Under the pieces are notes generated by a model. The model had not been told where the DNA came from. It did no database searches and was given only the letters and a program-made list of their open reading frames with translations. Made by a program: the position numbers and the translations under genes. A stretch of 64,000 nt of DNA from Phoronis australis. Its lineage: Eukaryota > Animalia > Phoronida. Shown here piece by piece: positions 1 through 64,000 of this stretch. Position 1 is the stretch's first letter, and every line of letters begins with the position of its first letter. The DNA is taken from assembly GCA_002633005.1 (NCBI GenBank), contig NMRA01000048.1, positions 624,303 to 688,302 of the forward strand. The letters are read 5' to 3'.

Positions 1-23
1 ATTTATTTTTTATTGACATATAT

Positions 24-317
24 CAGTGGCGGATTTAGGGGGGGGGGGTCTAAGGGGGCCTAAAATTCTACCAGATACCATTTGGCTGTTCGGTTACGAA
101 TTGCTGACTAGCATATGCGTGCATTCAGTGGAGCTCGGGGGGCAAATAAACAATGCATTGGCCTTGAACAAACCCCGTTTACCGGTTTTTTAGTAATAAG
201 GTCCGCAAACCCAATAACTCGAGACCCCTACATAGGCTCGGTGCACGCATGTGCCGAAATTCTGGTTATTCCTATGCCCTGCCCCCCTCCTACCTCAAAA
301 TCCTGGATCTGCCCCTA
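24..317. mobile_element. MITE-like element with imperfect TIRs
   Basis: CAGTGGCGGATTTAGGG at 24 and CCTGGATCTGCCCCT near 302-316 form imperfect inverted termini; no clear TSD. Confidence 0.45.
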
Positions 318-1005
318 TATGTTGCTTACAAACTTGATCATGTCAGTCAGTTTTTATATACCTATTAACCACTGTAGTGAGTCAGGGTTGTGGTCTTTGC
401 TGGGAGTTGTCGAGGACAAAGTCTGTCAGATTGTTGACTTCCGTGAAAGGTGTCCCATCGCTCACTGGATTATCTGTGAGATATCTGATGATTGGGTGGT
501 TACAAGTTTGATGACTGAGCGGGTGGACTACTCGAGATCATTAGCTCCCGTGGGGGGTTCCCAATACCCTTCAGAGGCGGGTAGGCGTGACAGTGGCATA
601 AGTCCCGGCGACTCCATGTCTCCTGTTTGACCCAGAAGGTACTTGGAAATGTGGGATGTAGGCACGACAGAGGCATAAGTCCCGGCGATTCCACGTTTCA
701 TGTTCTTCCCAGGGGGTACTCTGGAAATGGAGAAGGCAGTCGCAACAGAGGCGCAAGGAATGCAAGGGGATGTAAGGTGGATTCGCATGCTTCCCACAAT
801 TTTGTTTTTAAGGGTGTGCAAAATGCCTGAGAAGATTTCCATTGGAAATTCACTCTAATTTGCTAAGCATAATTTATGGTGTGGGGATAAATGTCTGGCA
901 GAGTTGAGTTTATGCTGTGAGGGTGATGCACTCCGCTTCCTCTGTAATTTTACACTCAAAGAAAGAACAATGATGCCACAGACACCAATGACTACCGGTA
1001 TGTAA

Positions 1006-1151
1006 CCGTGCAGTAGTGGTAAAATTAGAGGTAAGTAGGCACCCAAAGCCCACTCTATCACCTTGAACAATGAACGTAACGTACGGTGCGTAGGCACTTC
1101 GTTCAAATGCCAAATGGTGTTTGGCTGCGCCTACGCCCCACTACAGCACTG
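1006..1151. mobile_element. hAT-type MITE (copy 1)
   Basis: TIRs CCGTGCAGTAGTG/CACTACAGCACTG; 8-bp flanks GTATGTAA/CTATGTAA (1 mismatch); homologous to 13041-13196. Confidence 0.7.
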
Positions 1152-1910
1152 CTATGTAATTGCCATTATCATCATCGTCACTGTCTTCATCATCATCAGA
1201 TGTTGATCAAGAGAGCCTCCTTGTCAATTGACCTCTGAGGTCAATCAACAAGAAAGCAAATGATCAGTCAAGAAAAGAATGGTTGAACTCAAGAACTGTA
1301 AAGTCTGAGCGATAAACTATGGACAGTGCATTTCTTATAGCTCCAGGTGTGACCTGTCCACAAATCAAATTTCAGATTGAGCCATCTAAGGTGGTCAAAG
1401 ACCATGAGAGAAATTTAAGAAAACGGTCATCACATCATCATACTGGATCTGATTTTATAAAAATGACAGAACAGTGTGCATATTTCATGCAAATTATTTG
1501 AAAGTTCTAGACAATAACCATGTTCTTAAACCCTGAGAAAACTTCGAGACTGCCAATACCAGAGTCTGGTGATAGTGCCAGTGCAGATGAAGAAAAGCTT
1601 ATGCTCCTTAAATGTCAAAGAAGTCAGTTCGTAGCTCACATCTGTGACAAAATAAACTATGAGGATTTTCCCACTGAGGCAAATGTCTCAGTTTGGGATA
1701 TCTTTTACTTGACGAACATAAATCCTCACAGCATGCGGGGTGGGGGGTGAGCTAAGTGCTTAGTCTTACTTTTGATAGCTAATGAAACTTAATTGTTGTA
1801 TCACCTTACAATAAACCACTTCCACTCGCTCAGTGTACTACATTTACACTGGTTACTACAAAGTTTGTTTGAGCGCCAATGACTTTTTTGCTTCGCAGCG
1901 TACGGGTAAT

Positions 1911-4028
1911 TGACCTATCTCCAGGCTTATGACTGATGACTTAACTAACCAATCAGAATGCAGCATTCTCGACACACCTTCGTCAGCGTTTCCAAGCCGC
2001 CATTTTACCCAACAAACAATATCATTGTTGCAAAGCTTATTTTAGTCTATAACTCAAAAAATTGTGCGATAAAAATGGTGAAACGGTGTTGATATGGCGT
2101 GTGTAGTTCTGACTGCCGTTACACAGCTAGAAAAGAATATCCCGTCATTTTTGGGCATTTCCTAAGCCCAAAACTGTTGACTATGTAAACCATGGATCAA
2201 ACTGTGTGAACGGCCACACGAGCAGCTTAACTTGATAATTAATGTTTGCTGGATTACTCGAAGGTCAAACACAAATATTTGTTCCAAGATACGTACTTTT
2301 CAGTTTGGTGGCTATACTGTAAGCCTATCTGATTTTGACTTCGGAGTTTCACTCGTGTTGGGGCCTCTGTCTCGGCATCTGCTGGATCCCAGCACTAGTG
2401 TAGCACTAGTCCCCGGAAAGTTGATAGATTCAATTGGCATGCTGGGAGGGCACTAAATTATTGCACTCGAAGCTTCGTTCGATCTGTTGTCACAAAAAAA
2501 TAAACAGTTGAATTACTTTTCGATGAGAACTTCTAGTACACACTACGCCTGTATAGCAAAGGAGAGCTCATTTTGTAGTTGTTCAAACACGATACGTGGA
2601 TTTATGAAGCTTTAAAAACCATTTAGTTATTTTTGCAAATGACCACATTTTGCCACTCCACCGGACTCGTCATCTTTTGTTACCACACCACAGCTTAGTG
2701 ATCATGCTATGTTTAAAATTATATGCAAACCACCTTTATGCAATGAAACTACAAAAAAATATAAAGCCTAACTTAAATGTCTTCATGGTGCACTGAATTA
2801 TCGCCAATTCCATGCGTTAATTTGACTTTTGGACACAGCCCTAGACCTACCAGAGCTAACTGCTTGCATAGGATAAGTATGTGCCTGAGCTGCCGACCTG
2901 ATTTTTTTAATTAAAAAGTATAAACAATGCTATAGACTAGACCTACTTTGCTTAAGAATACAAGCAGTTGTGACCTACTTTTCATTTGGCGGAATTTAGC
3001 AGATGGCAGAATGAAAGTATCGGCGAATCTTCACTGATTTTCTTCGAAATATCCTGGCATCATATAGATAATTTGACTTCAAGGTAAATACCCAGCTTTA
3101 CATGAACATATCGGATCAGTGGCCTTGTCGGCTTTCAAGTGAAGCTGAACCCAGTGTGGNGTATAGCAAAGGAGAGCTCATTTTGTAGTTGTTCAAACAC
3201 GATACGTGGATTTATGAAGCTTTAAAAACCATTTTAGTTATTTTTGCAAATGACCACATTTTGCCACTCCACCGGACTCGTCATCTTTTGTTACCACACC
3301 ACAGCTTAGTGATCATGCTATGTTTAAAATTATATGCAAACCACCTTTATGCAATGAAACTACAAAAAAATATAAAGCCTTACTTAAATGTCTTCATGGT
3401 GCACTGAATTATCGCCAATTCCATGCGTTAATTTGACTTTTGGACACAGCCCTAGACCTACCAGAGCTAACTGCTTGCATAGGATAAGTATGTGCCTGAG
3501 CTGCCGACCTGATTTTTTTAATTAAAAAGTATAAACAATGCTATAGACTAGACCTAATTTGCTTAAGAATACAAGCAGTTGTGACCTACTTTTCATTTGG
3601 CGGAATTTAGCAGATGGCAGAATGAAAGTATCGGCGAATCTTCACTGATTTTCTTCGAAATATCCTGGCATCATATAGATAATTTGACTTCATGGTAAAT
3701 ACCCAGCTTTACATGAACATATCGGATCAGTGGCCTTGTCGGCTTTCAAGTGAAGCTGAACCCAGTGTGGAGTTCTTTGGATTTTCGCGGGCTCTAAAAT
3801 ACTTTTCTTCGAACACTTCTTTTCATCGTCCTAAGTCATGAACATTATGTTTCTCGGCTGAAAAGTACCGCCTGTTGTCTTTCTCAAAGCCTTTTCGGAT
3901 AGTGCTTAAAACACCCATCAATTCCAACAGGAACGTCGTTTAGTGACTGTGTATTTGCCTCTGACATCTTTCTTGTTTGTCGGGTGTCACGTGACTTTTC
4001 GCAAGGAGGTGGATCTTGCGATAGGTCA
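1911..4028. mobile_element. ISL2EU/IS4EU-like DNA transposon deletion derivative
   Basis: TIRs TGACCTATC...GATAGGTCA flanked by AT on both sides; decayed THAP-like start on + (~2075 MVKRC*YGVCSSDCRY...FPKPK...WIKLCERPH...ICSK); SWIM-like CSCKAG fragment on - near 3700-3770. Confidence 0.6.
2551..3770. repeat. Near-identical ~609-bp direct duplication around a single N (probable assembly overlap)
   Basis: 2551-3159 repeated at 3161-3770 with only a few differences; N at 3160. Confidence 0.85.
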
Positions 4029-4319
4029 ATTTGCATGAAGCAGTGATTTGAGCTTTGTAGATGATTCGAGGCAGACTGCTGAGCTCTTAGTCTGCTTGTG
4101 GAGATGCACTGAGGCTTGCTGTTAGTGTATGGTTTTGATAATGCTTAAAGACGAAAATTTAATGTAACAATTTTCTTTATAGCTTATTACAAAAAAGATA
4201 TAGAGTCGTTTGAATGTGGTTTTATTTTTTAATTTTAATTCTTCCAAATGGTTATCGAATTCTTTTAAAATTGTATGATAGCGATGTTAACTAATCTGCC
4301 ATTTGCATTGTTCCATTAG

Positions 4320-4397
4320 ATTGATAATGGACAATTAAAGAAAGCTGGCTGCAAGTGGCTGTACATGTCTCATGAAGAAGCAGATCCAAATACAGTG
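4320..4397 (+). CDS. TYW3: TYW3 tRNA wybutosine-synthesizing methyltransferase, internal exon
   Basis: AG/GT bounded, 78 nt, IDNGQLKKAGCKWLYMSHEEADPNTV matches the K..C.WL..H motif of TYW3. Confidence 0.85.
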
Positions 4398-4482
4398 GTA
4401 AGTGAACATTTGAAAGGGCATTTTGTGTTCCACTTACAACTATCTGTGGACGTTAGTAAAGGAATCTTACAGTAAGGATGGA

Positions 4483-4920
4483 TTTTTATGTGTCCACTTC
4501 TATGTTGCCAAAACCCATTGATTTGTGTTTATAAAATTTTGCAGATATGTTCCTATTATGGATGGGACAGTATAAGCCAATTTTCAGACTGCGGTCTGAC
4601 TACCGATGTGCCCCCTAGTGGCAGTTTTATTTGTTTACGTTTAACTCTATCTTTGAAGTATCCTTTGAAACCCTTGTAAGATATTTGTGAAATTTGGCAA
4701 GTGTTTTTCTATGAATGTGATAACAGATGGCGTTGACTTTTAGATCTTAATTAGTGCCGTGCCACCTACTGGCAATTTTAGTTTTTTTCATTTACCTCTA
4801 TATCTTCAGACTTCCTTGACAAATAGGTGGTTAATCTATTAAAGGGGTGGCACCTTTTTCATGTGGATTAGACATATTTTGCACTACGTGGCAGCCGTTA
4901 TTGTTTTCAATTTTTGGCAT
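4483..4920 (+). mobile_element. Degenerate Helentron/HINE-like repeat copy
   Basis: Shares TTTTTATG start and GTGCCCCCTAGTGGCA repeat units with 5785-7275. Confidence 0.55.
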
Positions 4921-5784
4921 CAACTTTTCTATCATCATGTGTAAAATGTTTTAGTCTATATTTATACCTACTTCTACCGACTGAAGCATCATCAATTTCA
5001 TACAGGGGGTACCACTTGCTCATTTCTATAATGTCTTCCTGATAGCCCACTTACAAACTGTGTACCTGAGTTCAGGGCCCTCCTGTATCCACGGGAACTG
5101 ACATTTTGTGCTTATTCAAATTGTTACTTCTGTGAGTTACAGCTAAATGATTTGAACCTCGAGGGGAATTTTTCAATCACTTGGGGAATTTTTGGGCTCG
5201 TGAGGGAATTTGTGTGATTTTTCATATAGTTTTTAGATGGAATTGGGCTGTCTTGGATTACACTCTCAAATCTTGCTGTATAATATCTTGATCTATTAAC
5301 ACCTACCTCTACCAATTTCAGTGTTCTCCATATTTGAAAATCTAAACAGGTTGCATGCGTACAAACTGCAACAAACATGCCGCAACCGCATGGCGGTCAA
5401 CAATTTCTCCGTAGGCTAGTTATTTTTACCCGAGCACTTCAACAGTAATGCACAGTACTGCAAACTAATAACTGTGTTTTTTTCAACTTTTTTATTTTTA
5501 AAAGGTGGACTTTTTACAAACATATTCAATGACTTTGAAATGGAAGTCTACACAGACATGTTTGAAACAGTATCAGGAAACATTTTACTCAATACTTGTG
5601 ATGTCAATGTCAACTAAATCCAAAAAGTCTAAGATAGAGTAAACTTTTCCCACGATGTAGACAGTCCAAGTGAAGTGTCTTTGTAAAGCCAGTCGCAATT
5701 TTATGTCTTGACAGCCGAGTCTACGTTTTCTCTCTGTTGAATGTCTTGCACACCATTCTTATAGTCAATACCCCAGCCCGCATT

Positions 5785-7275
5785 TTTATGCGCCCTCTTA
5801 TTTATATGTGGACGCATTATGCCGTCATTTCTGTCCGTGCGTCCGTCCGGCGTCCGTCCATCTGGTGTCCGTCCGACGTCCAAAGCCCGTTGACGTACGT
5901 TCATGGAATTTTGCACATATGTTCCTTTCATGAATGGGACGGCATGAGCGAACTTTCGGATGGTTCCTATAACCGGTGTGCCCCCCAATGGCAATTTTAA
6001 TTTTTTTACGCTTACCTCTATATATCTTCAAAGGTCCTCAACGTATTTTCATAAAATTTAACATGAGGCATCTATTGGGGAGATGATGCTAGCGTCCTGT
6101 TTTCAGATGGATTCGACGTAGTGTCCATCACCTAGTGGCCATTATTGACGGATCTGATTACTGATGTGCCCCCTAGTGGCAATTTTAGTTTTTTACGTTT
6201 AGCTCTGTATCTTCAAAGGTTTTCAACATATTTTCATAAAATTTGGCATATACGTATCTATTAGTGAGAAGACGCTATCCTCCAGTCTTTGGATGGATTT
6301 AGTGTAGTTTGCACCACCCAGCGCCTAGTGGCCATTTTTACTGTTTTTTAGTCTTGTTTATTTTGGCGTCCACCCCTCTATCAACCAAACCGCTCTAAGG
6401 ATGATTGTGAAAATTGGCATGTATGTTTTTACTATGAAGCTGATGATTTTCTGATGACTTCGAGTACTTTGGCACCTCCTAGGGGCAGTTTTTTTTGCGC
6501 CCATGGCTGTATCTCATATACCGTTTGCAGGGTCTTTGCTAAATTTAGCCAGTGTATTTTATATGATGTTGACAACAGATGTCAACAAGTTTCCGATGGA
6601 TCTGACGACCAGTGTGCCCCTAGTGGCAATTTTAGCTTTTTAGGTTTACACCTTTTTTCAAAGGGTCTCAATGGATTTTCAGAAAATTTGGAATATAGAC
6701 ATCTATTGGTGAGATGATGCTATCCCCTCGTTTTTGGATCTAGTCGAGGCACTTTGCACCACCTAGAGGGCATTTTTCCCGTTTTTGATCAACCAACCTA
6801 TTCTAAGGATGATTTTGAAAATTGGCGTGTATGTTTTCAGTGTGAAGAGGACACTTGACGATAACAAATTCGACTACTGTGGCACCTCCTAGTGGTAGTT
6901 TTGTTTTGTTTTGCGCACATAGCTGCCTTTCCTAAACACACTGCAGGATCTTTATTAAATGTAGTAATTGTATTTATATGAAGCTAACAACAGACAACTA
7001 CATCTTTCAGGCAAATCCAGTGAACGCTGTGCCCCATAGTGCTAGTTTCATTTTTTTACATTTTCCTTTGTTTCTCTGAAGTTCCTTGACAGATTTTTAT
7101 GAAATTTAGTAAATAGCTTTCTATTAATGAAGCGATGGCACATTTCCGTTTTCAGAAAGATTGGACATTTTTCCACTATCTAGTGGCTATTTTTATGAAA
7201 TAAATGAACAATCCTAGAAGCACACCATTTGCGGTGCATTTGTGGGCGCATTTCAACGCTCGGCGTTGCTCTTGT
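5785..7275 (+). mobile_element. Helentron-associated non-autonomous element (HINE/DINE-1-like) with internal tandem repeats
   Basis: 5' TTTATGCGCCC, GTCC microsatellite, repeated CCCCTAGTGGCAATTTT units, 3' GGGCGCAT subterminal IR plus hairpin CAACGCTCGGCGTTG then CTCTTGTT; T-rich flanks. Confidence 0.75.
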
Positions 7276-7374
7276 TTGTCTGAATTCGATGTTGTGAAGT
7301 TGGTAAACTATTAACTTCTGCACTACCAGAATTTTTGTAAAAACTGCGCAATATCCCTTCATCATGAATACAAA

Positions 7375-7750
7375 TTAGCACATGCACAAGTACCTCTTTA
7401 TCAAGAACGTTACTCTGCAAAACCCAAACTGGAAGAATCTAAAAACTTGCACTGATGTTCTTAGAGCCATTAAGATGGACAATATCACAAACAGCAATGC
7501 CATTGACTGTTTGACGTCACCATTAAGGGATGCTGGGTGAGATTTTTGACAAATCTTACAAGTCAGTCGGGCTCTACATTGTTTTGAGCGGTGGCTCTTG
7601 CGCAAACATCGGAAGAAAAGTTGGATGTCTTTTACATATGCCTTACCATTTTCTAGCGTCTCAGCCTGAAACTTGGGGTGCTCGTTCAAAATGTGAGTTT
7701 GATCACAGAAAAGGCATTTCGCTTTAGGGTGTCTTCATAGTGGCTTATGT
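7375..7750 (-). pseudogene. BEL/Pao retrotransposon gag relic
   Basis: FFRCLRKSHRSKQCRARLTCKICQKSHPASL resembles Pao Gag tandem zinc knuckles; no LTRs found. Confidence 0.55.
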
Positions 7751-8259
7751 TGAAGAGACTTTAAGTTCCCCTGTAGCTGCATGCGAGTCAAACAACAAGG
7801 TGCACGGGACTTTGGAGCTTTATTTCGCGTTGCATTACAGTTGAGATGTGTGTCTGTCCCTTTGTCTGTGGAACTGGAAGACACAGAATATTCAGTAATA
7901 GTTCACGGACGCATAATTCGCAAAGTGGAACGCATTAAAGGCAAATTGCAAGCAATACGGCAAATGACAGTAACTGTTGCCTTAATGATGTCTCGAGACT
8001 CGCGCAGTGATTAGAACACATCTGACCAGTGTGACAATATTCTGAAGAGTGCCTCATGCCGTATAATCTGGGCTTAGTCTCAGTGACCTGAGCGCACTCT
8101 GTCATTCATAAACAACTTAGTATTCATAGAACAATGTGCAGTAGGCAGAGCTAACTTCATTCACAGTCCTCAATACAAGTCAGGATTTACATCTTGATAA
8201 AGTTGCAAATAAGACCCAGGACACATGTGTATGCTTAATTTTTCATAATTTTATTCCAG

Positions 8260-8358
8260 ATTGATAGCTTGAAAGATTTAGTGGGTACTGCAGTTCTGAA
8301 ATTTGAACCATTTGTCCTGCATGTGCAGTGCAGAACATTGTCTGATGCTCAATTAATG
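8260..8358 (+). CDS. TYW3: TYW3 internal exon
   Basis: AG/GT bounded, 99 nt, [33 protein letters not shown] ([13 protein letters not shown] signature). Confidence 0.95.
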
Positions 8359-10171
8359 GTAGGTACAAACATTTTATTTAATATGTTCTAACAAATGACT
8401 GAAATGCTTATATTTGCCATTACGGTAATACTGTTTTCCTGCTGACCAACCCGAAAAGCAACCATATTAAAGTGCTAGTGTTCCCACTCAACCAGATTAA
8501 CACCCATTGCGGTAAATATTCTTGAGGTGAAACAGATTAAGACCACAGTTGGCGTATGTGTCCACCATTTGAAATGAGACCATGATGACATTAAAGCCAA
8601 AATGGAGTCAAATGAGACAATCATTCAAGCTGTATTGCCCTCAGACTTATCAGGAGTGTAGTTTTGACTGGAGACCAATTTAAACTTCTGACTTTCTGTA
8701 AGCTTATAAAATGTCGTGCAATGCTAAAATGATCTTATGACTCAGCATAAACTCTCATCTTTAGTCGAGTGAATTAAGCCTTTCGACAGACTTACACCGC
8801 TGAATTAAATTTTACATCAGTTGCTAATCTCATACTATGATGGGGAGTAAATTAAATTCTGCATTAAATTTAGTAAATTAATATTCTCACTGAAGTTAAG
8901 CTGCTTGTGGTCAGTTCCAAATGTTAGGCCAGGGGGAGTAAAGGTTGAAAACTATTCAAACAAAATTACTGTGTTAGGTAATGACCAGTCATGACCCATC
9001 ATTCTAACTACTGTGGTTGTTAACTCCCATTCACTCAACTGTCATAACTGGGAATTACACTTGCACTCAACTTCCATGGCAGGGAATTATGTGGTTTCTT
9101 TATGAATATTTTTGACATGTACTGTATATCAAAGCATTTCAATTGCATAAGTAAAACATTTTGCTAATATTCAGTAAAAGGCATCAAATTGTCAGTACCT
9201 GAAGGTTTCTGGTAACATCATTCTCATTCTTTAATACTTGACCTTCAAACATTCATTTCTCTCATTAACATGACAAAGCCACTTGAGAAGATTTGGACAA
9301 ATTTGGCACGGTATAAAAATATTTTATTCTCAAAAAGTTCTTGTTCAGAGTTGTGAATTCCTTGGATGTAGGGCTATCCCAGGCAAAGATTTATAGTTTT
9401 TCACTAAATGTAAATGGGATGGAGGCTGTTTGGTCTCATTTAAGCGAGGAAATCTTGCCCGTTTAATGGGGAAAGTATTCCCTCTGGAATGTGAAAAATT
9501 TTGAATGTCATTCAAGTGTGCACCAAATGTTTCGAACCTTTGTACACCTTGCTAGAATGTTCGTCTTGATTGTGAGCACTATTATAATTGTGTCATATTG
9601 GTATTAAGTGACAGTTTTGGTGATCCCTTCATTTTCATGTTAATTAAGAAGTACTATCTAATCATTTTAATTGTAGAAACAAAATTTCTATCACGGCAAG
9701 AGAAATTTTGAGTCTTGGATTTTCAGGGTTCATTTAGGTTGTCCGTATGAAAAAGTCACCTTTTGAAATTTCCAGTTATGTGTGTAATGCAAGTATCTAA
9801 GAGCACATTTGAATGCAAAACCCAGTTGTTGTATAAAACCTATGTATGGTGCATATAGTAATAGAAATGTGATGTGACACCTTCTCTCTTTTGCCCGACT
9901 TGCGCAATCACTCTTCATGAAGATGTCATTGTTGAATCATTATGTCCAGATCTAATGTTCATTCAATTTCTTGACAAAAATGTTTTTAACTTGATGTGCC
10001 TTGCCCAAATTCGTCACAACAAAGTCCAGACTCGTTACCATGAAGAGTCAAAAGAGGTCACTGTTGTAATGTGTTGTCTGTACTACTTATATTCACAAAT
10101 TTTAGGTAAAAATAAAAACATACCTTTTCAGAAGTTTGTTAATTTAAAGGCTGCATTTACATTGTTTTCAG

Positions 10172-10243
10172 CTGGCTGATGCTGTTGCTTCAGGTTTCAG
10201 AAATTCAGGGATATCCATTGGAAAGAAGGAGAAAATAATTCTG
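10172..10243 (+). CDS. TYW3: TYW3 internal exon
   Basis: AG/GT bounded, 72 nt, LADAVASGFRNSGISIGKKEKIIL (SGFRNSG motif). Confidence 0.95.
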
Positions 10244-11002
10244 GTATGCATTTTATCTAGACAAGTGTTTAATTTATTTGCTTTTGCAAGTTGCAACAGA
10301 GTTTGAGTGAGTGAGGATTTGGATATTTTCAATAGGTTGGTCGTTAAGCCGAACATGCAGAATTTCCAATGAAACGCTTCAGGTCAACATTAGGGTTGTG
10401 TTAAGAGATTACAGCTGTTATGGCACATCATTTTCAACGGGAATTAAGCGGAAAATATCTACAGGTGTCGTGACTTCAGCTTGAAATGCAAGATCACTGA
10501 CATTTTTTGGAAATATGAATGTAACAAGTATCTGTGAAAACATACTATTAGAAGTTTTATTCATGGTTTTACAATCAGCAAAAGCCAAGATACAATACAG
10601 TCACAATATTCTGTGTCAATGACAGCCACATAGATGACAGTATGTGGTTGCTATCTATTAATGCCTAACTTCAGGAAAACACCGGAGAGGGAGATATTAT
10701 TGCAATTGAACTTGTTTTAAAAACGTGATTTAAGAAGAAACTGTTCAAGTTGTCAACAATCTAGTATTGACTTCATGCCTTGGTCACAGTGATTTTAGTT
10801 GCGATTATAAAGCAACCCACATCTCTTTATTACCTCAAAATGCTTCAGTGCTCTTACAATGCAGAACAGATCCCTACGAATGAGACTATATAAGTTCAAG
10901 CATTTGTACTGATGGAAAGTGGTCAGAGTCCTTAACAATGTGATTGTCTAAACTTAAAATTTGGTGTTGCGGTCAATATTGGATTACCGTCAATGTCAAG
11001 TG

Positions 11003-11090
11003 TTTTATGTCTTGTGTCCATTCTTGGTTCATTTATGTCTTGTCTCCATTCTTGGTACATTTATGTCTTGTGCCCATTCTTGGTACATTT
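11003..11090. repeat. Short tandem repeat, 3 copies
   Basis: TTATGTCTTGTGTCCATTCTTGGT.CAT repeated three times. Confidence 0.8.
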
Positions 11091-11915
11091 TTCAATCAGG
11101 TAAAGCTGCATTTTGCCCCGTTTACCTAAGAAATGAAAATCAAATTCAGCCTTTCACTCTCATAAAATCAATCTCATCATATTCGTGATAGAGTTCCATA
11201 ACCAATGCAAGTCACGGCCAATTTTCATGCTCACAAACTTAGGGTTAGCCAGCGAATTCAAACCTGGTACATATTGCCTGTAACTTGAGTTTGAAATGGA
11301 AATAGAATTCTACTGCTACAGTAAGGAGAATTATGAGACTTATTTGATGTGGGTTTTTAGGTGCCTTAAACTGGCCAAGATGCCACTTTAGAGGCGCAAG
11401 ATTAGCCTGTGCCATTGAGTAGACTATTTACAGTTATAAAATTGTTCCCACCTGAATACTTACTGAGACTGGAGTTATTTAGCCTTGAATCGTAAGAACT
11501 GGCAGTTTGCTGCAGTTTAGGTTCATCTAGTTGTTTGTCACGGCAGGTTAATTTCAACTGCCAAAGAAGGAGGGAAATACCAATTTTTTTCAAAGCAACC
11601 AATTTCAATTCGGACACTTGATAAGATATTCCTTTGAAGATGAATGCATATGTGGAGATATTTGTTTTTGACATTAAAATGTAGATGATAGCATCTTTAA
11701 TATTTGAATTAATGCATGGCAATATCTGCCATTGTGGAATGGACTAGTCAAGCTTCACTCACTCGCTATTTTGAATACTTGAAATTTTTTTTATCTCCAG
11801 TGTTTAGCATTTTGACGCCAGCGCACAAATCCCAATGTAGATCCAGCATCCGTATAGGCACATTGGAAATGAACAAAAAACACAGTTTTAACATTTTCAG
11901 TATCATTTGTTTCAG

Positions 11916-11984
11916 GCAGTAAGGAGCACACATGGTCTTGAAGTTCCCCTTTCTTCAGCTGGGACATTACTTGTGACCAAGCAG
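11916..11984 (+). CDS. TYW3: TYW3 internal exon
   Basis: AG/GT bounded, 69 nt, AVRSTHGLEVPLSSAGTLLVTKQ. Confidence 0.95.
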
Positions 11985-13040
11985 GTTTGTTCATGTGTGC
12001 TACTGAATAAACTTTCTTTTCATGCTGCAGAAAGCATAACCACTTACATCATTGTGAGCTGTAAGTTATGTTATTTTATGAACCTCATCATGATGGTGCA
12101 TATTGCTGTTATCTTAGGCTGATCTTAAATATGTTGGTGACTGACTGATGACCATGCAGAAAAACAGATGACTGGTCTCCTAAAAATAACTGATTTTTAT
12201 CAAGCCAGCAGTACATTGCACATACGAATCCAGTGCTGAATTCAGTGCAAATCTTGAAAAAAACACTAGGGCCTGGGCAAAATCTTTACTCAAAATCGAA
12301 CTCCAAATTATTTTTGCCATTTTCTATGCTACTTTTTTCGAACTCAAGATAAGTGCTTGAGCACTTAATGGCTTATGTGGATAACTGTTTAAACCTAGTT
12401 TGCACTTGATGACCTCAACCTTAAGGCTAAAGTTTTAACTCAACATTGTAGCTCAAAACTAGAGTTAGGGAGGACAATCAAAAAGTAGGTCACGGTGCTC
12501 CATATCTGCCTCCATGTAAAACCCGCATCGGTAAATTACCCGATTTCAGACTTCAAAGTTAACTATAAGACAATTTTGTGTTATAAATCATCACCTTGGT
12601 CTTTATTTGTAAGTTTGTAATCTTTTTGTCACGAATTATTGCTGATAAATATTTTTTGGAAGCTTTTTTAGCGCACGATTTTCCGCCATGCGATCAACTT
12701 TCAGAAACGTGCGTCTTGTTCCTCCAATCCAAAAGAGCACTATACTCTCAATTACAAACATGGAATTTGGTCTACACAGTTTTTTTAGTAAAAAAGTTCA
12801 CTACAGAGGGCTGTTTTGTAAACTTAGATGTAAAAACATTGGTCTAGGCATTTTTTTAAAAAAAAACTGTGGGGTGGGAAGTTACGCGTTGGAATCATGG
12901 ACGCCCTGGAATATTGGGAACTCCATTTTGGACACCCTATTTTCGAAATCCTGGATAAAGGTCTGTATCCGTCAAACCGCTGAGAGGATCAATGCCACTT
13001 TGTTGTTATTTTCAAGTCTGTTTTTGTCATCCCTCTCTAT

Positions 13041-13196
13041 CAGTGCTGTAGTGTTAAAATTAGAGGAAAGAAGGCGCCCAAAGCCCACTGCATCACCTCG
13101 AGCACTGAAAGTATCTTATGGTGCGTAGGCGCTATGTTCAAATGCCAAAAAGTCGTTGGCTGCTCTTACGTGTGCCTACGCCCCACTACAGTACTG
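13041..13196. mobile_element. hAT-type MITE (copy 2)
   Basis: TIRs CAGTGCTGTAGTG/CACTACAGTACTG; 8-bp TSD CTCTCTAT/CTCCCTAT. Confidence 0.75.
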
Positions 13197-13288
13197 CTCC
13201 CTATCTTCCAAATTATGTAAACTGGTCAGAAGAGAATTATGAAAATCTGCATATGTGATCCTACTGATGAGAGAATGATTGACATTGA

Positions 13289-14457
13289 TTTTTATGCGCC
13301 CACATATTTATATGTGGATGGTTTATGCCGTTATCCCTGTCTGTCCAGCATCCGTCTGGCATCCGCTGCTCTATCTCCTCAACCCTTTGACTATGTTCAT
13401 GAAATTTTGCACATGTGTTCCTTTCGTGGATGGTATGACATAAGTGAACTGTCAGACAGGTTCAACTACTGATGTGCCCCCTAATGGCAATTTTAGTTTT
13501 TTACGTTTACCTCCGTATCTTCAAAGGTCCTCAACGGATTTTCATAAAATTTGGCATACCGTATAGGCATCTATTGGTCAGACGAAGCTATCCTCTGGTT
13601 TTCGGATGGATTCGAGGTATTTTGCACCACCTAGTGGCCATTTTTACTGTTTTTTAGTGTTTTTTTGGCATCCGCCCCACTATTCACCAAACCATTCTTA
13701 GGCTGATTTTGAAAATTGGCGTTTATGTTCTCAGTGTGAAGAGGATGGTTGAGGATGACGACTTTGACTACTGTGGTGCCTCTTGGTGGCAATTTTGTTT
13801 TGCGCCATAGCTGTATCTCCTAAACCTACTGCAGGATCTCTATTAAATTTAGTTAATTTCATTTTTTTTCATTTTTCTTTTTGTTTCTCTGAAGTACCTT
13901 GACAGATTTTTATGAAATTTAGTAAAGAGCTTTCTATTAAAGAAATGATAGCAAGTTCCGGTTTTCAGATGGATTGTGCCAACTGGTGGCCATTTTTATG
14001 AGACACATAAACAACCCTCGAAGCACACCGTTTGCTGTGCATTTGTGGGCCCATTTCAATTCCGTTTTGCTCTTGCATGAAATTTTGGTAAATAGCTTTC
14101 TATTAAAAACTGATGGCATTTCCCGTATCCACATGGATTTGTTGTTTTTTTTTGCGCTATCTAGTGGCTATTTTTATGATGCAAATAAACAACCCTAGAA
14201 GCGCATTGTTGCGGTGCATTCGTTTGCACATTTCAATGCTCCGTGTTAATATTGCATGGTAAGTAGCTTTCTATTAAAAAGTGATGGTATATCCCCTATC
14301 CGCATGGTAAGTAGCTTTCTATTATGGTATATCCCCTATCCGCATCAATTTGTTTTTTTTTTGCACTATCTAGTGACTATTTTTATGATACAACCCTAGA
14401 AGCACACGGTTTGCGGTGAATTCGTGGGCGCCTTTCAATGCTCCACATTGTTCTTGT
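13289..14457 (+). mobile_element. Helentron/HINE-like element copy
   Basis: Same 5' TTTATGCGCCCACATATTTATATGTGG and repeat units; the 3' module (GAAGCACAC...GGGCGC..TTCAATGCTCC..TTG.TCTTG) occurs three times. Confidence 0.75.
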
Positions 14458-16001
14458 CAGATGAGTCAGGACTTCTCTGTTGCCTCATAGTGGCGTATTT
14501 GAATCTGTTGCTGTATCTCTTAAGCACCTTGTGGGGTCTTGTGTAAAATGTGGCAAGTTTATTCCTATGAACTTGGACGAATCTCGACTAACAAAAATGA
14601 ATATGCCCCCTAGTGGCATTGGATTTTTTACATTTACCTCTGTATTTTTGGAGCTTCTAAACGCATTTTCACAAAATTTGCAAACAGTTTTCAAGTAACT
14701 AGGGCTTGACTTCCCATTTTTGGACAAGTTCATTGTATTGTGAACTATCAAGTGGCCAACAACACCCCCAGAAGCATACCTTTTATGTTGCAGTCGTGGA
14801 TGTATTTCAAGGCTTTGCATAGTTTTCGTCTTGATTTGCATCAGTTTGACTATAATAATGAAATGTTGCTTCATTACTTGCCCAAGAATTTAAAAATACA
14901 CCTCAGCATATGCTGGTGATTTGTTACTTGTTCTGGACTTCAGACTTTAACGACTCAACAGACCGTTGCTTGCCTGGTCAGAGTCAGTGACCTGTCAGAC
15001 AAAAGTTTGTGACCTGGACTGCAGCAGGTGTCATTTCTGTGTATTTTAGATGAGTTCATAAAATTTGTAATAGAATCAAAAGCTCATCCCACCAACTGCC
15101 CGATCCAATTATCTCCTCACTATGCTAACATCAGACCAGCTGCTGACCTTAGGTGCAGACTAATCCAACGGCAATATCATAGTGCACTCTTTGGCTAACA
15201 TGGAGTCTTTAGGTGACTCAAAAAGGATTGTCGCTACCTATGATGTTGCCATCAGTTGTTAACCATCATGATCATCCGAATGTGTCTCACATCAACTAAT
15301 TGGAGTTGTTGTTTGCTCATGATGTCAGCTTGCCATAATCTACTTAGTTTTGTCTGTTTAGCTAAAGTTTTGCTTGTGAACTGACGCGTTGTAACTTAGT
15401 TTTCAAATCATAATTTAAGGATGTTTGCTTATGTTTGCTTTTAATTTGTAACAGAGTAAATGACATTGTGGCATTGTATTGTTAGCATTGAATCTTCTTT
15501 AAGTGAGTATAAGCCCGCCTTTTGCTTAGGAAACTAATTTTATTTAGATCACTTATCGCTAAAAATTATAAGATGTTTTCTAAGCTTGGAAAGAACTGAC
15601 TATTCCTTGTTGCGGCAGTCTATGCGCAGGGCATAAATTGTACTATCGTCAACTTATTGTCTCAAACAGTAGTGAACTGTGAGTTGAGCTTCCGAAGCCC
15701 AGAATAGCTTCTAATTTCATCAAGGAACACAGTTTTACATGCTAAAAGTAATGACCAAATTCAGTTGTCCTCTCATGACGTAATGAACAGTAATGATGAG
15801 TCATTCTAGCTACTCAGATGACAACTTCCACTTGAACTCAGCCTTTAATTCATTTTGTTTGATTATTTTTGATGTGTTCTGTAATCGGGATGGTAAGTGA
15901 TCTCCATGAAAAGTTAGTTTTGTATAGAAGGAGTGTTTATAACAGCTCTAAGTAGGGCACTCTGTGTTTATATTTGGCAAACTGCATTGTTTTCATTTCA
16001 G

Positions 16002-16066
16002 TACATCCATTTCTGTATTGAGTTAGCAAATTCAAAGTTAGAAGAAAACTTCAACAGAATACGAAG
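16002..16066 (+). CDS. TYW3: TYW3 internal exon
   Basis: AG/GT bounded, 65 nt, YIHFCIELANSKLEENFNRIR; phase-2 end matches next exon. Confidence 0.9.
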
Positions 16067-18329
16067 GTACGCTGCTGTCATCTTATTTTATAATGTCCTT
16101 AACTTAGTGCATCGAAGTTATGTGAGGTACTAGAATTGAGTCTTGTTTTTTTACGTATGCATTGATTTTTTAAAATTTTCAGATTGTAAACCTGAATGTG
16201 ACAAGGAGTCTTTGCACATCACAAATTCTCTATTCTGTAATTCTCTAGTGACAGTTCTTTCCTGCTTACAGGTTATTTTGGATGAAAAGCTGTGGTTATG
16301 GTTTGTCATGAGTCTGTTGTTGTCTATCCGCATAATGTTATACATTAGATATTTTGGCTTTAATATTTCTACGCTAAAATTGACATTAGCCAATCTTCAC
16401 TAGCTGGATCCTGTGCTTTGCACAGTTACTAGCTAGTGTAAGGGAATCAGCTTTAGCCAGTTTACGCTAGACATGGGAAGTTGCCCTGATGAAACATGCT
16501 TCAGTTAACAAACAAAATATCACCTAAAAGCTGTGCTGTTATCAATACTTTTAAGTATTATTTGCTATAATTGTCACCCGTTTTTTTCCTTATCGAATTT
16601 AATTTTTTTGTTAAATCCCATTGTTATAGTTATTTCACCATACACAAATGTGATCTATGTGAAAGTTTATTTGCCCCACCTTAAACCCACTTGCCCCACC
16701 TTAAACCCACTTGCCCCGTTTAGTGGGAATGTTCATTGCATGAGCCTGGGTAGATTTCAGTAATGCTTGTACCTCACAAAAAATCTAGCCAAAATCAGTG
16801 TTTTTCTCATTTAAAATACACGGCAACATCTCACCTAATCTTGCGAAGTCTTGCTTTTCAACGATGTCCTAGCGTTACTGAAATTACGGCGGGTTTGCCA
16901 GTGCTTCCATCAGGTTTGAGTAACATGCAACATACAGGCATTTTTGCTGTAACAAAGAATGCCTGCCAGGCCGAGTCCAGTTACGTATTTCTGAGAGGTT
17001 TGGATTTTCACTGAGTGTTATGTGACATGACACACACAACAACATGAAAGTGTCACGCATGAAGATATGAATGGGATTCTAGACGTGACCAATCTTATTT
17101 GATTACTTGAAAACTTTTAACCATTAAAAGAAAGTGTCCTGTGGGAGTATGTCATTCAGTACCAGTCCAAAGTGGCAAAAGGTTGACCCAGATAAGCATT
17201 AACACCTGACCTGATGCGGGAAACCCCGAACACTTGAAACTGTCTTTGCAATTTAATTTGAATCCAAAATATAAAATGTGATTTTTTACTGGTTATGACT
17301 ATAATATTCCGCAACAGGACTTATTCCTCATCAGGGCTTAACGCCAAAATGAATGATTATAATGGGAAACATGAAACTTTTAGGCAGTTGACTCTGTGGG
17401 CTAGTAGTTGTAAGCCTACGCCGGAGTCAAAGGAAAACCTGACTGCCTGGGCCTTGGTTCGCTTTTCACAAAAAGTGGTTTTACATGATTGTGTCTTTGG
17501 CTCTGCACTAAAGACTGTAATAAAGGTTATGATCTTGGCCACTTAACTCTAATATAAATTAAAGTACTTTTCACGGGATGCCAAAGCAAGGAACTCTCAC
17601 CCCGTCATCATGGTTTCTTAGTAGGTCTCAGCATGCGACCGCAGCACACAGATTATGCCTACGCGGCGGCGAATGGGTACACATAAAATACCATTGACAG
17701 TAGTTTCTTTGAATTCTCTTGCCGCCAAATGTTGAGCTCGTGGCGAAAACGGTAAACGCAGGCCGCAGAGGAATACCCCCGAAATGTGTTTAGCTTCGAG
17801 AAAGTAGCGCGTACGCTGGATCGACTGAGGCCACAAATCATTAAGACAAAGAAAAAAACAACACGCCGGAGATTTGCGGCCACAGAACCCATTGCTTTTC
17901 CGTCGCGGTAACAATTGGGAAGGAGGCGTCGGGCTGGGGCAGGTGTCCTCGCGGCCACTCTCGAGAAGTTTCTGTCTGACGGTGTCGAACGGCAGTTGCC
18001 CACTCAACATCCAGGTCCGAACTTAGCGTTTTATTAATAGATAACTCATCTGTTGAGCTGGACTACGGTACCTTTTGTAAGCTGTGGGAGCATCGTGCTC
18101 CCTGGTTGTGGAATGGTGGAATGATTTGAATGGCGGAGAAGGTGGAGCTTCCTGCTGTGCTCTTGCAAGATTTGATCGATAGTAATGTTCCAAGGAGTAT
18201 AAAGCAAACCTGCCACCTCCATGTCTATTGAGTGACAGATTCAATGCCTTACAGTGTTCCTACAATGGATTTTTGTGCTTTTTGAGGTTTTGCACCGTGT
18301 ATGATAATTTTATAACACAAAATCTAACT

Positions 18330-18720
18330 CAAGTACTTAGATTGGGAAATAATTGTTATTGAGGGTTTTGAATTTCAAAGAAAGGGTTATGACTTTGATT
18401 TCCCACCATTGTCATCATGGAAGACATCCATTAGTTGACAGTATGTATCCAATGGCGTATAGTAGTGATTTTGTAAGTTACGAAGACTAATAGCTAGCGA
18501 GCTTGACGAATATTATCAAGACAGGTGTGGAGGTGGGGATGAAGACCACATTTGGGCCATAAGTGAAACAGTAATGAGTTAGACCTCGCCATATCGGCAG
18601 ACTTAATTTGCATGTTTGTAGCCCTTGAATTGATCTCTTGCTCCACCCTGTACTGCCATACCGTGTCCAACGCATGAACCTTTGCCATTACGTTTGGAAA
18701 CGCGAAAATTGAAATATTGT
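18330..18720 (-). pseudogene. Highly decayed LINE (L1/Tx1-like) endonuclease-region relic
   Basis: Frameshifted motifs resembling D.WR....FT.....RLD and P.WKF; no intact ORF. Confidence 0.3.
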
Positions 18721-20129
18721 CTTTCCGCTCTTACTGCATCCTCCGCACATACAACTTTCCATAATACTCAGTCCAACTCAAGTTTAGATACCACTACGGC
18801 TGGCTTGTTGCTGGTGTAGAACAACACAATAACAGAGACCAGACCCACTCATGACATTACACTAAAATTTTATTAATTTTTGCGTTTATTTCTTGATTAA
18901 AAGTACGCAAATTGAAGAAGAAATACTTGAAAAATCATACCAAAATTGTTGGTAACCGAATTCAAACATATATGGTGTGAAGGGATTAACGAAGGTAGCT
19001 TCCTTGAGAACACAGCGGGGTGCTACACCTCTCTTGCTATTCTAACCTTTTCACCATTCCTCAAGAAGGGAGTAGGACACTCCTGAGGGATTAAGGATTT
19101 TTATTAAGTACCATAGTCAATTGAACATATCCCTAGTTGTCTCGAGCTGTACCTCAAGATTATTGCTTGATTATTCCATTATGAACAAAAATGACAAAAT
19201 GGAAATGAAGCAATGAAATTAGGGTTGATTTGATAATTATAGCACTCCATCAATAGTCGGTCAAGCAGACAACCGGAAATTCACAGTGCAAATTCTCACA
19301 GCCATGCAGTCCCGTGAAATCTCAGGATCTCAAAGTTTAACACTAGAATGCACGGGTCATGGGTGGGAGTTGGCATTTCAGTCCAAGAGTTCTATGCTCA
19401 AAGGTACAAGGGTTCTTTGGAGGAGTTAAAATTCTGATGAAACAGGTGGGGAAATTAAATTGGGATTGGGCGGTAAGCTGCATTGTCGGTACTCAAAGTG
19501 CTTAAAATCACCAATTTTGTGTCAAAGACACCAAAAAAACCAACCCCATCATTTGATCAACTGTCAAATTACAACACCCGCAAACATGATCTGATGATAT
19601 GCTTATTAGCTGATCTCTATTTACGATCACTTATTGATTGATACACATTTACCTCACAGCTGCAGTAGTCATTCTTCATTGTGTTTAGTATGAAAAGTCA
19701 TCAGATAATGCTGCTCATTTTCCCATGGCCTTATGAAGTTGCTTGTTTTTGGGATATTGAATTCTTGATTATGACATGCTGTGCTATAAAGGATGGTTTA
19801 ATGATGTTGTCAAGGTAGTCACTTATCAAAACAAGGTAAATGGTGTTTTTTACTATGAAAATTTTGAAAGTTTAGGGTGGAAAGTTTGCCTAGCATGGAC
19901 GTTGACTGGAATGAATGTAGTACTGCCGTGTATTTAAGTAAAACGAACGACTTTTAACAAGAGTGAACTTGTACATTAGGATGCGGCCATATTGGTAACT
20001 ACGAAACTGTATTACAGGTTTTACTAAATGCCGGGTAATCCTATCACACCCCCCTTACTTAGATGAAAATCCTGTAAAATGTCCCTTTAACTGTAGAGTC
20101 TGAAATTGAACAAAACTTGACGTGAGTGT

Positions 20130-20495
20130 CAACCAAACTTCTCTAGTGATGGTTGTGGAAATTGGCATGTATGTTGTTCCTAATGTGAAGAGAAGGTCTG
20201 ATGATGACTTCTGACAACTTCATATACTGGGGCACCTCCTAGTGGCAGTTGTTTTTTGCGCCCATAGCCTCCTAATGGCAATTTCATTTTTTTCATTTTC
20301 CTTGGATTCTAAAAGTTCCTCGATGGATTTTTATGAAATTTTGTAAATAGCTTTGATGACACATACAAGTTTTTGGATGGATTCAACGTATCTTGCACTA
20401 TCTTGTGGTCGTTTTTATGATTCCGATAAACCCTCCAGAAGCACAGCGTTTATGGCGCATTCGTAGGTGTATTTCAATGCTACATTGCTCTTGTC
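20130..20495 (+). mobile_element. Helentron/HINE-like 3' fragment
   Basis: GGCACCTCCTAGTGGCAGTT unit and 3' end TTTCAATGCTACATTGCTCTTGT shared with the other copies. Confidence 0.6.
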
Positions 20496-20905
20496 TTGAC
20501 AGGTGTGTTCCTACTGAGAGAGCATTGCTCACTTTCTATACAATCCTACTTTGATTTTTCTAACATTGCTCCCTTTAGTGGGAATAGTAATTACGCCTTA
20601 AATTTGCGTCACATATATTCGATGCTCACGGTGGACGCATATCAACGCTTCAGGATAGTCTTGTTTAAGTTTTAATGCATTGCCAGCATTTACTGATTGC
20701 AGTTATCTCCGAGATGTACTTCTCTTTCTGACATTTAATATTTCTGTTTCAAAATATTTTTGAGTACCGTACTTGTCCGCATTACCGCACAGGGCGCTTA
20801 AATTAGGAATCTAAAAAACGGGGTGGGCGGTAAGCCGAGCATGGGCCGTGTTCTTGGTGAGAATGAGCATGGTATTTGAATTACTGAACAGGTATTGTTT
20901 TTCAG

Positions 20906-21134
20906 GTTCAAGCACCTGTACATTTCAATGTTAGAAGAGAGGAAAGAAAAGCTAGGAAAAAGACATTGCTGTAATACTACAAGAGATGGTATTGAAAAAA
21001 GTGTATGGCACAATGAGCAAAGACTATCTCCAACAGTGCATACAAGCACAACAGAAACCCTTGATGTAGTGAAAAAAGTTGAAAGGGTGAAATTGGAGGA
21101 TGGTACCACATCACCTTTATTTTCTAACATATAG
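20906..21134 (+). CDS. TYW3: TYW3 terminal coding exon
   Basis: TTTTTCAG acceptor, phase-compatible (R|FKHLYISMLEER...), TAG at 21132-21134; C-terminal tail is poorly conserved. Confidence 0.75.
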
Positions 21135-21190
21135 CAATGACTTGTTTGCTGTGTCAGTGATTTAAAGGTATGTGTTAACAAAAGCTGATT

Positions 21191-21345
21191 TTAGTGTTCA
21201 TCATACATGTATTAGTGTTCATCATACATGTATTAGTGTTCATCATACATGTATTAGTGTTCATCATACATGTATTAGTGTTCATCATACATGTACTTGT
21301 GTTCATCATACATGTATTTGTGTTCATCATACATGTATTTGTGTT
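21191..21345. repeat. 21-bp minisatellite, ~7 copies, in presumed TYW3 3' UTR
   Basis: GTGTTCATCATACATGTATTA tandem units. Confidence 0.95.
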
Positions 21346-22670
21346 TTTCATGACTGGAGTTAATTAAAAAGTGCTGGAGAAAAGTGACTATATTTCATTT
21401 CCAAGGGATAGCATTGTAAAAGGTCATTATTCCAAATACCATTCTTAAGAAAGATCTAATGTGCCGTCACCCCCCTCCCTTTTGTTCAGTATCCACTGTC
21501 GTATCTTCAAACCCCTTTGACATATACTCCTAAAATTTTGCAGGCATGTTCTTATCATGGATGGGACAGCACCAACTGACTTTTGGTCATCCCTGAGCAT
21601 CCAGTGTCCGCCGCTTTATCTCCTAAACCCCTTGGAGGGTTGTAATGAAACTTGAAAGATGTGTACCTATGAAGATACAACTTTCAGATGAATACCACTG
21701 ATAGATTTCTATTATGGAAACAACGATGTCTTCCCTTATGTAGACAGATTTGACGTATTGTGTTTGTATTGTCTGTAACTTGATTTGTAGGATCATTCAG
21801 CAACAATTCAATATTGAATGAGTNNNNNNNNNNNATAACTATTTTAGCTTTTCCTCAGTCTAAAAATGAAATCACAGCTCTTGCCCACCGACCAACCAAA
21901 TTCACTGCTTGCACTCTCTCGTTGACTACACTAGCCATCTTAGTTGTCTTCACAGGTGTTCCATTACAATTACAAGCTAACTATCGAAATTGGTGCATTT
22001 CCGCGAATAGCAGTTTTCCGGTTAGTGTACTGCTCCTGGAGTAAAGTAGTTCGGCATGCACTGGGCCATAAGTGCTGTTTTAAAAATATTGATATCTAAT
22101 TTAGTCACTGTGTGTTGTTCATAGATGTTTCAATGTAGCTTAGTTAGTATATTAAAAGAATAATCCACGTGATATTGTTAACTCTGATCAGCGTTTGTAA
22201 ATCACCGAGTATATCAATACGCACAGTCGTTTATCTTCAATCAAACCCAATGTTTTTGTAGTTTTTTAGCTTAATTGTTCATCGATTCTTAAAAATCGAA
22301 AACCAAACTTGGTTGTTTTTTCCATCTGAATATCGCTGTGATATTTGTTTTTAACGAAAACTGTAGGTTAATGAAGTTTGTAAATTCGCCAGTGTGTACA
22401 AGCAGAGGTGTTTACTACAGATTATGGTTGGGTAATTACACTTAATTGCGTCTTGCTCGCTCCGGACAATGCGGTCATTGCATTCGAGTCCGACTTTGGT
22501 GCCGCGCTCTCTTTGATCCTGGTAAAAGCCGCTCCGAAGGACAAGCAGTGAAAAGTCGCGCATATTTTTAGAAATGCGTGACTTTCGTGTAAGTGTGTTA
22601 TTCAGGGCATGTGAATAGTGACCTCAAGATTCTGGAATTCCTTTGCATGTTATGTGGTGGTGCAGGAATC

Positions 22671-22778
22671 AAAGTATGAACACAGTAGATAGGCAAGGGT
22701 CAGCCTAAAGTATGAACACAGTAGATAGGCAAGGGTCAGCCTAAAGTATGAACACAGTAGATAGGCAAGGGTCAGCCT
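22671..22778. repeat. 36-bp tandem repeat x3
   Basis: AAAGTATGAACACAGTAGATAGGCAAGGGTCAGCCT, three perfect copies. Confidence 0.95.
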
Positions 22779-22799
22779 AGTCTCATGACCAAGATCATC

Positions 22800-24271
22800 T
22801 GGTGTCAACTCCACGATTTTCAAGTGGTTGATGTTCTTGGCATAGATAAAGCCACATTTCGCTCTTTACAGTTGGATTGAGCCTCTTGCTCTTATAAAGT
22901 CGATCTCATAATATTTGTAATGCTGATAGGAGTCTTTTCACATTAACTTGAAGTCACAGGCACTGCATAATGCAGTGACTTTGGCACAAACTTTTCTGTC
23001 ACTTTCTAATACCAAGTTCCATTGAAATTTCTGGTTGTTTTTGCTACCATTCTCATTGACAGATCAATAACTTGATATTGTATTCTTTTCAGATGAGTAT
23101 ATCATCTTCTTTCGGATTGTTTTCTCAGATACCACAATTGAAGTTACCAGTCATCATTCTGCTTGATCACAACATATTCTGTTTTATGTAGGATTTTTCT
23201 AGACATTGTGCAAGTATGTAGGAAATTTACAGTTCCTCAAGAATTGAATAGAAAGCAGGCACACTTTGAAACTTTTATTCATCATGTACACCAATACAAG
23301 GATGTATAATCCAATGAGGCTTGAGAAATTGCCCTTTCTATTACTGGGGTTATTAAAGAATACAGTGAAATAAAAACAGATACACTTAACTGGGTTACCC
23401 TATCCATTGCTATAAAGTGGCATTTCTTTAAATTACTTTAAAGTCACTAATGGCATAAATAATTGTAATTCAAACCGTTTGATAATTATAAACATAATAT
23501 CAGAACTAATTTTGAATTAAGATAACTTTCTGAATTATGTATTCCCTTTAATTACCATCAAGCCTTTGGAAAGACTACAGTCTCAGTATGTGTGACATGA
23601 AATTTAGTCCCTTTGAGTTAATAGTAATTCAACCTTTAAATTAATATCACATCCTTACTTCCAAAGCAAAATTTCACTAACTTTAATTGCCTTCACTAAA
23701 AAAACAAATTTATCTCTGGAGAACTTCCATAACTTTGACCTAAAGTGATACTAACTTTCTTGCTGAAATTTTCAACCACTGAGAATTGTGTTTCGCTTCT
23801 TAATTTTCCATTGCCTATTAAAATCTTCGACTTGTCCTGGAATAAATCCATCTTTGTGATCATTGGCTGAGGTTTACTAAGGGTTTATGCAGCCAGTCCT
23901 ATGAGCCCACTCAATATTTATTTCTGGTATTCTAGATGGTTTTTTTACTATTAACTTAACTACAGTTTCCATGCACTTCTTTCCATGGTTCAGAATTTAC
24001 CCCAGGAATGGCCTTGAAAAATTAAGTTGTCCTGTCTGGACCTGTTGTCTAATTCATCCACCATGTTTTCTAAGCCACCTGTTGTCTCAACCCAACATTT
24101 TCCTGCTTAATTTGTGTGTATTGTCGACTTAGAGATCCATCTGACAAAACTCTCACATTTTCAAATTTTGCATTCATTTGCTCTAGGAGTTCTCTGTTAG
24201 ATATCTCAGGTCGATTATATTCAGGTTGGGCTGGTTGCGCAAACTGGTCCCTGATCTGCGTAAGTAACCCT
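22800..24271 (-). pseudogene. Old LINE relic (ORF1-like plus decayed endonuclease region) that received the LTR nest
   Basis: LENMVDELDNRSRQDNLIF(Q)GIPG...IEWAHR resembles the LINE ORF1 RSRRNNL/RAHR motifs; heavily frameshifted. Confidence 0.55.
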
Positions 24272-24276
24272 ACAGC

Positions 24277-24463
24277 TGTTATGTTTCTATGTTAATTGGT
24301 TTCGGACCAAAGATGAAGAGTGATAAGAATGTGACTAAGGCATATAATATTGAGAGTACATGAAACCATAAACCTGAACAGGAAGTGCTAGGTAACAGAG
24401 CATGCGTAATATACTAAGATACTGGTAGCGACATCTTGAGTTACTACTGACCATAATGTAACA
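24277..24463 (-). repeat. 3' LTR of element A
   Basis: Direct repeat of 46373-46563; purine tract adjacent on the minus strand. Confidence 0.93.
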
Positions 24464-24609
24464 TCCTGCTTACACTATGAAACACTATTTTAATTTTAAA
24501 ACTATGATAACTGGTCCTAACTCTAAGACAATGGGTGGACTATCATTGTCTGGACAGTCAAACGGGGATTATTCTGCCCCAACGGTTTGACTGCTTGTAA
24601 CTACATTTC

Positions 24610-25660
24610 TGTTGTAGTTGCTTCATTAAGCAGCCAACAAAACATCGTGAGTTCCGGTACAGAATTTTATTTCGAAACTGAACTGCTAGCGACCTCTATA
24701 GGTCAAGATATACAACACTCCTCTACACTAAAATGAATGTCCTTATAAAACAAATACACGAGATAAACTCTCCAAGGTTGCTTGAGGTTCTAAAAAGTTC
24801 ATAAAACGTTAACTACTTGAAGAAAAGTTTTAAAGATTGTCACAACTAAATCACAGATCCAGTCTTACCGGTGCCTTCCTCATCCAGCTTGGGTAGCGTC
24901 GCTCAGGTTGGGATGTTTGAGGGACGTATTCCGGCTGAGGATGTTGAGCAATTGAGGGTTGCGGCAGTGGTACAGAAATGGACGCGGGACACGGCACAGC
25001 TGGTGATTCTATAGATGGCTCGACACGGGTCGCAATTGTCGGCTGTTCTATTTGAAAATCAGCAGTACGCAGTTGATCCGCACGCCGGCGCCAATGAGCA
25101 TCCGGTGATTTTTGTACCTTGTACGATACCGGCCCAGTTCTTTCCTTAACTACTCTAGGCACCCACTTGTTTCCGGGTCTATAGTTTCTAACGGCAACGT
25201 GCTCACCGAGTTCAAAACTTCTTTCGTTTGCTGGTTTCACCATTCGTTCTTGGTTAAGTTCAATGGTTGCTCTCAAATTTGGCCTGACTAAGTTCAGTGT
25301 CGTGTTCAGCATGCGACCCATCAGGAGCGTTGCTGGGGCCTGACCAGTTGATGAGTGCGGTGTGTTACGGTACGTCAATAAGAAGTCATACAGTTTTCTT
25401 AGGAAAGTGCCTTTGTCGCACTTTGAAGCCTCGATGGCCGACTTAAAGGTTCCCACAAATCTCTCGGCCAATCCATTCGTTCTAGGATGATACGGCGCTG
25501 AATGTATCAGGCGAATTCCGTTTCGTTTGAGTTGATCCCATCGTCGCCAATATGTCGTATTTGCTTCATTAAGCAGCGAACAAAACATCGTGAGTTCCGG
25601 TACAGAACTTTATTTCGAAACTGAACTGCTAGCGACCTCTATAGGTCAAGATATACAACA
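24610..25660 (-). mobile_element. Gypsy mini-element C (LTR-PBS-integrase C-terminus-PPT-LTR)
   Basis: 108-bp LTRs 24610-24717 and 25553-25660; TSD ATTTC; PBS TGGCGACGA---TGGGAT (tRNA-Ser-GCU-like) at 25535-25549; ORF 24851-25588 carries SAPYHPRTNGLAERFV and the GPVSY motif. Confidence 0.93.
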
Positions 25661-27038
25661 ATTTCTTGAATGAGTCATGCTGGTCTTGTAACCGTTCATC
25701 CGGAGTGTGTAACCACAGTGCTCTGGGTGGGTGAAATGATGGGAGGCTTAGCCGCAGTATTGCGCGTTTCAGGAGCATGGTTAGGCGGTGTTGGTCAGAC
25801 CTCAGACAGTGGTTCGCGGGTGGTAACGTTCAGCATTATTTTGTCAGGTACACTGGTTTGGAGAAGCAAGGTATCTCTGGTGTCGGGATCTGTGGCCATC
25901 TGAGCTGGTGAGGAGGCGAATCTCATGATTGTGCCATGGTCCTGCACTTGTTGAGGTCTAAGCAGGATGCGGTTGCTGCGAAGTATGCGACTGCTTGTCT
26001 CGCATTATACCGTATATGACCATGGTTCTGGGCCTACTCCGATGATGGTGCCAGGTGGCCAATTCTTCATGGCTGTTGTGTTGTGTATTTTCAATAAAAT
26101 ACAAGAGACTGGTAGCCATAGCTCAGCCATTTATTGGGTGAACACTAGAGAGCATAGTGTGCAGCGCCCTTCTACATCACATATATGAACTACCAAACTA
26201 CATACATATGAAGTGATATCCTATAACATCCCTCGCTTTCACAATAGTTTATAACATGTGATTACAGGATGAATGTACACATCACTACGGTGATTAATTG
26301 ACATATATATATATATACGTTCAAAATGAGCTCTGAACTACCGGTAATTCTATTTGAAACAATATGTTTACGAACACTGCAAATGTATATATTATAGGCG
26401 TGTAATGCTGAACATGTTATATCTGGTGAATGTTACATGTCTCTACTGTACTAGTAGCCTTACATCTCTTCAATTATTCTACTGGGTTTCGTGCTAGTTC
26501 TACAGGACTGTCTAATAGTTGGGTTGGACATTCGACGAGGGTACCTCTCGTTCGACATTTTCTTTAAACCTAACATGCTTTGAGGTGGTTTGACTGGTTT
26601 CATTGCCCATGTCCTGATTAACAGATTCACTGAGGTGTAATTTCTTGGCAGCTTCTGGACTGAGTTCTTGTAAGAACCTGCGAACAATGCTGCCATTGGG
26701 TGTCAACACCAAATAAGATCTACAGGGTAGGCTCTTTGCACTTATTTGTTATCGTGCCTGGGACCCAACTCGTTTTATCATCTTTTTGGACCAGCACCTT
26801 CATACCTGGGAGCAATTCAGACATTTCAGAGCCTGCATGGGAATTGTATCTATTAGCTGACTCTGAACTTAGGTACTTCATTCTGTCTCTTACATCAAGC
26901 CAACTACCTTTGAAGTCTGACTTGACTGGAAGATTTGAATTGATTTTTCTACCAAACAATAGTTCAGCTGGGCTCGGAATTTGATTGTCAACAGGTGTCA
27001 CCCTGAGACACAATAAAGCTGTCTGAGGATCCGTGCCG

Positions 27039-28847
27039 TGTATAGTTTGTTGTTGTAGCGTTGAGAGTGTACACAAGCAATAACTATCAGACTGGCTTGA
27101 CTGACATGCCTTTATTTCTACATGGCTGAACCCGAAGCACCGGTAAAAACTATCTAACGATTAACTCAGAGATAAGTTAGTAAACATTCAATCACACATC
27201 CCCCTTCTAAAGTTTTGAAGAAACTACTTAAACTAAGCCCTAAAGATATAAGTCCATCTTAAAACTTAGAACGTTCAATAGAGTCACTCTTCAATGAGGC
27301 GCTCAGGTCCATTCCGAGGAGGGCTAGATCTTCTAAGCTGCGTCAGTTGGGTTTGTTCTAAATCTGGTGTCCGCAGTGTTTCCTGGTTGTTCACTGGTGC
27401 CTCCTGTTGTGCGGATGCTGAAGGTGGTTTGTACAGGTCACGTCGGTTACCACGACCTTCTGCTCCTTCATCTGTCTGAACCAGGTAAGACCGTGTTGAC
27501 ACTTATTCGCGTACTGTGGCCTTGTCGTCCCACTTCTTCGACACGTGGTCGTACACGTTTACTTTGTCACCAACGTGTAGAGGGGGTAGAGCTCTCATGT
27601 TCTGATCGTAGTAGTCTTTGCGTTTGTCGTTTTGAGACAACTTAAACTCAACCACATTTTTAGAGTTTTCTACCTTTAGTAATGCTGGATGGACAGGAAC
27701 ACTGGTTCTGACTTTTCTTCCCATCAGCAACTGGGCAGGAGATAAGCCACATGATATAGGTGTGGCTCGATATGCTTGCAAAGCCTTATACATGTCCACG
27801 TTCTTCTCGAGCAAATGTTTGACTTGTTTCACGGAGCTTTCCGCTAAACCGTTTGAGGCAGGGTAGTGTGGACTAGACGTGATATGTTGAAAGTCCCACT
27901 CTTTGCTGAAGTTCTTGAACTCCGACGAACTATATTGCGGGCCGTTATACGAAATAACCACGTCAGGCGTTCCATGGCGAGCAAACATGGACTTCATCGC
28001 TGCTATCACTGCACCACTAGTTGTAGACTGCAGGTACGATATTTCCAGGTACAGAGAATAGTAATCGGTTACTATTACGTACTGTCTCTGTTTGATCTGG
28101 AACAGGTCAGATCCAACCCTTTGCCAGGGTCTTGTAGGTACTTCATGGGGTTGTAGAGGTTCCGCTGCTTGTCGAGGAAGGTAGGTTTGGCAGGTAGAAC
28201 AATTCTGAAGCATCTGAGCTATGTCCGCATTCATTCCGGGCCAATACAACAATTCTCTTCCTCTACGTCTACACTTTTCAATTCCCATGTGTCTTTCATG
28301 AATCCTCAATAGCATTAAGTTTTCTCAGTGACTTAGGTGTGACGAGTTTACATCCCTTAAGCACTAGTCCATTTGCAACAGACAGTTCTTTTCGAACATT
28401 CCAATAGTTGCTGGTGCCTGTAGGGCATTCACTTTTACTTTGCGGCCATCCGTCTAAGATGACAGCCATAAGGTTTGTCAGTTCTGTGTCTTTGGAGGTC
28501 TCCTTGATTTCGTCTATTCTCGCGTCCGAGATCTGCATGGTGCGGAAAACCATATCAATGTAGCAGTTAATGTCGTCTTCCGAGGTTGTCTGGTTTACTG
28601 TCTTTTCTGGTGCTCTCGAAAGCGTATCAGCGGCTGCAAGATGTTTTCCAGGTGTGTACTCGACCTTCAGGTCATATTGCTGCAACCGTAGCAACATCCG
28701 TTGTATTCTTAGTGGACAGTCGATGAGTGCTTTCTGAAATATATTCACTGAAGGCTTGTGGTCTGTTTCTGCAACCACTGTTGCACCATATATAAAAACT
28801 ATCTAACGATTAACACAGAGATAAGTTAGTAAACATATAATCACACA
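27039..28847 (-). mobile_element. Gypsy element F, nested in the integrase of D; 5'-deleted
   Basis: 3' LTR 27039-27198 with PPT; 53-bp 5' LTR remnant 28795-28847; flanks TGCCG/TGCCT; RNaseH end and INT ORFs 28296-28778, 27503-28315 and 27284-27502. Confidence 0.88.
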
Positions 28848-29319
28848 TGCCTTATTGAGCACAGGCTTAATAACACCGACCATGCGTTCGATAAAACCAT
28901 TGCTCTGTGGATACCTGGGGCTACTTGTGATATGTTCGAATTCCCACTTAAGAGCAAAATTCCTAAATTCTGCTGAAGCATATTGTGGTCCATTATCTGA
29001 GTACATTATTTTGGGTATGCCGTGAACAGCAAAGAGGTCTTTGCAAAACTTAATGACTTCTCTGGCTAACTCATCTTTCACAGCTCTTGCAAATGGCATT
29101 TTACTGAACTGATCCACTAACAGTATGTACTTGTCACCAGTGTCAACCGGAAGTAGTCACTGTGGAGTACTTCCCATGGTTGACAAGGAATTTCGTGGGC
29201 CATCATAGGCTCCTTAGGATTGCTTTTGGCGTTTTGTAAGCAAATCGTACAATCCTTCACTAACCGAGTGATATCTGAAGTCATATTGGGCCAATATACC
29301 GATTCTTTTGCTCTGAGTA

Positions 29320-31435
29320 CCCATACGAAAAAGTGCACTGGACTTTCAGTTGGGACAGGAATTGAATTCAATTGAGGTTCAATTGAGATTCAATTGAAAT
29401 TCAATTGAAGTTTTCCCATGTAAATGAATTGATTCAATTCATTAGCATATTCAATAGCCATTCAATAGGAATTCAATAGCCGTTCAATAGCCATTCAATT
29501 CTCCATGCAGTACAGGATCATCCCATATTCAATAACGATTCAATAGCCATTCAATAGCCGTTCAATGGCCATTCAATTTTTCTAACTATACAGAATAATT
29601 TGAATTTCAAGTATTTTCTATAATAAATTAACTCTTTCAAAAATAGGATGTATTGTTGTTAACCTGTTCAAGAGATAAGAACAGTTCACAATCTTCATTC
29701 AACAACCTGGTATGCATGAATACAATCAAATCATAGACAACTGAACATTTTGAAACCTTAAATCGAAACTTGCACAAGTATTACAATTATCATACAGCAT
29801 CAGTCAAAGAAAAACAAAAACAGAGCCTTAGGCATTTGAAAAGTAGCAGCCTTTGTAAACATTTTGAAGAATCTAATGCTGACTAATTGTAGATTGTTTT
29901 TTCAACATTTGTATGCTGAGCCTCGTACATGAAATAATCATATAACACTATGAACTTAGTTGAACACATCCATACGTTGAAGGGTAAATGAGTATTTTAT
30001 ATTCAGTTAGCTAAACAAATGTAGGCGATAAGATAAAAAATAATAATTTCAGGCATACAAAGCTATAGCAGCAAAATATTAGTTGTCTGAAAAGCGTGGT
30101 CCACATGTGATACCAAATCTTTAAATGTCGGCATTGTACAGCCTTTCATGGTCTCTGCAGAACTCTGGAGTCCGCACTTTTCAGAGCACTGAGACTTGAT
30201 ATAATCCATTAATTTGAGGTATCTGTCCACAACAGGAACTGATGACCGGCACAGTGTTGGTAGGTCAGTGGACATTAACTCCCAAGAGTTATAGTCTTTT
30301 CACTTCATCATGCATATTTTCAAAGTCTTCTTCTGTACTAAAAAAGTTGAAAAATATCCAGTTAGAGGGTATCAAATAAAGTATTAAGTAAATTTGAATT
30401 TTGTATTGAGCTTGTCGCTCAGGAAATACATGAATGCATTCTTGTTTAATTAGCCATAGTCTTTAGAAAATTTAATATGCTTTTGACTAAGATCATTAAT
30501 AAGGGGGTTATTTGTTACACTAATGGAAACTCATAGCTGAAGTTTGATTTTTAGTCCTATGAGCAGAACAGTTAATTAAACCATACTGCAGAGACACTAC
30601 GGGTAGATGACTGGTGGCAATGGCAAACCTCTAATACCCGATACATCTCTTACTTAGTCTCTATAGCTCAATTATTTAGTTTCAGTTCATGTAACCAAAA
30701 TAAAAATTTACTTTTCTCTCATTGCTCTGATGTGAGAATTTTAACACAGAATCATAAAAACGTGTTTCTTAAGTCTCAAGTAATTAATGTCAATAAAATA
30801 TGTTAGGTCAAAACACGATTAACTGAAATCTGTCTGTGCTCTACTACATAACTTCCATAACCTTAATCAATTGAATCAGTTAAAAAAACTTCCGTTTTGT
30901 TTGCAAGTCTAAAGCTACTCATTCATATGTGAAACATAAATGTCACTTAACAATCAAATTGACAAAAATACAATGTTGAAATCAAAAACTCACCATTTAA
31001 TGTATCCAGTTCTTCACTATCCATGCAGAGTTTATGCTAGACCAAAACCGTTTGAAAGGGTTTGAAAATCTTAAAGGTCACTTTCCAGGAATGTTACCTT
31101 GACAACCAATTGGTAACACAGGTTTAAAATAAACATTGCTGGTAACTTGCTAAATCAAACCATCCAGAAATTCCTTAAGTCCTCAAATTCAATAACTATT
31201 CAATTCCGAACTGCCAAAATTTTCCTAAGTCCTGGAATTCAATAGCCATTCAATACAGAACAGCTAAAAATTTTCTAAGTGCAGAAATTCAATAGCCGTT
31301 CAATAGCCATTCAATTGACGGCAAGGGAAGTGCCAATTGAATTTTCATTCAATAGACATATTCAATAGAACTTCAATTTTCTATTGAATTTCAATTGAAT
31401 CTCAATTGAAACTCAACTTTTCCTTTTTGTATGGG
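29320..31435. mobile_element. Non-autonomous CACTA/EnSpm-like DNA transposon in the integrase of D
   Basis: TIRs CCCATACGAAAAAG/CTTTTTGTATGGG; TA TSD; dense subterminal TTCAATAGCC/TTCAATTGA repeats; removal restores HASHLGQTKC-I-LRAKESVYWP. Confidence 0.85.
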
Positions 31436-33927
31436 TATACATTTGGTCTGACCTAAATGACTAGCGTGAATGCGATCAAGATATTCATTCCTCATACTCG
31501 AAGGGATAACTAGTCGAGGGCCATCGTAATCCATCTTCTACAGATAGGAAATCTCTGTTAGACCAATAGCTACGCATAGTTTTCGGAACTAACTTTGCTT
31601 CATCCGGCCATCCTTTGTTCAGCTAGACTACTAAGCTCATCATCAGCTCTCGATGCAGTTCTCACGTTTTCCAACTGCCCTTTGATACTTGAATAACATG
31701 TATAGTTTTATCAATCTCTATAGTTAAACCAGTGGTTGGGGACACTCGTGAGAGATAGTCAGCATAGCACATTTTGTTACCTGGCCTGTAACAAAGGCTC
31801 ACGTCATAGGGTTGTATTCTCAATAACATTCTCTGCAATCTTGGGGGTGCTTTATCAAGCTGTTTTAACTTGATATTCACAAGCGTCTTATGGTCACTAT
31901 AGATTGTGACTAGCTTGCCATACACGTAAGTGTGAAACTTCTCGAGGCCGTATACAACGGCTAAGAGTTCACGCTCAATGTTTGCATATCTGGATTCAGT
32001 AGGTGTCAAGGCTTTGGATGCAAATGCAATTGGTTTGCCGTTGTGAATTAAAGCAGCTCCTAAACCCTTCATTGAAGCATCTACTTCATTCTGTACGGGA
32101 GTCTTAGGGTCAAAATACTGCAACTCCATATCAGAGTTTACTGCATTTTGCAGTTCTTTGAAAGCTAATTGGTGTTCGGCACACCATTCCCATTCAGAAT
32201 GTTTTTTGCAAAGTTGTCTTAGTATGTGGGTCTTGTTAGCTATTTCGGTATGAACGGTGCAAGGTACTGTACTAATCCAAGGAAGCTTTGTAATTCCTGG
32301 ACATTTTTGGGTGCATCCTTGCTTTTTAGTGCGTTGCATTTGCTGGGGTCGGGCTTCATGCCATCCCGTGACCAGATAAGGCCAAAGAAGGTGACTGATT
32401 CCTGTCGAATTTTGCACTTTTCAGCCCTTAGGACAAGTCCATGTTGCCTGGCAGCTGCTATGACTCTATGCAAGGCCTTGTCATGATCCTCTATGTTATT
32501 GCCATAAACTACTAGGTCATCTGCTATGCCTAGGACACCATGGCCAGTCGTCCTAATGACGTCATCCATGTGTTTCTGAAAGATATCTTGCGATGAGTCC
32601 AAAGGGTACTTTCCGAAAGGACTCTGGAAAGTACACAGGTTACTACTGTGTCCGTCAAGTTCGATTCCCCAGTAGCCATGTTTTGCATCTAGCTTGGAGA
32701 AAACTGTGGACCCGTGCAAGTTGTGGCTAATTTCTTCAAGCGTAGGGGTTTTGTGATAGGTATACGCTTTATAGCTAAGTTGAGATCCTTAGGATCAATA
32801 CATACTCTTAATTCGCCATTGGGTTTTCTGGCAAATGCTAGACAGTTAACCCATTCACTAGCCAAAGAATCGTCAACTTTTGCTATCACACCCAGGTTCT
32901 GCATTTCATTAAGCTTGGCCGTCAGTTAACTGAATTGGGTATTTGCGGGGTGATGCTACGACAGGCTCTACCTTAGGTTCCAGTTCTATGCGAAACTTTC
33001 CTGGCTTGTGACCTATTCCCATGAAACATTCAGGATACAACTCTATCAAGGTTTCACAATCAGGGATTGGAGTTTTAGAAGCTTGGGTCTGAGGGGAGGG
33101 CTTACCGTCTACATATGATATGTTTTTGCTATGCGAGACTGATATTATACCTAGTCTCTCAGACATACCACAAGATAGAATGGCAGGGCCATCCGTAGCG
33201 CACACGTAAAACCTACTATTTACCCACTCAGAGTTATCTAATTTGACATCTAGATCAATACAGCCTAACTGTGGTACGTTAGAAACATTAACTGCCGTTA
33301 GTTTGACATTAGATGGATGAGAGATTCATAACCATCAGGGTACATTTGTTTGACACATCGTACGGGTAGGATACTACCGTTTGCACCAGTGTCGGCTTTT
33401 ACACACAGTGTGATGTTATGGTAGTTGTTGGGTGCCCTAACATCAAGTTTGGCATAAATGCTTTGCCTTAAACTATCAATTACAACAAATTCACCACATT
33501 CTAAGGTACTGAAGTCATTGCTTAATTCTTTGTCCACAGCACCAACAGATCTGTTTGTGTTCTTCTTGCCGTTGTGCTTCTCGCTGGGCCTCCTTTTGCG
33601 TGATGATCTCTTTCGCTGCGATGTAGATCTCTCCTTACGGTTCTTGTAGCATTTGTTTCCTGAGTGATTTGGTTTGCCGCAGAGCTCGCAATTTTTTCCA
33701 TACACTGGACACTGTTTGGGCGGGTGGTTTGTGCCGCAAAAACGACACTCACGACAGCTGCTTCGGCGGAATTCATGGACTGACGCGTCCAGTTGTGGGT
33801 CGAAGCATTTCGTGTTTCTGGTCGTGGCTTCAAATGCGCGTGCACATGTAACGGCATCAGCTAGTTTAAGATCGTTTCCTTTAGCAATCAGCAATGCCTT
33901 TAATTATTTGAAAAGATAGTTGCATAT

Positions 33928-36900
33928 AGTTGATGTTGCCGGATTTTGTATATGATAAAATAAACACAGTCTTAGACGGAAGCCATCTTTATTTCAACTC
34001 CCTCCACTAGCACCACCTAACAGTTACATAACTAACTACTCAACACCTTCCCCGTCTAGTTTTTTTTTTTTTTAAAACTCAAAAACGTTAACAGAAAAAA
34101 AATGATAAAGCTTATAGAAAACAAAGGTTGATACTAAAGTACATCAATGCTTGCTTACAGCAAACAGAAGCATCCTACAACCCCTGAGTGTAATGATGTT
34201 ACTATGTCTAAAACACTTATTCTAGAAACCGTTTAGGAGTTTTCACTTGACGGCCGGAACGGGTGACATAATAGGACCTATCACTGCTTGCAACGATGGG
34301 TGGTGTTGGTGGGCCATTTTCGTTGGTAGAATGATTCTCAGAGAGGTCTGACTCCACCGTAGGCAAATTATTTTGAATGTTAATAGGCATAGGTGTCACC
34401 ACCGGAAGCAGGGGTGGGTTATACACCTGCTTGTGCATGCTCTCAAACTCAGAGTCTTGGTATCCCTGAACTACAGGATTTGATGGAGGCGCAGCAAGTC
34501 TCACTTGGGCTCTATTTCTACGAACCTGGCCGCGAGGTGTGTTAACAACATATGAACGCGGAGAATCATTACCTGCAACCTGCCCATAAGCCCAAGGACC
34601 AGATTTATTATGCGGAGAAGGTTTAACATAAACAAAATCACCTGAACGTATATCAGGTACATCACATCTGATATCCTTATTATAGTTTAACGCAGCCCTT
34701 TGCCGTTTCTGCTCAATCTCAGACGAAACTAACGGAGAATACGCTGGAGTTAACAGTGACCTAGGAGTCGGAAGAGTACTTCTCGTTCGGCGACCCATAC
34801 ACCGCTGTGCTGGACTCAACGTGTGACCCTGCTGAGGAGTATTACGATAGTACAACAACCCTAAAGTGACATCATCACATTTTTTAACAAGGGATTTAAA
34901 CACCTTCACTGCCGACTCCGCTTTTCCATTACCCTGGGGCCAGTAGGGAGACGAAGTTTTATGTTCAATGGAATACATTGAGCAAAACGACGAAAATTCA
35001 CGACTGATATACTGTGGCGCATTGTCAGTCAATAGTACTTCGGGTATCCCGTGACGTGCAAAGTGAGCCTTCGTTTTTTCAATTACTGTCATAGACAATG
35101 TATTTGGCAACAGGTCAATTTCAATAAAATCAGAAAAATGGTCAACCGTTACTAGGTACGCTTTCGAGTTGTACTCACATAAATCTTGGCTAACGAATTG
35201 CCATGGATACTGTGGTATCGGTTGTGTCAACATAGGCTGCTTTGGGTTCTCTGAAGCAAATTGTGCACATTTACCACAAGCAGAACAATAATCTGTGATA
35301 TCAGCCCTCATACCCGGCCAGTAAATAATATCCTTGCACAACCTTATGCAACTTTCAGCACCAGCATGAGAGGAATGTATACGCTTCAGCATGTCCCGCC
35401 GAAGCGAAGCAGGTACAACAGCCTGTAAGCCCCGATAAACTATACCGTCCTGGACAGACATCTCGTCTCTTATTGACCAAAAAGGAGCAAGTTGCATGGG
35501 TAGTTTTGATTTAGAATTTGGCCAACCATGTTGAATAACAGAACACAATTCTGTCAGCAAGGAATCAGAGGCTGTTCTTTGTTGTAACTCTTTCATGGTA
35601 CTCGATGACAGCTGGGGATTATGTTCAGAGTCACAAAGAACTTTATCTACTCGAAATAGTTCAAAACTGTTAGGCTTAGCCTCGTTAAGAGCTAGAAGAG
35701 GGGCTCTAGACAAAGTATCCGCAATAAGTAGTGAAGTACCTTTCTTATAAATCACTGTCAGATTGTATCTCTGCAATCGCAACATTATTTTTTGCAACCT
35801 ACGGGGGGCTTTCGCAAGGGGCTTCTTAAATATTGTTTCTAGGGGCTGGTGATCCGTGTGTACAGTTACTTGTTTCCCGTATATCCAAAGGTCCCATTTC
35901 TCACAAGCAGAACAAATTGCAAGTGCTTCCTTTTCAATTTGGGCCCACATTAGTTCATTGGGGCGCAAAGTGCACGAGACAAACGCAACAGGCTGCAACT
36001 TACCACAAGTCGCAGGCTGAAGGAGGGCACCACCTAAACCAGAGTCTGAAGCATCCACCTGAAGGACAATCGGTTTAGTGTAATCAAAATAAGCCAAACA
36101 AGGGGCATTCGTGATCATCTTTTTAGTTTTTTGAAATGCTTGTTGTGCAACCTTAGACCAAACAAACATGGAATCTCTCCTAGTCAAATCGTACAGTGGC
36201 TTGACAACAGATGACAAGTTTGGGCAAAAACTACCAAGATAGTTGACCATCCCTAGAAATCGTTCTACACCCTTTTTTTCAGTGGGGGCAGGCATGTCAT
36301 TTATGGCTTTAACCTTGTTAGGATCAGCCTTAACACCAGACTCAGTAATTTGATGGCCCATGAAATTGATAGACTTGAGTTTAAATTGAACTTTATTTGG
36401 ATTTAGTTTTAAACATCTGCTCTGGGCTCTTTCCATGAGTCTCACAACATTTGCGTCATGATCACGTTCAGCCTCCGCTGGACTGTCTCCAAGACCAAAG
36501 ATCAAAATATCATCAGCAATGCTTACAACACCCGGTAAACCATCTAATGCTTCATGGATGCGTTTCTGGAATTCCTCCGGGGCAGAAGATGCACCATAAG
36601 GTAACCTAAGCCATCTGTATCTACCCCAAGGCGTTTGCATTGTGGTGGTCAGGCTTGACTCGTCATCAAGGCGCACTTGGGTAAAACCATCCAAGGCATC
36701 GACAATAGTAAAACACTTGTATGCTTTAGGAGATAAGCGTGGTAGTAACTCATGAATAGTTGGAATCGTATACTTGGGTATGACAATAGCCTTATTGATT
36801 GTTTGACTAGGATCCAGACACAATCTTGTTTTAACATCACCTGACTCGGTGCGCTTCTCTACAACGTGCATGTTAGAGCACCAATCAGTTGGCTCATCGA

Positions 36901-38671
36901 CCTTAACAAGTTTGCCAGATGCAACCATCTCATTTAATTTAGCTTTCACCCTTTCACGTTTTGCAACTGGTAATCGGTGAATGGGTGCATGAACTGGGGT
37001 TACAGAGGGATCCATCGTGAATTTTACAGGTTGACCTACATCACCCAAACCCCGAAAATTATCTGGATATTTATCAAATAGCAAATCTTTTGTGAGAGGG
37101 CGATCAGTGAGAACAGTGTTCACACCTACATCAGGTGTTTCCTGTTTCAAATTGGGGCCATAGACTCGAGTTTTGTCATAATCAATCAGCTGCATTTTAA
37201 GAGCAGTTTGGTTCCCAAGCAATGCCATTTTAGATGACGATACAACCTCAACCTCAAAAGTATCAAATTTAGTACCCGTGTCACAAATCAGAGTGGCTTT
37301 CCCAACAGGCAATACCGTGTGGCCAGAATAGGATTGAAGGCGTGCTTGAGATGGAGTTAAGCTCTTAATATCCCCTAATTGTTTGAAAAGTTCGACTGGC
37401 ATCGTATTGCAAGTTGCGGCCGAATCAAGCTGGAAGGGTATTTTAGAGAACTTTTTACCATCAACTGACATTGACAAACTAGTGAATAATTTGTGAGGCA
37501 CATCATTGGCTACTAAATTCACATCATGAGTTAAACCTAAAGTATACTCAGCATTATTAGTTTGTTCAGTCCCCAAATGTTCATGTTCCACCATATTCAG
37601 TTGCTTTGAGTGTGACCCGCCTTGTCCTTGACCTTTGTACTGGCTTCTAGTATTTCGACAGACTCTAGCAAAATGATTAGGTCCATGGCACTTTAAGCAT
37701 GTAACTCCAGGCCGTGCAGCAGGACAGTTCACGCGAGTATGTTTCTCATTCGCTCCACAGAAACCGCAAAATATATTGTATTGCTTTGGCGCACGCGACT
37801 TATTTCTTGTCACAATTGACTCCTCGCGATCAGGCGCACGCGACTTGTGTGTCGTAAGGTTTACCGACTCCTCGAGACGTTGAGATTCCATGACCTTTTG
37901 ATTTATAGTGTTCGCGGCCTCGTATGCCTTGGCCTTGCTAACTACATCGGCTAAAGTAAAAACACTACCGTCCTCTTTGACATGCCTTAAAAGTTCTGCC
38001 CTCAACTGATCATCCAAAATACCAGTCACAAAACGGTCACGTAACAACTCTTGCTCCGGGTTTTTCATTGTGCTGTATTTACATTTTGATCCTAAATGTT
38101 TGATTCTCGACTCAAAGTCCGCAATCGATTCTCCACTTTTTTGTTTTCCCAATTCCAAAAATTTCATTCGATTGGCTAGAACCGTGTCCTGTGTACTATA
38201 CTGCTTTAGTAACATAGACTGCCACGTCCACGGAAAACCTTTATACAAGTCATCAAACCCGTCCTCAGGCGGAGTGTCAGTCATTGCTGGCACGAGAGTA
38301 GTCTTTAATATTTTCAACACTTCCATGGGAAGAGCTAGACGAAATGCGCAAATTTCCTCGGCATAACACTCCGGCTTCCAATGTCTCCTGTCGTCTGCTT
38401 CATACTCAGATTTCCGCCAACCCTGCAGTGTGCAAAAATCTCCAAATACCTCTAACCACAATTCAACTGACTCTCGCTTGTCATCACAAGCCTGCAGATC
38501 AAGCTTTGGTGGTTTAGTTTTTGACATTTTTCGCGATCCCACTCCTGACACCAAGTTGATGTTGCCGGATTTTGTATATGATAAAATAAACACAGTCTTA
38601 GACGGATGCCATCTTTATTTCAACTCCCTCCACTAGCACCACCTAACAGTTACATAACTAACTACTCAACA
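33928..38671 (-). mobile_element. Intact Gypsy element E (Mag/SURL-like), nested in the gag of D
   Basis: 118-bp LTRs 33928-34045 and 38554-38671 differing at 1 base; 4-bp TSD ATAT; 18-nt PBS TGGTGTCAGGAGTGGGAT (tRNA-Leu CAG-like); PPT GGGGAAGG. Confidence 0.97.
34217..38527 (-). CDS. Gag-Pol polyprotein of element E (~1436 aa)
   Basis: Single ORF with two CCHC knuckles, protease LDSAA, RT IADDIL, RNaseH VDAS, integrase HHCC and D,D(35)E (SQDL/TDNA/AESA); first ATG after the PBS is at 38527. Confidence 0.97.
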   Translation of the reverse strand: MSKTKPPKLDLQACDDKRESVELWLEVFGDFCTLQGWRKSEYEADDRRHWKPECYAEEICAFRLALPMEVLKILKTTLVPAMTDTPPEDGFDDLYKGFPWTWQSMLLKQYSTQDTVLANRMKFLELGKQKSGESIADFESRIKHLGSKCKYSTMKNPEQELLRDRFVTGILDDQLRAELLRHVKEDGSVFTLADVVSKAKAYEAANTINQKVMESQRLEESVNLTTHKSRAPDREESIVTRNKSRAPKQYNIFCGFCGANEKHTRVNCPAARPGVTCLKCHGPNHFARVCRNTRSQYKGQGQGGSHSKQLNMVEHEHLGTEQTNNAEYTLGLTHDVNLVANDVPHKLFTSLSMSVDGKKFSKIPFQLDSAATCNTMPVELFKQLGDIKSLTPSQARLQSYSGHTVLPVGKATLICDTGTKFDTFEVEVVSSSKMALLGNQTALKMQLIDYDKTRVYGPNLKQETPDVGVNTVLTDRPLTKDLLFDKYPDNFRGLGDVGQPVKFTMDPSVTPVHAPIHRLPVAKRERVKAKLNEMVASGKLVKVDEPTDWCSNMHVVEKRTESGDVKTRLCLDPSQTINKAIVIPKYTIPTIHELLPRLSPKAYKCFTIVDALDGFTQVRLDDESSLTTTMQTPWGRYRWLRLPYGASSAPEEFQKRIHEALDGLPGVVSIADDILIFGLGDSPAEAERDHDANVVRLMERAQSRCLKLNPNKVQFKLKSINFMGHQITESGVKADPNKVKAINDMPAPTEKKGVERFLGMVNYLGSFCPNLSSVVKPLYDLTRRDSMFVWSKVAQQAFQKTKKMITNAPCLAYFDYTKPIVLQVDASDSGLGGALLQPATCGKLQPVAFVSCTLRPNELMWAQIEKEALAICSACEKWDLWIYGKQVTVHTDHQPLETIFKKPLAKAPRRLQKIMLRLQRYNLTVIYKKGTSLLIADTLSRAPLLALNEAKPNSFELFRVDKVLCDSEHNPQLSSSTMKELQQRTASDSLLTELCSVIQHGWPNSKSKLPMQLAPFWSIRDEMSVQDGIVYRGLQAVVPASLRRDMLKRIHSSHAGAESCIRLCKDIIYWPGMRADITDYCSACGKCAQFASENPKQPMLTQPIPQYPWQFVSQDLCEYNSKAYLVTVDHFSDFIEIDLLPNTLSMTVIEKTKAHFARHGIPEVLLTDNAPQYISREFSSFCSMYSIEHKTSSPYWPQGNGKAESAVKVFKSLVKKCDDVTLGLLYYRNTPQQGHTLSPAQRCMGRRTRSTLPTPRSLLTPAYSPLVSSEIEQKRQRAALNYNKDIRCDVPDIRSGDFVYVKPSPHNKSGPWAYGQVAGNDSPRSYVVNTPRGQVRRNRAQVRLAAPPSNPVVQGYQDSEFESMHKQVYNPPLLPVVTPMPINIQNNLPTVESDLSENHSTNENGPPTPPIVASSDRSYYVTRSGRQVKTPKRFLE

Positions 38672-41600
38672 ATATCTTTCTCAGGCTCAGCGAAGGCGCA
38701 AGACACTGCTTTCGACTGTACACGACACAGGAAATCGTCGAAAGGTTCGTTGCTTTTTTGGGCAAGTTCGGAAAATTCCAAACGAGCAACCCATTGATTA
38801 GGGGTGCCGACCAGGTAGTCTTGAAATTTCTTAAATACATTGGCTGGTATCTTTTTCTGGTCATCGCTCAACTTCCATGTTGTCATTAGCTCATTGCCAT
38901 TTTGCCCCGTTGACAGGAGAATGTGCCACTGTTTGGCAGCCGTGATCTCTCCAATAGCAAAATAGCTTGTAAACAGGTTTTTCCACTCTTGGAAAGCTAG
39001 TGCTTGGTTAGGTGCATCCCATCGTAGCTTGGGTAACTCGACACCTCCCGTTGCCATATTGAACACAGGTAAGTATATCCAAAACCACGAGGTCAGGCAG
39101 GAAAATTGGCCAAAAACTTACAGGAGTTTAAAAGGTCGACGTTGGAGTCATCCGTCCACAGAACAGCCTCAATCGGTAACATCATTTATGAATGCATCTC
39201 CACATGGGCCATTTAACACCGCTGCCACCATGTTGTGTTGTGTATTTTCAATAAAATACAAGAGACTGGTAGCCATAGCTCAGCCATTTATTGGGTGAAC
39301 ACTAGAGAGAGAGCATAGTGTGCAGCGCCCTCCTACATCACATATATGAGCTACCAAACTACATACATATGAAGTGATATCCTATAACAGTGGCGATGTC
39401 TTTATAATACACGCGGCGCTTGTTCAGCTGCAGTTCTTCTACTTCATGCATTTCAGATGACGCTGGTTGTCTTCTCGCTGGAGTGGTTGTCTTTGGACAT
39501 AAGTTGGCAGTTCTCAGCTTTCGGCTGAACATAAGTTCAGCGGGGGAGGTCATCTGTGGGTTTGTGGGTGTGGTCATGTATTGGAGAAAAGCTTTGTCCA
39601 GGTGCTTTGTCTTCAACATCAGGTTCTTGACGGTACGAATCTACGAATCATGCGTTCAATGAAGCCATGTGAGCGGGGGTGGTGGGGCGATGAAGTGATA
39701 TGTAAAATGTCGAACATCTTTACCATGGCTCTGACGGGGGCTCCGATGAATTGGGGCCCGTTGTCGGTGATCAAGGTGTCGGGTGGACCAAACATGGTGA
39801 AGATATGGCTGAAGATGCTCGCAACTCGCTGACTGGTAGAGGTGTTCAGCTTCTCGACAATGAAGTACTTGGAGACATAATGAGTGACGATGAAATATTC
39901 TTGGCCGTTTATATAAAACAGGTCAGCACTAATGGTGTGCCAGGGGATGTTTGGTATGTCATTGGTGACAGATTCCAGAGGTTCTTTGGTGAAGAGCTCT
40001 GATGTTTCTGGCATGTTTCGCAAGTGGGTACGAGGTTTTCTATGTCCTTCATAATGCCATGCCAATAGATGGTGGATCAGGCCAGTTACTGTCTGCAATG
40101 GAGCCTGTGCAAATAGTCTTGTTGAAGCGAGAGTGGTATGAGCACCTGAGTTCCCTTGAGGAGAAAGCCATCCTCGATGGTCAGCAGATCTCTAATGGAC
40201 CAAAAAGAGCGGATGTTAGCCGGTAAGTCGCGTGCCTTTGCTGGGAAACCACCGAATCCAGAGAGCCAGTGTTTCGTGTCTTTATCAGTTCTTTTTTAGT
40301 TCTTGTAATTGGTGGGTTGAGAACTGTACGAAGTTCACTCTGAGGTCAAGTGGAATTTCCTTGTAGACATTGGCAGTAGGGAGACGCGACAATCCGTCGG
40401 CAAGGACCGTCTCGGGTCTGTTATGTATAGAGCAAGTCAGGTGATCCAGTGAGTTAGTTTATTGCTCATGTAACTGGCACTTTTGCACAATTTGGTCAAG
40501 TGTCAGATCCTCTGACCAAAGTTTATCACACTAAGCAGTATCTCTCACCCCTAGACTGATCTGCTTACACAATTGTCTGTCCAATGTGTCCCCAAAATCG
40601 CAGTAGGACGCGGTTTCGCGTAAATTGGTGATGTACTGCGCAATAGATTGCACTTCTTTTTGGATCCGATCGTCAAATTGTTTAATGTATAATTTTGTTA
40701 CCTTCCTAGGTTCAAAAAAGTCATCGAACATCTTTTTCACTTCTTCATAATTGTGCTTCTCTGCGTCGTTTACGAAGATGTAGTTTTCATACACAGTCTG
40801 ATACTGTGAACCCATCGAATATATCAGGATCGCAACTTTCCTAGCGTCCTCCGCATTGTTCAGTGCTGCCACGATGAAGAAATTCGCTTAATCTGCTTTG
40901 TGAGCCTTCCACGATTGTACAATGTTATGTCCGTCGTCAAATTTCGGGCACACAAACATGGAGCCCGCTGTCATGTTATTAGATGTGGTGTGGTTACTTG
41001 ATGATCACTTAAGATGGAAGTAAGAGTAAAATTCTATTGTCTTAACACACTACATCATACAGGAAGAAGCACTGCATTATAGGTCAGGCACAATGGGATT
41101 AATGCTAACAGGTGTTACAAATAAATATTATGACATCTCCCCTTCTTGAAGAAACAGATGAAGCTGACATGAAAAGTCTAATATCCTTTAAACTACGACA
41201 ACAAATGTTCCGTGTAACACTTAAGGTGTTAACAAAAAAAGAAAACTAATAAAATAAAATGCTCCGTTTTCACAAGTCCATTCTCTGAGGTTTCCGCACA
41301 GCACGTCCACGTCGGGTAGTCGCAGGAGTATCAGTATGAATTTCGTTAGGGATATTTGGTTCTTTGGCATCGATGTGTCGAGTTCGGTCTGCTGGTCAAT
41401 TTCTAAGTTTTCTGAGGTCTTGCGCAAATGTCTTCTGTTGCGACGGAAAGTTCCTCGGTTGGTTGTCACCTTGTACGATCGGGGTATGGCTTCCTGACTG
41501 AGAACCTTTCCAGGTTCCCACATCTTGGTATCTATTTAGCATGCATACATTGTCGCTCGGATATAGTGGAGGTAACTGTTTTGAGCCGGGGAAGTTGCGC

Positions 41601-43511
41601 TTCTGTGCTTCTTGGCGCATTTGAAGTGCTTCGTTGCTCTCTCCGTTCCCCTTGGTAGGCAAAGAAGGTAGCATGGTGCGATACCTTCTGCCGTTGAGCA
41701 GTTTACTTGGAGACGGAGTTTTGTGATCAATCGGTGTTGATCTTAGGCACAACATTGCCAAGTGGGGGTCACTGCCTGTCTCGAAGGCCTTGGTGAATAG
41801 ATTCTTCACTGTCTGTACCATTCTTTTGATGAACCTGTTGACTTGGGGAAACATCAGTGATGTTGTAACATGTTCTAGTTCGTATACTTTAGCGAACTGT
41901 TTGAACTCGTATGATGAGAACTGTGGTCCGTTGTCTGAGACGATCTTCTCGGGGAGACCGTGTTCATCAAATATAGTCTTCAAATGGTTGATGACAGAAC
42001 CGGACGTAGTTAAGTGTAATCTTCGTACGATGGGAAACTTGCTGTACATGTCAGCGACCAAGAGATAGTCCTTCTGTTGCCAGTAGAATAGGTCCATACC
42101 AATTGTGTGCCACGGTCTAGGTGGAACGTCTAGTGGTAATAGAGGTTCTTTGCCATTTGCATTCTGGTGGGCTTGGCACGATGCACAATTGAACACGATG
42201 GCGTCGATGTCCTTGTTGATTCCATCCCAGAATACTGTCGTTCGGGCTCGTAATCGGCACTTTTCGATTCCTTGGTGGGCATAATGAATCTGTTTGAGCA
42301 CTGTTTGGCGTAATGATTGTGGCACGACTATACGTCTTCCTTTGATGATGATTCCATCTTCAACTCCCAACTCGTCTCTGAAGTTCCAGTATCCATGCAG
42401 AGTGGTGGGGCAATCAGCTTTGGAGTTAGGCCATCCATCGGCAATCATGTTTCGTAGTACCATCATCTCAGGGTCCTTCGCTGTCTCATAGCGGATCTGA
42501 GTTGGACGAGTATGACTGACATTCAGTTGGTGTAAGGTGCTCTGTTATACCAATAAAGTCATATATCCAGTATATTAATACGTTTATTATGGAGAGCACA
42601 AATACACTACTTATCAAATCGAGCTGTAGCCATTAGAGGAAGTAGGTCAAGTTCAATGTGGCTTCCAAATAACAACATTACTTAACTAACACATGACATC
42701 TCCCGTCTTCAAAAGAAAAACAAAAGAATATTCAACTACACTAAACTAACTTATGAAAAGTTTACGAAAGAACAAAGTCCTTGAAGCGACTGGGTAGCTT
42801 GATTTGTCGTTTAGGTCTGCCACCTGTAGACTCGGGCTGCGGTGGTTGGTTGGTTTGTTGAATAAGGCGTCCGCCGGGGGTTTCCAACTTACAATCGGGT
42901 GGCAACGTTGGTGGTGGGAGTTTTGGTTCACTAGATGAAGTCTCCGGCTGTGGGGACAGCTTTGATGCAGGACAATCTTTCGAGTCTGGATCCAGACGCT
43001 GGGGTATCAGGCTTGGCTTTATATGCACACGGTTTCTTGAGTACTTAACACCGGCAGTGTCTTTGACAGTATACGACCGTTCACCGTCTGTAGATGAGAT
43101 TGTGCCTTGTGCCCACTTAGTCTTGTCCGAAGACGGGTTTCTAATGAACATTACTGGTTGGTTCTCGGAGAGACGGGTGGCTTGCTGTCGGTTGGCGTTC
43201 TTGTAGTCTGTGTGCTTTTCAGAACGGGTACCGGCTTTTTCCGACACGTGGTTGTCGAAAAATGTGATGGGTATACTCGGCAGGTCGGTTTTCACCTTGC
43301 GGTTGAACATTAGTTCGAACGGGGATGGAATGCCATGGGACAATGGGGTGTCTCTGACGCACAACAGGATGTCTTCCATTGTTAGACTTTCTTCGCCTTT
43401 AGATTTCTCCATTAAGAGCTTTAGCATTCCTATTGATCTTTCACATCTCCCGTTTTGCCATTGGGAATGCGGTGTGGCAGGTTCATGAACTATGTTGTAC
43501 TCCATGCACAG

Positions 43512-43992
43512 NNNNNNNNNNNNNNNNNNNNNNNNNNNNNNNNNNNNNNNNNNNNNNNNNNNNNNNNNNNNNNNNNNNNNNNNNNNNNNNNNNNNNNNNN
43601 NNNNNNNNNNNNNNNNNNNNNNNNNNNNNNNNNNNNNNNNNNNNNNNNNNNNNNNNNNNNNNNNNNNNNNNNNNNNNNNNNNNNNNNNNNNNNNNNNNNN
43701 NNNNNNNNNNNNNNNNNNNNNNNNNNNNNNNNNNNNNNNNNNNNNNNNNNNNNNNNNNNNNNNNNNNNNNNNNNNNNNNNNNNNNNNNNNNNNNNNNNNN
43801 NNNNNNNNNNNNNNNNNNNNNNNNNNNNNNNNNNNNNNNNNNNNNNNNNNNNNNNNNNNNNNNNNNNNNNNNNNNNNNNNNNNNNNNNNNNNNNNNNNNN
43901 NNNNNNNNNNNNNNNNNNNNNNNNNNNNNNNNNNNNNNNNNNNNNNNNNNNNNNNNNNNNNNNNNNNNNNNNNNNNNNNNNNNNNNNNNNNN
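43512..43992. other. Assembly gap (N run)
   Basis: 481 N; another 11-N gap lies at 21824-21834. Confidence 1.
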
Positions 43993-44245
43993 ACTCAATT
44001 CTCACTCAGATTTTTTCTAAGTCTGAAATTCTCACTGATTCTCACTCAGAATTTTTCTAAGACCAAAATTCTCACTGGATTCTCACTGTTACATAACATT
44101 TTCTCACTCATTCTCACTGACTGCCCCTGTTGTTCAATTCCCACTGGGTTCTTACTGGCATTTCTAACTATAATTGGTGATTTAGTGAAAATCTAACTGG
44201 AATCTAACTGGAATCCAGTTAGATTCTCACTTTCTTTTTCGTAAA
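43993..44245. mobile_element. End of a second CACTA/EnSpm-like element inside K
   Basis: Clustered TTCTCACT subterminal repeats and terminus CTTTTTCGTAA resembling the 31435 TIR; the other end is in the gap. Confidence 0.55.
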
Positions 44246-45756
44246 CCTTTCTGAATAATTACACACAGCTCACTGAGGGCTGGGTCATTTCTTGTCTCAT
44301 GTTTTATTTTTTCCACGTCTGATTCGGTTGCTGAGTTCACCTCAAAAATTCCGACTGTCATAACATCAGACAACATTACTTAATTAACACATGACAGTTG
44401 GAGCTGTATCTCGTGTACGGTTATGTCAAATCCTGGGATTGTATCTGCAGCACATGGGTCAATACGTGATAGGGCATCTGCTAGCGGAACTTTGTTCTTG
44501 CCTACGTACACTAAGTCGAAGTCATATTTCTGGGTCCTTAGCAGCATACGGGCAAGCCGGGGTGATGCGCTTGAGATAAGTTTCTTCGTAATAGATTCCA
44601 ACGGCTTATGGTCACTTGAACATGTCTGCCATATAATTGTAATGGTGGAAGGCTTCCAGACCAAACACGACCGCTAGATATTCTCTCTTAATATTAGAAT
44701 AACGCGATTCGGTTTCTGTTAGTTTGCTTCTATACTCGATTGGTCCACTTTCCAGGAGTAGTGCGGCTCCTAGACCTTTGGATGAGGCGTCGACCTGTAC
44801 TACTTGTGGTTTTGAGTTATCATAGTACTGCAGTGTTTCTGGATTGGTGACTAGGGCTTTGACTTGATCTACTGCCTTCTGGTGCTCAGGTCCCCAGATG
44901 AACTCGTTCTTTTTATTGATCAAGTCCCATAGTGGTGCGGCTACCGACGCTAACTTGGAGGTGAATCGGCTCAGGAATTGGGTCATGCCGAGGAATGTTT
45001 GAAGACTTCGAGACTTTGTGAAGGGTCCATACGGGCGATGGCTTCAGTCTTGCGTGGATCAGGGCGTATGCCGTTGCGACTAATAATTTGACCGAAAAAC
45101 GGGATTTCACTACACCGCATGTGACATTTATCAGCATTGAACTTTATTCCTGTCTGTCGAGCGACAGCCGCCATCTTGAATTTTCGCAATGCAATGTCCG
45201 ACCTCTAATTCTTCGTCAAAATCACTATTACAGCGTGCAGATACTCGTTAGACGGAATGTTTCAGAAACTTGACGTTCCAAAGATCAACAATGCCCTAAG
45301 ACTCACTCCTGACACCATGTTATATATGCAGGAAAGGCCGAAGCTGAAGAGACAACTCGTGTCCGTGTTAGATACTACTGTATTCGACGCCGGGTGGCGC
45401 TATACATAACAGGGTCCAGGTCTGTATTTGATCTGATAGTCATATTTTTGTAAATGCAGAAGCATGTGCTGCAGTCTGGCAGGTGCCTTGTGCAGGGGCT
45501 TGGTCACAATCATTTCCAGTGGCTTGTGGTCACTTTCTATAAGGAATGGTTGGCCAAAAAGGTCTTTACCGAAATCACATGCGAGTAGTTCTCGATCGAT
45601 GTTAGCGTAACGACTCTCTGTGTCTGTGAGCGTCTTAGAGGCAAACACGATGGGTCAACCATTTTGCGTCAATGCCTCACCTAGGGCAGACTGAGATGCG
45701 TCGACCTGCACGACTAATGGGATCTTCGGAGGCATGGGTTTGTATCCCACCGCTGC

Positions 45757-46366
45757 GTGCAGGTGATTTTCAGTCATAAAACAGTTAAGTGCAGTAAGTT
45801 CCTGGTTTCATGGCAGGACATTCTTTCCAAGCACCACTGGCACTTTTGAGACTGAGCCGGTGCCGGCTTGTTGTCGTAATGGCGTTTGTCTGCGAAATTG
45901 ACTTGTTCATGGAGAGCGACTGCTTGCATGAAAGTCATGTTGGTTGTATCTGTTGCCTCCCAGGACTTGGCTTTGTTCAACTGTTCTTGGAAAGGTAGAG
46001 TTCTGCTGTCCTCTTTAAAATGATGAAGCAACTGTTCTCGTAGGTCTTTGTTTTGGACTCCTGTGCAGAACCTATCTCTCATTAGTTCTTGTAGAGGATC
46101 TGTCATGTCTGCGTATTTAGTCTTTGCGGCAACCGTGCGAATTCTTGTCTCAAAGTCGGTCACGGATTCATTCGGCTTTTGTGTCAAGTTAAAGAATTGT
46201 AATCTCTGGGGCTTGATGTCTCAAAATCCCACTCCTGACACCAAGTTAAGCCGTGAGTTTGGCTTTTGTTCGGATTATAACTACAACACTGCGTTCAAGT
46301 CGTTTATTCCAAAGATGGCGGACAATCGTCTCGCCCTCTAACGTATACAGAGTGAGGCTCTCAACA
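45757..46366 (-). mobile_element. Gypsy element B remnant inserted in the PBS of A
   Basis: LTR 46244-46366; PBS TGGTGTCAGGAGTGGGAT at 46226-46243; gag fragment 45774-46187 homologous to E gag (QELMRDRFCTG vs QELLRDRFVTG). Confidence 0.88.
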
Positions 46367-46372
46367 CCACCA

Positions 46373-46563
46373 TGTTATGTTTTTATGTTGGTTTCGGACC
46401 AAAGACGAAGAGCGACAAGAATGTGAACTAAGGCATATATATTGAGATTACATGAAACCATAAACCGGAGTCGGAACAGGAATTGCTAGGTAACAGAGCA
46501 TGCGTAATATACTAAGATCCTGGTAGCGACATCTTGAGTTACTTAACTGACCATAATGTAACA
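46373..46563 (-). repeat. 5' LTR of element A
   Basis: Direct repeat of 24277-24463; followed on the minus strand by the PBS start TGGTGG. Confidence 0.93.
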
Positions 46564-48499
46564 ACAGCAGGTTATAAAATTGTCTCAGAGTTGACTTGGC
46601 ACTTAGTCTATCAAGTTTCACCTACCTCCCTTCCTAAAAACAAATTTACTTCATCCTAAAGAAATTGATGTAAATCACTCAAGATCTGGTCTTAACTTTT
46701 ATTTTCAAAAAAAAAAAAATAATCATGGTTTTCCTGACAAATCAACTTATGTCAGTGTGGACATAGCCCAACAGACCATTTCTTCATGAAATGCCCCCGC
46801 AACAATCATCAACACCAATTGGCCTTCCGCTCTGAGAATTTACATATTTGGATCTTTTCATTCAAATTTAACAAATGTGGGATCGTGCAATTTTTTTACT
46901 GTGTGGAAGCAATATGTCTTGATGTATTTTCAAACACTATTGTACTTAATGTGTGTCAGAATATATCTTTAATAGCCATTTTAAAAACTAGTGGTATTAT
47001 CAGCACCAAATAAGCTTTCTTTTACCACTTCTCTTTTTCTTACTCTTTTTGTTTAATTAAAAACTTGTTGATTTCAAGTGTTGCATTGTCTGTGTTGTTT
47101 CTGTTTTACATTGCCTGTTATTAGTATGTCATGTGGTACAATGTCTCTGCAATGTAAACCCAGATATAATGATATACCTTCTGCCGTGGGTTATGTGTAT
47201 GAACTAAATATTTTTTGACTGAGAATAGCATGGCCTGAACTATGTGATTCAGCATATTAGTTCAAGACTCCTGTTCATTGCAGAAATTTCGTTGGCAGAG
47301 AGTTGCTTCTGGTAACATGACTGGAAATTTTCCCACATCCATTCACTCAAACATCCATTCTTAGAAACATCCCGATCACAGAAACATGCACTGGTAGGAC
47401 CAATCCATAGAATATACTGCAGTAAAATGATATTGAAAATAAAATTAGTTACAGTGATAATCACTCTAGTAATTACTATTATTACAATTACTATTACTAT
47501 TACACTTGGCAGGGCCGTTTTATTTATTAATATCCCTTATTTGAAAATTTGTAAACAAGAGAAATTTGTATTGATATTTTTATAATATAACCCACTTAAA
47601 ACACACCTCAGTTCTTACTCTTTCAACATAGCTGGCCTGTGAAAACCTCACCACCTAGACTTGGAAGCCACAGAGTTGTGGAACAAGCTGAAATTTTGAG
47701 AAAATAGCACAGGCTGTTTTGTCATGAGCTTTAGTGACAACTTGTTTCCATGCAGTGTATGTGATATTGAAGCACCAGCTGACACATTTGTGATCAGTTG
47801 TTATATATTACAAACAATGTCTACAATACTGTGTAATATATGAAAAGAATCATTCAATACAATACAGAAACGTATGAAAATTTTCCTCAAATGTTTGTTG
47901 ACAAACATAATTGAGGATTTCTTCGATTTTCTGAAGTACAAGTCTTAACTCTGAAACTGCGAATCGAAGTTGCATCAGAATTCAGACTGGAGATTGGCAA
48001 ACCAGAGAAAAAGCTCAGTCTAAGAAAAAGGCTCATTAAGGCTAGTTCCGTAACTGCACTGCGTATGATAACTATGTATAGGAATTTCCCAATGTTTGCA
48101 TCAAAAAATTATGAAGTCCAAGCCCAAGGCATTCAAATCAAAAAATCTGAACTCTCCTGTAAATATTAGACACATTGTGACTCAATACATGCTTTGGAAA
48201 GTCATGCTTTCATTCGAACTCAGTCAAGGTCATCATGTCTCACTTGAGGTTGGAAATTAAGGTGATCTACTTGAAATGATACTGACCTAATACAGCACAT
48301 AAGTAGTTTCTGTACAAAAACACGATGTAATGTTTCCTACCTTTTATGAGAATCTTGACATTTAGTGACAACCTTATGGGTTCAGTAACAGTTATACCTT
48401 GTTAAGGCAAAGATACATTAGTGACCATTTAGTCTCGCCCACAGACCAGAGACATATTAGTCACACCCATACAATATCTTCATGGAACTCTGTCTATCA

Positions 48500-48660
48500 C
48501 ATATTCTAAGACATTCTTGTCATATTCTAGCCATGACTAATTACTTTGTCACATTCTAGTCATGACTAATTACTTTGTCACATTCTAGCCATGACTAATT
48601 ACTTTGTCACATTTTAGTCATGACTAATCATTTAGTCACAGGCGCATATTAGTCATGACT
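48500..48660. repeat. ~29-bp minisatellite
   Basis: GTCACATTCTAGCCATGACTAATTACTTT units. Confidence 0.85.
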
Positions 48661-51035
48661 AAGCTGGGGTAAAGTTTGATTTCTTGACACTATTGTTGCA
48701 TTTCATTGTTGAATAGTTTGCCTCAATCAGCTACTGTTTTAATGAGAAGAAAATGAACAGATAAGTGTGTGTAATTTAGACTAAATATCGATGAACAAAA
48801 ATCCCTTGAAGTGTGGTGACTACATGGTAATTTTGGTAGCCAACAGTTTCCTTCACTCATGAAGTGTAAATACCGGTAGTTATTTACAGTTTGCGTCATT
48901 CATGGAGAGTGGTGATAAAATGGCATGCTTGAGGGATTGCATTTCTACTTTGTGGTGACATAAGATGATGCGAAGTCAAGTTCAAGGTTCACTTGACTTA
49001 AGTAGACATTTCAATGATCAAATATTTTTCTTGTGAAACTAAATTGTTGCAAGGATCATTGGAATGGAAAGTAATGAAAATCCACTCAAAGCATTAACTT
49101 AGTTACAAAATAGCTCCAATACGAGTATCAACTGTTGTGATGGCACAATGAATGTTATTGTTAGGTATGATCAGAAAAATGCGACTATTACTTATAATGC
49201 TTCAAAGAACTTGAGCTAGTTCGTGATTGGGTGTGAAATAATCTGAGACATTTTGCATATTTTTGCATTGTCTAAATGTACACCAAAGAATATGTGCACC
49301 CTGAAATCTTGAAATTTCAGCATCTGACTTCTTGCATAAGAAATCTGATTACTCTTCTGGATTGTGCTTCAATTTGTTGTGCTATTTTGTGATAATCTCT
49401 TGTTAGCTTTATTTGGCTGTTGGCATAAAATGTTAAAATAATTTTTGGTGATAATAAAACTTGAAAATGAAGGCATGCTTGTAGACAAGGGGTGTTCGAC
49501 GGGTGGAAAAGTGGCACTCCCGCCAGCAACCGAAGTTTTCTGAAGAAACTGACCTCTGAGCAGTTTTGGTCAGTCTCGTCTGGTCCAATTTTATTATTGA
49601 TTCTGAATTATCAGGGTTGAATGACATTCTGGGGAATAGACGAATTAGCAATGACCTGGTGGTGGGGTGGGGAGTAAAGCCAAAAGTCCACCAACCTCTA
49701 GTGTTAGACCTGCCGTAATTATACTAAAAGTTAGCAGATGGAATGTTTGATAGTTGAGTTAACAATATTTATTTGATAAATGACCCAAGTTTGCTTTGTC
49801 ACATTTATTAAGAAAATAAAAGCTCAATAAAATATTTACTTTGAAGTTTGTTAAACCAGTGCAGCAACGTATTTATTGCACGCTGAAGTGGCATATCAAC
49901 CCAGATTCCATCAAAGAAGTGAACTTTTGATTTAAACCACTCACAGCCATAAAATTGGTGTCTACCTTAATCCTGGGTTTGCAAAGAACTGACAGTTTGT
50001 TATTCCACACTAAGAGCATAGTAAGCTGACGTGGTGACCAGTCAACGTGAAGAGCCTGATCCAGACCAATAAGTAACTATCAATTCTGTTGAAGTCCTTA
50101 AATCGCCGACAATTAAACTAAGGAACAGTTTGAAACCAATGTCATAACAATAAGACATCTAAGTCAAAAGTTGAATTTTTTCATGGAAGGCTGGTTTATC
50201 ACCAATATTTTACTAAAAACACTCGGAAACTATTTGACAATCACATTTATCTACAGCTCATATAGGGAATGGAGAGCTCGAATGCTTCATTGGTAATGAA
50301 TTTGATATCTAATTGGTTCAATTAGTATGCCTTAAAAACTTCACTTAACAAACACTCTCCTAAAATTTACAGTCATGAATAACCGGAAAGTGGTGTTTAA
50401 GACAGACGAGACAATTTGGCTGCTAAGGTAATTTCCTCCTATCTAAAATTCTGCAATATTTTCATGAGGAAAAGTGCACAAGTCTTAATGAAAAACTCTA
50501 CATGAATCTTTTTCTGACAACTTAAATTGATTTGACTTTTAAAGGCGTAAAGCAGGATGTGCATCACAAAAGTGCTTTTTGTACGTGCAATATCTGCTGG
50601 CACTGCATGCTAATACATGATAAGCTGCAGATGTCATTCACAAAGAATTACATCAATCCCTGGATTGCCAGTACAAAATTCTTGTTGATATCTTTATAAT
50701 TGCCAAGCAGTCATTTGCAGAAAAAGTGAACACTCACATTTAACTCAAAGCCTGTTTCAGCTGGTATGTCACAAAACTATTCGGAAGGCAGCATCTATTC
50801 AATGGAAATGTGCCTGACAGCTGTTGGATAAGTGTAACAAGATTTGTCTTTCAAGTAATACACAATTTCCCAAACTATATTTTTTGAAAGTTTAACCTTG
50901 CAGTATAGCTTTAGGGTCTCAATCTGAAAAGACCATCTTTAATTAAGGTATTTTTATCATAAAAGTAAAGCCATCCATCTGCTAAAAGCTTATTTAAATG
51001 GTTCCTCCCCATCCAAGAAACAAACTGAACTTCTA

Positions 51036-51392
51036 TTAGGCATTGAATTGCACCATAGTCCCACACTGCACAGGCAGGGACAGTCCTGAACTGTGCACTG
51101 GTACAACACAGTATTGACCACTGCGCACTTCCTCACTGATCACATATGCACAATAGAAGGCGCTGCCCAAGTAGGTATAATTAATGTCACTGGCTCCCGT
51201 ATTAGTAATGTACCACACTGTGAAATGATCCGCACAATCCTCTGGATAAGTCCACTTCAGCAGGAGGCGATGACAGTTTTTGCCTTGTGCAGTACTCTGA
51301 TCCCAAGTTTTCTCAATAGAACAAGGCAATAAACAGCAGTGTAGATCAGTAACCACTGGAATGATATCTGGGATATCTTGCATACGTAAAAC
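51036..51392 (-). CDS. ENGASE: Cytosolic endo-beta-N-acetylglucosaminidase (GH85), terminal exon
   Basis: TTACAG acceptor, phase 0; LLLKWTYP...YLGSAFYCAYVI...YCVVPV resembles the ENGase C-terminus; stop at 51036. Confidence 0.8.
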   Translation of the reverse strand, partial: VLRMQDIPDIIPVVTDLHCCLLPCSIEKTWDQSTAQGKNCHRLLLKWTYPEDCADHFTVWYITNTGASDINYTYLGSAFYCAYVISEEVRSGQYCVVPVHSSGLSLPVQCGTMVQFNA

Positions 51393-51798
51393 CTGTAAGT
51401 ATGGGTGTAAAGACAGATAAATGAAGCACTTGTGCAAGGAAGTACAGTATTGTAAATACCTTTATTTATCACATAAATACCATCTGTACTAATGTGAAAT
51501 TCCTATTTTAGACAATCAAAACTAATCGGTGACGCTCACTTTACAAAAAGACAAGTTTATATTTTTTACTAATAGCTAATTGATTACAGACACATAACCA
51601 ACTTCAATATGGTGGTATGTTCCACGCCTGAGACTGTCAAACATTACACAAGAGTTTTAAAAGTTTATCACATTGTTTGAAAATTTAAAAACTCAAAAAT
51701 TGACCAATCGCATGACAAGCTTCGTGATGGTTTTAAACTTCATGTAACGTGATTGGACAATTTTTAATCAAATTTTGAGTAAAGTTAGGTGGTCCCAT

Positions 51799-51918
51799 AG
51801 TTAAGCCATGAGTTTGGCTTTTGTTCGGACAACTACAACACTGCGTTCAAGTCGTTTATTCCAATGATGGCGGACAATCGTGTCGCCCTCTAACGTATAC
51901 AGAGTGAGTTTCTCAACA
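51799..51918 (-). mobile_element. Solo LTR of family B in an ENGASE intron
   Basis: Close match to 46244-46366; 4-bp TSD CCAT on both sides. Confidence 0.93.
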
Positions 51919-51980
51919 CCATGTCCAGATAACAGATGGCAACGCTGATAGGAGTGTGATAAACAGAAAATCACATTTAC

Positions 51981-52104
51981 CTGAATTTGTCCAACAAATA
52001 CTTCACATTGATCGACACTGAGTTGACCAGTACTACGACAAACAGCAGTAAGGCCAGTCACATCACCCACATCTGTTAATATCTCCATTGGAACAATGTG
52101 ACAA
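51981..52104 (-). CDS. ENGASE: ENGase exon
   Basis: AG/GT bounded; CHIVPMEILTDVGDVTGLTAVC...VFVGQIQ; phase compatible with the last exon. Confidence 0.7.
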
Positions 52105-52269
52105 CTGAAACATGGAAACACAGTGTTTATGTAATGATTCAGAAGTCGTAATATATAACTGCCTTCTATCATAAAAATGTCTCTTGATTTAGACCACTTA
52201 CCATGAAGAAATTGGTTTCAAATTGTTCTTTAGTAAAATTAGAGCTCAGGGCTTCGAAAGACATGACAC

Positions 52270-52392
52270 ATTGTTATTGGTTGAGATCCAGCAGCACAAC
52301 TTGGCTAGTCATGTCATGTTATTGGTTGAGATCCAGCAGCACAAGTTGGCTAGTCACGTCGTGTTATTGGTTGATATCCAGCAGCACAAGTT
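52270..52392. repeat. ~45-bp tandem repeat x3
   Basis: TGTTATTGGTTGAGATCCAGCAGCACAAGTT units. Confidence 0.9.
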
Positions 52393-54684
52393 AGTAAGTC
52401 ACACCGTGTTATGTAATTTACTCAAATACACTAGTCTTATCCAATACATCACAATTTCAATGTCAGATCAGTTTTACAAGCGAATGTACATTCAGCAGCA
52501 ACTCATAAATGATAGAATTTTTGATGCTAAAAATATATATTAAGTACCGCGGTAAATCAAATAACACTGAAGATAAATCAGCGAAAAACAAATTAATTTG
52601 TACACACCTGAATAGTTACGGCAACAGACTTAGACAGCTAGCAACAGGCTAATGTAGATACTGGAGCCTTTCTTTATTGTTTTCATTGACTTGGAACGTA
52701 CTCAAATTAAAGTTTTTCATATTACGTACTCCCCAGGTATTTTAGTATCTCGAAGTACAGCTTTTGTCCAGCTGAAGTTTAGCAAAATATTTATGTTACC
52801 TTTAGTAAAAATGCAGATCCCGGGTTACCTTGCAGACCTTTTTCTGTGTTCATTACTGTTTCCATGATGGGTATGCCCTCACCACGAATCAATAGAAAAT
52901 GATGTAAACAGACCAACAAAATGCCCAAATCTTGGTACTGAATTCATTTCTATAAAGCAACCACAAATGACCAGCACAGACATTATCTTTCCTCGATGGA
53001 AGTGAATGTAGAATTAAGACGAGGGCCCTTTGCTGGGCCATTTACGTAAAAAAGACACTCCAGGGGAAGCAGTCGGGAAATAACATGGGAAATGCAAGTG
53101 ATGATCAGGGATCCATATTTCTACTAAACGTAACATCAAAAACTAAATTTTGGAAATACTCTGTCATCCAGCAGAAGTGTAATTGTACTGTATTCTTGAA
53201 AATAAAGTATCACCGAAAACTCTTTAAATTATGGAAATACCTTCTTATCCAGCAGGAGTCTAATTGTGTTGTGTTTCGTAAAATGGTAGGCAGGTTCTCC
53301 TCAGCGCATGGTTGGACAACCTTTAGAGCAACTGAAACACATCCAAGAAGTGCAATAATTATACACACCGTTTTACAATACCATGCAGTTATAATTAGGT
53401 CAATTTGAAGTAGTGGCGGCAAAACTTTCATTTGAAACAATCAGTGGGCTTCATTTGGTCCATGATGTAATCATTTGCTATAAGGCATGCCAACATATCG
53501 TATTAAAGAACCAAAACAAAGAGTTCCACCCGAAAGCACGAACCAAAACAAAGTTGGCACAGCATAGGGCTTTAAGTTCTCTTTACTTGAAGTTTGTGCC
53601 AAGTACACCTGACAATGTGCTGCCTTGTACATGTCATACGTTGGGCCTATGGCGACATGTATATATTTCGATAAATCACTCACTATTCCATCATCGGTTT
53701 CTAAAACTGATGTAATACTAGGTTTATTAAATTTAACGCAAGTGGATAGGATCGTTTCACTTAGAAAATGCGCAATGGAGACAAGTTGGAATTAGGAGCA
53801 ATAGAACGAGAGAACTTATTTTAGTAAAGTTGTCAAGCACGCATACTTCCATCTCAACCCATTATCATGTATGTAACATGAATATTTAACGTAATCTATT
53901 TTGCCTGGGGTACGGCACGAGCTATGTTGCAGAGTAAAACAAGATGAGAATTGCCAATAATGTCATTTATTATGACATAAATAGAAAGAACTGAACAAGA
54001 CTCTGCAAGATGGGCATGGAAAAAACGCAACCGGAGTGTACAATGAATAGCCCAGAAAGATGGAACCAAAACAAAAGAACTGCCTGAAGGGCCTAAGAAA
54101 AAGTACAGAACATAAACACAAAACTTGAAAATACCTAACAGGTAATGGATATGCGAAAAAGGTGACCAGACACCCGGGATAGGGGGGTGGGAAAAAATGC
54201 AGAGAACAAAATTAATGTAGGTCTTGTTGACGACGAGATAGGTGGCTGAATGAGCTAGACCACTTTGAACCGAACAAAGGAGATATGGGTGACCAATCAG
54301 GTGTCGTGTAGAGAAATGTATGAATACAAAAGTAGACCCTTGAGGCTATAAATAGTGATGAGTAATGAAAAATAAACCCTAAGGGTTGATATCAAAATAA
54401 GGAGATAAATGGCAAAATGATGATAAATGCATTTAACAAGTTAAATTTAATTTAACAAAGTTTTTCTCTATACCATCTTTGTATCGATGTTCAACATAAT
54501 TCTAAAAGTAACGATAAGAGTTGTACGATAGGAAATACAGCTTGGGAAAATTGTTTTATCACACTACAAAAAGTCTCAAATAAGCAAAAACATTTTTTCC
54601 AGTTAAGTTAACAGTTCATTTCATTTAAGAAAAAAACAATCCACTGTTAAAGTAATTTCTAACAACTACTGAAAACCCTCTCAC

Positions 54685-54854
54685 CACCACTTGTGTTTGT
54701 GTGCGTATCCATATCTGACTGGCTGCTTGTAAGCAAGACACTCATGCCATTACTTGTTTCTAGACACAAATCAAGCTGTGTACCACAGGACATCATTGAA
54801 TGTACACAGACAAACAGATCATCATCTAGGACAGGAATGCTTAGGTTGAATAGT
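54685..54854 (-). CDS. ENGASE: ENGase exon
   Basis: TTGCAG acceptor; LFNLSIPVLDDDLFVCVHS...; donor position uncertain. Confidence 0.7.
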
Positions 54855-55329
54855 CTGCAAAATGTGCATGTAAAATTGAAGTATATATCAACAATAATTA
54901 AAAATACCATACAGTACATGAGATGAAGGTTGTCCTTGACATATCTTATGCTCAACTGAGACATCAAAAGCAGCAGAACACTAGAAAATTTGACAATTAT
55001 AAAATTTGTACATATTAAAGCAACATTTTGGCAAAGACATTAGGAGGACATTTGCACAAATAAGTTTAAATATCGATGACTAAACATGGAAAATACATGA
55101 CAGATATTAAATGACAGTTTGAAGGAAAACAATTTAAAAATGGGAAATTTTTAGGGTATCAAACAAAATTGGTCAGAATATTCACAAAAATAATGCTTGA
55201 AGTATTTATTAAAATGAAAAATTTGATGATATCTATAACAGCTGCAACAGTCACACTGTTATCACATATCCAAGGATGTTTTTTTCAAAAATCAAAACAC
55301 CTGTTGAGTACATACAAGAGAAAACCAAC

Positions 55330-55508
55330 CTAAATTTCACCTCCCCATCTTTGAATTTTCCCTGAAGTCGGAGACAATGCCCACCATTATATGCAAGATC
55401 TGAACACAGGTCAGCAGACATAGAGTCACCATGACTACTGAGATTGAACAATACGTCTGGCTGCTGTTGTTGTAAACTAAGGTTTGACCATGGAGAGCCC
55501 TTTACTAA
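55330..55508 (-). CDS. ENGASE: ENGase exon
   Basis: AG/GT; PWSNLSLQQQQP...AYNGGHCLRLQG. Confidence 0.9.
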
Positions 55509-55861
55509 CTGCAAGACAATAACAAAAATCATTCAATTCAGTAAACAAATGAAAGGAAATTTCTTATTATTAAGTACTTGGTCAGCTATTACACCACTGG
55601 CTCACTTATGAATTTCCAAACTGACCAGGAGAAGTGGGGTAAAACTGCCATAACACCTGAAGCCTTGATCATGGAAAACCTAAACGTCGAATTCTAAAAA
55701 ATCAAACATTCTCGCTGTGTAGTAAAAAGTCAGTGCCATGACACTGAGAGTCTCGTATTTGCCACCAGTAAGCCATATTTAATAAAACTTACTTTGACTA
55801 CATTAGTCAAAAGTATGAATGGATAATAAGAACACAGTAATTAACAGTTTAATATTCATAC

Positions 55862-55970
55862 ATCACCAAAGTGATAAAATCTGTCTCCATATCCAGCACA
55901 AAATGAAGTGATGATCGGCAAGTGCTTTGGTTTCATAGACAAGCAATGAGACTTGAGCAGTGTCCAGAAC
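55862..55970 (-). CDS. ENGASE: ENGase exon
   Basis: AG/GT; FWTLLK...LPIITSFCAGYG. Confidence 0.9.
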
Positions 55971-56860
55971 CTGAAAGAAATAACCACACATCAACTGTGC
56001 ATTGTCACCACACCACACATCAACTGTGCATTGTCACCACAAACTTAAAGTAAATATATCCAATAACATCAACAGTAATTCTATTAACTAACTGAATTCA
56101 TCACTCCAGCACAACTCACAAGGCTTAGTGACATTCTCTTGAGCTTGAAAATGCCCTTTGAAGATAAAGAGACCATCCAATAAACTGTCAAAACAGTTTG
56201 CTGCAAACTTTTAGAGAATGCTGGCAGAGGCAGTTAAGGCAAATCAGAGTGACTTGTTCAGTAAAATTGTTCTATTGTTAATATACAATAACAAAAATCA
56301 GTAATTCTACCTTTAATCCACAAGAAGTTTAAATGAAATATATTTTTTGTCACATGCAACTGGAAAATGCTTTTTTAAAATTATCCATCCACACACCTAA
56401 TGCTATTAGGAAAGTACATAACTAAAATTAAAATGATGTAATACAGGCATACCGAATATTACCAGATTGGCTCACGGCATAAATGAGCAAAATTTGAGAA
56501 TGTGTGATAAATCAAAAGTGGGCATCAACAATTTCAGACAAAAATAATTGTCAAAACTGATTTTATTCATTTTTGAACGCCTTCCAACATTGCAGTGAAT
56601 TGGCAAAACATTGCATGTTGGGAGCTATGATGGAAAATTTTGATGAAATGTTAAAGTATTTGTCAGTGCTACATCTATTTCATTAAAAATTAAGAAAATA
56701 TATTTCACTAATCAGCCGTATCGAGTCCTAAATTGGTGAGATTTTACTGTACACATAGCAAAAAAAATCTATCCTTTTGCACACTGTGTTTTATTCCAAA
56801 GAACATCATCAATTGTCAGTCTTGTCAATCAAGGCTGATTAAACCGGGTTACAAACCAAC

Positions 56861-56964
56861 CTATTACTGTTATCTCTCAAGTTTTTCTTGTCCTGTGTCT
56901 CGTACACCCAGCCTGGAGCAAATATGGCTACAGACAGATTGTTGACTCTGGCAGCATTTATAGC
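56861..56964 (-). CDS. ENGASE: ENGase exon
   Basis: AG/GT; LSVAIFAPGWVYE. Confidence 0.95.
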
Positions 56965-57734
56965 CTGAGAAACATACAGACAGGTATTAACAGTTTTTAA
57001 AATGAAATGTGGAAATTGCAAAATGGATGAATTCAGGGGTGAGATGGACATTAACAGATGCATTGCCATTTCACCCCTGCAACATATAGTGCACCCCTGC
57101 AACATATATTGCACCCCTGCAACATATATTGCACAATTATAAAGTGTGTCCCAGGTCTTTATTTAGTTAAGGGAAGATTTGTTGTGTAGTTTTGAAAGAG
57201 TAAAGAGGATATTTCTCTATACTGGAAAGATGAAACCAGAATAATACACTTTCCTCTATATTCATATTTATACGTGAAACGTTTAAGTCGATGTGATAAG
57301 CTTGACAAAACTTTATTCATGAACTTTCTGCAGCAACATCATTTAAATAACTTGAGAAAGCATCAAACGAGTTCCTTGAAATGGATCTGATTAGTTTTAG
57401 CTCAGATGTTCTGTAGTCTCTATTACTGTAATATTGACCAGAAGTCTGCATTTACGTAACCTCAAAATCTGCCTGTATGCAAAATACAAATTCAAAAATA
57501 AATTTTAATCTCGTTTTGTATGACACATTTACATAACGTATAATTGGGTATTAAATAACGGATAAAACATTTTATGAACTAGTTAAAGTTCAGGGCATTG
57601 TTTAAGGGACGATTTACTTCTGACTTAACTTGATCATGCTTCACACAAATTATGCATTTATGATGCTGAACCAAGGCAAATGAGTATGTGGTAGTAGATA
57701 GTTTGTCACAAAGACAGAGCCTCATTTGGCATAC

Positions 57735-57906
57735 CATGTTTGTGTTAAACCCTCCTCCACCCATCATTCCTCGGCCAAACACATCTATCCCTACGTAGAC
57801 ATCCTCTAGTCGGTTCTGTGATGAGGCCAGTTCAGCAGACTGTTTTAAGTTCTCCGCCTTCCAAGTGTAGTTCAGGAATATTCCATCACAAGCATCGAAG
57901 AAAATG
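57735..57906 (-). CDS. ENGASE: ENGase exon
   Basis: AG/GT; FFDACDGIFLNYTW...DVYVGIDVFGRG. Confidence 0.95.
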
Positions 57907-58233
57907 CTTTTGGAAAACAATCAATTAAAAAAAACATAAATGAACCCAGTTATATTAATATAGAAAATCATTGTGAGCAGTCTTTAGATATGAAGCTAGA
58001 AAGTTCAAATGAAAAAAAGAAAGAACAAAGACAACTGTACTGTCAATGAACAATAAATAACCAATAGACAACTAGCCAAGTTTACACAGTGTCTCTTGTA
58101 TCACAAGATTCCAAATCTTTTTGAATAATATGCATGCTTCTGTACAACTAGTGTTTTGACTTTCTTACATAAAATTGCTTTACAAACTCATTATGCACAC
58201 AGCACATCTTCAAACCCTGAAACATCCAATTAC

Positions 58234-58382
58234 CTGTTGGCACTATTTAATTCATTCTGCCATTTTAGTTTACCAGATGAGATGACACTGTCGTACCAGA
58301 TGACCAGCGAGTTGGCCTTGCATGAATGCATACTGCTGGTTAGATATTCCACAAACTGACGGAGTGTCTCTACCCTATCGGG
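58234..58382 (-). CDS. ENGASE: ENGase exon
   Basis: AG/GT; VIWYDSVISSGKLKWQNELN. Confidence 0.95.
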
Positions 58383-58548
58383 CTGGAAATAAATGACAGG
58401 CACTGACAAAATTAAAATGATTGTGTGAAATTGGTGTGCAACAACCAAACAAAACTTGGCTGTTATGAATGCAGATATGGTTAACTTCACAGAAAATTCA
58501 TTGGCCTCGTAATCTGTCTAAAATTTGACATCTTATTCCATTTTACCA

Positions 58549-58806
58549 GGGGTCTGTTTCATGAAAGTGACTTAAGACTAAAGACAGAGATTTGGTCTTA
58601 CCACTTCCCAATTAGTGAAAAAGGTTTAGACAGTCAAGCAGTTGTGTGCATTGCAGTGTAGAAATAATTTAAAGAAATTATTTCATTAACTGCCACCTAT
58701 GTGTATGTTCTCTGAGACTTTGGACTTATGCACAAGTGAGATTTAATCTTTTTTCAGGAGTAAATTTCTGAATTAAGTCTTAAGTCACTTTTCATGAAAC
58801 GAACTT
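58549..58806. mobile_element. MITE with ~25-bp TIRs
   Basis: GTTTCATGAAAGTGACTTAAGACT ... AGTCTTAAGTCACTTTTCATGAAAC inverted pair. Confidence 0.7.
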
Positions 58807-59869
58807 TAGTTTAAATGTTATAATAACTAGGACTGCACTATTACTGTTACACTACTACTGTAACAGCAGTTTTCAACATCAACTAGAAAGACCTTGACAG
58901 AATTCTACCACACTCTGCCAAACTTGAATAAACATCTTACCAGAAATATATGGAAGTGTAATCAAACTTTTATCACGTTAAAATAGGGTTTTTGTTGAAC
59001 TTCTGTAGGAATTTAATGTGATGCCCTTAAGCATAGACACTAATTGTTTATTTATGAATGGACGGGCTCAGTAATTTGTTGCAATTTCGACAACGTGCAT
59101 GGAGAAAATACGTGTCAAGATTCAGTTAGCGTAGAAATGGATTCTAGTTGAAAAGGAATTATAATTTAATATGTAGACATGGGATTTGTGTGCCAAAACT
59201 ATTGAATTTCTGCATTATCCAGTTTATTTTTCACTCTGAAATTAATCAAAAAGCTAAAAAACCCTTTCATTTCACTTGATTTAAGAGGGAAGCGGCCATT
59301 TTGATGTTACATTTACTACTGTAACAATTACAGATCCCAGGTTATCTTCCAGACATTTTTCTCATTAATTACTATTCCGCTGGCATATATATACTCTCCA
59401 TTCAACAAAAGAAATTGAAGCAAATGACCCACGTCTTGGTTCTTCATTTATTTCCATTGAGCAAACATGAATGACCAATACAGACTGTATTTAGTCACAC
59501 ATTTTGTTTGCTCAATGGACATTTCCTAGATGTGGACCTTTTGCTGGGCCATTTGCGATACTCTCCATTGTTAAAAGCACAGCCAAAACACCCCAAGAGA
59601 ATAATAGCAATTGACTTGGAAAATCCCTCTCTACCTCCGATGAAAAACAAATGCATTTCCCCTTTAAGCTTCTATTTTTTTCCGAAACAAAATCAAATAA
59701 TTCCATTCTGAAAATTTCAAATTAGAAGTCAAAAGTTGAAAAGAAAGTGCTTGACAAGAGAGCAAAACTTGGCAAAATGAACAATGAAAAATGAGTACGA
59801 TGACAATGAGGGAAGATGTAAGGATGGTGATGATAATTTAGAGACATAGTCCAGTACATCTACACAGAC

Positions 59870-60024
59870 CTCAATCTCGTTCTCAATGTTGATGAGCCAT
59901 CCATCAAATCCCAAGTGACAAGCTATGTCCACCAACTGATCAGCTGCCTGCTTATAGGATTGTTCAGACTTTAGCAACTGTGCACAGGTGTCAGCACCTT
60001 CCTGCCACTCTGTGATAAATGTGC
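59870..60024 (-). CDS. ENGASE: ENGase catalytic exon
   Basis: AG/GT; GTFITEW...GFDGWLINIEN (GH85 catalytic N-x-E). Confidence 0.97.
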
Positions 60025-60765
60025 CTGTGTGAAAACAGTACAAGCTGATCAAAAAGAAACATTCAGGACCATAAGCAATTTTATAATACTCATCAAACTG
60101 CATAAACTTCCAAAATGATAACAGGGCCAACTAAATGCTAGAAATGCCATAATTTTGGTCACTGAAAATTTTTGAAGTTTCCTAAACATGAAAGAGCAAT
60201 ATGTCCACACCTTCTGTAGAAAACAAATTACGATGTCGGCAACTTACATTTTACGAAACTTGTCTTACTTTTTTCTCACAGAGATTAAAAATGATTTCTG
60301 GGCTTGAGAATTGAGGAGACAGTTCATCATTGTTTCATAGCATTATTGTGAAGTTTGGTTGTCAAAGTTGGTTAATTTCAGTCACCAAAGAAATATGGCC
60401 ATCAGAGGACTCCCAACATTTTATTGCAATCAATTACAATCTAAGCAGAAGGTAAGAACATGATGACTTTACTTTGAAAAACAAAAATATGCTTGTAAAG
60501 AAAGTTGTTTTTGACACCAAAACAACACATCACTAACTTTAAGGATCAAGTCCAAATTTTGAAATAGATGAGAATTAGTGCATATTTAATTGACTAAGAC
60601 ACAAAACATAAAAACACCTTTCCCTACCACTAAAAATTGGCAATAAAATTTCGCCCTTAAGGTTCAGATTCACAACTTGAAACACTGCTGAAATCATGCA
60701 GCTGATGACATAAAGTTACAAGCAGTGATGAAACTCAACTGGAAGTTTTAATGCACACTGCTCAC

Positions 60766-60914
60766 CTAACACAGGTACTTGGTTTCTATGAGCAGCATAA
60801 ATCCAGCCAACAGGGGGCACAGTGACCAGGTTATGGCTGAAGTAGACAAACACATCGACGAACTGCCACTGGTAGAACTGGTAACAGTCTGTTGTAGGAC
60901 AACCCTGAACAAAT
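60766..60914 (-). CDS. ENGASE: ENGase exon
   Basis: AG/GT; WQFVDVFVYFSHNLVTVPPVGWIYAAHRNQVPVL. Confidence 0.97.
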
Positions 60915-61143
60915 CTGGAAAAGGGAACTGGCTTCTGTCAGGCATTACTGATTAAGAAACAACATGGATATTGCATGGAGGATAAATTGAAACTTTGGTC
61001 ATGAATGTTTGAACTTGGTCTGTTTACAGATGTAAGTTAAGTTACTAGTAGTGGTGTTCTGTTCAGGCAGCAGTACAAGAATACAATACACAGTCAGATA
61101 GCAAATAATAAATTGCGGAAGTCAATGAAGAACACAAACGTGC

Positions 61144-62172
61144 ACAAGAGCAACGCAGAGCGTTGAAATGCACCCACAATTGCACCGTATACGGTATTCT
61201 TCTAGGGTTGTTTATTGGTACCATAAAGTGGCCAGTAGAGGGCATATATGTAGTATGTTGTACTTTGCAAAATGCAAAGGCATGGTCATTGTCTCCTCAA
61301 TAGGCTAGGGGCAAAATGTTTGGTTGACAGAGGGGTGGACGCCAAAAAACAGACTCAAAAACAGTAAAAATGGCCACTGGGTGTCGCAAACTAGGTCAAA
61401 TCCATCCGAAAACGGGGGGATAGCGTCATCGCACTAATAGGTGCCTACATACCAAATTTCATAAAAATCCGTTAAGGACTGGTGAAGATACAGAGGTAAA
61501 CGTAAAAAAATAAAATTGCCACTAGGGGGCACACTGGTAGGCGGATCCGTCCAAAAGTCGTCATCGTCTGTTGTTAACATCATATAAATACACTTGTTAA
61601 ATTTCGTAAAGATCCTGCAAACGGTTTAGGAGATACAGCCATAGGCGCAAAATAAAAAAAACTGCCACTAGGAGGTGCCACAGTAGTCCAAATCGTCTGA
61701 AAATCAATGTCAGCTGTCCTCTTGATAGTAAGCACATACATGCCAATTTTCACAATCATCCTTTGAGCGGTTTGGTTGATAGAGGGGTGGATGCAAAAAC
61801 ACAGACTCGAAAACACTAAAAATGGCCACTAGGTGGCGCAAACTATGTCGAATCCATCTGAAAATGGGAGGATAGTGTCATCTTACTAATAGGTGCCTAC
61901 ATACCACATTTCATGAAAATCCGTTCAGGACTTTTGAAGATACAAAGGTAAGCCTAAAAAACTAAAATTGCCACTAGGGGACACACCGGTAGTCGGATCC
62001 GTCCGAAAGTTCGCACATGCCGTCCCATTCATGAATGGACCATATGTGCCAAATTTCATGAACGTATGTCAAAGGGTTTTGGAGATAAAGCAGCGGACGC
62101 CGGACGGACGCCGCCCAGACGGACGGAGATGACGGCATAATGCGTCCACATATAAATATGTGGGCGCATAAT
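61144..62172 (-). mobile_element. Helentron/HINE-like element copy (reverse)
   Basis: Reverse complement of the 5785-7275 family, including both termini and the GGAC microsatellite. Confidence 0.78.
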
Positions 62173-62560
62173 AAGGGAATTAAATTTTCAACTGATGTAC
62201 AATGTACTTTGGGGTTAACATATTAACACGCTAATCCAATCTTAAATGTTCACTGCATGAGCTGGAAACTCAAGTTTTAGGCAATGCATGCATGCACCAT
62301 TTTTGAAAATTAGAAATTTTAGAACTGAACAACTGAAATAATTTCTGCAGTCGCTAATGGTTTCGATGTTCTTATTGGTAATAGAAACAGAATACTCTCA
62401 TATAAGGAATTTCATGAGAACGATTTCATGAGAATAAAAGGCCTTATTCCATTTTCATTTTTAGTCAGCTAACCAACCGAGGATGAAAAGTATGCTGTTT
62501 CAATGAAAACTAATAATTATATCATCTTGGATTGTTCTGGCAAAACATAGCTCTAGTCAC

Positions 62561-62720
62561 CTGTCATGGAGATATCCTCCCATCATATCATGACAGACAA
62601 GCGTTTTAGGGCCAGGGCTCACTTTTTCTTTAAATGGCACTGTGCAACACACAGGTGAACAAGTCGTAGACCAGTCTGTGAGTTCCTTCAAGTTTTTCAC
62701 AGGGGCACACTCTGTCAAAT
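62561..62720 (-). CDS. ENGASE: ENGase exon (most 5' exon visible)
   Basis: AG/GT; PKTLVCHDMMGGYLHDR. Confidence 0.95.
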
Positions 62721-62932
62721 CTAATAAGTAAAAGACTTAAACAATCAGTAAAGTTATGATTTGTCATGATCTTTTTGTGGCATGTACTCAATATCAGTAA
62801 ATGTTACTGAGTGTAGAATTAATTTACAAGTTCACACACAACCTTTGAGCATGACATGACCCCTTGTAAGGATGTGGCACAGTGCAGGACGATACGCATA
62901 TACCAAATATGTAAGCTACAGTGACAACAAAT

Positions 62933-63070
62933 GGTGAACAATTCCTATCAGCCACGGTGAACAATTCCTATCAGCCACGGTGAACAATTCCTATCAGCCA
63001 CGGTGAACAATTCCTATCAGCCACGGTGAACTATTCCTATCAGCCACGGTGAACTATTCCTATCAGCCAC
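62933..63070. repeat. 23-bp minisatellite x6
   Basis: GGTGAACAATTCCTATCAGCCAC units. Confidence 0.95.
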
Positions 63071-63299
63071 GGCACATGGATTTTTCTGTGCACTAGAATG
63101 GTAGGCCAGGTAAAAACAGCCTAACAACAATCCAACCTTTGGTTTATATAATGCAATTAAGAAGAACAGGCTTCTATATTATAGTGCCAGGCAGGCCTTT
63201 ATGCAATGTACATCCTGGGCATCCAAATATATGCCCCAATGAGATAAATATAGCTATTTTTTTCATATTTTTATTTTGCTCCAGCATGATAATTACACG

Positions 63300-64000
63300 T
63301 CACATAAAACAATACAGTATACATCGTTTACAAAGAATAACATTAAATCATTTGTCAACAAGTACCGCATTTCCTTCAGGATGTAATTTAATAAAGTTAA
63401 TGAACAATTTGAAATTAATTCTTTTTAACAAACTTTTGGCTAAATATGAAATTTTTTGCCAACATGATCAACAGATTAATATTACAATTTTTCGACTGAA
63501 TGTTTCCCAAAAAAACAAAAAACACTGCTATCTTGTCCACATGAAAATTTACCTGATTTGTTTGTTTTGAACACTCAGCAAACAGGAGCCAGAAACCAGA
63601 GATAAGACGACATTTCCAAAAGAGATGGAGAAAAGTTTCACTGTGTTCACGACAGAAAGAGCTTAGATCAGTTGTTTTTATTTTAATTTTATGTAAATAA
63701 TTGTTAGTTGGTAATATTCTGTGAATTAAGTGGTATTGAAACCAATGCAATTTTGTATCTTTTGTACAATTGAAGGGGAGTTTATTTACTTTTCTCAACC
63801 ATGTATCAGAGTCACTGACATTTATTACAACGTTTATATCTATCTCAGATGACCACTTGTTGTCCTTCTCGTTCTGGATGGCCAATCAGATGGACTCAGT
63901 TTGTTATTGACAGAAAAAAATCTGTGATTCCACACATTGTGGTCGGATAAAAGAGGTTATTGGTGTAAAAAATAATATTCTCAATAATGTGAACGCCTTT
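63300..64000 (-). pseudogene. L1/Tx1-like LINE ORF2 3' fragment (zf-RVT region)
   Basis: KLHWFQYHLIHRILPTN...FCREHSETFLHLFWKC in ORF 63415-63885. Confidence 0.8.

Follow-up and report, generated by a model that had tools for sequence, protein, structure and literature searches.

The origin and growth of new piRNA clusters remain an open question; the known ones are mostly too big and scrambled to be dated. The 64,000-nucleotide stretch of Phoronis australis DNA analysed here (the window) holds a nest of retrotransposons whose whole history lies within 22 kb: the insertions can be placed in a tree, four LTR pairs give ages, and some entries are apparently polymorphic. Is this nest a cluster of that kind? 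We answer with a probability of roughly 0.6 that it is a young uni-strand transposon trap, or putative piRNA source, on a long transcript that is probably a read-through from the neighbouring gene TYW3. The trap model, if true, would mean one copy per family, antisense copies only and silencing after capture, in an invertebrate outside the insects.

Nine Gypsy elements, all different and lacking env, make up the 22.3-kb nest together with two CCC-ended DNA transposons. The outermost, Gypsy A (24277..46563, minus strand), is flanked by the target-site duplication (TSD) ACAGC/ACAGC; its LTRs (24277-24463 and 46373-46563) differ at 7 of 182 sites, and its pol remnants lie at 25661-26073, 39390-40418 and 45417-45760. 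Near its 3' end sits Gypsy C (24610..25660, minus; TSD ATTTC/ATTTC), which has an internal deletion and 4 LTR differences in 108 sites. Gypsy D (26074..39389, minus; TSD ATGGC/GTGGC, 4 of 5 bases; 2 LTR differences in 155 sites) entered A's integrase and is of full length, disrupted by stops and frameshifts. D's integrase in turn received Gypsy F (27039..28847, minus; TSD TGCCG/TGCCT, 4 of 5 bases), the 5' two thirds of which are deleted, leaving the 3' LTR (27039-27198) and a 54-bp stub of the 5' LTR with 3 mismatches. D's gag received Gypsy E (33928..38671, minus; TSD ATAT/ATAT), the youngest member, with 1 LTR difference in 118 sites and one open gag-pol frame of 1436 aa carrying Pfam matches to reverse transcriptase (RT), RNase H and integrase. 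No env was found in E, whose gag-pol frame ends about 170 bp before the 3' LTR. D also contains a non-autonomous DNA transposon (29320..31435, no strand assigned) with terminal inverted repeats, CCCATAC termini and a TA/TA duplication. We take it to be EnSpm-like from its termini, as initially labelled; it gave no Pfam match above the cut-off.

On the right side, Gypsy G (40419..45411, minus; TSD GGGTC/GGGTC) lies in A's RNase H and retains a 5' LTR (45318-45411), a primer-binding site (PBS) ending at 45317, a gag remnant (40430-40968) and a 3' LTR reduced to about 10 bp. Within G lies Gypsy J (40969..45200, minus), recognised by a tblastn chain against the relative P0156 and a polypurine tract seen in the sequence; it keeps its 3' LTR (40969-41135) and the region from RT to integrase, and its 5' end is gone. 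Gypsy K (42531..44396, minus; TSD GTTGG/GTTGG), in J, comprises a 3' LTR (42531-42698), integrase and a 27-bp stub of the 5' LTR. Inside K, the segment 43512..44243 (no strand assigned) begins with a 481-N gap (43512-43992) followed by the end of the second DNA transposon, where contigs have a depth of 172-484 and loose ends; this high-copy element is different from the first, and no DNA match was found between the two. Finally, Gypsy B (45761..46366, minus), inserted within the boundary of A's 5' LTR by a few bases, has a gag matching P0048 at 61% and E at 44%, a PBS ending at 46243 and a 5' LTR (46244-46366), with its 3' part gone.

The members have the RT-RNase H-integrase order, TG-CA-type LTRs, PBS and 4-5 bp TSDs of Ty3/Gypsy elements. 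K02A2.6-like proteins are their nearest named relatives, and we presume that they belong to clade Mag. The initial annotation had given TSDs for the insertion tree, rejoining reading frames and an unrelated LTR for each member. Five of the seven Gypsy TSDs are perfect and two match at 4 of 5 bases; B and J lack one LTR and a TSD, so their places in the tree are inferred from position. D is colinear with its relative P0150 across three insertions, although at F its frame resumes out of register. The families are indeed all different, but an LTR pair is complete only in A, C, D and E; in F, K and G one LTR is reduced to a stub.

The claim of at least nine different Gypsy elements on one strand was borne out. 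All nine are on the minus strand, and when 120 related polyproteins were compared with the window by tblastn, all 1978 matching segments were on the minus strand (plus, 0) and lay within 24887-46373, with no Gypsy coding match in the remaining 42 kb, mostly intron. The minus strand also carries the PBS of C and all four complete PBS motifs belonging to the two main types. The transposon content is strongly one-stranded, as in uni-strand clusters. No family is repeated, as had been proposed: the integrase cores of A, C, D, E, F, J and K show 24-43% identity wherever at least 80 residues align, and DNA matches between members are limited to an 18-nt PBS common to B and E and the stub of K's own LTR. 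The proposed time order also held, the LTR divergence of 0.8-4% (A, C, D and E pairs) being consistent with the nesting order, outer elements older. As for the rest of the window, said to hold only one solo LTR and a Pao relic, the former is a family-B LTR (51799..51918, minus; TSD CCAT) that differs from B's LTR at 6 of 120 positions and lies, in sense orientation, in ENGASE's final intron, and the latter had no Pfam match.

One explanation of the shared orientation is that these Gypsy integrases favour landing in relatives in the same direction, with any RNA incidental. Each Gypsy after A did insert into another Gypsy, and B's insertion point is A's PBS. The sites of insertion, however, have no position in common: they lie in the PBS, in gag (twice), in RNase H, in the linker, in integrase (twice) and at the 3' end. 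Their TSDs also differ. As an outside control, we looked at 79 loci of related elements; 11 were flagged, 8 of these were discarded because they represented circular or tandem copies, self-duplicates or pieces of one element, and in the 3 left the second-family neighbour was opposite in orientation every time, two of the three adjoining a cut-off RT. The control is small, comes from other hosts and concerns loci where nesting is unproven; it indicates that co-orientation is not automatic. The portions of PMC6911290 and PMC1794594 available to us give no general same-orientation rule for insertions. We regard such targeting, one of the alternatives first suggested, as very unlikely.

Misassembly of repeats in a draft genome had been named as a result that would overturn the nest, and the window does contain N gaps, as well as a nearly identical 613-bp tandem duplicate surrounding a single N. 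Yet TSDs mark seven Gypsy boundaries, and other runs yielded contigs that bridge the junctions F/D, transposon/D, D/E, E/D, J/G/A/B and A/flank. Because independent runs cross several junctions, we consider misassembly scarcely credible. Joints lacking C (24607-25664, in X2) and K (42523-44395, in X1, X3 and plus-strand reads of X7) were also found, which suggests that these insertions are segregating.

TYW3 (plus) and ENGASE (minus) converge upon the nest. A TYW3 coding exon (16002..16066, plus) has a weak Pfam TYW3 match (E 0.007) and is connected by RNA reads, with loose ends, to the exon at 20.9 kb. This last coding exon with the start of the 3' UTR (20906..21167, plus) contains the stop at 21132-21134 and is directly followed by a GT-AG intron (21168-21543). 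The 3' UTR exon and left flank (21544..24276, plus), supported by RNA depth and a contig and broken by an 11-N gap at 21824, are a candidate read-through segment. Like a read-through cluster, the nest lies directly 3' of an expressed, spliced gene on the same strand, the stop being 3.1 kb before A. The unique right flank (46564..49900, plus) contains the 3' end of the plus-strand RNA, with AATAAA at 49453, 49815 and 49826. ENGASE exons, as far as mapped (51036..62712, minus), were identified by Pfam Glyco_hydro_85 and Ig_ENGASE1_C, tblastn, minus-strand RNA and a splice at 51390-51979; the last coding exon ends at 51036. A location of the nest within an intron of either gene was considered and rejected, since both coding sequences stop outside it. 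The suggestion of an unseen plus-strand intron is likewise unsupported, no plus-strand splice spanning the nest being listed in the RNA data. The Rfam search of the window gave 0 matches. Pfam was run on 52 of 55 short frames from the flanks and DNA transposons (3 simple-repeat frames excluded) and gave 3 weak matches, all under the cut-off, so that no Pfam or Rfam family above cut-off was found in the flanks.

We mapped six of the eight listed sequencing runs (X8, share 0.03, and X4 were left out), reading about 18-19% of each raw run; X3, the run read as DNA, covers the right half only. Read counts are estimates from depth, with non-independent mates. The libraries proved stranded (5.8 vs 0.3 in the bin of the last TYW3 exon; 1-3% opposite strand at ENGASE). 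At 44310-46715, the plus-strand share was 0.92 in X6 (about 31 vs 3 reads) and 0.88 in X7 (about 24 vs 3), antisense to every Gypsy, and at 46716-49522 it was 0.94 in both runs. Evidence of an antisense precursor is thus confined to the right part, where two of two runs gave a plus share of 0.88-0.94 (44.3-49.5 kb). Depth at 45112-45913 in X3 was 11-12, against 7-18 in unique bins; reads there probably come from the nest locus. The right-flank RNA climbed to 18x (X6) and 35x (X7) at 48721-49121 and ended near 49.5-49.9 kb. X1 and X2, guess-labelled as possible DNA, contain spliced TYW3 (depth 81 and 50) and, in X1, spliced ENGASE, and were therefore read as RNA-rich. Their contigs span nest-specific junctions (31395-33982, 28819-29366, 38579-39260 and 45134-46037), and flank depth in X1 was 20-48, compared with 3.7 in an ENGASE intron bin.

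On the left, plus RNA in the flank amounted to about 11 vs 0 reads in X6 and 3 vs 3 in X5, and a contig at 22750-24190 had a depth of 19.7 in X1 and 6.4 in X2; left-flank RNA was about 1-25% of the TYW3 exon level in four runs. No read or contig connecting TYW3 to the nest was found in these runs, two N gaps breaking the path. Within the nest, D pol reads were sparse and on both strands (about 3 plus vs 4 minus in X5, 6 vs 4 in X6), and 38482-40450 had about 14 plus vs 15-16 minus reads. The stretch 40300-43507 gave about 11 plus vs 23 minus reads in X6 but 17 vs 1 in X7, and in X1 depth falls to zero in the bin 41503-41903. The nest showed no depletion of plus-strand AATAAA (14, against 15 on the minus strand). 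These mixed-strand reads, the zero-depth bin, the undepleted AATAAA and the missing connection to TYW3 count against a trap, as does the 3 vs 3 left flank in X5. The anticipated plus-strand transcript antisense to the elements was accordingly seen in both flanks and over the nest's right part, whereas reads in its middle and left are sparse and of mixed strand.

These RNA data bear on the possibility that the single orientation arose by chance in a neutral nest, the RNA being unrelated leakage. The figure of 1/256 offered for chance is arithmetically right but was picked after the fact, the locus having been chosen from a large scan for its strand bias, and for a scan of so many windows it is not small; the thin plus RNA in the nest middle would also fit. 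Against this, the strand was predicted before RNA was examined, and the right-flank peak (18-35x) equals or exceeds the last TYW3 exon (about 13-15x) and ENGASE (3-11x). We consider a neutral nest quite unlikely.

Passive filtering is a stronger competitor, though still rather unlikely. The plus RNA would be a long 3' extension or non-coding RNA with another role, and sense LTRs would be purged because they would terminate or splice it, antisense ones being tolerated and no piRNAs made. It accounts equally well for orientation and RNA. It also agrees with family E, whose sense transcription (mean 19-24x, from other copies) and spliced form, the latter also in X1 and X2, runs carrying the nest copy (junction contigs), show that E is unsilenced in the samples examined, which counts against a trap. 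The bins of A, B, D and G had little sense RNA; close copies of these families may be lacking elsewhere. Filtering, however, leaves unexplained why nine Gypsy families lie here and the other 42 kb has one solo LTR and no coding match; that sense solo LTR is tolerated in the ENGASE intron (one case), and the flanks contain no Pfam or Rfam family above cut-off.

Nine co-oriented Gypsy elements and plus-strand RNA over the right part make a young uni-strand trap the likely reading. Elements would insert either way; antisense copies would be retained because, we propose, they add immunity, while sense copies would bring none and may shorten the RNA. New minus-strand insertions would nest stepwise inside older ones at low cost, one copy per family, with the older, outer ones trimmed by deletions. 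The 3'-rising plus RNA at 44.3-49.5 kb and the low RNA left of the nest, seen in one of two stranded runs, may belong to one molecule, a single long polyadenylated read-through from TYW3 that terminates at the AATAAA sites around 49.45-49.83 kb. The antisense transcript would be cut into putative silencing piRNAs acting in trans. More tentatively, and possible rather than expected, the nest would be a piRNA cluster at its birth: one Gypsy insertion behind TYW3 (LTR divergence at most about 4%) would have seeded a trap that captured at least nine env-less families in readable order, each as one trimmed antisense copy, with the newest entries segregating, and the nest may be the last refuge of older families in the genome.

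A trap or read-through cluster is not new in kind. Judging from the parts of the reports available to us, as for all sources compared here, read-through uni-strand clusters are published for mosquitoes (10.1101/2022.08.22.504762), read-through clusters (piC-DoG) for mouse, human and hamster (PMC11615739), and uni-strand clusters for slugs (PMC11615739, PMC12506671). A narrow literature search found no similar Gypsy-only nested cluster in marine invertebrates; supplementary cluster tables for slugs and mosquitoes could hold closer cases. The antisense bias of flamenco and flam-like clusters is, as here, borne by Gypsy elements (PMC10643416). Those clusters span hundreds of kb, flamenco with its own promoter, whereas the nest, flanked by two ordinary genes, is 22 kb long. 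The smallest flamenco-syntenic cluster named is ten times that size (227 kb), which counts against a trap. Flamenco and flam-like clusters target env-bearing elements in follicle cells, and the nest elements show no env; enrichment in env-bearing Gypsy is absent, E having gag-pol only. The core clusters of Qu et al. (10.1101/2022.08.22.504762) resemble the nest in being uni-strand and directly behind an expressed gene, with antisense cargo and an RNA-seq signal highest at the 3' end; in Aedes, however, non-retroviral viral inserts are enriched, whereas the nest is Gypsy-only and strictly nested, and read-through and piRNAs, demonstrated in mosquitoes, are inferred here. The piC-DoG clusters (PMC11615739) share dense antisense transposon pieces behind a host gene and a 3'-extended transcript, but are mammalian, with LINE/ERV cargo and mapped piRNAs; the nest is a datable nested series in an invertebrate. 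Slug clusters (PMC11615739, PMC12506671), neither insect nor mammalian, are likewise uni-strand and contain antisense transposon fragments, and the portions seen describe neither a nesting order, which the nest has, nor a host-gene link. Tirant-type antisense insertions in host 3' UTRs act as piRNA sources singly and transiently (PMC13226689), in contrast to the at least nine accumulated here, and the nest could have originated in the same way, from a single antisense LTR insertion, element A, in a minor 3' extension.

The locus is a nested, non-redundant, one-strand series of Gypsy elements, and antisense RNA covers its right portion and right flank. The extent of the nest (24277–46563) was upheld by self-comparison and direct reading of the sequence, and the boundaries reproduced the insertion tree of the initial annotation, A[C, D[F, transposon, E], G[J[K[transposon]]], B]. 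Gypsy A (24277–46563, minus strand; target-site duplication [TSD] ACAGC) was outermost and directly contained four Gypsy elements (C, D, G and B). D in turn held F, E and a 2.1-kb DNA transposon, and G held J, which itself contained K; inside K was a second DNA transposon, partly masked by a 481-N gap. The TSDs claimed earlier held in part: five of the seven Gypsy TSDs were perfect, whereas those of D and F agreed at only 4/5 bases, and B and J, each with one end lost, had none. The two ends of G (40419–40465 and 45318–45411) did not form an LTR pair: 12 bp at the left matched the right end in inverted orientation, and past this match the left end continued into gag-like sequence. One sequencing run, X1, carried four additional letters beside the right TSD of G (45410).

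LTR-pair differences (A, 7/182 sites; C, 4/108; D, 2/155; E, 1/118) fitted the insertion order of the tree and indicated that the entire nest is young; the LTR stubs of F and K differed at 3/54 and 1/27 sites, with wide intervals that overlapped those of their hosts. E alone kept an open gag-pol frame (1436 aa), in which Pfam recognized RT, RNase H and integrase but no env. The other members had stops, frameshifts or large deletions, which often began within an LTR.

The claims of single-strand orientation and of no repeated family were both borne out. With 120 related polyproteins as tblastn queries, 1978 of 1978 segments in the window were on the minus strand and no Gypsy polyprotein segment was found outside the nest. 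The integrase cores of seven members were 24–43% identical (alignments of at least 80 residues), and the only DNA common to nest members was one 18-nt PBS. An ordinary nest could take a single orientation by chance; the figure of 1/256 for eight insertions all matching A is arithmetically sound, but the locus was picked for that very trait, and we consider chance improbable.

Orientation-specific targeting was addressed with 79 loci of related elements from metagenome and viral contigs. Eleven were flagged; eight of these were circular, tandem or self-duplicated, or consisted of pieces of a single element. The three loci with a second family each showed opposite orientation, and two of them abutted a cut-off RT. 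In this small sample from different hosts, the Gypsy relatives do not invariably lie in one orientation; targeting is slightly less credible still than chance. The portions available of PMC6911290 and PMC1794594 state no general rule on how nested elements are oriented. One control locus on a metagenome contig (L010, 154–14349) held a related Gypsy element in three head-to-tail copies.

TYW3 (plus strand, stop at 21134) and ENGASE (minus strand, coding end at 51036) were identified by Pfam, tblastn and spliced reads. The two genes converge, which sets the nest antisense to TYW3; the splice joints listed place it in neither gene's intron. The suggested unseen plus-strand intron is not supported, and a place inside an intron of TYW3 or ENGASE was rejected, since the coding of both genes ends outside the nest. 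The few named protein relatives indicate an animal host, probably a marine invertebrate. The TYW3 3′ UTR holds a GT-AG intron (21168–21543) starting 33 nt past the stop. Elsewhere in the window, a 613-bp, 99% tandem duplicate flanking a single N (2551–3773) is probably an unmerged assembly overlap, and a LINE 3′ fragment (Pfam zf-RVT) lay at 63418–63885 (minus strand). An old dispersed repeat family with internal subrepeats (70–88% identity; 4490–7275, 13288–14680, 20129–20495 and 61144–62174) was common outside the nest and absent within it.

Six of eight listed runs (X1, X2, X3, X5, X6 and X7) were aligned to the window; the raw RNA-seq runs (X5–X7) were stranded, and strand was calibrated on both host genes. 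The predicted plus-strand antisense RNA was found over 44310–46715, which takes in the J/G/A/B composite present only at the nest (plus share 0.92 in X6, about 31 vs 3 reads; 0.88 in X7, about 24 vs 3), and over the unique right flank (46564–49900; 0.94 in both runs), whereas mid-nest reads were few and of mixed strand. On the flank it climbed to 18x (X6) and 35x (X7) at 48.7–49.1 kb, compared with about 13–15x for the TYW3 last exon and 3–11x for ENGASE, and dwindled by 49.9 kb, close to plus-strand AATAAA sites. At 49100–50000, plus-strand RNA and the ENGASE 3′ UTR overlapped or abutted, with AATAAA on both strands. Plus versus minus reads were about 11 vs 0 (X6) and 3 vs 3 (X5) left of the nest, 3 vs 4 (X5) and 6 vs 4 (X6) over D pol, about even at 38.5–40.4 kb, and 11 vs 23 (X6) and 17 vs 1 (X7) at 40.3–43.5 kb. 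The low, mixed mid-nest counts arise partly because multi-copy families supply reads from elsewhere.

The label "DNA" for X1 and X2 is a guess. Spliced TYW3 and E occurred in both, and spliced ENGASE in X1 as well, for which reason the two runs were read as RNA-rich. Depth in X1 was 20–48 in both nest flanks, far over the ENGASE intron bin (3.7). Contigs in X1 and X2 spanned nest-specific junctions, and misassembly of the block is very improbable. X3, flat across unique sequence and without splicing, was read as DNA; internal pieces of G, A and B were at flank-like depth and J and K deeper, depth giving no copy number. A C-less joint occurred in X2 and a K-less joint in X1, X3 and two plus-strand X7 reads; these joints come from alleles or other copies that lack the respective insertion. 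In X1, single-family parts of 28492–41903 had depth 0–8, with 15–30 on both sides, which may reflect a large internal deletion in a frequent allele.

Sense RNA of E from other copies averaged 19–24x, and X1 and X2, which contain the nest copy, also had spliced E RNA. The sense RNA (34829–36526, mostly other copies) was spliced at GT-AG sites within pol: a 753-nt in-frame intron from the RNase H end to the integrase zinc finger (28 and 15 reads), a 468-nt in-frame intron in RT (3 and 3) and a 350-nt out-of-frame intron in the integrase core (6 and 5). No complete pol could be translated from these spliced forms. Splicing can be a piRNA-linked control of Gypsy elements; a literature search on such control returned nothing relevant. 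Antisense E RNA (33820–38481) averaged 4–5x vs 0.2–0.5x for adjoining D. At some positions where the sense reads diverge from the window (34276, 38348), the antisense RNA matched it, pointing to either another allele or a second E copy that is transcribed in antisense.

The first observation was confirmed, and its interpretation is partly supported, now by strand-specific RNA. We favor, at roughly 60%, a young trap in which antisense insertions gathered on a long plus-strand RNA, a candidate piRNA source. A single polyadenylated RNA, probably read through from TYW3, would traverse the nest; selection would keep antisense insertions, deletion would trim the captured elements, and putative piRNAs from the antisense RNA are predicted to silence. 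Against this stand the sense and spliced RNAs of E, plus-strand AATAAA sites that are not depleted in the nest (14 plus vs 15 minus) and, in the runs compared, no molecule joining TYW3 to the nest. Passive filtering, in which sense insertions are purged from an RNA that has another role, is unlikely but deserves more weight than the other alternatives. In the trap-model simulations seen in part of 10.1101/458059, young cluster insertions are expected to segregate and suppress unstably; such behavior would be consistent with E and with the forms lacking C or K, and is no proof.

By its nested DNA and antisense RNA, the nest is a candidate member of the piRNA-cluster class. This kind of locus is already known; the small size, strict nesting and datability of this nest are unusual, and narrow literature searches on marine invertebrates turned up no account of a similar cluster made of nested Gypsy elements only. 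According to the accessible parts of the sources, slugs possess uni-strand clusters (PMC11615739, PMC12506671), and in Drosophila one antisense insertion in a 3′ UTR suffices for piRNA production (PMC13226689). From similarly partial texts, the nest resembles flam-like clusters (PMC10643416) in its Gypsy-only antisense bias and differs in size, setting and absence of env; in its mode of working it would resemble mammalian piC-DoGs (PMC11615739) and mosquito read-through clusters (10.1101/2022.08.22.504762), the latter having a cluster RNA-seq signal that also peaks at the 3′ end.
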